In this document: positions 1 to 64,000 of the stretch, one piece after another | Layout: every line of letters begins with the position of its first letter | Numbering within the stretch: the stretch's first letter is position 1 | Origin: Phoronis australis | Taxonomy: Eukaryota > Animalia > Phoronida | Assembly: GCA_002633005.1 (NCBI GenBank) | Contig: NMRA01000611.1 | Coordinates: 184,248 to 248,247 of the forward strand | DNA: 64,000 bases | Direction: 5' to 3' | Made by a program: the position numbers and the translations under genes | Notes under the pieces: model-generated | Databases searched by the model: none | Told to the model about the DNA's origin: nothing | The model's input: the letters and a program-made list of their open reading frames with translations, nothing else

Positions 1-917
1 GATTTAACGCAAATCACCTAATTCCAAATTGAAGTTTATCTCATTCTGGTTGATACAACTGAGTAGACAGCTGTAATTTCTTAACGCCCACTCCTGGATT
101 GTTTGAAAGTTTACAATGCAGTGTTCTCCTGTTAACACCCACCTATAATTTACATAGTTGAGGTTTACAGCAAAAATTCTCCAGTTTGAGACTGGGAAAA
201 ATTAATTGTTTTGGTCTAAGTTGGAGCTTGTACAAAATGAGCGATTTTATTGACTGTCCCAAATTCGAGAATTATGAGAAAGACAAACTTTGTTTAGGGA
301 GTTATTTTGGACAATTTTATTTCAAACTTCATTATTGATACTAAATCCAGTCACTAATATTTGAAAATATGATGAATATCAACATTACACATATCCGAAT
401 CTGCCGAATCAACTTTGGCTTGAATTTCAGTGTATCAAACTAAAGAATTTTTACCCCAATGTCTTTTTTTAGTGCCCATGAGTTTCAACTACACAGGTAA
501 GAACAATAATGATTTATCTGAATGTCAGCATTACAACTTTCTGCTCAGGGTTACTTAATGTGTTCAATGGGGTTACAACAACTAGCCAGTCACAACTATC
601 AGCAAATACCATTAATAGTAATGTACCTGGTGACTTTTATGTACCACTCAGTGCGCTTTAAATTTCTTTTTCTTGCTATGTAAAGCAACTGGCATGAATG
701 AAGCGTACTGTGTGTTTTATTCAAATCAGACATGCGGTAATTATCAACTCAAATTTTCTCTAATTTTTTCTAACATTACTATTAAGTTGAAGAGCTGTTC
801 CTGCTTTTCAATTTACCACTAGATGGCTATACTAATTACATAACTGTCAAGTCTTCCTAAAAACTTGACTATATCCATGTGAATGACCCATTTTGAAGTG
901 GTATTGGTACTTAGTTA

Positions 918-2105
918 TCATTTTGTGCATACTACACAGGTCAGTTCACGTCCGTTCACATAATTTGGACAAGGTAGTGCTCCACAGTGCGCCTCGACAT
1001 TATAAAACAGTGCTCCGTTAGTGTTAGGTTCACCTCCAGAGATCACCTCTGGGGCTTCATCTACACAATTGAATGATGACTTATGATGACTATAGTGCCC
1101 CGCCATTAGGTATCCACTGTACTCTTTGGTCCAGGTGGCAGGACATTCTCTCCAGGCTGGAATCATGAGTTGAGAGGCTCTCGACGGGGTGTAGCATACA
1201 GCACAGGGTGCGTTGTGATCATTCAGGTTTGCACCATTTGCGTTTACCAGAGAAAACACGTTAAACACGTGGGTCTCATATTCAGTTCCATGTATAAAAG
1301 AATTACTCTGGAAGCCATCTTTGTATTTTCCCCATTGTGGATCATGTGGGAGACAAAGCTTCTCACTTCCACCTCCAGAGTGACTGTAATAAGAACTTGC
1401 TACAATCCCATCATACAACAGTGTGGACGTTGCTGGACAAGTTGTACGTCCCCACCGTGTGTACACAGCTCCGCCTGCAGTCCCATTGAGGTACTTTACT
1501 TCAGGTTTTGCCTTAAGTGCTGACAGTGTGGTCTCCTGGAATATACTCAACACTCTCTTCAATTCTTCTGCTTTCATCCCATCGGCACCTGGAGGGCCAC
1601 GTTGACCGTCACGCCCATCTCGTCCAGGGGGTCCTTGAAGACACCGAGACTGGGTCACGTCTCCTGTATTGGGGTTATCGGCAGACCGCCTTTGTCGGGA
1701 AATTGGTGTTGTTTGGTTCCGGTCAAGATTATTTTTGTCAGGAGTATTGTTTATGATATCGTTGCCATGTTTACTTAGTATCGTTGCATGCATGATTCTA
1801 AGACGTCGCTCTGTTTTTATTTCTGTCAGAGAAAGGCGAATCTGCAGGCGATTGTTCTCTTCCTTGAGTTTTGCTAATTCCGAGTACAGTGTTGTTTGAT
1901 GTTCCACTAGTATGTTATCTTTGAGCTTGTCTTGGAATACATCATACTTCTTGACTGTCTTGTCCTGCAGTTGTTGTACCTCAAAGAGAACGTAGATGGC
2001 CAGTCCAAAACTGACCAAGGCTAACAACAAGAAGCCAGCCAAAATGGCCACCACTGATGCTGTGTACCGTCTTCCATGTTTGTCTTTGGTCTCTGATTGT
2101 CTCAT
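918..2105 (-). CDS. Type II membrane protein with short collagen repeat and C-terminal short-chain collagen C4-like domain (copy 1, intronless CDS)
   Basis: 395-aa ORF. N-terminal TM (VVAILAGFLLLALVSFGLAIYVLF), coiled coil, furin-like RQRR, GPPGRDGRDGQRGPPGADG, then the Cys-rich domain YTRWGRTTCP...GGGSEKLCLP...PCAVC...WTKEYSGYLM...LPCPNY...ELTCVVCTK typical of invertebrate short-chain collagen C4-like proteins. Confidence 0.9.
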   Translation of the reverse strand: MRQSETKDKHGRRYTASVVAILAGFLLLALVSFGLAIYVLFEVQQLQDKTVKKYDVFQDKLKDNILVEHQTTLYSELAKLKEENNRLQIRLSLTEIKTERRLRIMHATILSKHGNDIINNTPDKNNLDRNQTTPISRQRRSADNPNTGDVTQSRCLQGPPGRDGRDGQRGPPGADGMKAEELKRVLSIFQETTLSALKAKPEVKYLNGTAGGAVYTRWGRTTCPATSTLLYDGIVASSYYSHSGGGSEKLCLPHDPQWGKYKDGFQSNSFIHGTEYETHVFNVFSLVNANGANLNDHNAPCAVCYTPSRASQLMIPAWRECPATWTKEYSGYLMAGHYSHHKSSFNCVDEAPEVISGGEPNTNGALFYNVEAHCGALPCPNYVNGRELTCVVCTK

Positions 2106-2639
2106 TGTTAACGTTTGACGGTTGACTGAAGGTTGAAAGGTGACCCATGTATTATATAAACTGATATGTGCCGAGTTATTTACTCATGAATCTGATTCAC
2201 CTTTGGATATTTAGTTTTCCATATATTTTGTGCAGGCTTTCATCAAATCATGCTTGTGGTCTTTGGTGCTATATATCTCATGAGTGATAAAGATATTAAG
2301 TAATGGCGGGCTTTGAATCAAAAGTAACAAATTTTGCATTTTTCCTGAATTAACTGCTTCAAAGAGCATTAAGTTCAGAAGTGCGAAAGTTGCATAGTCT
2401 CAGTAATCGTCCATTTGATTTATGTACTCATTGTAAGATCCCTATTTTCATTTTTTAAGAAAAGTTCTTGTCATTGTTGCGAGTGCCCACAAATTTTCAA
2501 ATTGTCTGATGGCAGTTGCAGAACAGAATTTAAATATGGAAATTTGAAAGCGCTGAAATCATTACATGTCTTTATACGGCCATGCAACGACTATATCATT
2601 TGGTCCATCAGGTCTTTGTGTTGCTGATGAGAATTAGGC

Positions 2640-3503
2640 CACGACTGAGGTTGACTTTCGGATGGGTCCAACTACTGTGTTGCCCCCTCGTGGCGATTTT
2701 GTTTTTTGCATCTGTGGCTGATACTCCTTTACCCTTTGAAGGAACTTTGTGAAATTTGAAAGATGTATTTATATGGAGCCATCAACAAACAGTATTGAGT
2801 GTCGAACTGATCCAGACACCATTGGGCCCCCTACTGGCAATTTTTTTTTCGTTTGCCCCTGTATCTTTGGATTTCAGTAATGTATTTTCTTGGAATTTGG
2901 AAAATAAGTTTCTATTAAAGAGACAACAACACCTTCCCATTTTCGGACAGATTAAATTTTGATTTTTCTACACCACCTGCATGTTTTTGACGTCTGCCTC
3001 TCTATCTGCCAAACCACTCAAAGAACAATTTAATTATGAAAATTGAAGGTTGACATGTGTTCCTCATGCGAAGACCCTGGCTGACGTTGATATCTGCATG
3101 TTTTTTTACTATTCTGGCACCCCTTAGGGGCAGTTTTGCTTTTTGAGTCTCCTTTAACCCATTGAAATATCTTGGTGAAATTTGGCAGATGTTCTTCTAT
3201 ATAGATGGCAACAGATGACAATGGGTTTCAGACCAATCGGACTATAGTTGTGACCCCTAGGTCAATTGTTTTTTACTTTAACTTTGCCTATATATCTTAT
3301 GAGTTCCGTGAATTACTTTCATGAAATTTGGTTTAAGTCAGTTGTGTTTTACAGAGACGATTCTACCTTCAATCAATTCACATGGATTTGACGCATTCTG
3401 TGCCATCTAATGGCTATCTTTATGATAATAAAACACCCATAGAAGCACACTGTTTGCACAGTGTTTAGTGGGCGCATTTCAACCCTCTGCGTTGCTCTTG
3501 TTT
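2640..3503 (-). repeat. Same HINE-like family, reverse orientation
   Basis: Ends GTTGCTCTTGTTT (reverse complement of the head) and carries reverse-complement core motifs. A further fragment lies at ~7925-8375. Confidence 0.55.
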
Positions 3504-3660
3504 AAAACGTGGTAAAATAAATTTCCCTTACTGCTCCGTTGTGTATTGAATTGGTGAGATTTGATAGTAAAGCATCACCAACTTTTGTCCATTTCTCTTC
3601 AGAATGTTATTTTTTTCTTTTTTGTCTTTTAATGACAACTTTGAATGTCTCTTATTTCAG

Positions 3661-6600
3661 ATTGCCAAGACTCACTTGGACTTTGTGGTACTTCACCAGT
3701 TCCCTGAGCTATATGCAGATGTGCTTGTACTCCTGTTAAAAGGTTAGATAACATTTTGCAACCCCAAGATGATTCACTGATGCGAACAAAATTGACTGCC
3801 AAAATTGCTGTTTTCTGTAGTGGTCACACTCATTGGGGTCCTGCAGTTTTAGAACCAGTTTTCTACTGAATAACGGGCGTGAAACTGGTTCTCAAAATAC
3901 AGAATGCCTATGAGTGATTATTGCCCCTTTTTCGCTTTCAATAAGGCTTCTGAAATTGTTGCGATTGCCCACAATTGTTTATTTTTATTATCTGGTGGCA
4001 GGTTCAGCTTCAAAACTGATTCTACTTAGTGATAAAAATATAAAAGTTCGCTTTTTCATCTTTTTTTGTTTTACGCTTTGCCATTAGCTACTGACACCTT
4101 CTGTTGAGTTTGGTACATTTTGAAGGTCAGTAGGAATCTTTTTAGTAATTTTATTGCCATTTCACTTGAAATTTAACTGAGGTGTAGTATGTAAATTTCC
4201 ACAATTTTCATTAGGGACCTAGTACAGGGGAAATTTCAACCCAAACCCCAATTAAGTTAACGTGAAATGAAATTCAAGTTTTAATTACCCCTTTCCCTGC
4301 CAACACAGTAGAGAGCCATCTGGCTTGGCTGCCAACATTCAACAGGCACATAGTTTTATGACATTATGGGTGTCATAAAGGATTACATTAGGTTATTGAG
4401 CAGCCAAAACATCTGGACTGAATTCAATGAGCTATAATTTTGGTTCCCATTAGCAAACTTCAGTCATCTGACTATCATCATCAGACGGTCAGTTTTTACC
4501 CTTACTGGGTTCTTCATGTTTTGGGTAATGGAAAGAACTAAAATTTTAGATTCAGAATTGGTATTTTAATCCCCTGTCTATGCTCAGTTGCCAAACATTG
4601 GTGAATTTTTATGTGGTATGCAATACTTTCAGGTTCATGTGAAGGCCACCTGCATCCCAACGTCTGGGATAAGTACATGGTGACGATGGGCTGCAAGTCT
4701 TACCCCACATGTGGACATTTCTATCAACAGTCCTTACATGACCACCCGAACAGTGTGATATCATTACAGCAGGTTTGTGGCTTGATTTTACTTTCGTTTG
4801 TAACCATAGCGATATTGAAATTTTATCAAGTCAGCATTCATGGTGCTATCTATTACGAAGTTTTCCAATTGAAATTTCATGCAGGAAAACGGAAGCAGTA
4901 ATGATCGCAAACACACACTTTAGGATTGTTCACGTGCTCGATTTCTGCTTGTATAGCCCCGTCCTCCATTGAACTCTCTGATTTGCTGGCTGAGGTAGAA
5001 AAGTTCATTGCAACCTATTTTTTTAACAAAATGTCAAGCGCTCCTGTGTTGATTAATAAACTTGAAGAACAATTTAAATTCCACATGCACCTCTGCCATT
5101 TATCCCTTTGCCACTTTTTTGTCAATATTGCAACTCAAAATGCTACACAGCATGGTGAATTATGTAGTAATTATGAGTGATTATGGCTATTCTGAATGCT
5201 TGTGAAGGAACAGGAAATGTGCTTGAAAGTTGTTGCATTGTGGGTAAATGCCTAAGGGTGAGATTGAAGTTGTGCCATTTCAGGAGGGGCCTATTTTTAG
5301 GACAGGGTTTGCACGCTTTTTAATGTTTTATCACTATTTCCATAAGTGTGTCTGTGTGGAACCCTGCAGCCCACCATTTCAGTGTTAGCCTTACAAATAT
5401 GGAGAAATATGCTGACCAGTTCATAGAAATCACGATAGATGGCACTTGCAGCATGGGTGCGAATTGGTTGGGATTTACGGAGTTGCCAAACTGTTTAGAC
5501 ATTTTTAAGACATCATAAGTGAGAAATTTTGTTCTGTTAATAGGTGCTAGAGACCCTGGAATGGCTAGCAAACTATTTCCAGCAGGCAAGAACTGCTGAA
5601 CCATCCCACGAGCCTTTTGGTCTGTATCCCCGCTGGTCTCATTACCTGAAGCCAGTCGCTTGTGTCATCGGATATTTGTGCGGCATTCTCATCACTCGCG
5701 GTCCAGCAAGTTTCAGCATTTCTAACCACAATCCAGAGTCGGGTATGATTTTTTTGAAATGTAGATGTCCTGACTTTTAATGAGTACATTCTGTACCTCT
5801 TCAGTCAATTTAGCATCAATTTGCATACATACCAATTTCCTACAGTTTTAATCCAAGAGACTTTGATAAAAACGGCAAGATCTTCTTTAGGCTGCATTTG
5901 ATAGCAGTATGAAAGTTTTTTCTTGAAATCAGATGGAATTTTTTTTATTCCTTAAATAATGCTGCAAGTTAGTATTAAACATGGCAGCACCGATATTGTG
6001 CAAAATCCAATTAGATCTTATGTGCATGGCAGAAGTGAAAGTTTCACTTCTTACATATATGCCCGCTAATGTTGCGGTAATTAAGAGAGGGTCATGAAAG
6101 TCACCAGGTCATGATTTGTAAAAGTTGTCCACATAGGAATTTTCTCTAGTTAAACCTCTATGTTTTAACCTCAGATGAAAGTTCAAAGCTCTATGATACG
6201 TAAGTTGTCTGGTTATATCCATAGAGTATAATGCTCTGTATAGACTTATCTTTTACTGGGAACCGACTGGTGCACGGTTTATGACATAATTCAGGGATTG
6301 CAGAGATGACCAGGCAGCCCATGTGGACCGTGGAACTTAAGAGATATTGTGTTCATAACAGGGTAAAAAAATCTAACGCTTGGGTCACGCTCTCAAATTT
6401 GGGACACTGAGAAATTCAAACAAAAATTTTGATTTTCTTGATCCAAGGATTGGGACATGGGCTATTTTGGCATTCATCATATTTGTCAAATATCAAGCAC
6501 CGCGTTATGTGTCACTTTGCCATTCATAATTGGAAATAACTGCGGATGCATTGTTTTCGTGCATCCTCAATGTGTAATATCGAGATCAATGATGTTTTCG

Positions 6601-9600
6601 ACTGGTCTTGTCATGTGTTTCATCATATAACTGCAAAACATGTATCATTTATCGAATCACATTAATTCTAGAATTACGGACTTGGGTAATTTTGTTGCTA
6701 TTTTATTAAATTTTTAAGTTTGAGACAACCAATATCGCCTGTTCTTTTAAAATTTGGTACAAGCTGTGGGTCTTTTTCACTGTCCCAAACTGGAGAACTT
6801 TCAGCGCAAGAATCAATCTTCTACTTACATTCGGTTGATTGAGCAACTTGGATTTTTCGTCTTGCTTAAGACTGCTGCGACGATGCAATCAAGGAGTGTA
6901 CGAGTATAGGAGAGTTCACTCCGCCATTTTACCATTCGCCGCAATGGTTACCGGTCGAAACACTAGCGCTCCAAGCGGTGAATAATCAATACTTACTTAG
7001 GAGCGCAGTCCGAACAATGTAAACACTGATGAATTCATACTTTAATGACGTTCAACGTGCAATAAAATTACTGTGTGATTGAAAATGGTTAGAATACGTA
7101 AACTAACATCCACTTATAATCGNCGGCGCTAGTAGTAGCGGTAACAGCGAACTCGCAAGTGAACTCTCCTATACTACTACACTCCTTGATGCAATGTTGT
7201 AATGATTATTATAATAAGTTAAATTTGTGTCTTCCAAAGCATACACTCTTTGTTAAATTGTATTGAATATCGATTTGTTCATTATTAAATCGTAAAGTGA
7301 TGCCAGTGCATGTCATTTCAGTACTGTCTAGGATATGGGGTGAAGTGATCAGGGTCTTCTCTCCATGGATCGCTCCATTGGACAGAGGAGCTGTCACTCA
7401 TTGTGCGTGGGTGGAGTCTGACAGCGAGTCAGCTGGCCGTTTTGTAACAGTCTTTGTTGAAGCAGCTCTTCTTCTTCACCGACAGTTTGAAGGTACTGAA
7501 ATTAACGAAAAATTAAGTTTAAATTCTTGGTATTTGTATGCTGTGTTAAAGCATTCGTTTTGTTCAATGGACATATTGTTGTCTTGTATATGGTATATGT
7601 AACTACTTATTCAATTTGCGCAACTCCAGATCTCTGTGGCTGCCTGTGTCTCACGAGTGTTAAGTGTCACTGAACCTGTCCCAGATGATATCGGGCCCCG
7701 TTCATGAAAAAAACTTGTGCTCATGTCTTAAGTCAGAAATTCTGTCTTGCACTCTCACTTCACTGTAACCAAATAAATTTTTACCTGATTACATATCACT
7801 TTGAGTCTATCCTCTGGGACTTTGAACTTTGCTAATAAAAGTGAAATTATTTTTTCGTAAGTAGTTTTAGAGCATAAGGTGAATTTCCAACTTAAGCAGT
7901 CACTTTCCATGCGCCCACATATTTATATAGGCATCTATTGGTGAAATGACAATATCATCTTGTTTTTGGATGGAATCGAGGTATTTTGCGCCACCTAGTA
8001 GCCATTTTTACTGTTCTCAAATCTTGTTTTTGGTGTCCACCCCTCGATCGTAAATGTTTTCAGTGTGAAGAGGATTGGCTTCTGTGGCGCCTTCTAGTGG
8101 TAGTTTTGTTTTGTTTTTCACCCATAGCTGTATATCCAAAACGCACTGCAGGATCTTTATTAAATTTAGTATCAATGTGAATTTATAAGAAGATAACAGA
8201 CGGCGACTTTCAGGCGGATCGAACGGACGCAGTGCCCACTAGTGGCAATTTCATTTTGTTCTGTTTTCTTTTATTTCTCTGAAGTTCCTTGACAGATTTT
8301 TATGAAATATGGGATATTTCTGTTTTTGGATGGATTGTACATTTTTGCGCCATCTAGTGGCCATTTTTATGATACGTTATGAAATGAACTCAGTTGATGC
8401 CCTGAATGGGTGTGGTAGCTGTCTAGTTAACTCTGAGCAGTGATAAAAGGTTGCTATAATTATACAACAGAATGATTGTGTGCTATGGCAGGCCAAGGTG
8501 GGGGGTTGACCTCAATATGCAATGTACATTAACGTTTGGGTACTAAGTCTTTAACGACAATAATTATTGTTCTTGATTTCAAGAGTTGTTATTAATTAGT
8601 TCTTGAACTTCAGTGCCCATTACTTCTACTTATATTGTAGGTTCACTGCCGGTATTCTCTCACAACATTCCCTCCCTCGTGTTCGACTACTACTCTAAGC
8701 AGATTGCTTGCCCTGGTTGTCCAGAGTATGTGCTGCAAGTATTTCACTTTAAGTTTGCTCGCCTTCCATGGAATCAGTTTAGACCAAGTGTCGATGCTCT
8801 CGATTACATGACCAAGGTATTTGCGAACTTATAATGTTGCAGTTTCATTCAGAATTTACCACAAATTTTCTGTAACGTGTAACTGAAAATTTTTACTTGT
8901 TATTAGTTACAAGCAGACTCGACTTACTTTGTGACTTTTACATTTTAATATTTCAGTTTCACTTTGGGTGCGGTTGCTGGATATCAACAACATCATGTTC
9001 TCACGTGACACACTGCCGTCGTTGAAAATCTTTTTAATGTCGTAAAACATTCTTAATTGTCTATTGGATAATGTTTTCACATTTTTTATATTGCATTCGG
9101 TTTCCCTTGATAGTTGTGTGATCAGAGTCATCCGAACTCCCCCGGCAAGTACAGCTGCCTACAATTCCTAGCGAGCATTGCTCCCTCCCTGCCCTGGGGT
9201 GAGATGGTCCAGTTCTACGCCCAGTACGAGCCACCTGAGATCACCATGCGCTTCCATGCCCACCTGCTGCAGCTGCTCGTCCAGATATTCCTGGAAAGCT
9301 CTGTGCTTCAACTATCTGAGGTGAGACTCGTGGTCATTCTGATCCCTGCCTGGGTTTTAGCCTTCACTCATTACAAAAGACTGTTGTGTTAATTATGAAC
9401 TACCAACTTCATGTTCTTGTTTCAAGTGGTTTCTTTGCCTGTATGTCTGTATAATGGACTGATCCGTAGGGTGATTCCAGGTCGTATTGACTTCGGGAGA
9501 GTATTGCTCCATGTGACTAGATTGCCTGAGGGACCAGTCGCTTTTCTTCTGATTTGTTTGTTCTGTTTAGTTTCTCAATAGATTATTGTTCTTGTTTGCT

Positions 9601-12600
9601 TTCATGTATTGACATTGCCTGCTCGCTTTGTAGTCCAAGAATTAGGATTTCTATAGCATCTGAGTGGTCATGTCGCGAGTAGCGACATCTGGCGTCATGA
9701 ACGGAAAGTGGGATTCTTCATCTAGCTTAGTCAGTATTACTTTGTATCAGAGATTACCTTACAGTTTTTTAGCCAATCCGAAGGTATCAGTGGTCAAAGA
9801 CATGTAATGTATCATGATACTCAGGGAGAGTTCGCAGTCCATCACTGCATTATACAATGATATCATTGTTACTCGTTTCTGTACTTGTGACCTATCAATT
9901 GTTAAATAACAAAAGTCATGTTATGGACGATTTTTTGTACTATTTTTCACACCATGTCCTTAAACTGCATGTCAACAACCTTAGATTTAATCATCTCGTC
10001 TCTGATGCTCATCGTTTGTGAGGCTCCCATTCAAACACGATGTTCACCGGCATGTGACTAGCACTGCATTTAGCATCTTGTCTTCTTGTGCTCAGTTTTG
10101 AGTACACGGAAAGAAATTCATGCATGAGTGTGAATGTGTTGAGGTCCTTATGGAAACCAGTGATCAATGGAGAAGACATAATTGACTTCAGCTGGTGAGC
10201 CATTATAGAGACCTTCATGAGACAACTCCTACGCTAACATTTAGGGTCTTGTTACACCAACACCTATACAAGCCTAAGCCAGACCGTGGTTAACCCTTAA
10301 TAATAAATTAAAAAATTAATGGTTGTGGCTTAGCCGTGATGCTCGCTAATTTGTGTAATGATGCATCGATTTTATAAATTCAAAGACAGCTAATTTTTAC
10401 TGTTCAATTTCAAAAACAGTAGTGTTGGTGGTTTGCCTTTATTCCATTGTTTGTTTTTTTGACATTGAAACTGGTATGCTAAATAGGTGCGTTGGTTTAC
10501 AACCGGCATTATCTCCTCGAATACATTCAGCCAAGCCCGTGAATAGGCTCTAGCTTACTTTAATCTATAACGGCGCCATCAAGCCTTTGATGGGCCAAGG
10601 AATTTGCTGGACACTCTGGGGTATACAGCGTGTGCTTTCTCGTCCACTTGTGTGCAAGTCCTTGTAGCGTAAGATTTACCTTATGTTGTCAAGTGTTCTC
10701 ATTTAATTGCATTTATTTTTTATTGATCTCATTCTAGTCTCAAGTGGACTCCCTGTCTATGCTAGCTCTGGATGCAGAGCAGTTCTACTGGCATTTCTTA
10801 GATGACGTCAGCTACAAGTCCATCATTGAGATCTTCTTGCTCAACTGTGATCCACGCTGTGTCCTGGCTGAACGCACAGCTACTGTGGCCCAGGCTTTCA
10901 GGTAGGACATAGAGACTGTGATGTCTTTCCTGTAGTTTAAGATGGAGTGACGTTGAAACATGCTGAGACCACTACGATGTTTTCAAGCCGGCAAAAGCCA
11001 TAATGGAGAATTGTCCCTTCTCTGACTCGTAGATAACTTTGTTTCCACATATCTGTCATTAGAAATCTGAAAAATGACGATTATAATGTCTGCGGGTGGA
11101 CAACATGGAAAATGAGAAAAGGATAAATTTAAAATTAATAGAAAATTTGATATTGGAAAAACATCCATTGGTTTATCCATTCAATGAGGCTTCTTCTACT
11201 GAATCAATCTTTCCGAGTGCTGGCGTCATGATTTTGTTAAGCAAAACACAACTTAATCTTTGTACTGTATTGTAGGCTTCTGCGATTGGCTGCTGGTTTC
11301 ATGCCCCTTACAGGGGTGCAGGTGCATGCGAAGACGTTTGAAAAACAACGCTGCTTTATTCAGAGTTACGTGCGGTTGATTGCTCAGTGCACACGTCTGT
11401 CCAATAGTCACCTTGGTGCGGTACAACTGGTGTTGACCAACCTCTTAACAGACTGTGAGACTGTGCTCAGCTCTGGTAGGTTAGGCGTTGCATTCTGATT
11501 GCATGATTTTTTGCTTAGTTAATGCACATAATGAAAAAATATTAAAATATTTTGTCATATTTTTCAACTAAAATTTACATCCAAGAAAGTTCTCTTGCAT
11601 GGTGAGTATGGAGGAACACATTTTATAAAATTTTGAATATTCTTTGCACAATTCTGCCTATTTTGTAACAATTTAGTTTGCCTTTGAAAATACAGAATTC
11701 TGTGATTCTTAGCATTAACCATACTTTCAATAGAGTTTACAATTATTCCCTTATCGAGGCTCATAATGCACCGGAAGAGGTCAATTAGTGGAAAGGTCAT
11801 CAAAATATTAACATGAAATTTCTCCTACAGTTTTAAAGAATTCCTTTTCGTATTGGTAAACGGGTTGCTGTCAGTAACTTCCCATAACAATTCTAGTAAT
11901 ACACAGGCACAGAGTCCGTTATTGTCACGCCGTGATAATAATCTTTCTAGTTATTGCTGTAATTATTTTTGACATGCACCAAGTTGGGGCAAAATGTTTT
12001 CTGATCTGTGTATTGGTAGACAGTAGTTTTGCCATGTCTTAAGGCAATGGTTTAGCACTTACTCTCGATGTTATGGAAATCAATCTGAGTCTTACGTTGA
12101 TTCCATGTTTGCTACCTTGGCAAACGAACTGCATAAATTTACATTTGTCATGTTCAACTTACTTGTTTGCAACTAAATCTTTTGTGTCAGTTTTTGAAGC
12201 TCATTAAAATCAAGACAATGTGAAAGGCTGCTACTTGTTCTAGTTCAATTTTTAAAATTTGGTTTGGTCACATCAGAAGTATTCTGAAGTTTTTCGTTGT
12301 TTTCATGATTTTGATTATCTCAATTTCTGTTAGTATGCAGCTGGTACCATGTTTGTTTAAACTTGAGGAAATTATACATTGCTCAAAAAAATTAATATGC
12401 TGTACTATATATTAAATCCCTGGCTTCAGTAGTGAACAACCAGGGCAAATTTGTGTCTGAAAATTCATCCAAAATTATTTGATCAAATTTTACAAATGAA
12501 ATGCAGCAGCTGTAAAATCTTCTGGACGGTCTTCATACTTTAGGTGAGGTCAATAAAACTTCCTCTGTCTTTTCCCATAGTTATCAAGTAAGAGTTGCCT

Positions 12601-15600
12601 CAAAGAACACCGTCTTCATTTCAGTCAACAGTGGTCACCCAGAACCATCCAATTGTGTTGCTGTGATGGGTGACATAACGTGTCTACTGAACACTTGTGA
12701 TCCGAATGACACAGTCATCTCGTCTGTCTTGACGACCATCATCCAATGGCTGGAGTCGTCGCCGTGCAGCGTCCTGTTACTACCGACGATCAGTGCTGTA
12801 ACCAAAACACTGACCTCCATACCAATGATTGTGCAGATCACGGAAAGTTGCATTGAGAGCCATCTCAATTCTGGTGAGTCTTCACTGTCTGATTCTTGTG
12901 CCATGGATCCAGAGGGTTGCCTAGAGTATCCCTGCTGATTCACCTTTGCTGGAGTAGAGGGATCTATGTTATAATCTATATATCTATGGTATAACCCCCT
13001 ACTTATATTTCAACATCCCTGTTTTGAATTTTTTTTCTCAAGGATAGTACCCCACCTACTTAGAAGTACCAACTGAAAAACGAATTTCAATTTTTTCTAA
13101 ATGAGCAAATTTGGGCTTCACTTAGTGTTTGACTAATTCATGTTCTTTGTTTAATTTGTGAAGCACTGTGCTATTGTTGCTACACATTCATCTTCCGTCA
13201 AAAAGTTTGAAGTTTTGATTTAGACCATGAATTTACGATCGCGAAATTGGTGTCAACTTCTTTTTCATTACTCAAATAAGAAGTGGTCTCTGGGCTTGGA
13301 GAGAGCTGACCGTTATTAGTTGAGACCATGTTCTGCACCTAAAATGATCGTCTTATCTGACTGTCTTATGAATGAGTTGAGAGCAGTTTTATAGTGACAA
13401 GTGTTCTTTTATGGAATGCAGGTTTATAAAAAGCTTCTGAATGAACTGTTTCTGAAGATTATAAAGTTCAAAGGGTTTTCAATAGGCAATATGTATTTAA
13501 TTAAATAGCTTTTGTGATATTGCTACTTTATGTTTGCTTATCTCGCATACAAACAAGACTGAATATTATGTTTTTGTGGGACCCTGTGCTAATTGTTCAC
13601 ACTAACAGTTGCCATAATTGCTATCAGTTTGACGAAGTGCTCTTTTTCTCACCAGGGTCAGTAGACTGGGCACCTGTACTTATGTTCTTGGACATTCCAC
13701 AACAGTGTGAGGATGACTACCTGTCTGAGTGTCTCACAAAGGAGTGCTACCTGACTGTGTTTACCCGTGTTCTCCACCAGCTGTCTCTGTGTGAGAGTCT
13801 GACTGATGAAAAAGCACAGCTTGTCTCGCTCGTCGAGTGGACCATCAAGATTAAACCAAGGTCAGTGCTGATTTAATGGTGCTTGTAATGACATGCATAA
13901 GCCGTAATTTTATGGAGTTGATTTGCCTGACAATAGCCCGAATCTAAATTGACTGACCGTGCTTGATAACCTGTCGATGAGACTGAGGGGGTCTTGTACA
14001 AGAGAGGTGGTAGACATGCTGCCCACTTTGGTGTGAATTTTGCACCGTCGGGTATCGTCTTGGTGGGTATTTTGACTGCAAAATCGATGATATCAGACTA
14101 AATTTGGCAAAAGTGCTATTGGTTTGGGCACTCAAGACAAGTTTTCCCAGATGTTGTGTTGGTCTGGATTTTGAGTGAAGTGTGTATCTGAGAGTCTACA
14201 ACTGCAGCAATCAATGTACTCCACTAGGCATTTGATTAGAAGCACTAAATTCCAAATTAAGTACATGCAAGGTTAATGACAGTCAAAGCCCAAAGCCCAG
14301 CCTCCAAAGTTGAACTTGAAATACGAGTCTTAATTTGTCGAATTTGTGCTTTGTACAATAATTGTACAATTAACATATGAGTACGGAATCCAAGTTTTCC
14401 CCTTTAGGATTCCTAGAATCAATCTTCAAATTTAAACTTGAAATTTGAGTTCAACTCTGAAGTATGTAGCTTCACATTTGAAATGATCAAGTGTGGAGTA
14501 GAATGTACTTGGACTAGGTATTCATGCTGCTGTGTAAATGGTGATTTGCAAAGTCAAACATGCTCATCTCGAGTTCATGCTTACATAGAACACAAAATAT
14601 CAAAATCAGTGTCATGTTTGAAATCAGAATGGACTGTGAGCCCTAGTTACCGTTACTAGGTTTAAAGCATTACTACGGTTGGTAAGGCTTACCATGAGTT
14701 GCGTGTTGTCTTGCAGCTCGGCCAACGAGGCCAAGCTGATCCTGTGGTTCCACAAAGTGTCCCAGCTGTGTCTTCGTCAGGCCCAGCACCACTGTAATGC
14801 CAGGCCCCTGCTGGAGCTGTTTATACCGGCTGTGGTACTACTTGGGGAGGACAAGTCCACAGCTGGCTTTCTAGGCACTCTGGGGTTGGGCAAGAGGTCA
14901 CAACTGTCCATACGGTGAGACATTATTTAGTATTATGCTGCCTTGTAGCAGCAGGAGTTAATGACTTATTAAGATAATTAACTCACACCAGAGTCACACA
15001 TTCAAGTGCTGGTTACGGTTATGTTCGACAGTAGAAAAATAATCTAAATTCGGCAAACTTCGGAACATCATACCTGAGGAATGACTGATCAGATTAGTGG
15101 GCTTTATATTACGTACACTGTTTTACAATTTTAAAACCTGTTAGGAATAATTTAAAATGATCCATTTTTGCAAGAAGGGCTATCCATATTACTTTTTATG
15201 AAGTAATTCAAGTGCTCCGTAAAACAAAATGATTTAGAAAACTGCTGTGTTGTTTTTGAGATTTTATCTTGAATAACTATATCAAACAAAATTTGGTCGT
15301 GTTATTGATGTGGCTGTTTGCTAAGAATGCACCTTTTTTCCTAGATTTTAGTAACAAACACATGGACAAGTGACCCATTGAATGGCAGATTTTTTTGTGT
15401 GGCAGATTGGCATGAGGTCAAAATCAAAATCTTCAGGCATTCTACTTTCAGAAAATGTATACTGGCCTATTATCTACAAAACCATAAATTTAACTATAAG
15501 TCTTTTAGTTAAATTTATGGTTTTGTAGATAATAGGTCGATTGTACTGACTTGTTAATATAAGGTCCTATGTAATCTTAACTCTGTTGTTTTAACAACTG

Positions 15601-16557
15601 ATGACAAATGACGTTCTTCGATATTTTGCTTTTGATGGTATGGGGTTTTGTCATACTGATGCTTTATGCGTGCGCTTTGTATTCTATGTGGTTGATGTAA
15701 TTATGGTTACCATAGTTCTCCACTAATTTGGAATGCTCATTTCGCAAACTTGAAATTATTTGAAAAAAAGTTATTTAATTTGTTCTTCACTTGTTTTGCG
15801 TGAGTCTATGTGGCAGGAATTTCTTGCCTCACCTAGTTCATGCATGGTCAGTTCACGCATGGTCAGTTCACGCATGGTCAGTTTTGCAACCAAAGCCCTA
15901 TCTTTAATGCAATACACACCTTTTTAACTGTGTTAATAAGGTCTGACCACTGTATACTCACCGTTTCATTCATTCATTCACATGTGATATCTCATGCAAA
16001 CACTCTGTGAAAGGAATTGTTGACGAAGCTTCGTTACTCAGTTAATTTCATTTTATTTCATATACTCAGACTACCCGAAAACTGTATTTAGTTATCTCAT
16101 GCAAAATAAGTGGACAAAGAATTACCATAGGTTGTGCAGCAACTGTACATTCCTTGCAGTTGCCTGGGAGACTTACTAACGGCATTGTTATTTCCATTCC
16201 AGGTTTCGCTTGTTTTGCAAGAGCTTGTCCATGTTTCTTCTCGCTCAGCTTCCTAACGACAGTTCAGTCCGCTTCGACGCTCAGGCTCCGGGTCATGTCA
16301 GTAAATCTGTGACAGGCATTGCCAGGCCCACGCAAAAAGCTCTTCAGGCTATGGCAGGTCTTCTGGGATTGAAGGGCAAAAAGGAATACAGGACTTTTGT
16401 GACAACCATTGATTTTGTGTCAAATTATACTAACGATCGTAATCATTCGCTCAACGAGGTTCTGCTGTTCATTTCTCATTTAGCATCCGTGTTGTTCTCT
16501 GAAGTTAAATATTTATCAGTTCTGAGACCTGCACCTCAGTATAGCAGCGAGTGTTGA
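3661..16557 (+). CDS. EPG5: Ectopic P granules protein 5 (autophagy tethering factor), 3' part; the 5' part is inferred to lie upstream of the window
   Basis: GT-AG exons with consistent phases: 3661-3742, 4633-4772, 5544-5742, 7322-7492, 8641-8816, 9114-9320, 10738-10901, 11276-11475, 12625-12873, 13656-13860, 14717-14914, 16203-16557 (stop TGA). Peptides HQFPELYADVL, VLETLEWLANYF..FGLYPRWSHY, FSPWI..WVESD and LLGEDKSTAGFLGTLGLGKRSQLSIRFRLFCKSLSMFL match the EPG5 C-terminal region as recalled. Confidence 0.88.
6890..7188. mobile_element. MITE, P-element-like termini
   Basis: TIR CAAGGAGTGTA...TATAGGAGAGTTCACT / AGTGAACTCTCCTATA...TACACTCCTTG; 7-bp TSD ATGCAAT on both sides. Confidence 0.8.
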
Positions 16558-18759
16558 ATTCAATGTGTCATTGTGTGGTAGGGTATTCGTGCCTTTTATT
16601 CAGCTACCAGTGGTGTGAGCTGACTTGTTATCTTGACATGGTACACATTGCATAATGGGGATTTTGGAAGGGAGGTTTGCCTTGTATTTTGCTGGTCATT
16701 TAATGTAGTTTTTCAATAACAAAGGGAACACAATTGTGTGGTTTCGTTCTCCTCTCGTGACCATAAAATCTGCATGACTGTGTCTCTAAACATTTCATTT
16801 GATATCTGACAAAAGATGCTTTTCAGTAATTGGTAGTACAATATATTTTTGCCACAGAAATGAGCTAGCTGCGACAATGAAAAGTAGAATTAATTTACCT
16901 GCTATCCTCCAGATCTTGGATCAGTGAGGTAAACAAACAATATAACAGTATTTTTTAAGAGAGGCCTTAGTAAGCATTTTTCCAGAAGTTCATGACGGAC
17001 TTAGTACGGGTGAGAATTTAAACCAAAACCCAATTAAATTTGTGAACTGAAGCACAACTTTCAATTATTTCATTCCCTGCGAGCAATCTGGGCTGCAAAC
17101 AGTCAACGGGCATCGTTAGTAATGTTTTGTGACAGGATGGTGTGTCCAATCCCACTAATTTTGGACATAAATAATCGCCAAATGGACATTTTTTCATTTC
17201 TCAAGGATTTATTACATGGTTTTGAGTGCCCCCTATCCGAAAAAATTGTCTCATGGGCGTTATGGTATAGAACTTGGGACAACCAATCATTAGTCAGCTT
17301 CCATTTTGTTAAGGGTGAAAAGTCCTCAGAAAATTGTTTTCCTTTGGTTTGTGATATAAGGAACGGATGTGGTGTTGCATTTGTGCTGGTTGTGACAATT
17401 AGTATTTGACCTTGACTGTAACTTTTAATAAATTTTTGTCAGTATTGTGAGATAACTAGTGACGACTTGCACTTCCAGGAAATGAATTTATTTAAAACCA
17501 CGATTGTAAACCATGTTCTGGTGTCAAAAATGACTTTCTTCACAATCGTGTGTGCTCCTCCAAAGCTGTGGCGTTCTGTTATATTTTGGTTCTGTTAAAA
17601 TTGGTTGCAGTTAAACACGTGGAATTTACCGACAGCCATACTTCTTCGGCAGCTGAAACTCCTAACATGGCGAGCAAACTTTTAGAGTCTGCTATGAATA
17701 GTGATGTCATTTCTTCTTGATCCTAGAAGTCACTTCTAATCTGTTTGAGGAAAAAGCTGCAACTGTATACTGTAATGTTACCTTGTTTTTTGACGAGAGT
17801 ACCCTCTCAATGATATAGACAGAGCTTTAATTCAATAAATATTTACTCAAGATTTAGTTCATGTTTGCTGAAAATTAGTAACTGTTTGCATCATAAATAT
17901 TTCAGTTGTTGGTTTTGTATCGGTGCTCATTGTCGATTCTAATTTGTGCAATAAATGGAGTATTGAAGATTACATGGTTATCTCTTTTCTTTCCATTTTA
18001 TGTAAAAATTACTTTCATTTTATGTGAATTGATTTTCGACAGATTTCTTCTTACACTTCCATCAAATTCTGAAAAGTAACTAAATCTCTTTGACAATTTA
18101 AAAAGTGTAACATATCCTTGAATTTATTGTAAAATCAGAAATAGTCCGACGCAATGTGCCCACATTTTGAGAACAAGTTTTCTCCACTGAATAACAGCAT
18201 TGAATGAGGTTTGAATTGTACATTTTGTGTAACTGAATATTGTAATATTCTGTTTTTACATGGAATCTTGCTTTCTAATTCTAAATTTTTGTGTGGTCGT
18301 TCATCAAGCACTGTGACAACAAAGTGAATAAAACTTCAGCATTTGGCATTAGACAACCATGTCGTAATTACTTGTGACCCCATTTTTGTGGGTCTGTACT
18401 TCCCATCTGAGGGTGACCCTTGTCCTTCCACCTGAAAGTTATACTTCACATCTCGAGGTTGTAGTTGCCTTGAGAAGATTGCCCTTTCTATCAGCAGTGT
18501 GTTTTTGACACAAAACCTCTGAGAATATGAAAAGACAAAAGCAAACAAATAATTTATTGCCTTACATGCTGAAATTTAAGACAAAACAACTAGCAGTTTT
18601 ATCATTGCTAAGATTCTCTAATGAGATCATACAAACAAATTTGTAATTACCGATGCAGTAGACGAGCAAAAACAAGATGGACAACTTGTTTTTTCATTTC
18701 CATTGTTTCCATCACCTCGAAAATTTTCATGTAAGCTTTCTGGGAAAGGAAGTATTGAG

Positions 18760-18880
18760 CATTTTACACATTCCCAAAAGTGACATTTTACACATTCCCA
18801 AAAGTGACATTTTACACATTCCCAAAAGTGGCATTTTACACATTCCCAAAAGTGGCATTTTACACATTCCCAAAAGTGGC
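18760..18880. repeat. 24-bp minisatellite x5
   Basis: CATTTTACACATTCCCAAAAGTG(A/G) repeated 5 times head-to-tail. Confidence 0.95.
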
Positions 18881-21350
18881 CATAGCTGTGAGTGATCTCT
18901 AAGCATTGTCATGTCAAATGCCAGAATCTGCAATGGTAAAATAGCAACACTTAAAGCCATTAACTTTTATAACAACATAACAATTGTTAACAAAACGTAA
19001 ATATCATGACGGTTTCAACAGAAAAAACAATAATATTGTTTACAACACAACACATTTAATGTGCACCAACATCCATGAAAACGAGAGTTTAAAACCCAAG
19101 AAACCTTACAAATACGAGATCTGGTGGGTCATTCACAATTGAAAGTACTTCCAATCCTGGGGATGTAAAACTGTAACATTTTATTCTCAAAATTGATTGG
19201 GGATTGCACTTAGCAAAACAGTACATCCAAAAGTAGCAAGAGCATTGAAGACAAAATAATTATCTACATTTGGAAGGAGTCAACAAAATTACAATCACGC
19301 AAAAATTATTGGAAATTGAGGTCACAGACTCTTGACCATAAGACACAGAGACAGCAGTACTACACACTTGCAAAATCTGGCAAATAAAAATGTCATCAGT
19401 TGATCATTTCTATCAATGTCAATAAGGCCACATTGAAATTCCAAAAAAGTAAAAAATGTAAAAAAGGAATGAGAATCAATCATGTAGCAAACACAATAAA
19501 CATTGAATTAAAACCTATAAGCAGAGAAAGTGTTGAAGACAATGTGTCAAAATTTTGAAAGAATCCACAAACAGTGCGCTGACCATAAGACACCGACATG
19601 ACACTAATTATACACACTCCCATGACGATATGTTTGGGCAAATAAAAATGTCAAGACAGTAGACCCAGTCTCTTTGGTCCAATACCTATAACAAACTTAA
19701 TAAGTCCTCATTGAAATAACAGCAAAATATGGAAACTGTTCCAAAACATTCCAAAGAAACAAACTTTCACCTCCTCACATCAGTATTGGTTGGACAATTT
19801 CAATTCACCTTTCTGAGAAGACATGTTTAAAACTGTCACTCATAATCTATTCAAAGACAGATCTTAATTTTAAAACAAATCTAACATCTAAATCACTGTT
19901 ATAAGAAAACCTGGCTTTAGTGAGATGGTAGTGGTCATTAGTGTCCTGTAATTATTCACGAAATGATCAACCGTATGAGCTCCTTTTATTTAAAACATTG
20001 CTTCATAACACAAAATATCAGTGTCATATAAGACCATCCAAACAAATATTAAAATCATCATCTAGATCATGCAGAAAGTTTTGGACAACTGGATAGTTTT
20101 ATATCATCAGAGCATTGGTATGCACTCACCATCCACCTCGTAAACAGCAAATTAATATACTATGTAGGCTCGTTAACCTAATTTGATTTGTAAGGTTTAA
20201 AATTGATACAAGGGTGATTCAGAAGGCATCAGAAGATGTAAGTCACCACAAACAAAATGCAGACACTTCAAGAGCAGAGAGGTTTGGTAACCAGAGTTAA
20301 GGTAAAGGTAAAAAATAAAAGCGCCTCCAAGTGGTGCAGCCTGCAGACAGAGAGATCGATCCTACAACAGATTCCAAAAAATAAGAATTTTCACTAGGAG
20401 ACACTTATTAAACGGTTGAAAATACGAACATATCTGATAAATTTTGAGCACCATCCAAGGAACATTGATATGGAGGTAAATGCCAAAATATAACATTCAC
20501 ACAAAGTGGCGTAACAGTCAACCAACTTTTATGAAAAAATCTCAAGAAGTTTTGCGTGTAAAGTCTGTGAAATATAACAGACACCCAGATGTAGAACACC
20601 CAGGCATTGGTATGCACCCACGTGTATGTGAACATGTGGGCGTATGAAATCAAACCCTAATCTCTAAAAGAACCCTTTTTTCCTCTTTGAGGACTTAAAT
20701 AAATCTTTTTGCAAGATTTTCTAAATATTATTCATGCAGCATGGGCTTGTATACTAAGAGAAAGACAGGCGAAGGATTCTAAATCCACACACTGGCATTA
20801 TAAATGCATGAAAAAATTTAACACCACACTAATTTGAAGAAAAACTTTTAGAGTTATATGGGTCTTTTCCAAAATAAACTATCGTGGAATTGTTCACATG
20901 CATCAAATATTACGAATAAAAAGTACAGTTCTATTGGTAATATCATACACAACAGTTTTGGCACATGAGAAAAATATGAATGGATTGTGGTAAACAGTAT
21001 GACCAGCACTCTTTGCTGTCTTATTTACCATTAACATCCTTCACACATCACAGTCATCAGGCAAAATCAAGTTTGTAAAACGATACAATGAACACAGGTT
21101 TTTTACTTATACCAAGAACTCAGACATCACACTGAGATCAATATCATATAACCAGCAAGCACTTTAGTCTTCACACAGCTCAACATCCTCAAACTAAGAT
21201 ATTTGATTATGAACTGAACTCAGGACTACACTTCGCTCAGCGACCTTAAACTAAGACTTAAATATCCCGCTAAGCCTAATACCATAAAATGAAGAACTCA
21301 GATCTCTAACAGAGCTCAGTAAATCTGAAAATCCAAGCTGTGTCCTGAGT

Positions 21351-24300
21351 TCATGCAATGCTGTTCAAACAAGGATAGCGTGGCGTTAAACTGATGCTTT
21401 TTGCCACACTTTCCATTGTCAATATCTTCTTCAGTTTATCTGTGTCCATGGCAACAGCTGGGTTCAAAGGGCAGGTGATCCCCTGAGTCATACACATAAC
21501 CTAGAGAGAACGTGACCACATCAGTAGGAGAGAATGACTAATTTTTACACATAACAATTGAAACCGGCCCATTTTTGACTGAGGGACTGATGACTCAATT
21601 ACTATACCAAAGCAATTAAGAATGATTGTTTTGAGAAGAAGAAAATTCTCATTACCCTGCAAGGGGAAGTTTAAAAGATATTACTAAGAACTCTCAAAAA
21701 CTACCAGGCAAATAGTCAAGAACTGGAAAAAATCAAGTCAGCATACTTATAGCATTAAAAAAGTTGTCGAAAACTAGCATTCATAAGGCAAAATTCTGAC
21801 GTTTCATAGAAATTTTGTTACGGGCGCACACTTGAACAAATCTTAACTTTGGAACGGAAGGTGAGACTGAATATTTTGTCACAAAAGCTACACGAAAACC
21901 TGACGGAGTACACAACATAATCTCATGGAGTAACCAGTCAATTGGGAATTCTTGATATTTGAAGAGGGCACTGAAAATTACCTGGTGTGAGTCAGCCTTG
22001 ACTGTAAATTGGTGGCTTTTGCCCACTTTCTTGATCTGACCACACAGGCTAAAGGAGTTGCCACTTTTCTACAAGACCAATAACAATTTGATTATGATAA
22101 TTCAGGGGCAAACTGGCATGAAATAAATGTTATGGAAACTAGTTGGTGTAACCAACACAGACTATCATGGTTAAGCATTTTTACAAGCATGCGAAACACT
22201 TGATGGTGAGTGAAAACTGGAAGATACAGTAAAAAAAAATTACTGGTGACCCATACCCAGATAATCACCGACAAAAATTAGTTGCGAATTAACGAGTAAG
22301 TCAAGACATACAAATACCGACCTTGAGGTAGACACACTCCTCAGTAGAGTTGTAGTAAACAGGATATCTTTTGGTGAGCATTACAGCTACATACTTCCTT
22401 ACTTGAATTCTGTTAGACAAATCTAAAGATAAAAAATTAGATTTCACTTCTCATTTGGAAAAGGGCAAATTAAGTCACCTACAGGCATAATTAAATCAAA
22501 ATTGACAATTTCAAACTTTGACATAGCAAGTCTTGTTCAGAACTCCTAATAACGGATACAAACACACTGTATTAAAAGACATGTCGTTATCATAAAGTTA
22601 TACCTACTTACATTATTGAATAAGCCCAAAATGAAGCTAATTGAGAACTAAAACGTTAACGTCCAGTGGAAAATTGACTGGAAGAAAGCAATCATTGGAT
22701 CATGACTTAAGCTAAACATTACTTAACCCCTAGCTTTCTAACATAGATTGAAATTTTTTTCTACACTTATACCAGGTAGTCCTTGGTCACCTTTGACCTC
22801 TTCACGTGACTCACTGGTAACCGGGACACCAGAATCACCAGCAGCAGTTGACAACACTGTTGACACTAACGAAGTGGACGACTCAACAATCTCTGGACCG
22901 GCCTGGATGACAAATAAAGCTTTGCTGTCAGCAGTTTGTTCTTACCACAAGGCTCTTGTTCACTTTATAGGAAAGGTGGCTGCCTTCACAATTACAGTTG
23001 AAGGGAATCCCCCCATTGGCCGCTACCCCTTATCCAAAATTACCATTTTGCATTAAGTGATCTTGGATTTTTTAATTACTGGAGGGTAATTTTGTGGTCT
23101 GATGACGCTTACACTCCACATCAAAATCATGGCACTGAGGTCATTGTATTGTCATGTAAGACTAAGGTATTCTTCAATTTAAGACAACTGGAGTTAAGTT
23201 AGTGAAATTTCTCAACAAAACCAACTTTCAAGATGAATGGTGTGTACACTACTGCTGCCACCAAGAATCTGTCCTACACCTGGGAATTCCCGGCAACGTA
23301 CTACAATAAAGCCTTTTACAACAACGAATAGCAATTTTAGCATTCTTTTTGTCCAAAAACTGAAGAATTTTTCAATACTGTTTTTGATTTTAATTTATGG
23401 TCTACTTGCCAGTCACCATTAATATTCAGAAGGTTACACACACAAAGGTTTTAATGAAATTTTCTCTGACAACAATAAAACTGGGTAAAGGACTACTTGA
23501 TTATAGTGACCCCAGTTTTTACAAGAAAGACTTATTTATTTAATGTCTTTTAGTCACATAGAATATGACAACTTAACAAGAATCAGTAAGCAATTATAAT
23601 AGTAACAAAATTTTGAAAGAACAAAAGCTCTGACAAAATATTTCCTTTAAAATTCAAGTCTTATAGAGAACATGAAAATAATATCGAACCAAGTACCAGC
23701 ATTACACAGCAGAAAAGTTCCGTGGCATATCAAGTTAATCGCGATTTCTTGGTTAATCTTTTATACGATATTTCTAAAATCAACATACAAGAGCCTCTTT
23801 GTTGGATTTTTTAACTAAAAAATTAGCAAATAATTGTTTAACATAAAAATTGGTTTCAATAACGAAAAAACTGCCAGCTCCACCATAATTTCCTTCGCAG
23901 TTGAGCACACAAGACGGTGCTGACACCTACCAGCACACGTGACTTTCTCTTCCTGCCCTTCCTACTAGGCGCGTCCCGTGGTGTGCTGGCTCGGCTCACG
24001 TCCTCGTTACTGTCATCATTCAGCACCAGACCCCCCACCGCCGTGTCTACTGATCTATGGTCACCTCCACCCTGGACATAACTCTGAAATACGAAAAAAT
24101 CACCAATTTCGGACAAAAATAACTGCCAGAATTGGCCCCTGTTCAGTTTCCAAAAGTTTCTAAATAAATATTGTTATGGATGCCAACATCGTACACAACG
24201 TTACCTGACGGCAGCTTACAGAACTTGCTAATGGTAAAGCATCACTTTAGTGGTACAAGTTTTTTTGAAAAAATAAGAAAACTAAATCTAAAGTATCCAC

Positions 24301-27300
24301 AATATCCTCTCCAAAATTGGCCAAGTTAGATGATGTTCATGAACAGCGCTACCTACAGGACACTAAGGAAACATGTCAGCCAGTCTGCCCAGAGTACATA
24401 ATGCCTCAAGAACTTCACGTTTTAGTAGTTAAAAGGTACATCGAGCGCTGTTTAGGTAATAAGACCATATTTAGCATATTAGCATTTAGCAAGTGTTGAA
24501 TGCTTTGGTTTAATTATGACAACAACAAAATCAAGTCATCAAACAAGAATGAACACATACCTCTTAGTTCTCTATGGTTATACTGTGGTAGAAATGAAGC
24601 TCATTACATTTATGGCTTTATAACCAGTTCTATTCTTCATTCATTTTACTTTGAAATGGGCCATTTTTGAAGTGATTAAGTATCGCTCAATATAACTTTA
24701 ATTACAGGAGTCCTCTGGCTATCAGAAGGTTGAATTATCTTAATGTCTGACAGCATACCAATCCACTCTTCTGTAAAGTTACATACCTAGACACTGTAAA
24801 GTTACATACCTTGACACTAGTGTACTGGTTGCTGTTTAGTGACTTCTCACCACGGTTAGCACAAAACCAGTATAATGCCGCGCCTGAAATATGTAAAGTG
24901 TTCTATATAAATGAAACCTATTTGGATCAAATGTAGCCTAGTCAAAAATTGGATATAACCTGTATCACTTGAGATACACAAACAAAGCAAGTCAAGGAAA
25001 CAGCTGAGATTTTACAAAATGTCATACAAGACAAATACTTCCCTTTATTGAACAGCTAAAAGCACAACCAAAATAGAGATTTACGTCAACCTTCAAAATA
25101 AACAGTATAACTGTTTTATAGTATTTTGGTTATGAGACAAAGTGCCCATTGAAATGAAAACCATAAAGTTCTTGCAATCACTTAAAGCTGCGTTTCTTCC
25201 CCGTTTAGCTGTCAAATCTTGAATTCTTAACCACAGTCCGTTTGAGATTTCAAAATATTACCATGCTCATCCAATCTTCAATGAGTGCCAAATGAATCTA
25301 TTAGGCATCTCAAGTCACAGGCAATGTATACATTAGTCATTTGGAAATGGCAATTTTATAGTTGGCCAACCCTAATCAACCCCGAAGTGTTTTTTCTTTG
25401 AGTCGCTGATGGTTTTGATTTTCTTGTTGGTAACGGAAACAGAATCCTATTGGGTTAAGGAATATTACGAGACTGACTTAATGAGAATAAAAAACCTGAT
25501 TGGATTTTTGTTTTCAGAGAGCTGAACAGGGCAAAGTGTAGCTTTAAACTAATTAGTTAACATTGCTAACAGTAATTACTACATTGTCATAAAATCGGGT
25601 GTAAAAACACTAAGTTCAATCGTCAAACATGATGAATGTACACATGGATCAAGTAGCTTTCTGAAGAGTACATAGCTTACTCACCTAAAAGAAGACACAA
25701 TGCACTCAGGCTTGGTAACACATACGCCTGGGGCAGAGACACAGGCCATGTGATATCCATATTTTGAAACCATAACGTTAATGAGTCAATGGTCTCCGAA
25801 AGAAAGTCTGCAGATTCATCCAACTGGCACTGCAAAGTAAGAGCACCAATCTGACTATCTACACGATATAAAACTGACAGGTATTTAGTTATAATATCCC
25901 CTCATCATAAAGAACCAGACTGAGTACTATGTTTCAGTTGGCAAACACGTTTAATTGACATCGGACAGCAGTGCTCTGTTGGTAGAAGTGACACGACGAA
26001 AATCTAAATATTAGGCGACAACCATAAACCAGAGGTCAACCTAGATTCTGAATAGTTGCTGCTGCCTTTTTCAAAATTTTTCCTACTTTCTCAAGACAAC
26101 AACCAAAACTATAATTTCCAACAAATTCCACTGATATGCTGACATTTGCTGCGACTCCACTTTATTAGAAATGAATACTAGGAGATCTACAATAACAACA
26201 GCATTGGGACACATTCAGAAAAGCTTGTCACTGTCCCATAGACTTGCATGGCTTCATAAAACACTGACAGAGTCTAACTGAACATTTAACACACCATTTG
26301 CCTGATAAAATAATCCACATCACATAATGCGAAAATATACTGTTCAAAAACTGAATTATCTGCAAATTGTGCAGATTAACTGCAAACAGTGCAAGTTAAC
26401 TACGGATATTGCAAGTTATCTGGTTACAAATGGCAGCACAGGACCAAATGCAGTCAATTGTACTTTGTCATTTTTCAGTCTGCAGTGTCCGAGGCATAAT
26501 TGGTGATAAGCTGAGCTGTTTTGTCGCTCAACCAAGGAGGTCAGTGCAGGCTTGCTGAAAACATCCACAGCCTCTGTTAAGTGCTTAGAAGGAAAAGGGA
26601 CTACAAAAACTATTATACCCAGACATATCTTGTAATCAAACTAAAATAGTTCAGACCATACCCGACACTTGTGATACGAGCAGCAGTGACATCTATGTGT
26701 CAGAGGAAGAAGCACTGTTTGCTGAACTAACATGTCTTGTTTCTGGTTTAGAACAGTGACTGAAAACAAATGAGCAAAAATTAAAAAATATAGGTAAAAA
26801 TTTTATGAAAAAGTAAAAGGCAGTGCAGAACCATTTGTTCAGCTAGAAGAGGCAGTGTGGTCTAGTGGATAAGGGTCCGCCTCTTTTACTAAAAGTTGTG
26901 GGTTTGAGTACCCCTGGGGCACACTGTTAGACCTTTGAGTCAGGTCTGTAGCTTCTCGGCTCTTAAAGCATGGAAAAAGTTAAAGGTGATCTGTCCAATG
27001 GGCCAAACTGAGTGGCATGCGCATGACTGGTACAACGTGTGCCAGACTGCCTGCAATTATTTTTTGCACAGCTAACAAATCTTAGAATAGTTTTTAAAAT
27101 ACTTCAGTTTTGTATGAAGCGCAACCAAAACAAGATATTCATGATTTTCATGAAAAAAATCTAAAGTTGAAGAAAACGTAATACTAATTTAGAAAACTCT
27201 AACAGCGTTTTTGAGATTTCATCTTACATCAAATGAAATTTGGTCAGTGTTATTGATGCCATTGATTTGCTATCAATGTACATTAAATTCTCTTCTCTTA

Positions 27301-30300
27301 AATTTTACGTGGCCAATGACAGCTTCTTACAAATTTAACATAAAAAATCCAGATATACAACAGGCTTTCCACTTTTAGAAGATATAAACTTTCACAAAGT
27401 TGAAATCCATATTTTTGTAAATACTTCGATAAAAACACAGACATATATATGCATGTGATGGGCGTATCACTCAATACAACTGTTCATGTCAGTTGTGACA
27501 ATGCTCCATAATGAAGTAGATGTATTGCAGCCTATAACAGACACCAACTACACGTGCTAGTGAAATCTATGAGCATTTCTAACTATATTATGCAATTGTT
27601 ATGAAACTTGTATTTCAAAGCAAATGTGTATCAATACAATTCTACACTGTACGCTTTCTTGTAGTTTCACGTACAGTTGTCCAATACAACTTGAGGTGTT
27701 TTGAGAGTGAGTGCTTCAACCACATGTCAACTATGTCATTTCTTACCGTTACATTCTACCTCTTCTTCACATGGTTCCGAGTGGTTGAGATAAAACGTCA
27801 CTGTCCGATTCCTCTTAGCTAGAATGTGTACGGTCTGGTTAAAGTTGTGTACGATCACATCACATGTTTCAATACATAACACCTGGGTGACGGTAAAGGT
27901 ACTTGATACTACATCATTGTTGTAGACATTCACAAGGACTGCTGTGGAGCTTTGAGATTCACGGTAGCTGGTAATGTCTAGTATCTGAGCCTTGGCCCTG
28001 TAAATACAAAGAAAGGCAAGGATCTCATATCAGACGTTAAAATTGCTGTGGAAAGTGTTCGTAATTCGGCAGTTAAGAGAAGATAAAAATGATGTGCACC
28101 CGGCAACGATAGAATTTCCAAGAATAAATATAAATAAGAAAAAGCGAATGTCAGATATCAACAGTTAACATGTACCCCAAGCCCATTGAATACCAATTTT
28201 TCATACTCGAAACTCGACCAATCTTTCACTCACAATTCGTGCGGGTTTGAAACGGAAATTTTGCAACAATGCAATGTACAGAATAAACAACCTTTTTAGC
28301 AACAGAATTACAGAAAGAAAAAGTGAATAAAACCTAAACATTGCATAATTTCAGCAGTAACAACACAACACTTACCTTGACTTGATGAACAGCATTTCAT
28401 CGATAGCAAACTCGATGGTGATTGTTATATTACAGTCTGAAGAGTACTCCACAGACAGTACTTTCTCACCATCAGGCAATGACATGACGTGATAGAATTC
28501 ATAGATGTGGTTGGACAGCCAGTACTTCCCATCCACCTCGGCAACCAAACTAAGTTTATCTTCCAACCACAAGTGGAATGGCTGATTCTTCAAGCAACTG
28601 AAGAGACAACGAGGGAATTTTAAGTTAAAAGGACAAATACGTCCTATTCAAAAAAATAAAGACCAGGTTTCTCAGCTGCATTGCAATATGTCTCAAATCT
28701 TTCCACTTAAGACTTAAAAAGATGTCAAAAAGGACATCAGTTGTGACAAGGTTGGATAATTGTTTCAAAACTGCGTGGGCTGCTTTGTATAAGAGATGAG
28801 CTCGCCATTCCTTGTCCCAGTAGACAAATTAATAGTTATCACAGCATCAGAGCTGGGTTCCAGCAACCCTGCTTGTATGCAAAAATTGTTGAATTTACCG
28901 TACTGATATATGTTCATTACATTTAAGAAAGGACACTACTCAAACTCCCAATACAATTTCATAGATCCTTCAAAGTGCAAGAATAGAATACAACACATTG
29001 ATTTCTCAAAATTTCTTCACTGAGGTTTTTTGTGAGTTGAACAACAACATAAAAGACAAAACAGAATTGTTCACAGATTCAGAAATTGAATTTCAGTTCA
29101 CTTATCATAATTGACAGATTAGGATTTCAAAGTGCACACTAACAACACCTCATGCATTATTATAAGTCGTGACCTGTCAATATCTTTGTTGCATCTGTCC
29201 TTTTGGTTCGTGAATGCCTTGAACGAGACTCCAACCTTGTTACATTCGTCACCAGAGTCAGTGAAAATGCGTTTGTTGACTAGCATCATGTCTGCCATCT
29301 CTTCCTAAAATCAACAATTGAAAGTAAACCTGTGTCAGGGGTCTTATATATGAACTAAGACTCGAGTCAGACTTAAAATTTAATCAGGCTGCACGAGTCA
29401 GGTAGGGTGTGCTTGTGCTATACTGAGTACATGAATTCCGTACGAAACTATTACACAATCAATCGGTAAGACTAAGTCTGAGAACATCAGGCAAAAGTGG
29501 AAACATAGCATATCACAGATTTTTTAGACATAGTTTGGGTGAAATGATGAACATCCACCTTGGTAGATTCACTTCAGAGCATGTGCCACTTTAAGGAAAA
29601 TGAAACCACCCACACACTCGGGCTATGATAGGCTATGTTCAAAAGTGTGAATTTTTACATTTCTCTGAACTACCAACATTGGGAAACAAAAGAATGTCAT
29701 AATCACATCAGCAGTTCTATCCATTTTGAGATTGAAGACTTGAAATAAGGGTACAGTCTTTTCACACGTTATATAAATTTATTCAGTTTTGTGCCCACCT
29801 ACTCATACACTATATAAATTTATTCAGTTTTCTGCCCACCTACGGCATTATGTATGGCCAGTGGAAATGACTAACTTTTGCACATGACTCTTAAGTCAGA
29901 GTTTTTGAGATTTTCACGATATATCATATACTTATCAAAAGACCCATCAAGTTGTTTCCACCAATGTATGAAAAACACATCATTGTTGTCAACGAATCAA
30001 CAAGAAAGGTCAACTTCACAACTGGAGGCGATAGTGAAGGGTAGTGGTTAGGGTCCATACAGGAAAGTTGGTGAGTGATTTTTTTCATGGACAATCTAGT
30101 CAAACACTCTACGTCTTGCAAACTGCAATATTTATCAGATCTATCCAGCATGCGAGAGCTGCCAGGAAAGAACACAACAATCACTTAGCATTGCAAGATA
30201 TTGTGGAAACTGAGCTTGTTATGTGCACCACCATTTTCATCATCGGGATACATAACGATCATTAAATTTTTATGTAAGAGCGATCCCACAGCCCATGCCA

Positions 30301-33300
30301 GGTTTGGACCAATGAAGTCAAAGCAACATCTACTGACACTAGTTTCATCTCATTTCTTCATCTGTTAGATTAGCTAACTTCCTAAAACAGCTTCGAGGTG
30401 ATGATGTAGTTACTACAACACCAGGTGTAGCAGACGGTCAAAGCAACAGAACATCCAGTGGAGTAACATACGGATACTCGACAATACAACAGGTTGGACT
30501 AAATGAAAGATCAGGGAAGTTAAAATGTACGTGAAGCTACTCCACATCGTCTTTCAGTCAGCCAGGCAAATAGTCGAATGACAATTGGCTACCACTCGTT
30601 GGGCAAAAAGTTAATAGATTAATCACTGGCCAGGTAGTGAGAGCACTGGACTGAAAACTGCAAGATCCTAGGTTCAAACCCTACCGTCTACCAGAAAAAA
30701 TATAATACGAGTTCCACATTGAGAGCCCCAGATACCCATGCTGTAACACCAGAATATGGCTGGAGCATGACCAAACGAAACTTTGTGTCGATGTAAATAA
30801 GCAAGAGATTGGTGTAAATGGACCTAGAGAGTTTAAACAAGGTGTCAGATTCTTGCATTTTATTGTTTCTGGCCTGTCATATTCTGCGCAATAGCACCTC
30901 CAATGAATAAAATCAATATGACCACCTGTTGTCAGAGCAGATGATGGTTGAGAAGGTAACAACAAAATGAAAACTGCCCTCATTCTGATTAGGATGTTGC
31001 TGAAATTTAAGACCTACCACCCGTGCTGTCATGATTTTTATTTACATTGCGTCTGACAAAGACCACAGTATTTGCACCAACATGTATTCAGAAAACAACT
31101 GCAAAACTTAAGTTCCAAATAATACAAATAGTAAGTAACTAATACAGTTGGTTACTTCATGTTAACTGGTCTAATTAAAGCTGGAAAATTAACAACTGAA
31201 AACAGTCTTTTTTTAATCGTAACTAATTGTTGTTTACAAAAATCACAATTTTGATTAGCCTTATTCTGTTTTCCCATCTACAAGAAAGAGGGCAACACAG
31301 TCATATCTGTAGGGCCTCAATGAAAATGGCCGATGCTTTTGTATGTCTTGCAAAAAACTCTGCCTGTGGATTGAAAATGAGTTTTAACAGTGAGGCCAGT
31401 TGAGCATTTTTGAGAGTTTAATCAAAATTTTACTGTACCACATAATCGGTTACTGAAAGAGTTCGGTGGGTATGCCCACAAACAGGGTTAGTGCTTACGT
31501 TCACAGCTTTAGGTCCTCGGTGTGTAGATGTCTAGGTAATCAATAAATTCAATTTGATAAATAGTCTTTGGCTCATTTGTATGATATTTCCCGTCAATGT
31601 TTGAATAATTCTATCGTCTTGTGAACTAGACTTTTAGGAATTTTCTTTCTGACCAGGACCCTATGAGAATAAACATATCATGCACAAAGTCACTTGTAAC
31701 ACTCAACTGAACCCGAAACATCCGTTAACATGTAAAAGATAATTTTCCAAACTAGCCATTCATAGTTTGCCTTTAACGTAAACCAACAGAAAATTCTCAA
31801 AGTATCTCCACCTGCTCCAGTTAGATATGAGCTTGAATAAATATATCAAGGCTATTTTATCAACAACTTTTGAGATTTACTTTGGTCAAAGGTAAATACT
31901 AGATCCCTTGATAAACATATAAAGTCTGAAGGAACTAACTTCAAATTTAAATATAAGAGGTGCATCTGCTGAAGAAAGATATAGGTCGATATAATCTCAG
32001 ATCACACACCAGCCTCCAATCAGACAACAGTTGACTGTCTTGTGTGGAACAGCACACCATTGTGAGTCAAGATGAAAGAAAAAGACACTGAAGTCAAAGA
32101 TGGCAGTCAAACACCAGTTGCAGTGATTCTATCACTAGTCTCACTGCTGTTTGCCTTGATCAGTTTTGGACTGGCTATCTATGTTGTCTTAGGTGTACAA
32201 CATCGGCAGGAAAGAACAACCACCACCAACCACAATGATGGCTTTCATGACTGGGCTAAAAAAACTGAACTGGCAGAGTTCAAAATAACCATATATACTG
32301 ACCTGGTGAACCTCAAACGAGAACACAACCGACTTAAGGCTCATGTTTTCCAGACCGAGATGAAAACCGAACGCCAGCTTAGATTCATGCGGACAATACT
32401 ATCCAGCAAATTTGGCCATGCGTATACCAAGATCGTTCCTCATGATATTGATTCTAAACTGGATGAAACAACACCAATTTCCAGACTAAAGCGGGCTGCA
32501 AATGACCCTACTACAGGAGAAGAGTTCAACTCACAGTGTATTCAAGGGCCGCCTGGAAGAGATGGCAGAGATGGACGTGACGGCCAACCAGGACCACCTG
32601 GTGCTAACGGTATAACTACAGATGACCTGCAGAAAGTACTGAGCACATTCCAGGAGTCCATACTGCAAGCACAAAAAACTAAGACCGAGATGAAGTATCA
32701 CAATGGAACTGAAGGTGGAGCTGTGTACATAAGGTGGGGACGAACATCATGTCCAACAATATCCAAACTGTTGTATGATGGGATTGCAGCAGGTTCGTAT
32801 TACACTCACACTGGAGGTGGAAGTGAGAAGCTTTGTCTCCCACATGATCCACAGTGGGGAAAATACCAAGATGGCTTCCAGAGTCATTCTTACATATACG
32901 GTGCTGAATATGAAATCAATGGTGCCAAAGTATTTTCGCGAAAAAATGCGAATGACGCAAGTTTGTACGAGCATGACGTCCCTTGTGCTGTATGCTACAC
33001 CCAATCGAGAGCCTCTCAACTCATGATTCCAGCCTGGAGAGACTGTCCTGCCACCTGGACCAAAGAGTACAGTGGATATTTGATGGCAGAGGGCTATAAA
33101 TATCAGCGGTCATCATTTGACTGTGTAGATGAAGCCCCAGAGGTGATCCCAGGAGGTGGTACCAACCAGGAAGGAGCACTATTCTATAATGTTGAGGCCA
33201 AATGTGGATCATTACCTTGTCCTAAGTATGTGGATGGACGGGAACTGACCTGTGTAGTGTGCACCAAATGACCAAGAGAACAATTATAACAAATGTGCCT

Positions 33301-36300
33301 TTACAATGGAAGAAAGTATCGCCAATAAACAAAGTTGATTATCTGCATGAAAGGCAATAGCCATGTACTCGCATGGAAAAATACTCAAGAAAGGATCGTA
33401 GATTATGAAATCAAAAATACCAGCAGAATATATGCCAAAAATACTTGATGAGTGTCGACATGATAATTCAGTTGCTTCTGTTACTGGGATGAAGATACCC
33501 TATTTCAAATTAATATTAAACAGTACTAGACAAAATTATCAACAGATGATCTATACAATCCTTTTGGTAGTAGAGACTAATATCACAGCATCAAAACAGG
33601 GTGACAGCAACTCCACTTGACTGTGCACAAGGTTTATTGAATAGCTGACAGTGATATCTGTTTATTACATCTGACGTTCGCTCAAACTATAAATCTGTTT
33701 ATTGCTCCTGTGAAGTGCCACAAAAGAGTAGAATACACTGAATTCCCAAATTTCTTCCGAGGCTTTTTGTGTGTTGGACAAAAAAATAAAAACCGAAAAT
33801 TAAAATTCTATGGACCTCACAGATTCAGGAATTCAATTTCAGTATATTTATCATAATCAAATGGTTACAAGTTTAAGATGTATACTAAAACACACTAATG
33901 CATTGATCATAATTTATGATCTATCTTTGTTACAACTTGGTTTGTGAATGTCTTGAATGAGACTCCAACCCTGTTGCATTCATCACCAGAGTCAGAGAAA
34001 ATGTGTTGGTTGACTAGCATCATGTCTGCCATCTCCTCTTATAATCAACAATCAAGGACAGACATGTGTCAAAGCTGAAAAAGAATGAGAGGCCGAGTCA
34101 ATTTTGGAGAATTATAATTCTCCAAAATCCACTCAGGCTCTAGATAAGGGGGATAATGACTGAGAACATGTAATAATCTATTTATACCACATACTGAACG
34201 AGAAACATTGCAATGTATCGATCTACCTTTCTCAGCTCGCCTCAGCTTTATAACTACTTTCTATGTCAGAGGCCCGGGGTCGGAGGTCATGACCTTTTAA
34301 GAAAAGCCAAGCTATTTTTGTCAAAACCAATTGAAAATTTAAACAAAATAGAAATAAAGTGAATCTATAAAGGTTTAGCAACTACTATAGCTTACTACAC
34401 ATTTTATCACGCTAAGCTTCGACCGGGAAACTACCGTCTGCTAAAGTAGGTTACCACTGGTAACTGAGTATAATTCTCAAGTCAAAGGATCCTGACGACA
34501 CGATACCCGCATTCAAATTGGAGATCGGTGATTTACAAATGAGAGAACATGAGAGAAAAAGTTCAATGAATTAAAATATCGTTTTTATGGAAATTATGTG
34601 TCATAATTTTACATAGCGTATAAATGTTGGTACAGTGCCCTTTGTTGAACATGCGATTGTTTTGCATGCTCATTTAAGTATTCTAGTTTCACGTTCGATG
34701 ACGTCAGCCGCTGAGTGGTGCAGTGGTTAAGTTGACGACTGAAACTCTTGCGGCCCGGGTTTGAAATTGGCCTCGATTTCCCGCCAAAATGTTATCTCAC
34801 AAGTGAGATAACTAAATGGGTTATTACACAGTAATGAGTTGTATTGGCCATTCGAGGCTAATATTGTGGTATAACATTCCTTAGAAAATACGTTAATGGA
34901 TTACTGTTAATCAGAGCGCTAGACTGAAAATTGCAAGATCCCAAGGTTCAAACCTTCGCCATCTAATAAGAAAAAATATAATTGAAATGCCACCACGAGG
35001 AAAGAGATATCCGTGATCTAGCACTTGAGGATGGCTTAGGTGATGGACCCAAACAGCATGCCAATGTAAATAAGATTGGTGTGAATAGATCTAAGGAATT
35101 TAGCCATGTTAGATTGTTATATTTTGTTACTTGTGACCTGTCATATTCTACCCACAAGCTCCTCTAATCAATAAAATTACAATATTATCAACTGTTATCA
35201 GATCAGATGATGACTGAGCAGGTAACATCAAAATGAAAACTGACGTCATTCTGATATTGCTGAAATTTAAGACCAGTCATCCCTGTTGTCATTTTTGATT
35301 TAAAATAATTATTGCATCTGGCATAGACCACAGTATATGCCTCAACATGTCCCCATACAACTGCAAAGTTTCTTAAATACAAATACAAATAGTAGGTAAC
35401 TTATACCCCATAATTTTAAACTACGTATTCTTGATGCAATTCCAAAGTTAGACCAAAAAAGATAAATAGGACTGACCACTGAAGAATGCCATCTGGAATA
35501 TCCCACGATAAACGTGAGAGAGGATAGCCAATATGTGGGAGGGTATCAGTTAATAAATTCTCAGGTCATGTTTCAACCTTCACTCAACACAACAAAACGT
35601 ATCCTGGAGATTCAACATGAAAGAATCCGACAATGACGTCAGACGTGCAAGACATTACACAGCACCAGTAGTGGTTATTTTGGTTCTGGTTTTGCTGTTG
35701 GCCTTGGTCAGTTTTGGACTGGCCATCTATGTTCTCTTTGAGGTACAACACCTCAAGGATAGAACAGCCACCAAGGATGATGGTTTCCAGGACAGGCTCA
35801 ACGTTGATAAACTGGACGAAAGTCAAACAACTCTGTACAATGAACTGGTGAAATTGAAACAAGAAAACAAGCACCTTAAAGCACGTCTTTCTGATAGTGA
35901 GAGAAAAATGGAGCGTCAGCTCAAAGTCATGCGTGCAACAATATTTAGTCAATATGAACATGCACAAACCAAAAACACTCTTCAAAAAACAGGATTTGAA
36001 GTTAATGAAACTACATTAATTTCTCGAGGAAGGCGTACTGCAGTCAACTTCCCCACAGCTGGAGAAGTGACCAAGTTTCAGTGTCTACAAGGCAGAGATG
36101 GCAGAGATGGGCGTGATGGCCAACCAGGACCACCTGGTGCTAATGGTATTAGTGCAGATGACTTGCAGAAAGTACTGAGCACCTTTAAGGATTCCATGCT
36201 GCAAGCACAGAAGGCTAAGACTGATGTGAAGTACTACAATGGGACTGAAGGTGGAGCTGTGTACATAAGGTGGGGACGGACATCATGTCCAGCAACATCC

Positions 36301-39300
36301 AAACTGTTGTATGATGGGATTGCAGCAGGTTCATATTACACTCACACTGGAGGTGGAAGTGAGAAGCTTTGTCTCCCACATGATCCACAGTGGGGAAAAT
36401 ACCAAGATGGCTTCCAGAGTAATTCTTTCATATACGGTGCTGAATATGAAATCAATGGTGCCAAAGTATTTTCGCAAAAAAATGCAAATGACGCAAGTCT
36501 GCATGAGCATGACGTTCCGTGTGCTGTATGCTACACCCCTTCAAGAGCCTCTCAACTCATGATTCCAGCCTGGAGAGACTGTCCTGCCACCTGGACCAAA
36601 GAGTACAGTGGATACCTAATGGCAGAGCATTATCTTCATCAGCGGTCATCATTCAACTGTATAGATGTAGCCCCAGAGGTGATCCCAGGAGGCAGCCCTG
36701 ACCAGGAAGGAGCACTGTTCTACCACGTTGAGGCCAAATGTGGACCCTTACCTTGTCCCAACTATATGGATGGACGAGAGCTGACCTGTGTAGTGTGCAC
36801 CAAATAACCAAGAAACAATAAAAACTGTGTAGTGTGTAGTGTGCACCAAATAACCAAGAAACAATAACAATGGTACCATGTCTTCCCAAAAGTTGAACAC
36901 AGACATTGAGCTGCCTTGAGAATAAAACAACGCATAGCCATTAAACAAAGTTGATGATCTAATCTGTGTATGTTATGACTACTACTGTACGAGTATGATA
37001 AGCAGAAAATTATAAGTTGTTACTGAACTTACTTGAGATGAAAGGGCAACGTGAGTGATTTTCTACAGATTTGTCTTAGACATTTTTTCATACGATCAGT
37101 AAATATGTTTACACATGGATGCACCATGGAATCTCCCGTATCCCCTATGTAGTCAACTGGTACATGGAGGAATTTGAAGAGGGTACTCACCCCTTATGCT
37201 GGAGTGAAACCATGAGTTTGGTTCAGATATGTTGATGACACTTTTGTGATTATTAAACAGTCTGAAAAGCTAAACATTTAAACAATGTAGACAGACATAT
37301 TAAATTCAATGAGGAGGAGGGTAGAAACACACAGACCACTATTTACAGTTTGGCTCTCATCATGGATTGGGCACAAACTTGGTGTTATTCGTACCTTATA
37401 TCACAGACAATGACAGGACATTAGAGAAACACAGGATTCCTTACTCTCTGGAGAGGTGTGTATACCCACGTTGAGTCTTTACCTGTAGAACACCCAGATT
37501 GGAAATTAACAACAATGACGCTCCTCAAACAGATCAACTATTGACGGGGATATCTATTCCTTAATATGTAGAAAGACTTTCTGAACAATTACCATCTGTG
37601 TTCAGGACATTTGATATCACCACTTTGAGACAAAAAGTCATGTTACCTAAGGACAAACAACCTAGTAAGCAAAAGATATCTAACGTGGCCTATTTGGAAT
37701 ACAGTGTGGAGAGTGTCCTGAAACTTATGTAGGTGAAACTAAGCATTCCTTGAAAGCACGGTTGTCCAAAAATGGCCGGCCTAACTTGTGACACTTATGA
37801 CTCTACTGTATTTACCTACTGTCAGGGATCTGGTCACAGCTTTGACCATGATAATGTACTAATTCTTAAGAAGGAGAAAAACTTGTTTGAATGAGGAGTC
37901 AAGGAGTGTATTATGAAAGAATTGAAAATCCATTTCTGAACCAACAAGGAGGATAGAGATTCAACCTATCCCAAACCTAGGACAGGATTCTGACTAAAAA
38001 AATTTCATGCCAATTTTCTCAACTCCGACTGAATCTACCACAGCTAGCAGAGGCTTGAAAAAGCCAGCACATGGTGGCGAAATGTTGCTTTCCCATTCAT
38101 CTCGAGTAAGTTCAGTAACGACTCATAATTTTCTGCATACAAGTTGATGTTCTGCTTGAAATGTACTAGGCATGTTCTTACAATGACAAACAAGAGCAAC
38201 TCGGAGCGTTGAAACGCACCCACAAATGCATCGCTAACGGTATGCTTTCACGGGTTGTTTATTTGTGTCATAAAAATGGCCACCAGAAGGCGCAAAAATG
38301 TACAATCCATCCAAAAATGGGAACATGTCAGCTTCTTTAATAGAAAGCTACTCACCAAATTTCATAGAAATCTGTCCCGGAACTTCATGGAAACAAAGGA
38401 AAACAGAATGAAATGAAATTGCCACTAAGGGGCACAGTGTTTATTGGATCTGTCTGAAAGTCGTCATTGTCTAATGTTAGCTTCATATAAATACAGTGTA
38501 ATTAAATTTAAATGAAGATCCAGCAGTGGGTTTAGGAGATACAGCTATGGGCGCAAAACAAAACATAACTACCATTGGAGACGCCACAGTAGTCAAAGTC
38601 GTCATCGTCAATTCTCCTCTTCACACAGAGAACATAAATGCGAATTTTCATAACCATCCTTAGAATGATTTGGTTGATAGAGGGGTGGACGCCAAAAAAA
38701 CAGACTCGAAAACAGCAAAAATGGCCACAAGTTGGCGCAAAATACCTTGATTCCATCCAAAAATGGGATCTCACCAACAGATCCCTGAATTCAAAATTTT
38801 ATGAAAATCCATTGAGGACTCTTGAAGATACAGAGGTAAACGTAAAATCTAAAATTGCTACCAGGGGGCACACAAGTAGTCAGACCCGTCCGAAAGTCGT
38901 AGTTGTTCTTTGTCAACATCATATTAATGCACTTGCTTAATTTAGTAAAGATCCTGCAAACAGTTTAAGAGATACAGCGATGGGCGCAAAAAACGAAACT
39001 GCCACTAGGAGGCGTCACAGTAGCCGAAGTCATCGAAAAATCATCGTCAGCTGCCCACTTCATCGTAAAAACATACATGCCAATTTTCACAATTATCGTG
39101 AAAGTGATTTGGTTGATAGAGGGGTGGACGCAAAAAAAGATACTCGAAAATGGTAACAAGAGCAACGCAGAGCATTGAAATGCGCTCACAATTGCACCGT
39201 ATACGGTATCCTTCTAGGGTTGTTTATTGGTACCATAAAGTGGCCAGTAGAGGGCATATATGAAGTATTTTGTACTTTGCAAAATGGAAAGGCATGGTCA

Positions 39301-42300
39301 TCGTCTCCTCAACAGGCTAGGGGCAAAATGTGAGTGATCTTCATAATACAAGCACATCCTATACATCAGTTGCTTAAAGCACCACAGAAACATAGAATTA
39401 AAAACAAATTTACCAACACACGAGATTAGCACAGCATTAGAATGCCAGATACAAATTTCTACTTGGAACTTTTCCTTCATAGTCACGAAGTAACACAAAG
39501 TATACACCTGAAGACCTATGAAAATACAGAGGTCAATGTAAAATACTTATTAAATTGCCACTAGAGGTATACCGGTAGTCAGAATCATCCTAAAGTCGTC
39601 ATCGTCCGTTGTCAACATCACATAAATACACTTGCTCAATTTAGTAAAGATCCTCAGAACGGTTTGGGAGATACAGCCATGGGCGCAAAAAAAAACTGCC
39701 ACTAGGAGGCACCTCAGTAATCAAAGTCATGGGAAATTCAGCGTCAACTGTCCTCTTCATAGTAAAAACATACATGCCAATTTTCACAATCATACTTAGA
39801 GCGATTTGGCTGATAGAGGGGTGGACGCCAAAAAAACAGACTCAAAAACAGTAAAAATAGCCACTGGGTGTTGCAAACTAGGTCGAATCCATCCGAAAAT
39901 GGGAGAATAGCATCATCTCACTAATAGGTGCCTACATACCAAATTTCATGAAAATCCGTTCAGGACTTTTGAAGATACAAAGGTAAGCGTAAAAAACTAA
40001 AATTGCCACTAGGGGGCACACCGGTAGTCGGATCCGTCCGAAAGTTCGCACATGCCGTCCCATTCATAAATGGAACATATGTGCAAATTGAAATTTCATG
40101 AACGTATGTCAAAGGGTTTTGGAGATAGAGCAGCGGACGCCGGACGCCGCCCGGACAGACGGACGGAGATGACGGCATAATGCGTCCACATATAAATATT
40201 TGGACACATAAAAATGGCCATTAGGTGGTGCAAACTACGTTGAATCCATCTGAAAACGGAAAGATAGTGTCACCACACTAACAGAAGCCTGCATGCCACA
40301 TTTTTTGAAAATACGTTGAGGACCTTTGAAGATACTGTGGTTAATGTAAAAAAATAAAATTGCCACCACGGGACACAACAGTAGTCAAATTCGTCCGAAA
40401 GTTGTCGTCGTCCTTTGTCAACATCATACAAGAACAACGCAAAGCGTTGAAATGCACCCACGAATGCACTGCAAACGGTGTGCTTCTAGGGTGTTTATTT
40501 GTATCATAAAAATGGCCACTAGATAGTGCCAACTATTTCGAATCCATCAAAAAACTGGAAAATGTCACCGTTTTTTAACAGAAAGCTATTTACCACATTT
40601 CATGAAAATTTGTCAAGAAACTTTAGCAAAACAGAAAAAATGAAATTGCCACTAGGAGACAAAGGTTCATCGAATCCGTCTGAAAGTTGTCTTCTGTTGT
40701 CAATGTCATATAAATACACTTGCTAAAATAAATAAAATTAACATTCTGCAGAGGGCTTAGGAGATACAGCTAAGGGTTGCAAAAAAAAACTGCCACTAGG
40801 AGGCGCCACAGTAATTGAAGCTGGAAAATCATCGTCAACCGTCCTCTTCACACTAATAATATATAAGCCAATTTTCAGAGTCATCCTAAGAGTGGTTTGG
40901 TTGACAGAGGGCGGACGGCAAAAACAGACAATAAGAAAACAGAAAAAATGGCCACTAGATAGCGCAAAATATGTCAAATCCATCTGAAAACTGGCAAATG
41001 TCAGCGTTTCTCTAAAAGAAAACTATTTAAAACATTTCATGAAATTTTGTCAAGGAACTTCAGAGAAACAGAGGAAAACAGAAAAACTTATATTGATACT
41101 AGAGGGCAGCCTTAGTCGGACCCGTCAGAAAGTCATCGTCTTCTGTTGTTAACTTTATATAAACACATTTGCTACATTTAATAAAGATCCTATAGAGCGT
41201 CTAGAAGATACAGCCATGGGCGCAACAAAACTGCCACTAGGAAGCGTCAAAGTAGTCGAAGTCATTGGAAAATCATCGTCAACTGTCCTCTTCATAATAA
41301 GAACATACATGCCAATTTTCACATTCATCCTTAAGAGTGGTTCGGTTGATGGAGGGACGCATACCAAAGAAAACAGACTCGAAAACAGTAAAAATGGCCA
41401 CTAGGTGGCGCAAAATACCTCGAATCCATCCGAAAACATGAGGATAGCGTCACCTTATAAATAGATACCTATGTGCCAAATTTCATAGATATGCATCAAG
41501 GACCTTTGAAGATACAAACTTACTAGGTAAACGTAAAAAAATAAAAATGCCACTAGGGGGCACACCTGTAGTCCGATGTATCCGAAAGTCGTCGTCCTTC
41601 ATTGTCAACTTCATATTAGCACATTTGCACATTTGCTACATTTCATAAAGATCCTGTAGAGCGTTTTGAAGATATAGCCATGGGCGCAAAAACAAACAAA
41701 ACTGCCACTACGAGGTGCCACAGTAGTCGAAGTGGTCGGAAAATCATCGTCAACCGTCCTCTTTATAGTAAGAACTCATATGCCAATTTTCGCAATCATC
41801 CTTAGAGTGGTTTGATTGACAGAGGGCCGGACGCCAAACAACGGACTCAAAAATAGTAAAAATGATCACTAGATGGTGCAAAATGCCTCAAATCTGTCCG
41901 AAAGTAGGAGGATAGCATCAACTCATTAATAGATGCCTATGTGCCAAATTTCATGAAAATTGGTTGAAGACCTTTGAAGATACAGAGGCAAACGTGAAAA
42001 ACTAAAATTGCAACTAGTGGGCACAGCGGTATTTGGGTCGATCCAAAACTCGTCGCCCTCTGTCGTCAACCCCATAGAAACACACCTGCCAAATTTCAAT
42101 AAGATCCTGAAAGGGGTTTAGGAGATACAGCTGCGGACGCCGTACGCCCAGAGATGATCGCAATATGCATAAATACGTGGGCACATAATAAAATTGCACT
42201 TGCTAAATGTAGTAAAGATCCAACAGACGGTTTAGGAGATACAGCCACCAGCGCAAAAAAAACAAAGCTGCAACTAGAAGGCGCCACAGTCGTCGAAATC

Positions 42301-45300
42301 GTCGGAAAATCATCGTCAGCTGTCTTATTTATAGTAAGAACATGCCAATTTCCACAATCATCCTTAGAGTGGTTTGGTTGATAGAGGGGTGGACTGATAG
42401 ACTGTGAAATGTAACAATTTTGTAACAACTGTTACATTTTACATCATTGTTACATTTTAGGTTGCTAAGCCTCTCCTGAAATGTAACAAATAGTTACATT
42501 TTACATAGTTGTCATGCCAGAAATGTACCATTGTTACATTTTCCAAAACCCACATCATATTGCAAAGAAAATGACCAAAATCAAGAACCTGACACGGCGG
42601 GGGTATACTGGAGTATTTTTAGATGAGGAGTGGCGCCCGGAAAATTTGAATACCTACCCGTTTAAGAGAGTGGGCTTGAACTAAAAAGTGACCCATTTAG
42701 AGACTAATTTATGTAAAAATTCACATTTTCCCACAGAAATTCAGAAAGCCACCTTTTAGATATAGTTTTGTCGGAAATGGCACCATTTTGGAGAGTATTT
42801 TTTTCTGTGAAAAAAACACCCTGTTGGGCTGCACTTTTCATATACATCTTCTATAGGAATGAGTCGGGCTGACATGACATGAATTTGGCTACTTATTATG
42901 ATTTTTATTAGTATTACATTACTATCACTGTTACTGCTACTACTGCTTTTACTACTATCACTAGCATTACTCTTTGTCGCTTCATTTTCGTTATTATTAT
43001 TATTAATATTTTTAAATTTATTGATTGAGGACACAATACGTGTTTAACAAAGTCCTGATACATTATGGTCCTCAAAGATCTTAAAATCATTTCATTTATG
43101 GTTCAATGTTGTCATCGGGCTTTCCATAGAGGACGGCGAGTGCTGTTCGAAAAGGATTTTAAAGGGGCTCCTATGTTCAGCTTTAACTATATTGCGAGGA
43201 ACGTCTTGACAGCTGTAGATGCAGAGTAGGCTTATTGTTTGGAAACAGGAAGGCTGAGATTTAAAATCTTGTTTAGACATGCACCAACTTCAAAATTGAT
43301 TATTTCTGACCTATCACAAGCACTGTATTATTTGTAAATATAACTAAATTAATCTGAACTGAATTCAGACCGCAATATTGTCTCTGACTTGTTGAAAACA
43401 TTCCTTGTCAAAGAACTGGGATTCGTTCCATGGTGATATGGAAGTTCAAAAATTGTGTTAAGTTGAACTCTGGAGGCACACATTTTTCGGCAATTCTAAC
43501 GACTAGTCGGCTGCGGTCACCGGGTCATTAGAATAGCTGGTAATGGACATACAAAACACGCAACGATTTTACGTGGAATGGGCCCCAATATTCTTAGAAA
43601 AGTGCTGCGAGTTAACAGAATGATTACAGCTAGGTTTCATTGAGAATGGATTGCATAGAACAACAACCGCCAACGGCAAAGTCAGCAATGTTTAATATGA
43701 ACATTAAATGCAATGCAGCAAAAAGATTAATATGCCAAATTCCCTTATGTACGAGCTGCAACACAAAAAGTGGCACCTCATGAGACACATGCCTTCACGT
43801 CCAGTCAGCTTCTTTGGACTATAAGTGTACCTTTAAATTATAGTCCTTTCAGAGTGCAAAATATTTTCCCCAGCTAGGCATCCCACTTTTATGTATACAC
43901 GTCACGGTTTCATCTGTTGTTACCACCGCTATTTCAAGCAGGTTAGACATCATAGAAACTTTCTTTCGGCGTTCAAGCTGTATTACACACGTTACTATGC
44001 CATCATTTTTTACACTATTGGCTCGCTGTGCTCAAAGGTGGCGTTTTGCTGTTGCTTTGGCAAAGCCTGTCTACCTGCCGGCAAATAAAAACGTGCTTTT
44101 ATTTCCTTCCATCACAATGTTTAAGAAATTGCCATTCCTAACTAAGGTGGTAGACAGAGCCCATGGGCATCAGCAACTTTGGTTTTGCTCTTTTTGTGTG
44201 GAGCAGGGCAATTAGGGCATTAGCGATGACTCCAAGGCAATAAAACAATGGCCAAAATAAACTAAAACTGGTTTTTTTCTATGAAATTGGCTTCCGAAAT
44301 TGAATTCTCCATGAAAAAATTGTTGTTGTCCTTCGTTTCCGAAGAAACACAATAAATTTTAGCCAAATACAATGTCATTATTGTTCATACCAAGGGAAGC
44401 GTGTTTACTATAATGTGGGATACACAGTTGCTCTATGAGCGCCAACAAAAGATTGCAAGAAAGCTTTAACGATAAAAAACTTGTTACCTGATCCTGTAAA
44501 ACTCCTTTCGCGTGGAGTTGAAACTGAACGCTGAGCATTTTTGACTACACTATAAAACTATTCACGTTAAAAAAACATGGAAAGTGCATAGGGACACATC
44601 TATCAAGTCGACCTGGCACATTTCATTCAAACTATCCGAGAAAGAAGGCATTAAGTGTGTCAACGGTTTTCCTCGGTGTGACAAATACAATGCAAACTCA
44701 GGAAATATGATGTGGCTTTCCTCTTTCTGGCATGTAACAATTACATAAATAATAATGTAACAACTTGTTACATTTCAGGAGAGGCCTAGCAACCTAAAAT
44801 GTAACAACTGTTACATTTTACGAAATTGTTACATTTTATCAGTGGACGCCTAAAAACAGACTAAAACTTACAGTAAAAATGGCCACTAGGTTGCGCAAAT
44901 TACGTTGAATCTATCCGAAAACGGGAGGATAGCGTCGTCTCACTAATAGATGCCAACATGCCAAATTTTATGAAAATACACTGAAGACCTTTGAAGATAT
45001 AGGTAACCGTAAAAAACTAATTAAAATTGCCACCAGGCGGCACACCAGTAGTCGGATCTGTCTGAAAGTTCGCTCATGCCATCCCATCCATGAACTGAAC
45101 ACATGCAAAACTTCATGAACATAATCAAACGGTTTTTGAGTTAGACTAGCGGACGCCACACGGATGAACGCTGGACGAACGCCGCACAGAGATGACGGCA
45201 TAATGCGTCCACCTATAAATATGTGGGTGCATAATAATTGAGTAATAAAGGAAATATAAATCATTAAATCAAAAATGCCAACAGCATATGGGAAGATGAA

Positions 45301-48300
45301 TACTTGATCAGAGTTGACGTGATAATCCAATTGCTTCCATCACTGGGATTGAATCATTTCGATATACACAAAAACAACATTTCCAAGTTAGTATAAAACA
45401 GTACTTGAAACGAAATTAATAATAGATGAACCATCCATTCCTTTTGGCAGTAGAGACGAATTAATCACAGCACCAGAACAGGGTGGCAGCAACTTCGCTT
45501 GTGCACAAAGTTTATTGAATACGTGGCAATGATGTTTGTTTATTATAGCTGACATTCGCCTAAACTCTAGATCTGTTTGTTGAGCCTTTGAAGTGCAACA
45601 ATAGAGTAGAATACATTGAATTCCCAAATTTCTTCTGAGGCTTTGTGTGTTGGACAAAAACAATTAAAGCAAAAATTAAAAAGCAAAAATTACAATTTTA
45701 TGGACCTCTCACATTCAGGAATTCAATTTCAGTAGATTTATTGTAATCGAATGGTTACAATTTTGCGATGGAGACTAAAAATTAAATGCATTATCATAAT
45801 TTATGACCTATCAATGTCTTTGTTACATCTTGGTTTGTAAAAGCCTTGAACAAGACTCCAACATTGTTGCAATGATGCCCAGAGTCAGTGAAAATGAGTT
45901 TGTTGACTAGCATCGTGTCTGCTATCTCCTCTTACAATCAACAATCCAGGATAAACATTGGTCAAAGGTCATACATATGTACTCAGATTCAAGTCAGACT
46001 TAAAATTTGTAAGTTTACTCAAAGCGTAGCAAGCACTTGATCAATATTGAAGTCAAATTACGAGGTTCAAAAAATAGGCCCACTAAGGTGTAATGTGGTG
46101 TTATACTGAGTCCGCGCAAGATACACGCCAGTAACACAGGTTGAACTAAAACAAAAAGTTCAAGGAAGCTATATACATGATGCTACACAACAATGTCTTC
46201 ATTCAGCCTAGTAAGTAGCCAAACGACACTTGGATAACATTCCTTAGGAAATAAGTTAACGGGTTACTAGTAATCAGACCGCTAGACTGAAAATTACAAG
46301 ATCCCAAGGTTCAAACCTTGCCATCTAACAGGAAAAATAAAATCCAAGTGCCACCATGAGGGTAGGATATACCAGTGATGTAACACCTGAAGATGGCTGA
46401 AGTGATCGACCCAAACAATGTGCCGAATGTAATTAAGCTTGAGCTTGGGGTAAATACATGCAGGGAATTTAGCCATGATGTTAGATTGTTGTATTTTGTT
46501 ACTTGTGACCTGTCATATTCTACCCACAAGCTCATTTAATTAATAAAATCACAATGTTATCAACTGATATCAGATCAGATGATGACTGAGCAGGAAACAT
46601 CAAAATGAGAACTGACGTCATTCCGATATCGCTGAAATTTAAGACCAGTCTTCCCTGTTGTCATTTTTGATTTAAAATTGCATCTGGCAAAGACCACAGC
46701 ATTTGCCCCAACATGTCCCCATACAACTGCAAAGTTTCTTAAATACAAATACAAATAGTAGGTAACTTATACCGTATAATTTTAAACAACGTATTCTTGG
46801 AGCAATTCCAAAATTAGACCAAAAAAGATAAATAGGACTGACCACTGAAGAATGTCATCTGGAGTATCCCACAATAAACGCAGCACGAGAGAGGACAGCT
46901 GATATGTGGGAGGGTATCAGTTAATAAATTCTCAGGTCATGTTTCAACCTTCACTTAACACAAAACGTATCCTGGAGATTCAACATGAAAGAATCAGACA
47001 CAGAAGTCAGACGTGCAAGACATTACACAGCACCAGTAGTGGTCATTTTGGTTCTGATTTTGCTGTTGGCCTTGGTCAGTTTTGGATTGGCCATCTATGT
47101 TCTCTTTGAGGTACAACACCTGAAGGACAAAGCAGCCACAAAGAATGATGGTTTTCAGGACCGGCTCAAAGTTAATGTACTGGACGATGGTCAAACCACT
47201 GTGTACAATGAACTGGTGAAACTGAAACAAGAAAACAACCACCTTAAAGTACGTCTTTCTCAGAGCGAGAGAAAAATGGAGCGTCAGCTTAAAATCATGC
47301 GTGCAACCATATTAAGTCAATATGAACAAGCAGAAACCATGAACACTCTTCAAAAAACCGAGTTTGAAGTGAACAAAACCATGTCAATTTCTCGAGGAAA
47401 GCGTACAGTCCACAACCCCACAGCAGAAGTGACCAAGTTTCAGTGTCTACAAGGAAGAGATGGCAGAGATGGGCGTGATGGCCAACCAGGACCCCCCGGT
47501 GCCAATGGCATTAGTGCAGATGACTTGCAGAGAGTACTGAGCACATTCCAGGAGTCCATGCTGCAAGCACAAAAGACTAAGACGGAGGTGAAGTATCACA
47601 ATGGGACTGAAGGTGGAGCTGTGTACATAAGGTGGGGACGAACATCATGTCCAACAATGTCCAAACTGTTGTATGATGGGATTGCAGCAGGTTCATATTA
47701 TGCTCACACTGGAGGTGGAAGTGAGAAGCTTTGTCTCCCACATGATCCACAGTGGGGAAAATACCAAGATGGCTTCCAGAGTAATTCATACATATACGGT
47801 GCTGAATATCAAATCAATGGTGCCAAAGTATTTTCGCGAAAAAATGCGAATGACGCAAGTTTGTATGAGCATGATGTTCCCTGTGCTGTATGCTACACCC
47901 CATCGAGAGCCTCTCAACTCATGATTCCAGCCCGGAGAGAATGTCCTGCCACCTGGACCAAAGAGTACAGTGGATACCTAATGGCAGAGCAATACAGTCA
48001 TCACCGGTCCTCATTCGACTGTGTTGATGAAGCCCCAGAGGTGATCCCAGGAGGTGGTACCAACCAGAATGGAGCACTATTCTATAATGTTGAAGCCACA
48101 TGTGGATCATTGCCTTGTCCTAACTATGTGGATGGACGGGAACTGACCTGTGTTGTGTGCACCAAATGACCAAGAAAACAATAACAAAAATGTGTTTTCT
48201 AGATGTCAAACATTGAACACAAGGAACGTAATGTGCCATCATTAAATCAAGTAATAAGCATATTCAAATGATTAATAAAATATTCACAAAATTGTAAAAT

Positions 48301-51300
48301 CAAAAATACCAGCAGAATATGGGAAGACAGTGCTAGATCAGTGTTGATATGATAATTCAGTTACATCAATCTCTTCCTTGGATTGGCGCATAAAAACACA
48401 CACACAATTAAATATTTCATGTTTTACTTAGTACATAAACAACAAATTATTACCACGCAGAACTACAGAGGAAATTCTGAAAATATAAGCTATGTAATGT
48501 CGCATTGCTAATATTAATAAAACTGCTTTGGTGTGGCTTACCTCTTCATCTGTCAGTGCAGAGTCAAAGTTTGGTAGGAGAAGTCTACTGTCTTCATAAT
48601 CAAACAGCTCCTTAGGGGTGCAATGTGACGTTTGATAGTCGGCAAAAAACTAAAGTAAAGAGAATCAGACTGACGACACTGTATTTGATAATAAAAACAC
48701 AGTTTAAGATTACTGTCAACATTTTGTCGTCATCCTTGAAAATAATAATCCCTTATTCGCTGCCCAAAAATTAGCAGAAAAGTATTTTCACACACAACGA
48801 CTTATCCCAGGAAGGAACAAGTTGATATCAACTTTTTAATTTGGTATAACAATTATTCTAATCAAGTCAGTCTTTTTGGCAAAAAGCATGTTCAACTGTC
48901 ATCAATTCAGCGCACTGAGTAGAATAGAATGCCTGAAGACTTTTTTACCTTGTTTGTGGCAAAACGCATTGCTTGCGTTCCGACAGTAATGCTTGTTTTT
49001 CCGAGCAAACTCCGCCAAAGTACATCACCGTTTTCCTGTTCATGTGCTTCATACAATGACACAGCCACCTGATTTTGTAGAGTTGGACGACCAATGGAGT
49101 ATGCAGCATACCTAACAGAGACACACATGGAGTGGAAGTGAACAAAGTTGGATGACCAATGGAATATGCAGCATACCTAACAGTGACACACATGGAGTGG
49201 AAGTGAACAAAGGGCCAGACAAACCTAGCATTTTCTGTCCTTCAGATACAGGAGGCAAGGCAATCATTGGCCTTCGACATGTATTCAAATTACAATCTCC
49301 CCGTGTTCCTAGACGAATTTCAATGCTAGTTACTGTTCCTAAATCACCGCTTAACAACAAGTAATACATGTATCCTTCCCAAACATACATAATGCACATG
49401 GAAATTGACATGATACGACAACAACAAACTGGCATAGAAATACATCTTTGAAGATTCTTTCTAAAGCACCAACAATGCTCAACTCACAAATGTTTCACAC
49501 AAAAATGCAACTGTTTGAAGACTTGATCTGTTGAATGACAGTTGCCATATGGTGAAATTCTGCAAACACCACCCCCTCCAAAAATGTGAATTTTTAAACG
49601 CAAGAAATTGTTTAACACTGTCCTCAATTCAGATTTCTGATGATCGGGCCCACTCAAACAAAAACTATATCTAACACATTTTGTTCAAATGAGTCCTACT
49701 GCGACTACAATTGCACCACATGTGTTTGAACATGCACGGTTGCAAAGATTGCAAAGCCATTAATGGTTGAAGTAATCGCAGATCATCTACAACTTGCAAG
49801 AAATAGTAGAGAAAATATTAATTGCAGTGTCTGCTGAGCAAACTTAGGAAAATGCTGACTAACAGGACAGACGATAAATCCATAATGTACCAGAACATCT
49901 CGAGCACAGCACTCATCTTTAACTAGTATTATGACATTGAATTTAAAATTTGATTATCTTAATCCGTGACAAAGTTTGTGTCCGTGGAGTTTGGTAGATT
50001 AGCCATCAAGATCAAAATAAACACACACCAGAGTGAATCAAATCTCAGGCAATGAGCACTTGAATACAGTGATTTGTTAAGTGGTCCTGCGTCACCGCCG
50101 TTGGGACAAATCACCGACCGTCCTCTTTGCAGACCAGATGCATTGCGACAGGGACAGCAGAAACCCTACAAAAGACGAGACAGATATCAGGTACTCAATA
50201 TCAGTCAACTGAAGCAGATGTATTGTGCTTACACAAAAACTGTTTATCACGCACTATTTCATACAATTTAAATTTTTTTTAATTGCATGCAGTCTGATAC
50301 ACGTTGTACCAGACCTGCGCACGCAGCGCATGTGGGCCCATTTTTATGCTTAAAACCGAGCTGAGAAGCTTGAAACCTGACTCAAGGGTTTAGCAGTGTG
50401 ACCCAGTGGGACTTGAACCCACGATCTTGAGTCTGAGTAAAGAAAGTAGGCTCCTCTCACACTAGGCCACACTGCCTCCTCTCATACAATTATAAATTGT
50501 TATGACCTTCTAACTATAATTGTTAACGGTATTATTTCACTATAATATGTTGTATTTGTGCGTAATTTTGGAAACAGATGTTTGTGTAGGCACATTCTAT
50601 GAAACTGATCTAAACCATGCCTTGTATATAGCAACTCGCCAGTCTTTCAGTTGCTTAATCAGAACACCATTAAACACTGACAGTACATTAACTAGTGTGT
50701 GATGATTACTAGTGGTTGAACTCTGATGTTTTGTATAGGATTATAACAGCATGAGCAATCTTCTAAAGGATTCTCCTGTAGCGTAAGATGAGTGGTGAAA
50801 TTTTGGTTACTTGTTGTTCTAACCTATAACCAGTTTGGCATTATTTCAATTCCTGCAGGAGAGCAAAACAAACACTTAATATGGCAATCAAAAGAGCATG
50901 AAACTCATTGATGGACCAAGTGACACAACTGGTGATATACACAATCATACTTCCTATGTCAATAACTAAGACTATAATATTACTAACAGACCAATAGGTG
51001 ATGCTAGTGAATTGATATTGAAAATCATGAATCCCCAATGAATTTTTTTGTTTCCAAGAAAATGACTACAAAGTTGTGATGCGCAGTGTTGTAAAGAAGC
51101 TTTTGCAAGGTGTTGGCAACACAGTTAACATGTCAAAACAAGAAAAGACTCGGGCATTTACTATCCATAAAAGTTAACCATCACCAACTATGAAAGTGAG
51201 GGAAAATTCTTGTATTTAGTGCATCTGTGTAAGTCTTGCAATATACTGTGCCCATTAGATTTCACGCTAAGTGGGTGGACAATAAACTGAATGCAAAGAA

Positions 51301-53792
51301 AAATGGTAACTTAAACATAAAATTTCCTTAGCAGGCTGATTAGAAAATTGTGGATGTTTCCCAAAATAGATACTGACAACAGTTTGCCGATAATGGATAC
51401 TTTGATAATTAATTATGCCTGGGCTTAGGTCTTTACATGTAAAATACATTCAAGATAGGTCACACATTCGCAGCACTCCGTGAAAATGAAATATACCTGA
51501 CTACCCTCTACTGGCCGTCCATTGTTAAATGTCACGCCACAGGTTGGTGCAGAGTCGACAGAGTCAGAACAGCCAGAGTAGCTAGCGACGTTGTCTCTGT
51601 GTAATACGTCTTCGTGAGGACGACTATTGACGTCCTGTAATTAACTATGATTTGATTGCAAACAATTACAGAGCAATGTTCAGGCAAAATAATACAGAAT
51701 TAATTATATTTTCATGACAATTCATGACAAAATGATATTCTAAGTTTGGATATTTTTGTAGGATTCTACATAACTTTGAGCCTTTTTATGACAGTGTCTC
51801 ATTCAAGTACTTCTGAAAATTAGGAGTGGTCTAGTTAAATATTGACTGTTCACCTGTTTATGACGTCCTTACAAAGGTTTAATAAGCAAGTCTAATTTGG
51901 TTTTAAATTCTTCTCTGCACATGAATGGCATAACAGGTGATCTTCGGTGTGCGATCGGCCACAAATTGGCAGATACACATTTCAAACGGAGCTGAGCAGT
52001 TTGCGACACAATTCAACCAGCAATAATTTTAGTTATAACTTGACACTTTAGGAATGTAACGCCAACAAAAGTTGGGAACCCCAAATAATTTTACAATGGA
52101 TTACCTTGATGTACTTAAGTGGATAGACCTGATACACCTTCTGAAGTCGTAGCCTCAATATGAGGGGGTTAAAAAATGTCACGTGACCAAGTTTCCAGTG
52201 TAAGGCTGTATTCAACTTGATGTATTTGTCTGTCAGAAGATACTGCAAAATAAAAAAAAACAGTAAACGATAGATGGACAGATAACGAGAAGTAACATTA
52301 CTAGTTATTTCCGCATTCCATAAATGAGGGATTTGTACCTGTTTCATAAACTTGTCTTCAGCCTTTTCAGCTAAATCTGGTGTAATGCGACATGAGATGG
52401 CCAGGGCTGCACACCAGGTGTCTTTTAAGTATCAAAAAATTTAAAAGCCAGAAACTTGGTCTTATGCTCTACAGAACTATTTCTGAAAAATAATTAAATC
52501 TCATTTTAACATTTAGCCTTTTCTGGGAACATGAGATTGCCATTAAGGTGAACACATTAGGCTAACATCATTCAGATGATTAGCTTCATGTTTTGTCAAA
52601 AATTTCAGTCGTACTTACATTTCTAGAGGTGGGATAAGAATAACGTTATCAATTATAAATAAACTATTATGGATATTGGATCATATCGATTGTTCTTCAA
52701 CGTTCAAACCTAGTGACAACAGGGAGTCATTTTTCACATCAAACATAAAACTTGGTCATGAAATGAGACCAACGCCTGTTAAAGGATTCACTGTACTATT
52801 GCTAGAGGTTTTAAACTTAAACGTTTCCATAAAAAACAATGAGAACCTAACTTGCCCACATAGATACACATCACATGACCTAGCAATTGCAACATTTCTG
52901 TCCAGGCCGCGGGTCAGACCCGCAACCTTTTGTGTCTATCTCTATGCACATACAGTGATAGAATCTGTGATGCTCATCATTCATATTGCTGAGGTCCTCA
53001 CTTGTTTGATTGCACTGGTATCTACTTGCATGCACATACACTTTGAATGCCATACAATAGCACAGGAGAGAATGTGAATTTAAGTGAACAAAAAGGGAAT
53101 AAAATTGTTACCCATCGGCTGCCTGATTGTATTCGAGGACCTAGTTCTCAGGTCCATCCCGGGCCCCTCGTCTGGCCACTGGCGGGAATCTTCGTGTCCC
53201 GAGGCCATGACCGGTAATTAATATCAATCTCGAAATCATGAGCAACAAGCCAGAGCTAAACAGTGCATACGAATTACCAGCCATTTACCAGCACTTCCTC
53301 TCAAGTGATGGCCACCAGGTGGTGTTTGACAACTACCACGTACTACCAACAAGTGGCCATGTGACACAAAAAGATTCCGGCTAGTGACTCGACACCATGA
53401 CCCCAGGATGGGTACGAAAGCTAGGTCCTCAAATACAACCAGGCTGCCAATAGGTAACAACTTTATTCCTTATACTATGTAACGGTGCCAGCTATAAACA
53501 TTCATTCAACAAATTTAATGATCTTTTGCCTGGTTTCAATAACCTCAAACGATTAACGCTATAAAATTTCTATCGATGAATTCCATATGGCAGCACTACT
53601 CACTTGCTTATTTGGGACGTGTACAGATATCAAGACTTTCTCGGAACAGTTGGTCAGTCCAGACGATACTACCATCTCTTGGCACTTCAACACTTGTGTA
53701 CTAACATGGATTAGATCATGGCTTCCAGTTGTAGTCCACACAAAGCAAGCAGCCATCACAGCAAGGCAGAGAAAGGCATGCTTGAAAAACAT
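21351..53792 (-). CDS. HAP2: HAP2/GCS1 gamete fusogen (class II fusexin), 17 coding exons, ~800 aa
   Basis: Minus-strand exons, all GT-AG and phase-consistent: 53792-53604, 52242-52105, 51634-51497, 50165-50029, 49111-48949, 48649-48542, 29304-29174, 28597-28376, 27997-27747, 26759-26662, 25829-25685, 24883-24810, 24083-23931, 22902-22773 (or 22791), 22422-22322, 22068-21982, 21500-21351. Signal peptide; YPLKYIKDVNSRPHE; C.D...PTCG...SQGFCCPC; QRG; SAHCLRFDSLWY; DSGDECNKVGVSFKAFTNQKDRC...SCLKNQ; Ig-like domain III; CHCC..KCRC; single TM; cytoplasmic tail ending PCLNSIA*. Confidence 0.93.
26849..27060 (+). mobile_element. tRNA-derived SINE
   Basis: A-box-like GTGGTCTAGTGG and B-box-like GGTTTGAGTACC; the body is shared with the reverse copy at 50282-50480. 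Confidence 0.6.
29174..29304 (-). CDS. HAP2: HAP2 exon 7 (HAP2-GCS1 signature motif), intact copy
   Basis: EEMADMMLVNKRIFTDSGDECNKVGVSFKAFTNQKDRCNKDID(S); splices in frame to SCLKNQPFHLW at 28597. Confidence 0.92.
32072..33271 (+). CDS. Short-chain collagen C4-like type II membrane protein (copy 2), nested antisense in HAP2 intron 6
   Basis: 399-aa ORF with the same TM / coiled coil / RLKR / GPPGRDGRDGRDGQPGPPG / Cys-rich domain layout; AATAAA about 50 nt after the stop. Confidence 0.9.
   Translation: MKEKDTEVKDGSQTPVAVILSLVSLLFALISFGLAIYVVLGVQHRQERTTTTNHNDGFHDWAKKTELAEFKITIYTDLVNLKREHNRLKAHVFQTEMKTERQLRFMRTILSSKFGHAYTKIVPHDIDSKLDETTPISRLKRAANDPTTGEEFNSQCIQGPPGRDGRDGRDGQPGPPGANGITTDDLQKVLSTFQESILQAQKTKTEMKYHNGTEGGAVYIRWGRTSCPTISKLLYDGIAAGSYYTHTGGGSEKLCLPHDPQWGKYQDGFQSHSYIYGAEYEINGAKVFSRKNANDASLYEHDVPCAVCYTQSRASQLMIPAWRDCPATWTKEYSGYLMAEGYKYQRSSFDCVDEAPEVIPGGGTNQEGALFYNVEAKCGSLPCPKYVDGRELTCVVCTK
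33918..34038 (-). pseudogene. Decayed duplicate of HAP2 exon 7 (pseudo-exon)
   Basis: Reads EEMADMMLVNQHIFSDSGDECNRVGVSFKTFTNQ, then frameshifts. Acceptor TTTTAG is changed to TTATAA and the donor is lost. Confidence 0.85.
35617..36807 (+). CDS. Short-chain collagen C4-like type II membrane protein (copy 3), nested antisense in HAP2 intron 6
   Basis: 396-aa ORF with RGRR site, GRDGRDGRDGQPGPPG and the same C-terminal domain. Confidence 0.9.
   Translation: MKESDNDVRRARHYTAPVVVILVLVLLLALVSFGLAIYVLFEVQHLKDRTATKDDGFQDRLNVDKLDESQTTLYNELVKLKQENKHLKARLSDSERKMERQLKVMRATIFSQYEHAQTKNTLQKTGFEVNETTLISRGRRTAVNFPTAGEVTKFQCLQGRDGRDGRDGQPGPPGANGISADDLQKVLSTFKDSMLQAQKAKTDVKYYNGTEGGAVYIRWGRTSCPATSKLLYDGIAAGSYYTHTGGGSEKLCLPHDPQWGKYQDGFQSNSFIYGAEYEINGAKVFSQKNANDASLHEHDVPCAVCYTPSRASQLMIPAWRDCPATWTKEYSGYLMAEHYLHQRSSFNCIDVAPEVIPGGSPDQEGALFYHVEAKCGPLPCPNYMDGRELTCVVCTK
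37115..38110 (+). mobile_element. Decayed Penelope-like retroelement (RT + GIY-YIG remnants)
   Basis: Frameshifted motifs G..M(G)SPVSP..NWYMEEFEE, WFRYVDDTFV, HTDHYLQFGSHH, GVIRTLYHR, CGECPETYVGETKHSLKAR, GHSFDHDNVLIL, LNQQGG. Confidence 0.8.
38188..42394 (+). repeat. Composite HINE/pearl-like (non-autonomous Helentron-type) tandem-core repeat array
   Basis: Heads (A)ACAAGA(G/A)CAAC at ~38188, 39155 and 40428. ~140-160-bp cores contain CCAAATTTCATGAAAATCC and GCCACTAG(G/A)NGGC. GGAC microsatellite and terminal hairpins at ~40135-40214 and ~42135-42190. Confidence 0.65.
42395..44841. mobile_element. Non-autonomous TIR DNA transposon, TGATA...TATCA, 6-bp TSD GTGGAC
   Basis: ~100-bp imperfect TIRs built from AATGTAACA/TGTTACATT units. 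GTGGAC is duplicated at 42389-42394 and 44842-44847. Confidence 0.75.
44842..45237 (+). repeat. Continuation and 3' end of the HINE-like element interrupted by the 42395-44841 insertion
   Basis: Resumes at GTGGAC|GCC and ends with GGAC repeats and the hairpin GCGTCCACCTATAAATATGTGGGTGC. Confidence 0.65.
45808..45931 (-). pseudogene. Decayed duplicate of HAP2 exon 7 (pseudo-exon)
   Basis: Reads EEIADTMLVNKLIFTDSGHHCNNVGVLFKAFTNQ, then a 7-nt deletion (AAGGACA) frameshifts it. Acceptor is changed to TTGTAA. Confidence 0.85.
46985..48169 (+). CDS. Short-chain collagen C4-like type II membrane protein (copy 4), nested antisense in HAP2 intron 6
   Basis: 394-aa ORF with RGKR site and the same architecture; upstream ~700 bp nearly identical to that of copy 3. 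Confidence 0.9.
   Translation: MKESDTEVRRARHYTAPVVVILVLILLLALVSFGLAIYVLFEVQHLKDKAATKNDGFQDRLKVNVLDDGQTTVYNELVKLKQENNHLKVRLSQSERKMERQLKIMRATILSQYEQAETMNTLQKTEFEVNKTMSISRGKRTVHNPTAEVTKFQCLQGRDGRDGRDGQPGPPGANGISADDLQRVLSTFQESMLQAQKTKTEVKYHNGTEGGAVYIRWGRTSCPTMSKLLYDGIAAGSYYAHTGGGSEKLCLPHDPQWGKYQDGFQSNSYIYGAEYQINGAKVFSRKNANDASLYEHDVPCAVCYTPSRASQLMIPARRECPATWTKEYSGYLMAEQYSHHRSSFDCVDEAPEVIPGGGTNQNGALFYNVEATCGSLPCPNYVDGRELTCVVCTK
49081..49210. repeat. 65-bp tandem duplication spanning the HAP2 exon 5 acceptor
   Basis: 49081-49145 is repeated at 49146-49210 with 3 substitutions. Confidence 0.9.
50029..50165 (-). CDS. HAP2: HAP2 exon 4 (cd/fusion-loop region)
   Basis: Translates GFCCPCRNASGLQRGRSVICPNGGDAGPLNKSLYSSAHCLRFDSLW; flanked by AG and GT. 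Confidence 0.92.
50282..50480 (-). mobile_element. tRNA-derived SINE (same family as 26849)
   Basis: Reverse strand reads GAGGCAGTGTGGCCTAGTG...GGTTCAAGTCCC...CCCTTGAGTCAGG...CTGGTACAACGTGT. Confidence 0.6.
53098..53467. mobile_element. Inverted-repeat MITE-like element in HAP2 intron 1
   Basis: ~65-bp imperfect inverted repeats AATAAAATTGTTACCCATCGGCTGCCTGATTGTATTCGAGGACCTAG / CTAGGTCCTCAAATACAACCAGGCTGCCAATAGGTAACAACTTTATT. Confidence 0.65.
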
Positions 53793-54559
53793 CAGTGTCT
53801 TCTACAATATAAGTGGGGTTCCAGCAGTGAACGCAACTGCTTACCCTTGATTAAGGCCAATATATGATTATCAATACACAGAACTCCAGGATTGGGATGC
53901 CAACTTCGATAACGTGCCTGAGGTTACAACGTACATGCATAGGAAGTTGTTTACATTCATTTGCTGCAGTGCTGATTCTTGCAAAGGAATATAGGGCTCA
54001 GGGTGCAAATGATAAAGTTTAGAACTGTTATCACTGAAAACTTCTTCGAAACAAAATTCATAAAAAAATACTTGGAATATTTTGCAGTCTAATGGCCAGA
54101 AGTGTTGACAATGGGAGGGTCACCTGCTTGTGATCCAAAGATTCATGAAGCCAGCCGTGGGCACTACCACTGCCTAGCTAACTGGGGAAACGTGACGCCA
54201 TCTAAACATATTACAAAAAAATGAAGAGTTTACAATTTCCTTATAATGTGGAATTGTCGTGAGGACTCGGCAGGGACCTCAGGGGTCTCACCTCCACTCG
54301 CTTATCTACACTATTTTGAAATGATTTTGCCCACTCCCGTGTTGTGCGTCATAAAAGAGATCATGATACCTGCAGCTGACGCGGCAAGTAGAACTACTTT
54401 TGTATATCACATTTGGTGTAGACTCACACTAGCATTGTGGTTTTATGTTGAGCCCAGACTGTTTGGTGTTGCACCATATACCAACTCCGGACAGTCTCTC
54501 ACGATGATTTAGTGTTATGTTGAAATACATCCACATGACCAACCACCATGTCATACCAC

Positions 54560-56270
54560 CTTCCGCGTGCAGTGTTAAAAATGGTGAGTTTCAGATTTTG
54601 GGAACTGAACGAAGGACTGCTCGAAGAAAAAGTTAGAAAACCGGAATACTTGTTCGAGCTGGGAGGAATTAAAGACATTGACGGCCTCTTAAGATATCCC
54701 TCTATGTGCAAAAGGTATTTATAACAATTTGACTTGGATGTTTTAGTCTGTGTTTGGCATAATTTGCTGAAAAGCTTATGGCGTATGAAGCTCCTATAGG
54801 GCTACACCGTCTGCAGTTCAACTAGAGACGGTGGTCACTGTCAGAGGCTCTTAGACAGTGACCACCATCTCTAGCTGGTTCAGGGCACTGGTCAGATATA
54901 GCGGTCGCCGAGTTAGTAAACCAGTTTCATCCAATAACTAACAGGCCCGTTATTCAGTGATTGCCCAGTTTTCTACATCAGGGACCACTATATCTGACCA
55001 GTGCCCTGGCTCAGTAAAGACGGTATAGCTCATAGGAGCTTCATGTCAGAAGCTTTTCGGTGAATTATGCCTGACACTGTTTAAAAATAAAAATTCACGT
55101 TGTTATTAGCACCACTGATGTCTTTCATTCTTTTCATCTTAAACAAATACTGCCATTATCAAACTTTTTCTTCGAGCAGTCCCTCAATATTCAGACTTCT
55201 TCACTCAGTTTCCACGGCAAAATTGGAAACTGGTGTCTGTGCTCCGACCCGGGAACGGCCCGTATCAGAATATTCCGATTTTAGGCAATGACCATCGCCT
55301 CTGTTGGCCCGAACCAGAGGCAATGCAGCTCCTATAGGCGCTCTGTACGCCGGAAGCTTTTCGGCGAATTATGCCTCGCACCGACTAAACAATTAAAGTC
55401 ACGATGTTTTAAATACCTTTTGCGCATAGAGGAACACCTTAGGAGGTTGTGGATGTGTTTAATTCCTTCCAACTCGAAAAAATACTCCCGTTATCAAACT
55501 TTTTCTTCAAGCAGTCCCTATTTCAGTTCCCAAAATCGTGAACTCAACATTTTCACTCGGCGCATGCCAAAAGATTCTTTTAACCAGGCCGAAGGTCAGA
55601 AGTTGCGGTCCTACCAGCGAACTTTGAAAGCTGAAGTTCCCGCCCTTTGCGTAAGTGCTGCCGGGAACCAGCCGTGCATTTGCCGTGTTGTTAAACATTA
55701 AAATGTCAAATATGTGCACAAAGACTATTAAATGTCATATCAACAGCATTTATTTTTATCAACTACAAACAATAATTCATTGAAATACAATCAGTTTCAA
55801 GTAACGCCAATTAAAGACAAGTATAAGTGATGGCATTTTGGAAATGAACATTTGACTGACAAGACCGCAATGGCTCACCTTTAGCCTATTTAAAGACTGA
55901 GGTCATGAAGTCACATCACCTAGCGAGCCCGGTAAAAATTGGAGCGTGCGCAGTATAAAAATGCGTGAGTTCACAATTTTGGGAACTGAAATAGGGACTG
56001 GTCGAAGAAAAAGTTTGATAACGGGAGTATTTGTTCGACTTGGAAGGAATTAAACACATCGACAACCTCCTAAGGTGTTCCTCTATGGCCTCTATTGCGC
56101 AAAAGGTATTTATAACAACGTGACTTTGATGGTTTAGTCGGTGCGAGGCGAGGCATAATTCGCCGAAAAGCTTCCGGCGTACAGAGCGCCTATAGGAGCT
56201 GCATCGCCTCTGGTTCGGGCCAACAGAGGCGATGGTCATTGCCTGTTCCGATTTGGGCCAAATTCCAATA
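54560..56270. repeat. Cluster of long inverted repeats (foldback-type elements)
   Basis: ~55275-55568 is the reverse complement of ~55944-56250. 54565-54810 is a further direct copy of the latter, with a partial inverted copy at 55015-55185 and internal hairpins (54822-54874; 54881-54906 vs 54983-55008). Confidence 0.75.
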
Positions 56271-57538
56271 CGGGACGGAACAACTGCACTGGTGACGAGC
56301 AGAACAACCCAGCGATGTGAAATTTTGAGACAGGCTAGTAAACCCAACACCATCATAAGCTGCTATTGCCATGGAATCTGCATTAATGAAAGTGGTATAA
56401 TGTTCAACTTACTTTTAGTTTTACTGAACGAGACTACTTAACTTGTTTAAATTTTTCACATTCTTGCACAACACAAGTGTGTGTCCTTCAAATACACCGC
56501 CACCTGACGTTTCCGATAAGTAAATAATAGAATTTCGATCATTAACTTTTAAAGTAATGATGCTTACTAGCATGGTTTTATGGGTATTTAGTGTATTTTA
56601 TGTAATTTTAAACATGCTTATAAAGACTTCTTGTCTCAAAAATACGGAGATTTTTTAAATCATATCATCGAAAGAAACTTTTAGTGCACAGTAAACATTG
56701 TGACAGGTCTGGTGGTTTACCCAGATGGTTCTTGGGACCTGAGTTTTGTTCGGTATTCTGGTTCAACTGTCAGGAAAACTGATGAAACTTCTGTTATAGC
56801 ACCTCTACAAGATTACGGTGGACCTTGCGGCAGTGCCGCACTGAGTGTGAGTCTTCTGTTTTAAAAGTTGAGTGATGAGATCGACCACGGATTGGCGGAT
56901 GCTGCGTCAGGAGGTCATTGACATTGACCAACAGTGTTGACCATTGTACTCAAGCGGAGTAGAAGTGGTCAACGGTATTTACCTGGATGGCAGATGCGCC
57001 TAACTGTCTGCCTGCTGACTCTGAGCGTTGACATCAGGAAGTTAGCCAAGGAAACCGGTGAGTTACTGTTTGTTACTGGTGGAGATGACGTTTACTGGGG
57101 TTGATTCAAGCATAAGTTAAGCAAAACTTTCATTTTGCAGTACCGAAAAAAATAACAAAAACAAGTGCTAGTAAGGATTCTATAAATCTCTATTAAGTGC
57201 TACTTACATGAATTGAAAAGCAGATGACTATAACTTCACTATATAACAAATGCAGATGTTAGTGGAGGAAATGTTGAAATGATTAAATTAAAAGAATTCT
57301 GCATTGCATACACTCATTGCATCCACATTTTAACATTTTGCATATGGCATGGGATTTAAGAGTTTTAAAAACCACTTTTTTGTCTGTACTAGTACATCTG
57401 ATATCTTTGGCTAATTGTTGCAAAGAGACACTCCTTGGCTGCTATTGGAACTTATCACATGACGCTGACTGACTGAAACCTGGTGACAGTTAATAGTTTT
57501 TTGCCTCTTGTAGGGTCCTAATAGATTAGATCAATTTT

Positions 57539-57774
57539 CAGAGGCAGATCTACATGGGGGGTTCAGGGGGTTCATTCCCCCCCTCAGGACAGGATCAAAA
57601 ATAAAAATTGAAAAAAAATTGCCTGAAAAACGAAATCAGCTACTAAAAACCACAAAAAAATCTTACACGGAAAGGGGAAAATCCCACTCCCGACCTTCCT
57701 TCCGCTCAGCGCTACACGCCTCGGATTTGCTTGAATCCTAATCCCCCCTTACTGAAAACGTAGATCTGCCACTG
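57539..57774. mobile_element. Short MITE
   Basis: TIR CAGAGGCAGATCTAC / GTAGATCTGCCACTG; no clear TSD. Confidence 0.55.
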
Positions 57775-58524
57775 ATATTGTCAAGGTTTCAAAAATCTCC
57801 TTAGCTGTGAATTTCTTCATTCTCTGCCCTACAGTTCATGATACTGTATGTGTAATATAATATTTGTACTGGTGTGTCTATCTTAGAATATTACTATATT
57901 TTGTATCAGAAGAAAGTATGGATGTTTACCTCTTCAGCCCGTGTACAAATTTGCCATTTACCCAGCTATGAACTATACATTCAGTGTTGTATCCGACTTC
58001 CGAGCCATTTCAGTTTGCGATCAATTCTCTGGCAATTCACCAAAGTTGGAAGAACTTTGAAGATATGCAGCACACATCACAAATTTTTGTCTGACCGGTC
58101 GGTTAGGAGTCGACAACCAGCCGTCGACCGGTCAGCAAATTAGCCGACCGGCCGACTAATTTTCAGCTGACCAGCTGGCCGCAGTGCCGACTCATAAGGC
58201 AGATAAACTGTGAAGAATAAGAAATAATTAATTTTTCATCAAAGCAGAAATTTTATGCGGGAATTTGGTAATGACATTCACTATTTTGTTTAATTGGGCT
58301 ACTTTAAGTACAGGTTTCATAAAAAATATCCACTTTTCTTGTACTGGCACACTAATACGTATTCAGTACACAGGTGGCAATCTCTGGTGTATTTCCTATT
58401 GATTTATATTTCAGGATCAAGGAAGTGGTGTGTTGCCGTTACACCCACTTTTGAGCCCCTTAAAAAGGTGTTCTCAAGAAGAAGTTCATCCTAGATGTGA
58501 TTGCTTATAGCTATCCACACCAAA

Positions 58525-61500
58525 ATGTGCTCAGTGGTAAACACACAATTTCCTGTTGAACCTGTGATTCTGTTGTATTTTCTGGCTACGCTCAGCACTC
58601 TTCCTATTATACAGCAATTCATCTACTACCACATTGGTCTTTCCTATGGATTGCCTAGTGTAACCTTTGGCAACGAGAGCTTGTGTGATTCTAGAGCCAA
58701 CAGTACGTACAGGGAGGCTGAGCAAAAAGCGCAACAGCAAAGCTCTCAGTGGATGTTCTATTTAGGATTGGCATGCACTATCCCAGCACTTATTACCATT
58801 CCATTATTTGGCGCGTTCTGTGACCGTGTTGGTCGCAAGTCAACTCTGCTTGTAGCAATTGTGAGCCACATGCTCTACCTGATTAATAATTTGGTAGTGG
58901 TCTATTGTGATCTGGATGTCCAGTATTTGTTGATCGGCTCTTTGGCTTTGGGATTTCTTGGTTATTACGGTGCAATAGGCATTGGTGGAACTGCTTTCAT
59001 TGCTGACACAATTCCACGTGACCAGCTGTCATTCCGCATAGCAGTGCTCGGGGGTGCCACTGGAGTCGCTGGAATAATCGCTAACATCGGCATGGGTTAC
59101 TGGATACGACTTAGTGGAGGCTTCTTTTACCCTCTGCTTTTTCCTCTCGGATGCCAAGTTTTAAATCTGCTTTATGTGTTGATTCTTCTACAAGAGACTG
59201 CTTCCAGCGCATTTATTGCTAAACAAGAAAAAATATCGGATGTTTTCTTCTCCTATCTCACCAAGACCTTTCGTTTGTACATCCAGGGACCAAACACTTG
59301 CATGCTGCGCATCGTAATCATTAGTTTTTTCTTCACCGCCATGGTCGATGATTCGAAATCGGACGTGCAAGCATTATATCAAATGAACTCGCCGTTATGT
59401 TGGAACTCTATAAAGATTGGTTACTTCAATAGCATCACTTCGTTCACATTTTGCATACTGACTATGGTGGCTATCAAGATACTCAGTCGCTGGTTGAAAG
59501 ACGTTCACATGGCAATGCTGGCTTGCCTGTTCAAAATGGCCTCGCTGATACTGGAAGCTTTTGCCAGGACAGAACTCTTGATGTATTTAGGTAACTATTG
59601 TTTTACATCTAGTGACCCTGGTTTTCTGCAATAACCCAAGATGGAGGGAATTCACGGAATCAGATTTAGCGTAATTCACACATTTCATTAGTAGGAACCA
59701 GAATTCAAGCATTAGAAATTTATTGAACAAAAGTTTAAAATATAGTCATAAAATTTATTACCCGACACCAATTCTGGCCACAACTCAATCAATGTCCACT
59801 TTGTGGCAGACATCCTCAAATAGTTTTGCGATCTTTTGAAGGTGGATCTGCTGTGCGTGAACTTGGAATCCTGCTTATTCTCGAGATTGTGTATGCGAAA
59901 ACTTTGAATACATGAGGAAACTTGACAAGTTCACTTTCATGTAATGTAAATTTTAACCAACTTTTTATCTATTGGCGATCTTATTCACCAAACAATAATT
60001 GATTTAACTGTTCACATATTCCTCCGATTTTTTGACACAAGTTCCGGTAAAGGAAAAAATGGGTGATCGTGAGGCTAATAATTACAAAAAAATTTTACGC
60101 TGAACAAAAAATTTCACCTGATTGCCCTAATGAATATTCAATTCCAAGTTCATGCATACACGTCCTTGAGATTAAACAGTATTCCAAGTTCATGCACACC
60201 AGCACTGTTCTTTTCTGGTTACTGCCAATGGGACTATTCGGAGAATTCTCCTCGCGGTGTCGCTGCTGTACTAGTGGTGATTGAATTACGCATGCGTGGC
60301 TGTCTGCATGTAAACAACTGGTAAAAGATGGAATTTTTATCAAAGTATGTCGTCGCGCTAAGCCTTATTACTGCTAATTTCCCTGGCGCAAGTCTTCGAC
60401 AGGTGGCCACAAATTCCCAAAAAACCTAAGGTTACTATATTCGTGGACAACTGCGGTCAACAGGGTCAACTAACTGACAAAAAGTGTGTGGATGCTGAAG
60501 CCCCGTGTGTGCTCTATGTCTATGACTATGCAGTAATTCGGGGACTACACAACATTACTTGGTAAGTTTTTAGCAATCAGTTTCTATCAACATCGTTCGG
60601 TGATGTTATCCCCACCAGTTACCTCACTGAATAACAGTTTTATTGAGTGGAACTAAGTGTTTCTTTTTGAAAACTCACCCGATGCCGGGTAGGCTAGCAG
60701 CACATATTCATATTGTCCTGGGTGGGAGTGCTCCCAAAATAAGAGGTGTATGGTACGTGATACACAGAAGTCAAGAGTGACTTTTTCACAGCAGTTTCTC
60801 TTCAAAACTATGCTGTTTCCAATAAAATTCTCTAGATGAGTGAGTTTCCTTATTTTATCGTGGACCCCACCCCCAGGACCACCAGCTCAGTTATCGAATT
60901 AACATGAATAAGNNNNNNNNNNNNNNNNNNNNNNNNNNNNNNNNNNNNNNNNNNNNNNNNNNNNNNNNNNNNNNNNNNNNNNNNNNNNNNNNNNNNNNNN
61001 NNNNNNNNNNNNNNNNNNNNNNNNNNNNNNNNNNNNNNNNNNNNNNNNNNNNNNNNNNNNNNNNNNNNNNNNNNNNNNNNNNNNNNNNNNNNNNNNNNNN
61101 NNNNNNNNNNNNNNNNNNNNNNNNNNNNNNNNNNNNNNNNNNNNNNNNNNNNNNNNNNNNNNNNNNNNNNNNNNNNNNNNNNNNNNNNNNNNNNNNNNNN
61201 NNNNNNNNNNNNNNNNNNNNNNNNNNNNNNNNNNNNNNNNNNNNNNNNNNNNNNNNNNNNNNNNNNNNNNNNNNNNNNNNNNNNNNNNNNNNNNNNNNNN
61301 NNNNNNNNNNNNNNNNNNNNNNNNNNNNNNNNNNNNNNNNNNNNNNNNNNNNNNNNNNNNNNNNNNNNNNNNNNNNNNNNNNNNNNNNNNNNNNNNNNNN
61401 NNNNNNNNNNNNNNNNNNNNNNNNNNNNNNNNNNNNNNNNNNNNNNNNNNNNNNNNNNNNNNNNNNNNNNNNNNNNNNNNNNNNNNNNNNNNNNNNNNNN

Positions 61501-63631
61501 NNNNNNNNNNNNNNNNNNNNNNNNNNNNNNNNNNNNNNNNNNNNNNNNNNNNNNNNNNNNNNNNNNNNNNNNNNNNNNNNNNNNNNNNNNNNNNTTTGTC
61601 CATTCAGGGACGGTACAGAAGCGATGCATATCTTCTCTGCACGGTACAAGCCTTCAAACCTAAAAACCAAAGGTTACGTGAAAACTGACGTTATAGATTT
61701 CCATTTCAACGTGTAGATTTCCAGAAGACATATGATAGGGAGTAAACAAATAGTCTAATGCAATGGATATTTATCATTCACGTACCCTTTGCCATTGGGA
61801 TTGGATTGTAATCTCAACTCATTAACATCGAGTTGACAGCATAAACATTCAGCATTGATTGATGTAACTGTCACTGATAAACTTCTAGAAATCATTGCAA
61901 ACAATAATAATGCTTTGATGTACGAAAAGATCCCGATTGCTACGTCAAGTATCGTATCACATATCACAACATACAAAGATTAACCAGACTCTGGCTGGCG
62001 ACTGACTGCCGCGAAGTCGACATCGGCGAGTGCCTCAGTTAACAGGCATCGGTAGAATAATCATGGAATAATCGTTAAAATAATCACAAACCTTACCTTT
62101 GTATGAGGTCGTGCTACTTCCTCTCACAGAAGCACCCTTTTTACGCAATCTCAGATTCAGTTGGCACGGCTGCAAGCCATTTCACCATGTATTTAAAGGA
62201 CTCGCGAAATCGAGGCTGTTAATCTATCACCACTAGTACACGCACGCCCTCTAGTTATTGTAGATTTTCCGAATAGCCCCATTGAGAAGCAATAATTACC
62301 GTGATGGTGATGTACAGCAAGTCATTGGTAAGACCATAGACTATAGTACATCCACTGCCAACTCCATATATTTTTAATGGACGAAATCTGTGATCTTACG
62401 TATAAGGTGCGACGCAACTATTCAACAGCGACACCTGTCAAAATTAGCAAGTTTTACTTCTGGCAAGTACGTCGTCTGCTAATTGTGGTCGGCTGTTATG
62501 TGATTGGGTTGCCAAAAGTACTCATGATACCAACAGTTCTACTATTGGAAGACTTTGAATAGCGTTTCAATGCAGAATTTTTTTTTCATTGTACTGGATA
62601 GTAAAGTATATGCGAGAATTTCGTGTCACAATACACTAACCGGAAACTGAAATTTGTAATTTAAGAGAGTGGCGTCTCCTCTAGGATATTACACAAGAAA
62701 ATGTGGGGGTTGCGAATCCGTTGTCTATAATCTATGGTACGACAGAGCTGTGGCATTAAAGCAGTAAAAAGACTAAGGCACCAATGACTTGTATTAATTG
62801 CTTTGGAAACATGTTATTTTTATGAATGAACTTTTATCATCAAAATGAACATGTCATGGAAAAATCAGAGTTCATTTTCAGAGTCCCCTACGGATTCATT
62901 AGATCGATTAACAGTAGTTAATTGGAATTTGCTAATATTTACAAGAAGGGAAAATTAAGTTTAAGTGTGCTAAAATGGATTTCTCTGTTTTTGAAGATGG
63001 AAAACCAGGGTCTAATTCTTAGTTGATAAAATGAAGGAAATGAAACCTGCCTGTGTAGATGAAGTAAATTAATGCAGAATGTTACCTTTTGTAAAGGCTT
63101 TTTGGTCCATGTGACCTATTGTACTAACAACAAACGGTATTTTGAATCGTTTAGCCGATTTCTTTCAAAACAAAATGTGTAAAAATAGCAGTTCCTTGAA
63201 CCAGAAGTAATGAGTGTGACACGCTTCGTAAAATTCAAAACCGTCAATTTGTCCGAGTGATCTGTTCCCTCACTTTTCAGGTCTCATAAAGCCCACAGAA
63301 TTTCTGTCCCAATCCCCGGCGTTGCATGATTTACCTTTGACTCGAGCAATGATGCCTAAAACACCTAATAAAACTTCTATTGTACGCTGGATTCAGCTGG
63401 TCAGACTCACAGCGCTTGCTCACAATGTTAGATTTCTGGTTTGAATAATTCCTTAGCATATGGTATGGTCTGGGAGTAATATACATATTGGTCCTAGGTA
63501 TGATCTAGATTGCGTTGTCATTGTTTTGTATTATGTTTTTTTCCGTTTAGTTCCTGTTGTTGCTTGTTTCGCATATGCTGCCCCTCTTCACAAGTCAATG
63601 TTGTCCAAGTTGGTCACAACAAATGAGCAAG
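58525..63631 (+). CDS. SLC46 family (PCFT/SLC46A3-like) MFS transporter, 5' part; continues beyond the window
   Basis: Exon 58525-59590 (PVEPVILLYF, G.FCDRVGRK, AFIADT...SFRIA, LYQMNSPLCWNSIKIGY) with GTAACT donor. In-phase exon 63551-63631 (KSMLSKLVTTNEQG) with GTAAGT donor. Confidence 0.85.
60913..61594. other. Assembly gap (N run)
   Basis: Continuous run of n. Confidence 1.
62335..62736. mobile_element. MITE, P-element-like termini
   Basis: CATAGACTATAG...CTATAATCTATG termini; flanks GTAAGAC/GTACGAC form a 7-bp TSD with 1 mismatch. Confidence 0.6.
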
Positions 63632-64000
63632 GTAAGTTGAACCGTCAACTGTCAGTTCAGGTGACACACATCACCATTCAGAGTTGAAAAGACCATTTGC
63701 TTTTGGTTGTATGTAAAGGGCGTGGACAATGTGGTAAAGAGATCTTTTAATTCCCGACATTGAAAATTAATGAAAGTCGTGCAGGGTTGTGTATAGATCC
63801 CTTTCTGATGAGTTTCATTGCCCTAAATTTAAGAAACATCCTTGATGCTTTTTGTCTTGTTTTTATGAACTTTGATCATTGTCTCGTGGTATTAGGTGTG
63901 AATTATTAAACTTAAACTTGACACGATACCAGATATCTATGTGTGTGACAGTACATGCCAAAAGTAGTGGGACAGAATTCCATCGTGATGGGTGATGACC

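Follow-up and report, generated by a model that had tools for sequence, protein, structure and literature searches.

HAP2/GCS1 fusogens are already recorded from five invertebrate phyla: the S1 Table of PMC6089408 places genes of this family in a sponge (Amphimedon), two cnidarians (Nematostella and Hydra), an annelid (Capitella), three arthropods (Tribolium, Acyrthosiphon and Orchesella) and a hemichordate (Saccoglossus). Other studies describe expression of Hydra HAP2 in spermatogenic cells (PMC2766252), up-regulation of coral HAP2 in testes (PMC7579821) and, as cited within that coral study, a fertilization role in Nematostella. According to further studies, HAP2 was not found in vertebrates (PMC8777248, PMC6117098, PMC8784728) or in ascidians (PMC9265791). 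Its distribution over animal phyla has been mapped (PMC13192892, Fig. 4 and fig. S5J; PMC6089408, S5 Fig), and PMC13192892 reports limited overlap between HAP2 and DCST1/2 and considers a stepwise replacement by DCST-based machinery likely.

Here we describe a HAP2 gene in a window of 64,000 nucleotides, the whole stretch of DNA analyzed, from whose first letter all coordinates are counted. The locus is almost certainly a real, intact and expressed HAP2 orthologue. The reading we prefer, with confidence that falls well short of certainty, is that it is a transcribed and spliced host gene of 17 exons encoding a predicted single-pass class II fusogen of 804 residues, which probably fuses sperm and egg. 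It adds to a family already known in invertebrates; its architecture is noteworthy and its predicted fusion tip is odd.

The open reading frame lies on the minus strand, from an ATG at 53792 to a stop at 21351, and comprises 17 exons, 16 introns that are all GT-AG, and 2415 nt specifying 804 amino acids plus the stop, with zero internal stops; each of 2000 random joins of same-length regional pieces contained at least 26. Exons were placed by a six-frame motif scan, reading of the sequence and phase checking, which gave 13 exons and 649 residues, and the tail was fixed by RNA reads. An initial annotation had proposed 17 GT-AG exons joining without stops into about 800 residues that bear the canonical HAP2 motifs; our model, built independently, arrived at identical limits, and the motif scan recovered every motif on the minus strand, at the place indicated and in the expected order. 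A 16-exon version with an acceptor at 22409 was rejected, being out of frame, and reads instead give a junction at 22773/22422. Seven junctions (E1/2 to E6/7 and E13/14) were set by splice consensus and frame, with collinear homology in addition for exons 1-7. Intron 6 (48541-29305) is 19,237 nt long, and the remaining 15 introns measure 253-1361 nt.

All exons that follow are on the minus strand. Exon 1 (53604..53792, aa 1-63) provides a hydrophobic N-terminus with C37 and C49, and was placed by frame, hydropathy and the HAP2 profile; exon 2 (52105..52242, aa 64-109) carries the YPLKY motif, with frame, pairwise and profile matches in agreement; exon 3 (51497..51634, aa 110-155) contributes E117, C131 and PTCG (C141), by frame and HAP2 profile; and exon 4 (50029..50165, aa 156-201; PF10699 E 8.9e-05) holds GFCCPC, the cd loop, where R169 and two N-glycan sequons lie, and SAHCL. 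Exon 5 (48949..49111, aa 201-255) and exon 6 (48542..48649, aa 256-291), the latter the donor of the 19,237-nt intron and placed by frame, share a bin with minus-strand RNA depth. At the exon 5 acceptor there is a 65-nt tandem duplication (49081-49212, 95.5% identical) that supplies a second acceptor 65 nt upstream, at 49176, whose use would shift the frame. The live exon 7 (29174..29304, aa 292-335; 45.5 bits) encodes the ECNKVGVS core of PF10699, a segment that we take to be the one named ECNKxGV, and is joined by reads to exon 8 (28376..28597, aa 335-409; PF10699 E 5e-06), which runs from SCLKNQ to the end of domain I. Reads also join exon 9 (27747..27997, aa 409-492), where the predicted fold is that of an Ig-like domain III; exon 10 (26662..26759, aa 493-525), with the end of domain III and a cysteine-rich segment, the exon lying partly within the HAP2 profile match; exon 11 (25685..25829, aa 526-574), with the stem and, by hydropathy, most of the predicted transmembrane helix; and exon 12 (24810..24883, aa 574-598), where the helix ends and the tail begins. 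The tail continues through exon 13 (23931..24083, aa 599-649), which has the polybasic run RKGRKRKSR, a 5' junction in reads and a predicted 3' donor; the Ser/Thr-rich exon 14 (22773..22902, aa 650-693), with a predicted acceptor and a 3' junction in 4 + 3 reads; exons 15 (22322..22422, aa 693-726) and 16 (21982..22068, aa 727-755), each with reads at both junctions; and the coding part of exon 17 (21351..21500, aa 756-804 and stop), whose junction is present in 6, 6 and 2 reads. Minus-strand read depth carries the transcript 3' of the stop to at least 20500. Hydropathy, scanned over residues 1-649, peaks at residues 1-19 (1.85) and 562-580 (1.88), and on hydropathy only we predict an N-terminal signal peptide and one transmembrane helix.

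Family membership was apparent from several comparisons. PF10699 was searched with 16 exon pieces; matches came from exons 4, 7 and 8, in order, at profile positions 115-155, 252-289 and 293-363, and exon 7 exceeded the curated cut-off (27.4 bits) by itself. In sequence searches of the PDB, all six matches to exon 7 were HAP2 (E 3.8e-06 to 0.33), 7S0K ranked first for exon 4 (E 0.18), and exon 3 had no match. We retrieved 121 HAP2 homologues with phmmer and a profile search, the latter represented by its best 120 of 261 matches; phmmer, run over 1.84 billion representatives, gave nine matches, of which eight resemble HAP2 at 44-62%; the ninth (P0126) is unrelated and was excluded. A word-based search with exon 7 gave one candidate and no match. 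The best identity to any of the 121 is 24-31%. The 97 homologues that reach 560 aa were made into a profile, which aligns to residues 16-508 with 282 bits, and a pairwise alignment joins residues 12-506 to homologue P0121 at 124 bits, so that domains I and II are collinear with known HAP2. Since no close relative was retrieved by the word-based search, by phmmer or among the best 120 of 261 profile matches, this branch of HAP2 appears to be unannotated in the protein collections searched. In a metagenome scan, nine loci had HAP2-like frames that run long without interruption, none of them a close relative; L001, L003, L004 and L006-L008, with such frames, have 46-59% GC.

The conserved framework of the family is largely retained. 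In the 97-member profile 67 columns reach at least 80% conservation; 49 of them are kept and 18 differ, and the latter include A258, which replaces a 99%-conserved Gly so that the GDF motif reads ADY, and M297, which replaces Trp. The tip cysteines C131, C141, C158, C159, C161, C175 and C194 occupy columns that are 87-92% Cys, and Glu117 (column 91%) and Arg169 (88%), a predicted salt-bridge pair, are kept at the residue level. Seven tip cysteines, a Glu of strand b and an Arg of the cd loop are the invariant anchors named in section 6 of PMC6089408; our domain labels, and the assignment of the ij loop to exon 7, derive from alignment and from the statement in that paper that the loop lies within the pfam10699 segment. 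Modeled from a 60-sequence alignment, exon 9 is predicted to be all-beta (pLDDT 85), and in Foldseek the domain III chains of Plasmodium HAP2 ranked first to third among 350,542 (TM 0.54-0.68), with weak E-values (0.047-0.08) and with a bias toward the HAP2 fold introduced by the HAP2 alignment on which the model was built. The profile match also spans this region, and exon 9 is predicted to form an Ig-like domain III. Exon 14 has no match in Pfam, and the 224-aa tail as a whole has none in Pfam or in the 121 homologues; it contains 31 K/R and 22 D/E, a net charge of +9. A positively charged tail is needed in Arabidopsis HAP2, according to PMC2841615.

Transcription was assessed in three raw stranded RNA runs (X1, X2 and X3) from unspecified tissue and bearing the same species label, of which about 18-19% each was read. 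Reads were placed over 20500-34300 and 29130-49129, ranges that take in exons 5-17. The initial annotation had asked for splice-junction reads: spliced, stranded reads were found in all three runs, and at least nine of the 16 HAP2 junctions are present among the joints listed over 20500-34300, where there are three further joints. Reads in X1, X2 and X3 number, respectively, 5, 0 and 2 for E7/8; 3, 5 and 0 for E8/9; 0, 7 and 0 for E9/10; 7, 9 and 0 for E10/11; 3, 3 and 0 for E11/12; 5, 5 and 0 for E12/13; 4, 3 and 0 for E14/15; 3, 5 and 0 for E15/16; and 6, 6 and 2 for E16/17. E13/14 is absent among the joints listed over that range, the three further joints aside, and two of the nine junctions are displaced by nearby variants in a way that reconciles with the model. 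Reads over HAP2 exons have the minus-strand RNA orientation, and a nested gene with the opposite orientation serves as an internal strand control. In the bin of exons 5-6, depth on the HAP2 strand is 1.7, 3.4 and 0.8. Expression, roughly estimated at 2.7, 2.3 and 0.8 RPKM in the three runs, is a lower bound because many fixed differences separate the reads from the window sequence. Four silent and three replacement variants were displayed in exon reads, too few to judge. Over 32000-33300 the reads of all three runs show many fixed differences and small indels relative to the window, from which we take the donors to be a divergent population or a cryptic species of the same label. A Logan contig run (X4) contained nothing useful. 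Altogether, the original proposal of an intact HAP2/GCS1 gene is upheld by the PF10699 and PDB matches, the predicted domain III fold, spliced RNA and the purifying selection on exon 7 described below.

The protein also departs from expectation at the predicted fusion tip. We define the cd loop as the 31 residues between the CCxC and AHC motifs, and could parse it in 90 of the 121 homologues, none of them named as animal. It has six hydrophobic residues, the median of these comparators; it lacks Phe and Trp, as do seven of the 90; its hydrophobic moment, 0.43, lies below the median of 0.53, and 27 of the 90 have an equal or lower value; and it contains two N-glycan sequons (N163 and N185), where 85 comparators have none, four have one and one has two. 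The predicted tip is thus unusually polar, odd but not out of range. A HAP2 orthologue under selection that no longer joins sperm to egg, acting instead in somatic fusion, adhesion or bilateral fusion of the EFF-1 kind with a glycan-shielded, non-inserting tip, might look like this, and we regard that as possible though clearly the less probable account. Besides the loop, it would accommodate the changes at several near-invariant residues, the unmatched tail and the low level of RNA in all three samples, a pattern that does not show sperm specificity; and the tip of EFF-1 is described, in PMC8784728, as acidic and non-inserting. Against it, the loop is unremarkable in hydrophobic count and its moment is matched or undercut in 27 comparators, sequons may stay unoccupied, and section 6 of PMC6089408 states that HAP2 tip loops are highly variable and are short in sponge, cnidarian and annelid proteins. 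Given those short tips and a comparison set without named animal sequences, a polar cd loop may be normal for animals.

The unusual feature of the locus is a giant intron with three nested genes and two dead HAP2 exon copies; neither the genes nor the copies figure in the initial annotation. Self-BLAST resolved intron 6 as a threefold tandem repeat of a unit made of exon 7 and an antisense gene resembling short-chain collagen: the surroundings of exon 7 recur at 33581-34052 and 45419-46008, and the promoter, coding and 3' flanking segments of the intronless plus-strand gene are each present three times. Along the plus strand the order is exon 7 and gene A, copy a and gene B, repeats, copy b and gene C, then exon 6. 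Genes A (32072..33271, 399 aa), B (35617..36807, 396 aa) and C (46985..48169, 394 aa) are all short-chain-collagen-C4-like and on the plus strand; B and C are 85% identical, and A is 70-71% identical to each. Plus-strand RNA depth is 20-33 over gene A and 18-27 over gene C in X1 and X2, and 0 over both in X3; gene B has little RNA (depth 0-2.6). Gene C appears to end near 48470, where five X1 reads begin, with AATAAA at 48274 and 48516; lying about 70 nt from the exon 6 donor, this end is a possible site of transcriptional interference. A cluster of dispersed repeats (38100..45250, no strand assigned), detected by self-BLAST and marked by a heavy pile-up of repeat-derived reads, is inserted behind gene B. 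Within it, a family at 39135-40468 reaches a one-strand depth of 300-670 in all three runs, the mark of a dispersed element that is heavily transcribed. Relatives of this element lie at 2.7-3.5 kb and 7.9-8.4 kb, and an Rfam search of the family gave no match. A fourth intronless short-chain-collagen-C4-like gene (918-2105, minus strand, 395 aa) lies outside HAP2 and is 60-68% identical to the nested three.

These neighbors bear on the origin of the gene. That it is the gene of a symbiont, protist or otherwise, or a recent acquisition from such an organism, could be argued from the named HAP2 matches, which among the best 120 of 261 profile matches are all from plants and protists (24-31% identity at best) and include no animal-named sequence. 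Yet a native gene that evolves fast would be just as distant from all groups, as is seen here, and protist words in the query biased the word-based search. The collagen-like genes seated inside HAP2 have named relatives that are all animal, mostly marine invertebrates, and the host is itself likely to be one; the gene has 16 spliceosomal introns; and its splicing is seen in RNA that carries the same species label. A foreign source therefore seems to us extremely improbable.

Elsewhere in the window, a large exon of an MFS transporter (58501-59634, plus strand; best PDB match the proton-coupled folate transporter 7BC6, E 7e-36) stands head to head with HAP2 and begins 4.7 kb from its start. Nested inverted repeats at 54576-56244, upstream of HAP2, are MITE-like, the best pairing 301 nt at 89% (55283-55567 with 56244-55944). 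Two inverted copies of a short element, 69% alike, occupy HAP2 introns (50280-50482 and 26845-27059); the element is presumably a tRNA-derived SINE. Between 2000 and 18000 a steady excess of T over A on the plus strand, opposite to the HAP2 region, suggests another intron-rich plus-strand gene; ORFs of at least 55 aa there gave no convincing Pfam match, and 133 further window ORFs searched against Pfam disclosed no convincing neighbor gene. An assembly gap lies at about 60900-61600, and the window holds 683 N.

The two additional copies of exon 7, both on the minus strand, are dead. Copy b (45808..45931; PF10699 E 1.7e-04) has its acceptor AG changed to AA and a 7-nt deletion, and its bin has a read depth of 0 in all three runs; copy a (33921..34038) has the same acceptor change and the same deletion, an extra 6-nt deletion, and a donor changed from GT to AT, so that intact splice sites and frame coincide in the live copy and in neither of the others. 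Copy a still scores 28 bits with PF10699 and so passes the Pfam cut-off by itself, which makes the dead copies an annotation trap. They are also an internal record of selection on HAP2. Over 116 comparable sites (21.3 silent and 94.7 replacement), the ancestor of the dead copies differs from live exon 7 by six silent and 0-1 replacement changes, one site being three-way, whereas changes private to either dead copy comprise four silent and 12 replacement, which fits neutral decay (p 0.52 against neutrality). Shared and private changes differ by Fisher test at p 0.003, or 0.009 with the three-way site counted against, on counts that are small. A copy dead from birth should, by a clock-based estimate, show about ten replacement changes where the ancestor shows 0-1. 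These comparisons show that exon 7 is under purifying selection and that two copies were once both selected; from the six silent and 0-1 replacement differences we conclude that both were long translated. Flanks of copies a and b are 81% identical and those of each are 67-68% identical to the live flanks. Flank divergence is 0.32 along the shared path and 0.10-0.12 along either terminal branch, values that the flank alignments may overstate. Gene conversion as a source of the likeness is disfavored, since silent sites on the shared branch have diverged by 0.28 per site, a value close to that of the flanks.

An open frame could nonetheless belong to a decaying gene, in which the triplication of intron 6 cuts the transcript and no full-length protein is made. 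Consistent with this, the 48542/29304 junction is absent among the 15 joints listed over 29130-49129, two of the antisense intronic genes are expressed several times above HAP2, and RNA donors that differ at many fixed sites may not represent the allele of the window. All 15 of those joints lie in repeats at 39.2-42.4 kb, and there are 170 more, which renders the absence uninformative: the 19-kb junction, singled out in the initial annotation and predicted in our model, is neither shown nor refuted. Weighing more heavily, 2415 nt are free of stops and frameshifts, reads over exons 5-6 and 7-17 share strand and have similar levels across runs, and the extra copies of exon 7 were silenced while the live copy kept silent changes only. 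Decay is, in our judgment, very unlikely.

The flank identities and the shared 7-nt deletion suggest an order of events in which unit 1 was the first to separate, the additional exon then lost its function, and the dead unit was recopied. A unit of about 4.6 kb, made up of exon 7 and its antisense collagen-like gene, would have been duplicated twice in tandem, bringing intron 6 to 19 kb, and the repeats would have been inserted later. Exon 7 is 131 nt long, and two copies in one transcript shift the frame; this may explain why the upstream copy was silenced, presumably by loss of its acceptor and the 7-nt deletion before it was recopied as a dead exon. On a bolder and rather improbable view, HAP2 once came in two isoforms because copies of exon 7, which encodes the best-conserved loop of the fusogen, were spliced in a mutually exclusive way, each copy with its antisense gene, and now fuses through a polar, glycan-bearing tip that dispenses with classical loop insertion; if so, sister species would still have two live copies of exon 7. 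A plainer history, in which two tandem HAP2 paralogues were collapsed by deletion into a single chimeric gene, fits the silent and replacement counts equally well.

We return to the preferred reading of the gene as a likely gamete fusogen. By analogy with the family, the protein would be seated in the membrane of the male gamete, the tip of its domain II would enter the egg membrane, and trimerization followed by folding back of domain III would draw the two membranes together. To our knowledge, most animals have no identified fusogen, and an intact, expressed animal HAP2 both helps to map the switch from HAP2 to DCST and provides a testable candidate; should the host be a spawning marine invertebrate, it would offer an easy fertilization system.

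The nested genes resemble short-chain collagen C4-like proteins of Branchiostoma, Lingula, Owenia, crinoids, hemichordates and corals in their N-terminal hydrophobic anchor, short Gly-X-Y stretch and conserved C-terminal domain. In a tree of 82 domains (78 of 120 matches and the four genes of the window), the four group with unnamed sequences in a separate clade apart from all named groups, with no supported placement (0.34 towards Lingula). Tandem exon duplication with mutually exclusive exons and nested antisense genes are general phenomena (PMC9013439, PMC8373072, PMC3192792), and a duplicated exon with a length that is not a multiple of three permits one copy per transcript, as here; unlike those duplications, the HAP2 unit includes a whole antisense gene, and its extra exon copies are now dead. 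Among the titles and abstract openings surveyed, none described for HAP2 a duplicated exon or a nested gene. The animal HAP2 genes listed in PMC6089408 are intron-rich, and those of sponge, cnidarian and annelid have a short cd loop, as here, likenesses drawn from published description. Compared with HAP2/GCS1 fusogens of known structure (PDB 7S0K, 5OW4, 5OW3, 6DBS, 6E18 and 5MF1; domain III, 7LR3/7LR4), the protein departs from the typical member in its 24-31% best identity, ADY in place of GDF, a 224-aa tail without match, and a cd loop with two sequons and neither Phe nor Trp; it agrees with them in domain order and conserved cysteines, and shares with the family the Glu117/Arg169 pair, the ECNKxGV core, a predicted Ig-like domain III and a basic tail, with one transmembrane helix predicted on hydropathy.

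Follow-up and report, generated by a model that had tools for sequence, protein, structure and literature searches.

The window analysed (64,000 nt of the Phoronis australis genome) harboured a HAP2 gene on its minus strand, hosting three tandem repeat units, each combining one copy of the PF10699 signature exon with a flank common to all three and a short-chain-collagen gene that runs antisense and has a single coding exon (Table 1). A total of six HAP2 exons matched PF10699 in profile order in a Pfam scan, of which the signature exon in use (E0) scored 45.5 bits against a cut-off of 27.4, and one of the five others was above this cut-off. The ectodomain frame was open for 383 aa across seven exons, with three junctions supported by RNA. 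Upstream of the signature exon, four exons were mapped, plus one weak candidate for the first exon (E 0.35), with no further exon found between them, while the first and last exons were not mapped by the Pfam scan of 18 candidate segments (17 chosen from 148 listed). Furthermore, E0 aligned to chains of solved HAP2 structures (3 of 6 at E<0.001), and the host gene resembles the HAP2/GCS1 gamete fusogen in that E0 covers the conserved segment matched in these structures (PF10699; PMC6089408, PMC8777248, PMC2766252).

Table 1. Features of the HAP2 locus, in positions of the window.
Feature	Position	Strand	Evidence and remarks
HAP2 exon, second after the signature exon (predicted)	27747..27997	-	AG/GT ends, in frame with upstream exons; alone without Pfam match
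HAP2 exon following the signature exon (predicted 'exon 8')	28376..28597	-	PF10699 290-364, E 2e-7; AG/GT, in frame
Left breakpoint zone of the duplicated unit (intron after E0)	28720..28790	.	Homology to junctions
E0, functional HAP2 signature exon	29174..29304	-	Length 131 nt; phase 0 to 2; donor GTCACG weak; Pfam E 5e-12
X0, shared flank upstream of nested gene 1	30473..31148	.	Self-BLAST, flank alignment
G1, nested short-chain-collagen-like gene	32072..33271	+	399 aa, one coding exon; ORF, anatomy
Y1 and junction J1 (G1 3' flank joined to copied intron)	33399..33540	.	Self-BLAST, homology
E1, dead exon copy	33921..34038	-	AG to AA, 7-bp deletion, donor GT to AT with 6-bp deletion
X1, shared flank upstream of nested gene 2	34871..35406	.	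Self-BLAST, flank alignment
G2, nested gene	35617..36807	+	396 aa; ORF, anatomy
Inserted high-copy repeats between G2 and unit 2	36830..45240	.	Repeat units of ~0.45 kb; self-BLAST, depth
Y2 and junction J2	45257..45420	.	Self-BLAST, homology
E2, dead exon copy	45808..45931	-	AG to AA, 7-bp deletion, donor GT intact
X2, shared flank upstream of nested gene 3	46120..46775	.	No RNA depth in runs X5 or X6
G3, nested gene	46985..48169	+	394 aa; transcript ~46930 to ~48470; ORF, anatomy
Y3 (G3 3' UTR) and right breakpoint zone	48289..48460	.	Homology past 48374 weak
HAP2 exon preceding the signature exon ('exon 6')	48542..48649	-	RNA junction reads on both sides
HAP2 exon ('exon 5')	48949..49111	-	Junction reads 4+4 and 5+3; weak Pfam
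HAP2 exon ('exon 4')	50029..50165	-	Pfam E 8e-6; RNA junction reads
HAP2 exon ('exon 3', predicted)	51497..51634	-	Pfam E 0.018; in frame

The three-unit repeat had been proposed in an earlier note made from the sequence alone, and its positions were borne out by self-BLAST, with E-values of 1e-11 or far smaller. In particular, the flanks X0, X1 and X2 matched one another over the spans given in Table 1 (72% for unit 0 against the others), 34871-36830 matched 46234-48195 with 88.7% identity, 33399-34074 matched 45257-45967 with 77.5%, and 33402-33473 matched 48291-48362 with 80.6%. The exon regions were paired as 28789-29381 with 45419-46008 and 28837-29318 with 33581-34052. At the left breakpoint, the homology to the junctions of unit 1 and unit 2 began at 28788 and 28721, respectively, with scores reached by none of 200 shuffles. 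Moreover, the region from 28.6 to 48.7 kb contained no N, and the three-unit structure is regarded as real with near certainty.

The top database matches of the nested genes were named 'short-chain collagen C4-like', with a best identity of at most 62% among the matches listed. Judged by counts only, all four short-chain-collagen genes (4/4) had 7-8 Gly-X-Y triplets and a C-terminal domain of 185 aa that contains 10 cysteines, and lacked an HSQ motif. Their single coding exon also encoded a membrane anchor predicted at the N-terminus and a site of the form R-X-K/R-R, a furin motif. Expression was followed in RNA runs selected by species label (X5, X6 and X7). Plus-strand reads resembling G1 appeared in runs X5 and X6, with ~6% divergence from it; G2 had low plus-strand depth, with G2-specific read tails in both runs; and plus-strand reads over G3 in the same two runs carried the letters of G3 at diagnostic sites. 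The possibility that flank X serves the nested genes as an exon of their 5' UTR was ruled out for G3, where it had neither RNA depth nor a joint. dS between G1 and G3 was 0.10 in the C-terminal domain vs. 0.73 in the 5' half (P 2e-7), and this domain appears to have been exchanged among the nested genes by gene conversion. Compared by counts, the proteins are like the spongin short-chain collagen-related proteins (PMC5395295), which have a short collagenous domain and an NC1-like domain with 10 cysteines and no HSQ, while the predicted membrane anchor, the R-X-K/R-R site and the single coding exon are additions of the nested genes.

All three copies of the signature exon matched Pfam HAP2-GCS1 from profile position 252, with E-values of 5e-12 (E0), 1e-6 (E1) and 2e-4 (E2). 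As the earlier note had claimed, E0 alone had a working acceptor and frame, the alignments showing a TTTAG acceptor, 131 nt and a GT donor. The lesions said to be common to E1 and E2 were likewise found, namely the change of the acceptor AG to AA and the deletion after NQ, which was seen as 7 bp lost after AACCA, and both copies shared a change of GAA to GAG in addition. Furthermore, E1 had lost its donor (GT to AT, with a 6-bp deletion), which had gone unremarked, while that of E2 was kept as GT. A shifted TAAG acceptor was present in both, leading to a stop at codon 6 in E1 and at codon 3 in E2, where it would define a 123-nt exon. A premature stop followed from every E2 acceptor tested (3/3, with or without E0), and with each tested splice form of E2 running into a stop and E1 having no donor, mutually exclusive use of the copies today does not fit what was found. 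Moreover, a lysine common to E0 and the 6/6 aligned HAP2 homologues was altered independently in E1 and E2, and both copies are pseudo-exons in the sense that a splice site or the frame is broken. Because E1 and E2 share their lesions and are sisters, as are their flanks, a single kill before the second duplication is very probable, in agreement with the order of events proposed earlier. The related claim that the extra exons had been killed holds as regards their skipping in the few informative reads, whereas one kill was inherited by both copies instead of each being killed separately.

HAP2 expression was low in the RNA runs, and RNA depth over the gene was thin. Eight junction reads left the exon-6 donor (seven in run X6 and one in run X5), six of which had a loose tail corresponding to E0 29222-29251, with 30/30 bases matching and with four mismatches to E1 and eight to E2. 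The reads seen thus spliced exon 6 to E0, spanning 19.2 kb, and the junction check that had been suggested, once run, indicated skipping of both dead copies in the few informative reads, inclusion of E1 or E2 being found in 0/6 informative exon-6 junction reads (95% upper bound 39%). The depth in the E2 bin was 0, 0 and 0.04 with E0 in the reference, with no depth in runs X5 and X6, while ~253 unplaced read bases fell in the E1 bin vs. 107 in the E0 bin on HAP2's strand in run X7. A joint from 45930 to 48541 was considered as inclusion of E2 and rejected as mis-mapping, as the reference stretch had excluded E0 and the tails matched E0, from which E2 differs at 4/52 bases of this joint.

The substitutions in the exon copies were compared with those in their flanks. 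In the intron flank (377 aligned columns), 84 sites separated unit 0, while 23 and 24 separated units 1 and 2, respectively; the JC distances of 0.43, 0.43 and 0.19 gave a shared stem of 0.12 (bootstrap 0.084-0.163), and the stem of flank X was 0.093 (0.068-0.121). On the branch between E0 and E1 plus E2, the exon had five synonymous and no nonsynonymous changes. By contrast with these shared changes (Fisher P 0.006), 14 nonsynonymous and five synonymous changes were specific to E1 or E2, the neutral expectation being 17:5, so the decay of both copies after their split looked neutral. In simulations of an exon dead at birth, ~7-8.5 nonsynonymous changes were expected, and the probability of none being shared was 0.0005-0.002 under a clock, rising to 0.06 if unit 0 evolved twice as fast, while it was 0.74-0.90 for an exon selected throughout. 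One codon site differed in all three copies and may hide one shared nonsynonymous change, for which the probability of at most one was 0.003-0.011 under the clock. The stem estimate rests on this clock because no HAP2 of a closely related animal that could act as outgroup turned up, either in the single-exon searches or in a full HMMER search, whose nine matches were distant, eight of them HAP2 and none usable for rooting. Under the clock, both exon copies would have been constrained in the past, and a death of the spare exon at birth is improbable, a conclusion that is new here. As no amino-acid change fell on the shared branch, HAP2 likely lived long with two intact exons, and it is somewhat more probable than its opposite that selection acted on the spare copy during most of the time separating the two duplications.

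The explanation favoured here, put forward tentatively, is that the first duplicate exon was a long-serving mutually exclusive alternative exon of one gene that was later lost. The first duplication would have copied nearly all of both introns flanking the signature exon, and the duplicate could then have served for long as the exclusive alternative; because the 131-nt exon taken twice shifts the frame (stop at codon 50), only transcripts with a single copy would have yielded protein. The spare copy may have been constrained until roughly the final quarter of the time between the duplications, after which it would have lost the acceptor together with 7 bases; it was likely duplicated in this dead state by a later unequal crossover. 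HAP2 today appears to use the 3'-most exon copy. With greater reserve, it can be proposed that HAP2 once made two fusogen isoforms via mutually exclusive copies of its most conserved exon, as a by-product of the duplication of a nested antisense gene, and that selection kept the alternative exon over a span roughly equal to that elapsed since it died; the dead exon would then have been re-duplicated, in an array that may still vary in copy number between haplotypes. No RNA structure enforcing exclusive splicing was found by intron-exon pairing or local alignment, 2/16 intron-exon pairs being better than 20 shuffles. The site 28730-28775 paired with all three exons, with 1/150 and 0/150 random stretches equally strong, and it was not counted as support because in local alignment its pairing with E0 was reached by 61/2000 shuffles and exceeded in at least 5 of 647 windows.

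Among the other explanations, a kill at or near birth, taken here as the reading of the earlier note, with the acceptor lost soon after the first duplication and the missing shared amino-acid changes due to chance and uneven rates, is unlikely, albeit the most serious competitor. An early kill is expected from selection because double inclusion gives a stop, and unequal rates were indeed seen, as G1 had 1.5-2 times the unique changes of G2/G3 relative to the paralogue G0 (P 0.0003-0.04; 9-13 vs. 5-9 for synonymous changes only). However, the complete lack of shared nonsynonymous changes was improbable in the simulations described above, less so under a twofold asymmetry, and the Y flank (81 columns; 9, 7 and 8 unique sites) gave no sign of a faster unit 0, so the kill was probably late. 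A duplication of the whole gene followed by collapse would produce the same layout and 5:0 pattern without exclusive splicing, and by the present data it cannot be told from an alternative-exon stage; both HAP2 genes would have been selected until a deletion joined one gene's 5' half onto its partner's 3' half, the spare exon dying about then. It is nevertheless doubtful, as two large events and a working chimera are required and no remnant of a second HAP2 was found within the window.

Gene conversion limited to the exon is to be judged quite unlikely, even though conversion between units is suggested by the nested genes. According to it, a copy dead or skipped early was overwritten by E0 shortly before the second duplication, which predicts ~1.3-2 shared synonymous changes, whereas five were seen, and the joint count was fitted 8 to 40 times better by selection. 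Moreover, the tract would have to end at both exon edges, where the shared differences climbed from 6/118 exon columns to 5/20 and 4/20 in the adjoining flanks, and the 7-bp deletion would have to postdate it. The use of E2 as a regulated poison exon today, which is compatible with any of these histories, is improbable. Such isoforms, raised in the earlier note, are possible by sequence, chiefly for E2, whose shifted acceptor and kept donor would give the early stop noted above, and RNA decay would mask them; against this, they were not seen in the informative reads, the E2 bin was empty in runs X5 and X6, E2 decayed neutrally and its pyrimidine tract was the weakest of the 10 sites listed (0.59). 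Finally, that the units are uncollapsed haplotypes, an assembly artefact, is very improbable, as DNA depth and inter-unit divergence argue against it: although the E2 region had single-haplotype depth (~23 vs. 45-50 in DNA run X1), the unit flanks were 17-33% apart vs. ~3-6% between alleles in neighbouring HAP2 introns, G1-, G2- and G3-type reads were each found in both X5 and X6, and Y2 (22% away) is not an allele of Y1 because Y1 lay in one DNA contig (33196-33615) at a two-haplotype depth of 49.7 with no differences.

Tandem exon duplication, which as a rule goes along with mutually exclusive splicing, is found in 7-17% of metazoan genes (PMC3342872). As in the cases described there, the HAP2 exon was copied intragenically with its flanks, its length is not a multiple of three, and both copies appear to have been constrained once; unlike them, the HAP2 unit extends over several kb and includes an entire nested gene in antisense, and its spare exon is dead and recopied as a pseudo-exon, with no current exclusive use seen. 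Similarly, exons and introns of a conserved reproductive gene, dmrt1 of Solea senegalensis, were duplicated in tandem intragenically. The dmrt1 copies are near-identical and are reported to give many mRNA isoforms, whereas those of HAP2 are old, broken and skipped and are tied to a nested gene array, the word 'nested' being absent from the dmrt1 paper (PMC7605655). A literature search found no description of genes nested in HAP2 or of exon duplication in it, and none of a nested gene whose duplication captured an exon of its host. The locus offers a datable case of a nested gene family expanding within a gene essential for fertility; two copies of the dead exon were preserved by the second duplication, and therefore the birth, retention and death of a duplicate exon can be followed in a single genome. 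If there was truly an alternative-exon stage, an exon duplicate that shifts the frame and lies several kb away can be tolerated and favoured by selection, and alternative splicing would have taken place in the conserved core of HAP2. Furthermore, the pseudo-exons still match Pfam and draw mis-mapped junction reads, and can therefore mislead annotation.

Self-BLAST bore out three tandem units between HAP2 exon 6 and the HAP2 exon to the left of the array, as the earlier note had described, and this three-unit structure is real and well supported. The plus-strand order is E0, X0, G1, Y1, E1, X1, G2, an 8.4-kb repeat insert, Y2, E2, X2, G3 and Y3, where E0 is the functional signature exon, E1 and E2 are its broken copies, X and Y are shared flanks, and G1-G3 are nested genes antisense to HAP2. 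The duplicated unit takes in nearly all of both flanking introns, with a weak right edge. HAP2 itself lies on the minus strand of a window with 38% G+C; six of its exons matched PF10699 with the profile order kept, and the signature exon matched solved HAP2 chains. RNA reads confirmed two joints, 50029/49111 with 5+3 reads and 48949/48649 with 4+4. The conserved ij loop falls within the PF10699 segment (PMC6089408), and HAP2 is reported from sponges, cnidarians and some bilaterians, with expression in Hydra testes (PMC2766252).

Coordinates of features in the HAP2 array and the surrounding window
Feature	Position	Strand	Remark
HAP2	51634 to 27747 (mapped exons)	-	383 open codons over seven exons, all with AG/GT ends
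HAP2 exon 5	48949-49111	-	
HAP2 exon 6	48542-48649	-	
HAP2 exon left of array	28376-28597	-	
E0	29174-29304	-	unit 0
E1	33921-34038	-	unit 1
E2	45808-45931	-	unit 2
Duplicated unit span	~28720-28790 to ~48375-48460		
G1, G2, G3 C-terminal domains	32670-32970, 36200-36500, 47570-47870	+	95-97% identical
G0	918-2105	-	fourth paralogue, 74-76% identical to nested genes
Bin with E1	33349-34015	-	~253 read bases on HAP2's strand, run X7
High-copy transcribed repeat	38187-42394, 44842-45238		units ~0.45 kb; related pieces at 2724-3503, 7924-8375
Inverted 120-bp arms	42407-42523 / 44724-44836		may bound another element
Tandem duplication, 65 bp	49081-49212		95% identical; doubles exon 5 acceptor and first ~30 bases
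Long single ORF	58501-59634	+	transporter of the major facilitator superfamily (PF07690, E 5e-13), oriented divergently from the HAP2 5' end

Uncollapsed haplotypes, which would make the units alleles, are contradicted by the flanks: units 1 and 2 differ by 17% and unit 0 differs from either by 33%, whereas alleles of neighbouring HAP2 introns differ by ~3-6%. They are also contradicted by a single DNA contig at 33196-33615 with 0 differences and a depth of 49.7, twice the single-haplotype depth (~21-26), so that Y2 is not Y1's allele; the DNA runs may derive from the assembly's own sample and are not independent. The array region holds no N bases, and reads of the G1-like, G2 and G3 types were all found in each of two RNA samples from another study. 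Over the E2 region (45255-46413), both DNA runs placed there gave one haplotype's depth (22.6-23.3 and 2.9-5.8) and no second allele was among the contigs listed, which may reflect a 2-versus-3-unit copy-number polymorphism or dropped contigs.

E1 and E2 share an AG to AA acceptor change and a 7-bp deletion, as well as GAA to GAG, and E1 additionally lacks a donor. A shifted TAAG acceptor leads to a stop at codon 3 in E2 and codon 6 in E1, and two further GAG acceptors of E2 lead to stops at codons 42-56. Less than one fifth of the reads of each RNA run (X5, X6 and X7) was sampled. Mapped to a reference that included E0, E1 and E2, they gave minus-strand depths of 0.6, 0.89 and 0.16 in the E0 bin, 0, 0.06 and 0.38 in the E1 bin, and 0, 0 and 0.04 in the E2 bin; 15 of the 1918 joints from this mapping were listed. 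With E0 removed from the reference, seven reads (X6) and one (X5) left the exon 6 donor and mapped to the first 52 bases of E2. The loose tails of six of these eight had 0 mismatches to E0, 4 to E1 and 8 to E2, so exon 6 was spliced to E0 across 19.2 kb in all six informative reads. The acceptor suggested as a source of poison-exon isoforms is present, but none appeared in those six reads, which bound inclusion at 39% (95% upper bound), and such forms would be hidden by decay.

The flanks set unit 0 apart at 84 of 377 columns of the intron flank, vs 23 and 24 for the other units, and at 99 of 522 columns of X, vs 24 and 25. Together with the shared lesions, this sister relationship of units 1 and 2 supports a single inactivation, older than the second duplication. 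A clock puts the length of the stem from the first duplication to the second at 0.12 substitutions per site (0.084-0.163) by the intron flank and 0.093 (0.068-0.121) by X. Five differences from E0, all synonymous, are common to E1 and E2 across 118 exon columns, although one codon site differs among all three copies, a caveat to the zero nonsynonymous count. This low divergence stops at the exon edges. Their copy-specific changes were 14 nonsynonymous and 5 synonymous (neutral prediction, 17:5). A copy dead from birth would be expected to share 7-8.5 nonsynonymous changes, and the simulated probability of none was 0.0005 and 0.002 in that case, 0.01-0.02 if dead for half of the stem and 0.09-0.15 if dead for its last quarter. 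A unit 0 evolving twofold faster raised it to 0.06; against G0, which may be no outgroup, G1 showed 1.5-2 times the unique changes of G2/G3, a caveat to the clock. The earlier proposal that killing the extra exons preserved HAP2 splicing had the order right, but killing as rescue is probably too simple.

According to the preferred history, the first duplication would have left two intact exons within one gene, both used, with protein from single-exon transcripts only; intact double inclusion leads to a stop at codon 50 and skipping of E0 to one at codon 14. The donors GTCACG and GTCATA are weak (3/6 matches to the consensus) and would ease skipping. Loss of the acceptor and of 7 bases, in either order, would then have disabled the upstream copy, and unequal crossover would have copied it dead. 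A fossil alternative exon in HAP2 is a tentative reading, somewhat short of an even chance. Duplication of the whole gene, with a later collapse through deletion, yields the same pattern and is possible. Conversion at the second duplication predicts ~1.3-2 shared synonymous changes and fitted 8-40 times worse than selection, although the nested genes show clear conversion from unit to unit. RNA structure enforcing exclusive splicing was looked for, and none was supported. Near the left breakpoint, a site at 28730-28775 shows partial complementarity to each copy of the exon, strongest for E2 (-36.7 kcal/mol), and several E2-specific changes improve this pairing, with doubtful significance.

Exclusively spliced tandem exon duplicates are described as common (PMC3342872), and a young intragenic duplication is described in sole dmrt1 (PMC7605655). 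In the literature searched, with its thin coverage of subscription journals, no nested-gene duplication capturing a host exon was found, which is weak evidence of novelty.

The nested proteins (394-399 aa) had their best matches in marine invertebrates, at up to 62% identity. Like G0, they carry a predicted membrane anchor at the N terminus, an R-X-K/R-R site and 7-8 Gly-X-Y triplets. In all four, a 185-aa domain contains 10 cysteines but no HSQ; these features agree with the account of spongin short-chain collagens in PMC5395295. The 5' half of G1 is only 61-77% identical to G2/G3, and dS there reached 0.73-0.75 vs 0.10-0.13 in the C-terminal domain, a stretch that, judged from sequence, is a gene conversion tract. 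G0 has no X or Y flanks, and in its N-terminal part it resembles G2/G3 more closely than G1 does. Plus-strand G1-like and G3 reads occurred in X5 and X6 and were nearly absent in X7. At 47711-48174, mismatching RNA loose ends pointed to one or more further expressed paralogues with the same C-terminal domain. The G3 3' UTR (48169-48470) ends ~70 bases from the exon 6 donor on the opposite strand, near the right breakpoint. Finally, both AGs of the duplicated exon 5 acceptor are intact; use of the upstream AG would cause a frameshift, and 8/8 junction reads were placed on the downstream AG.
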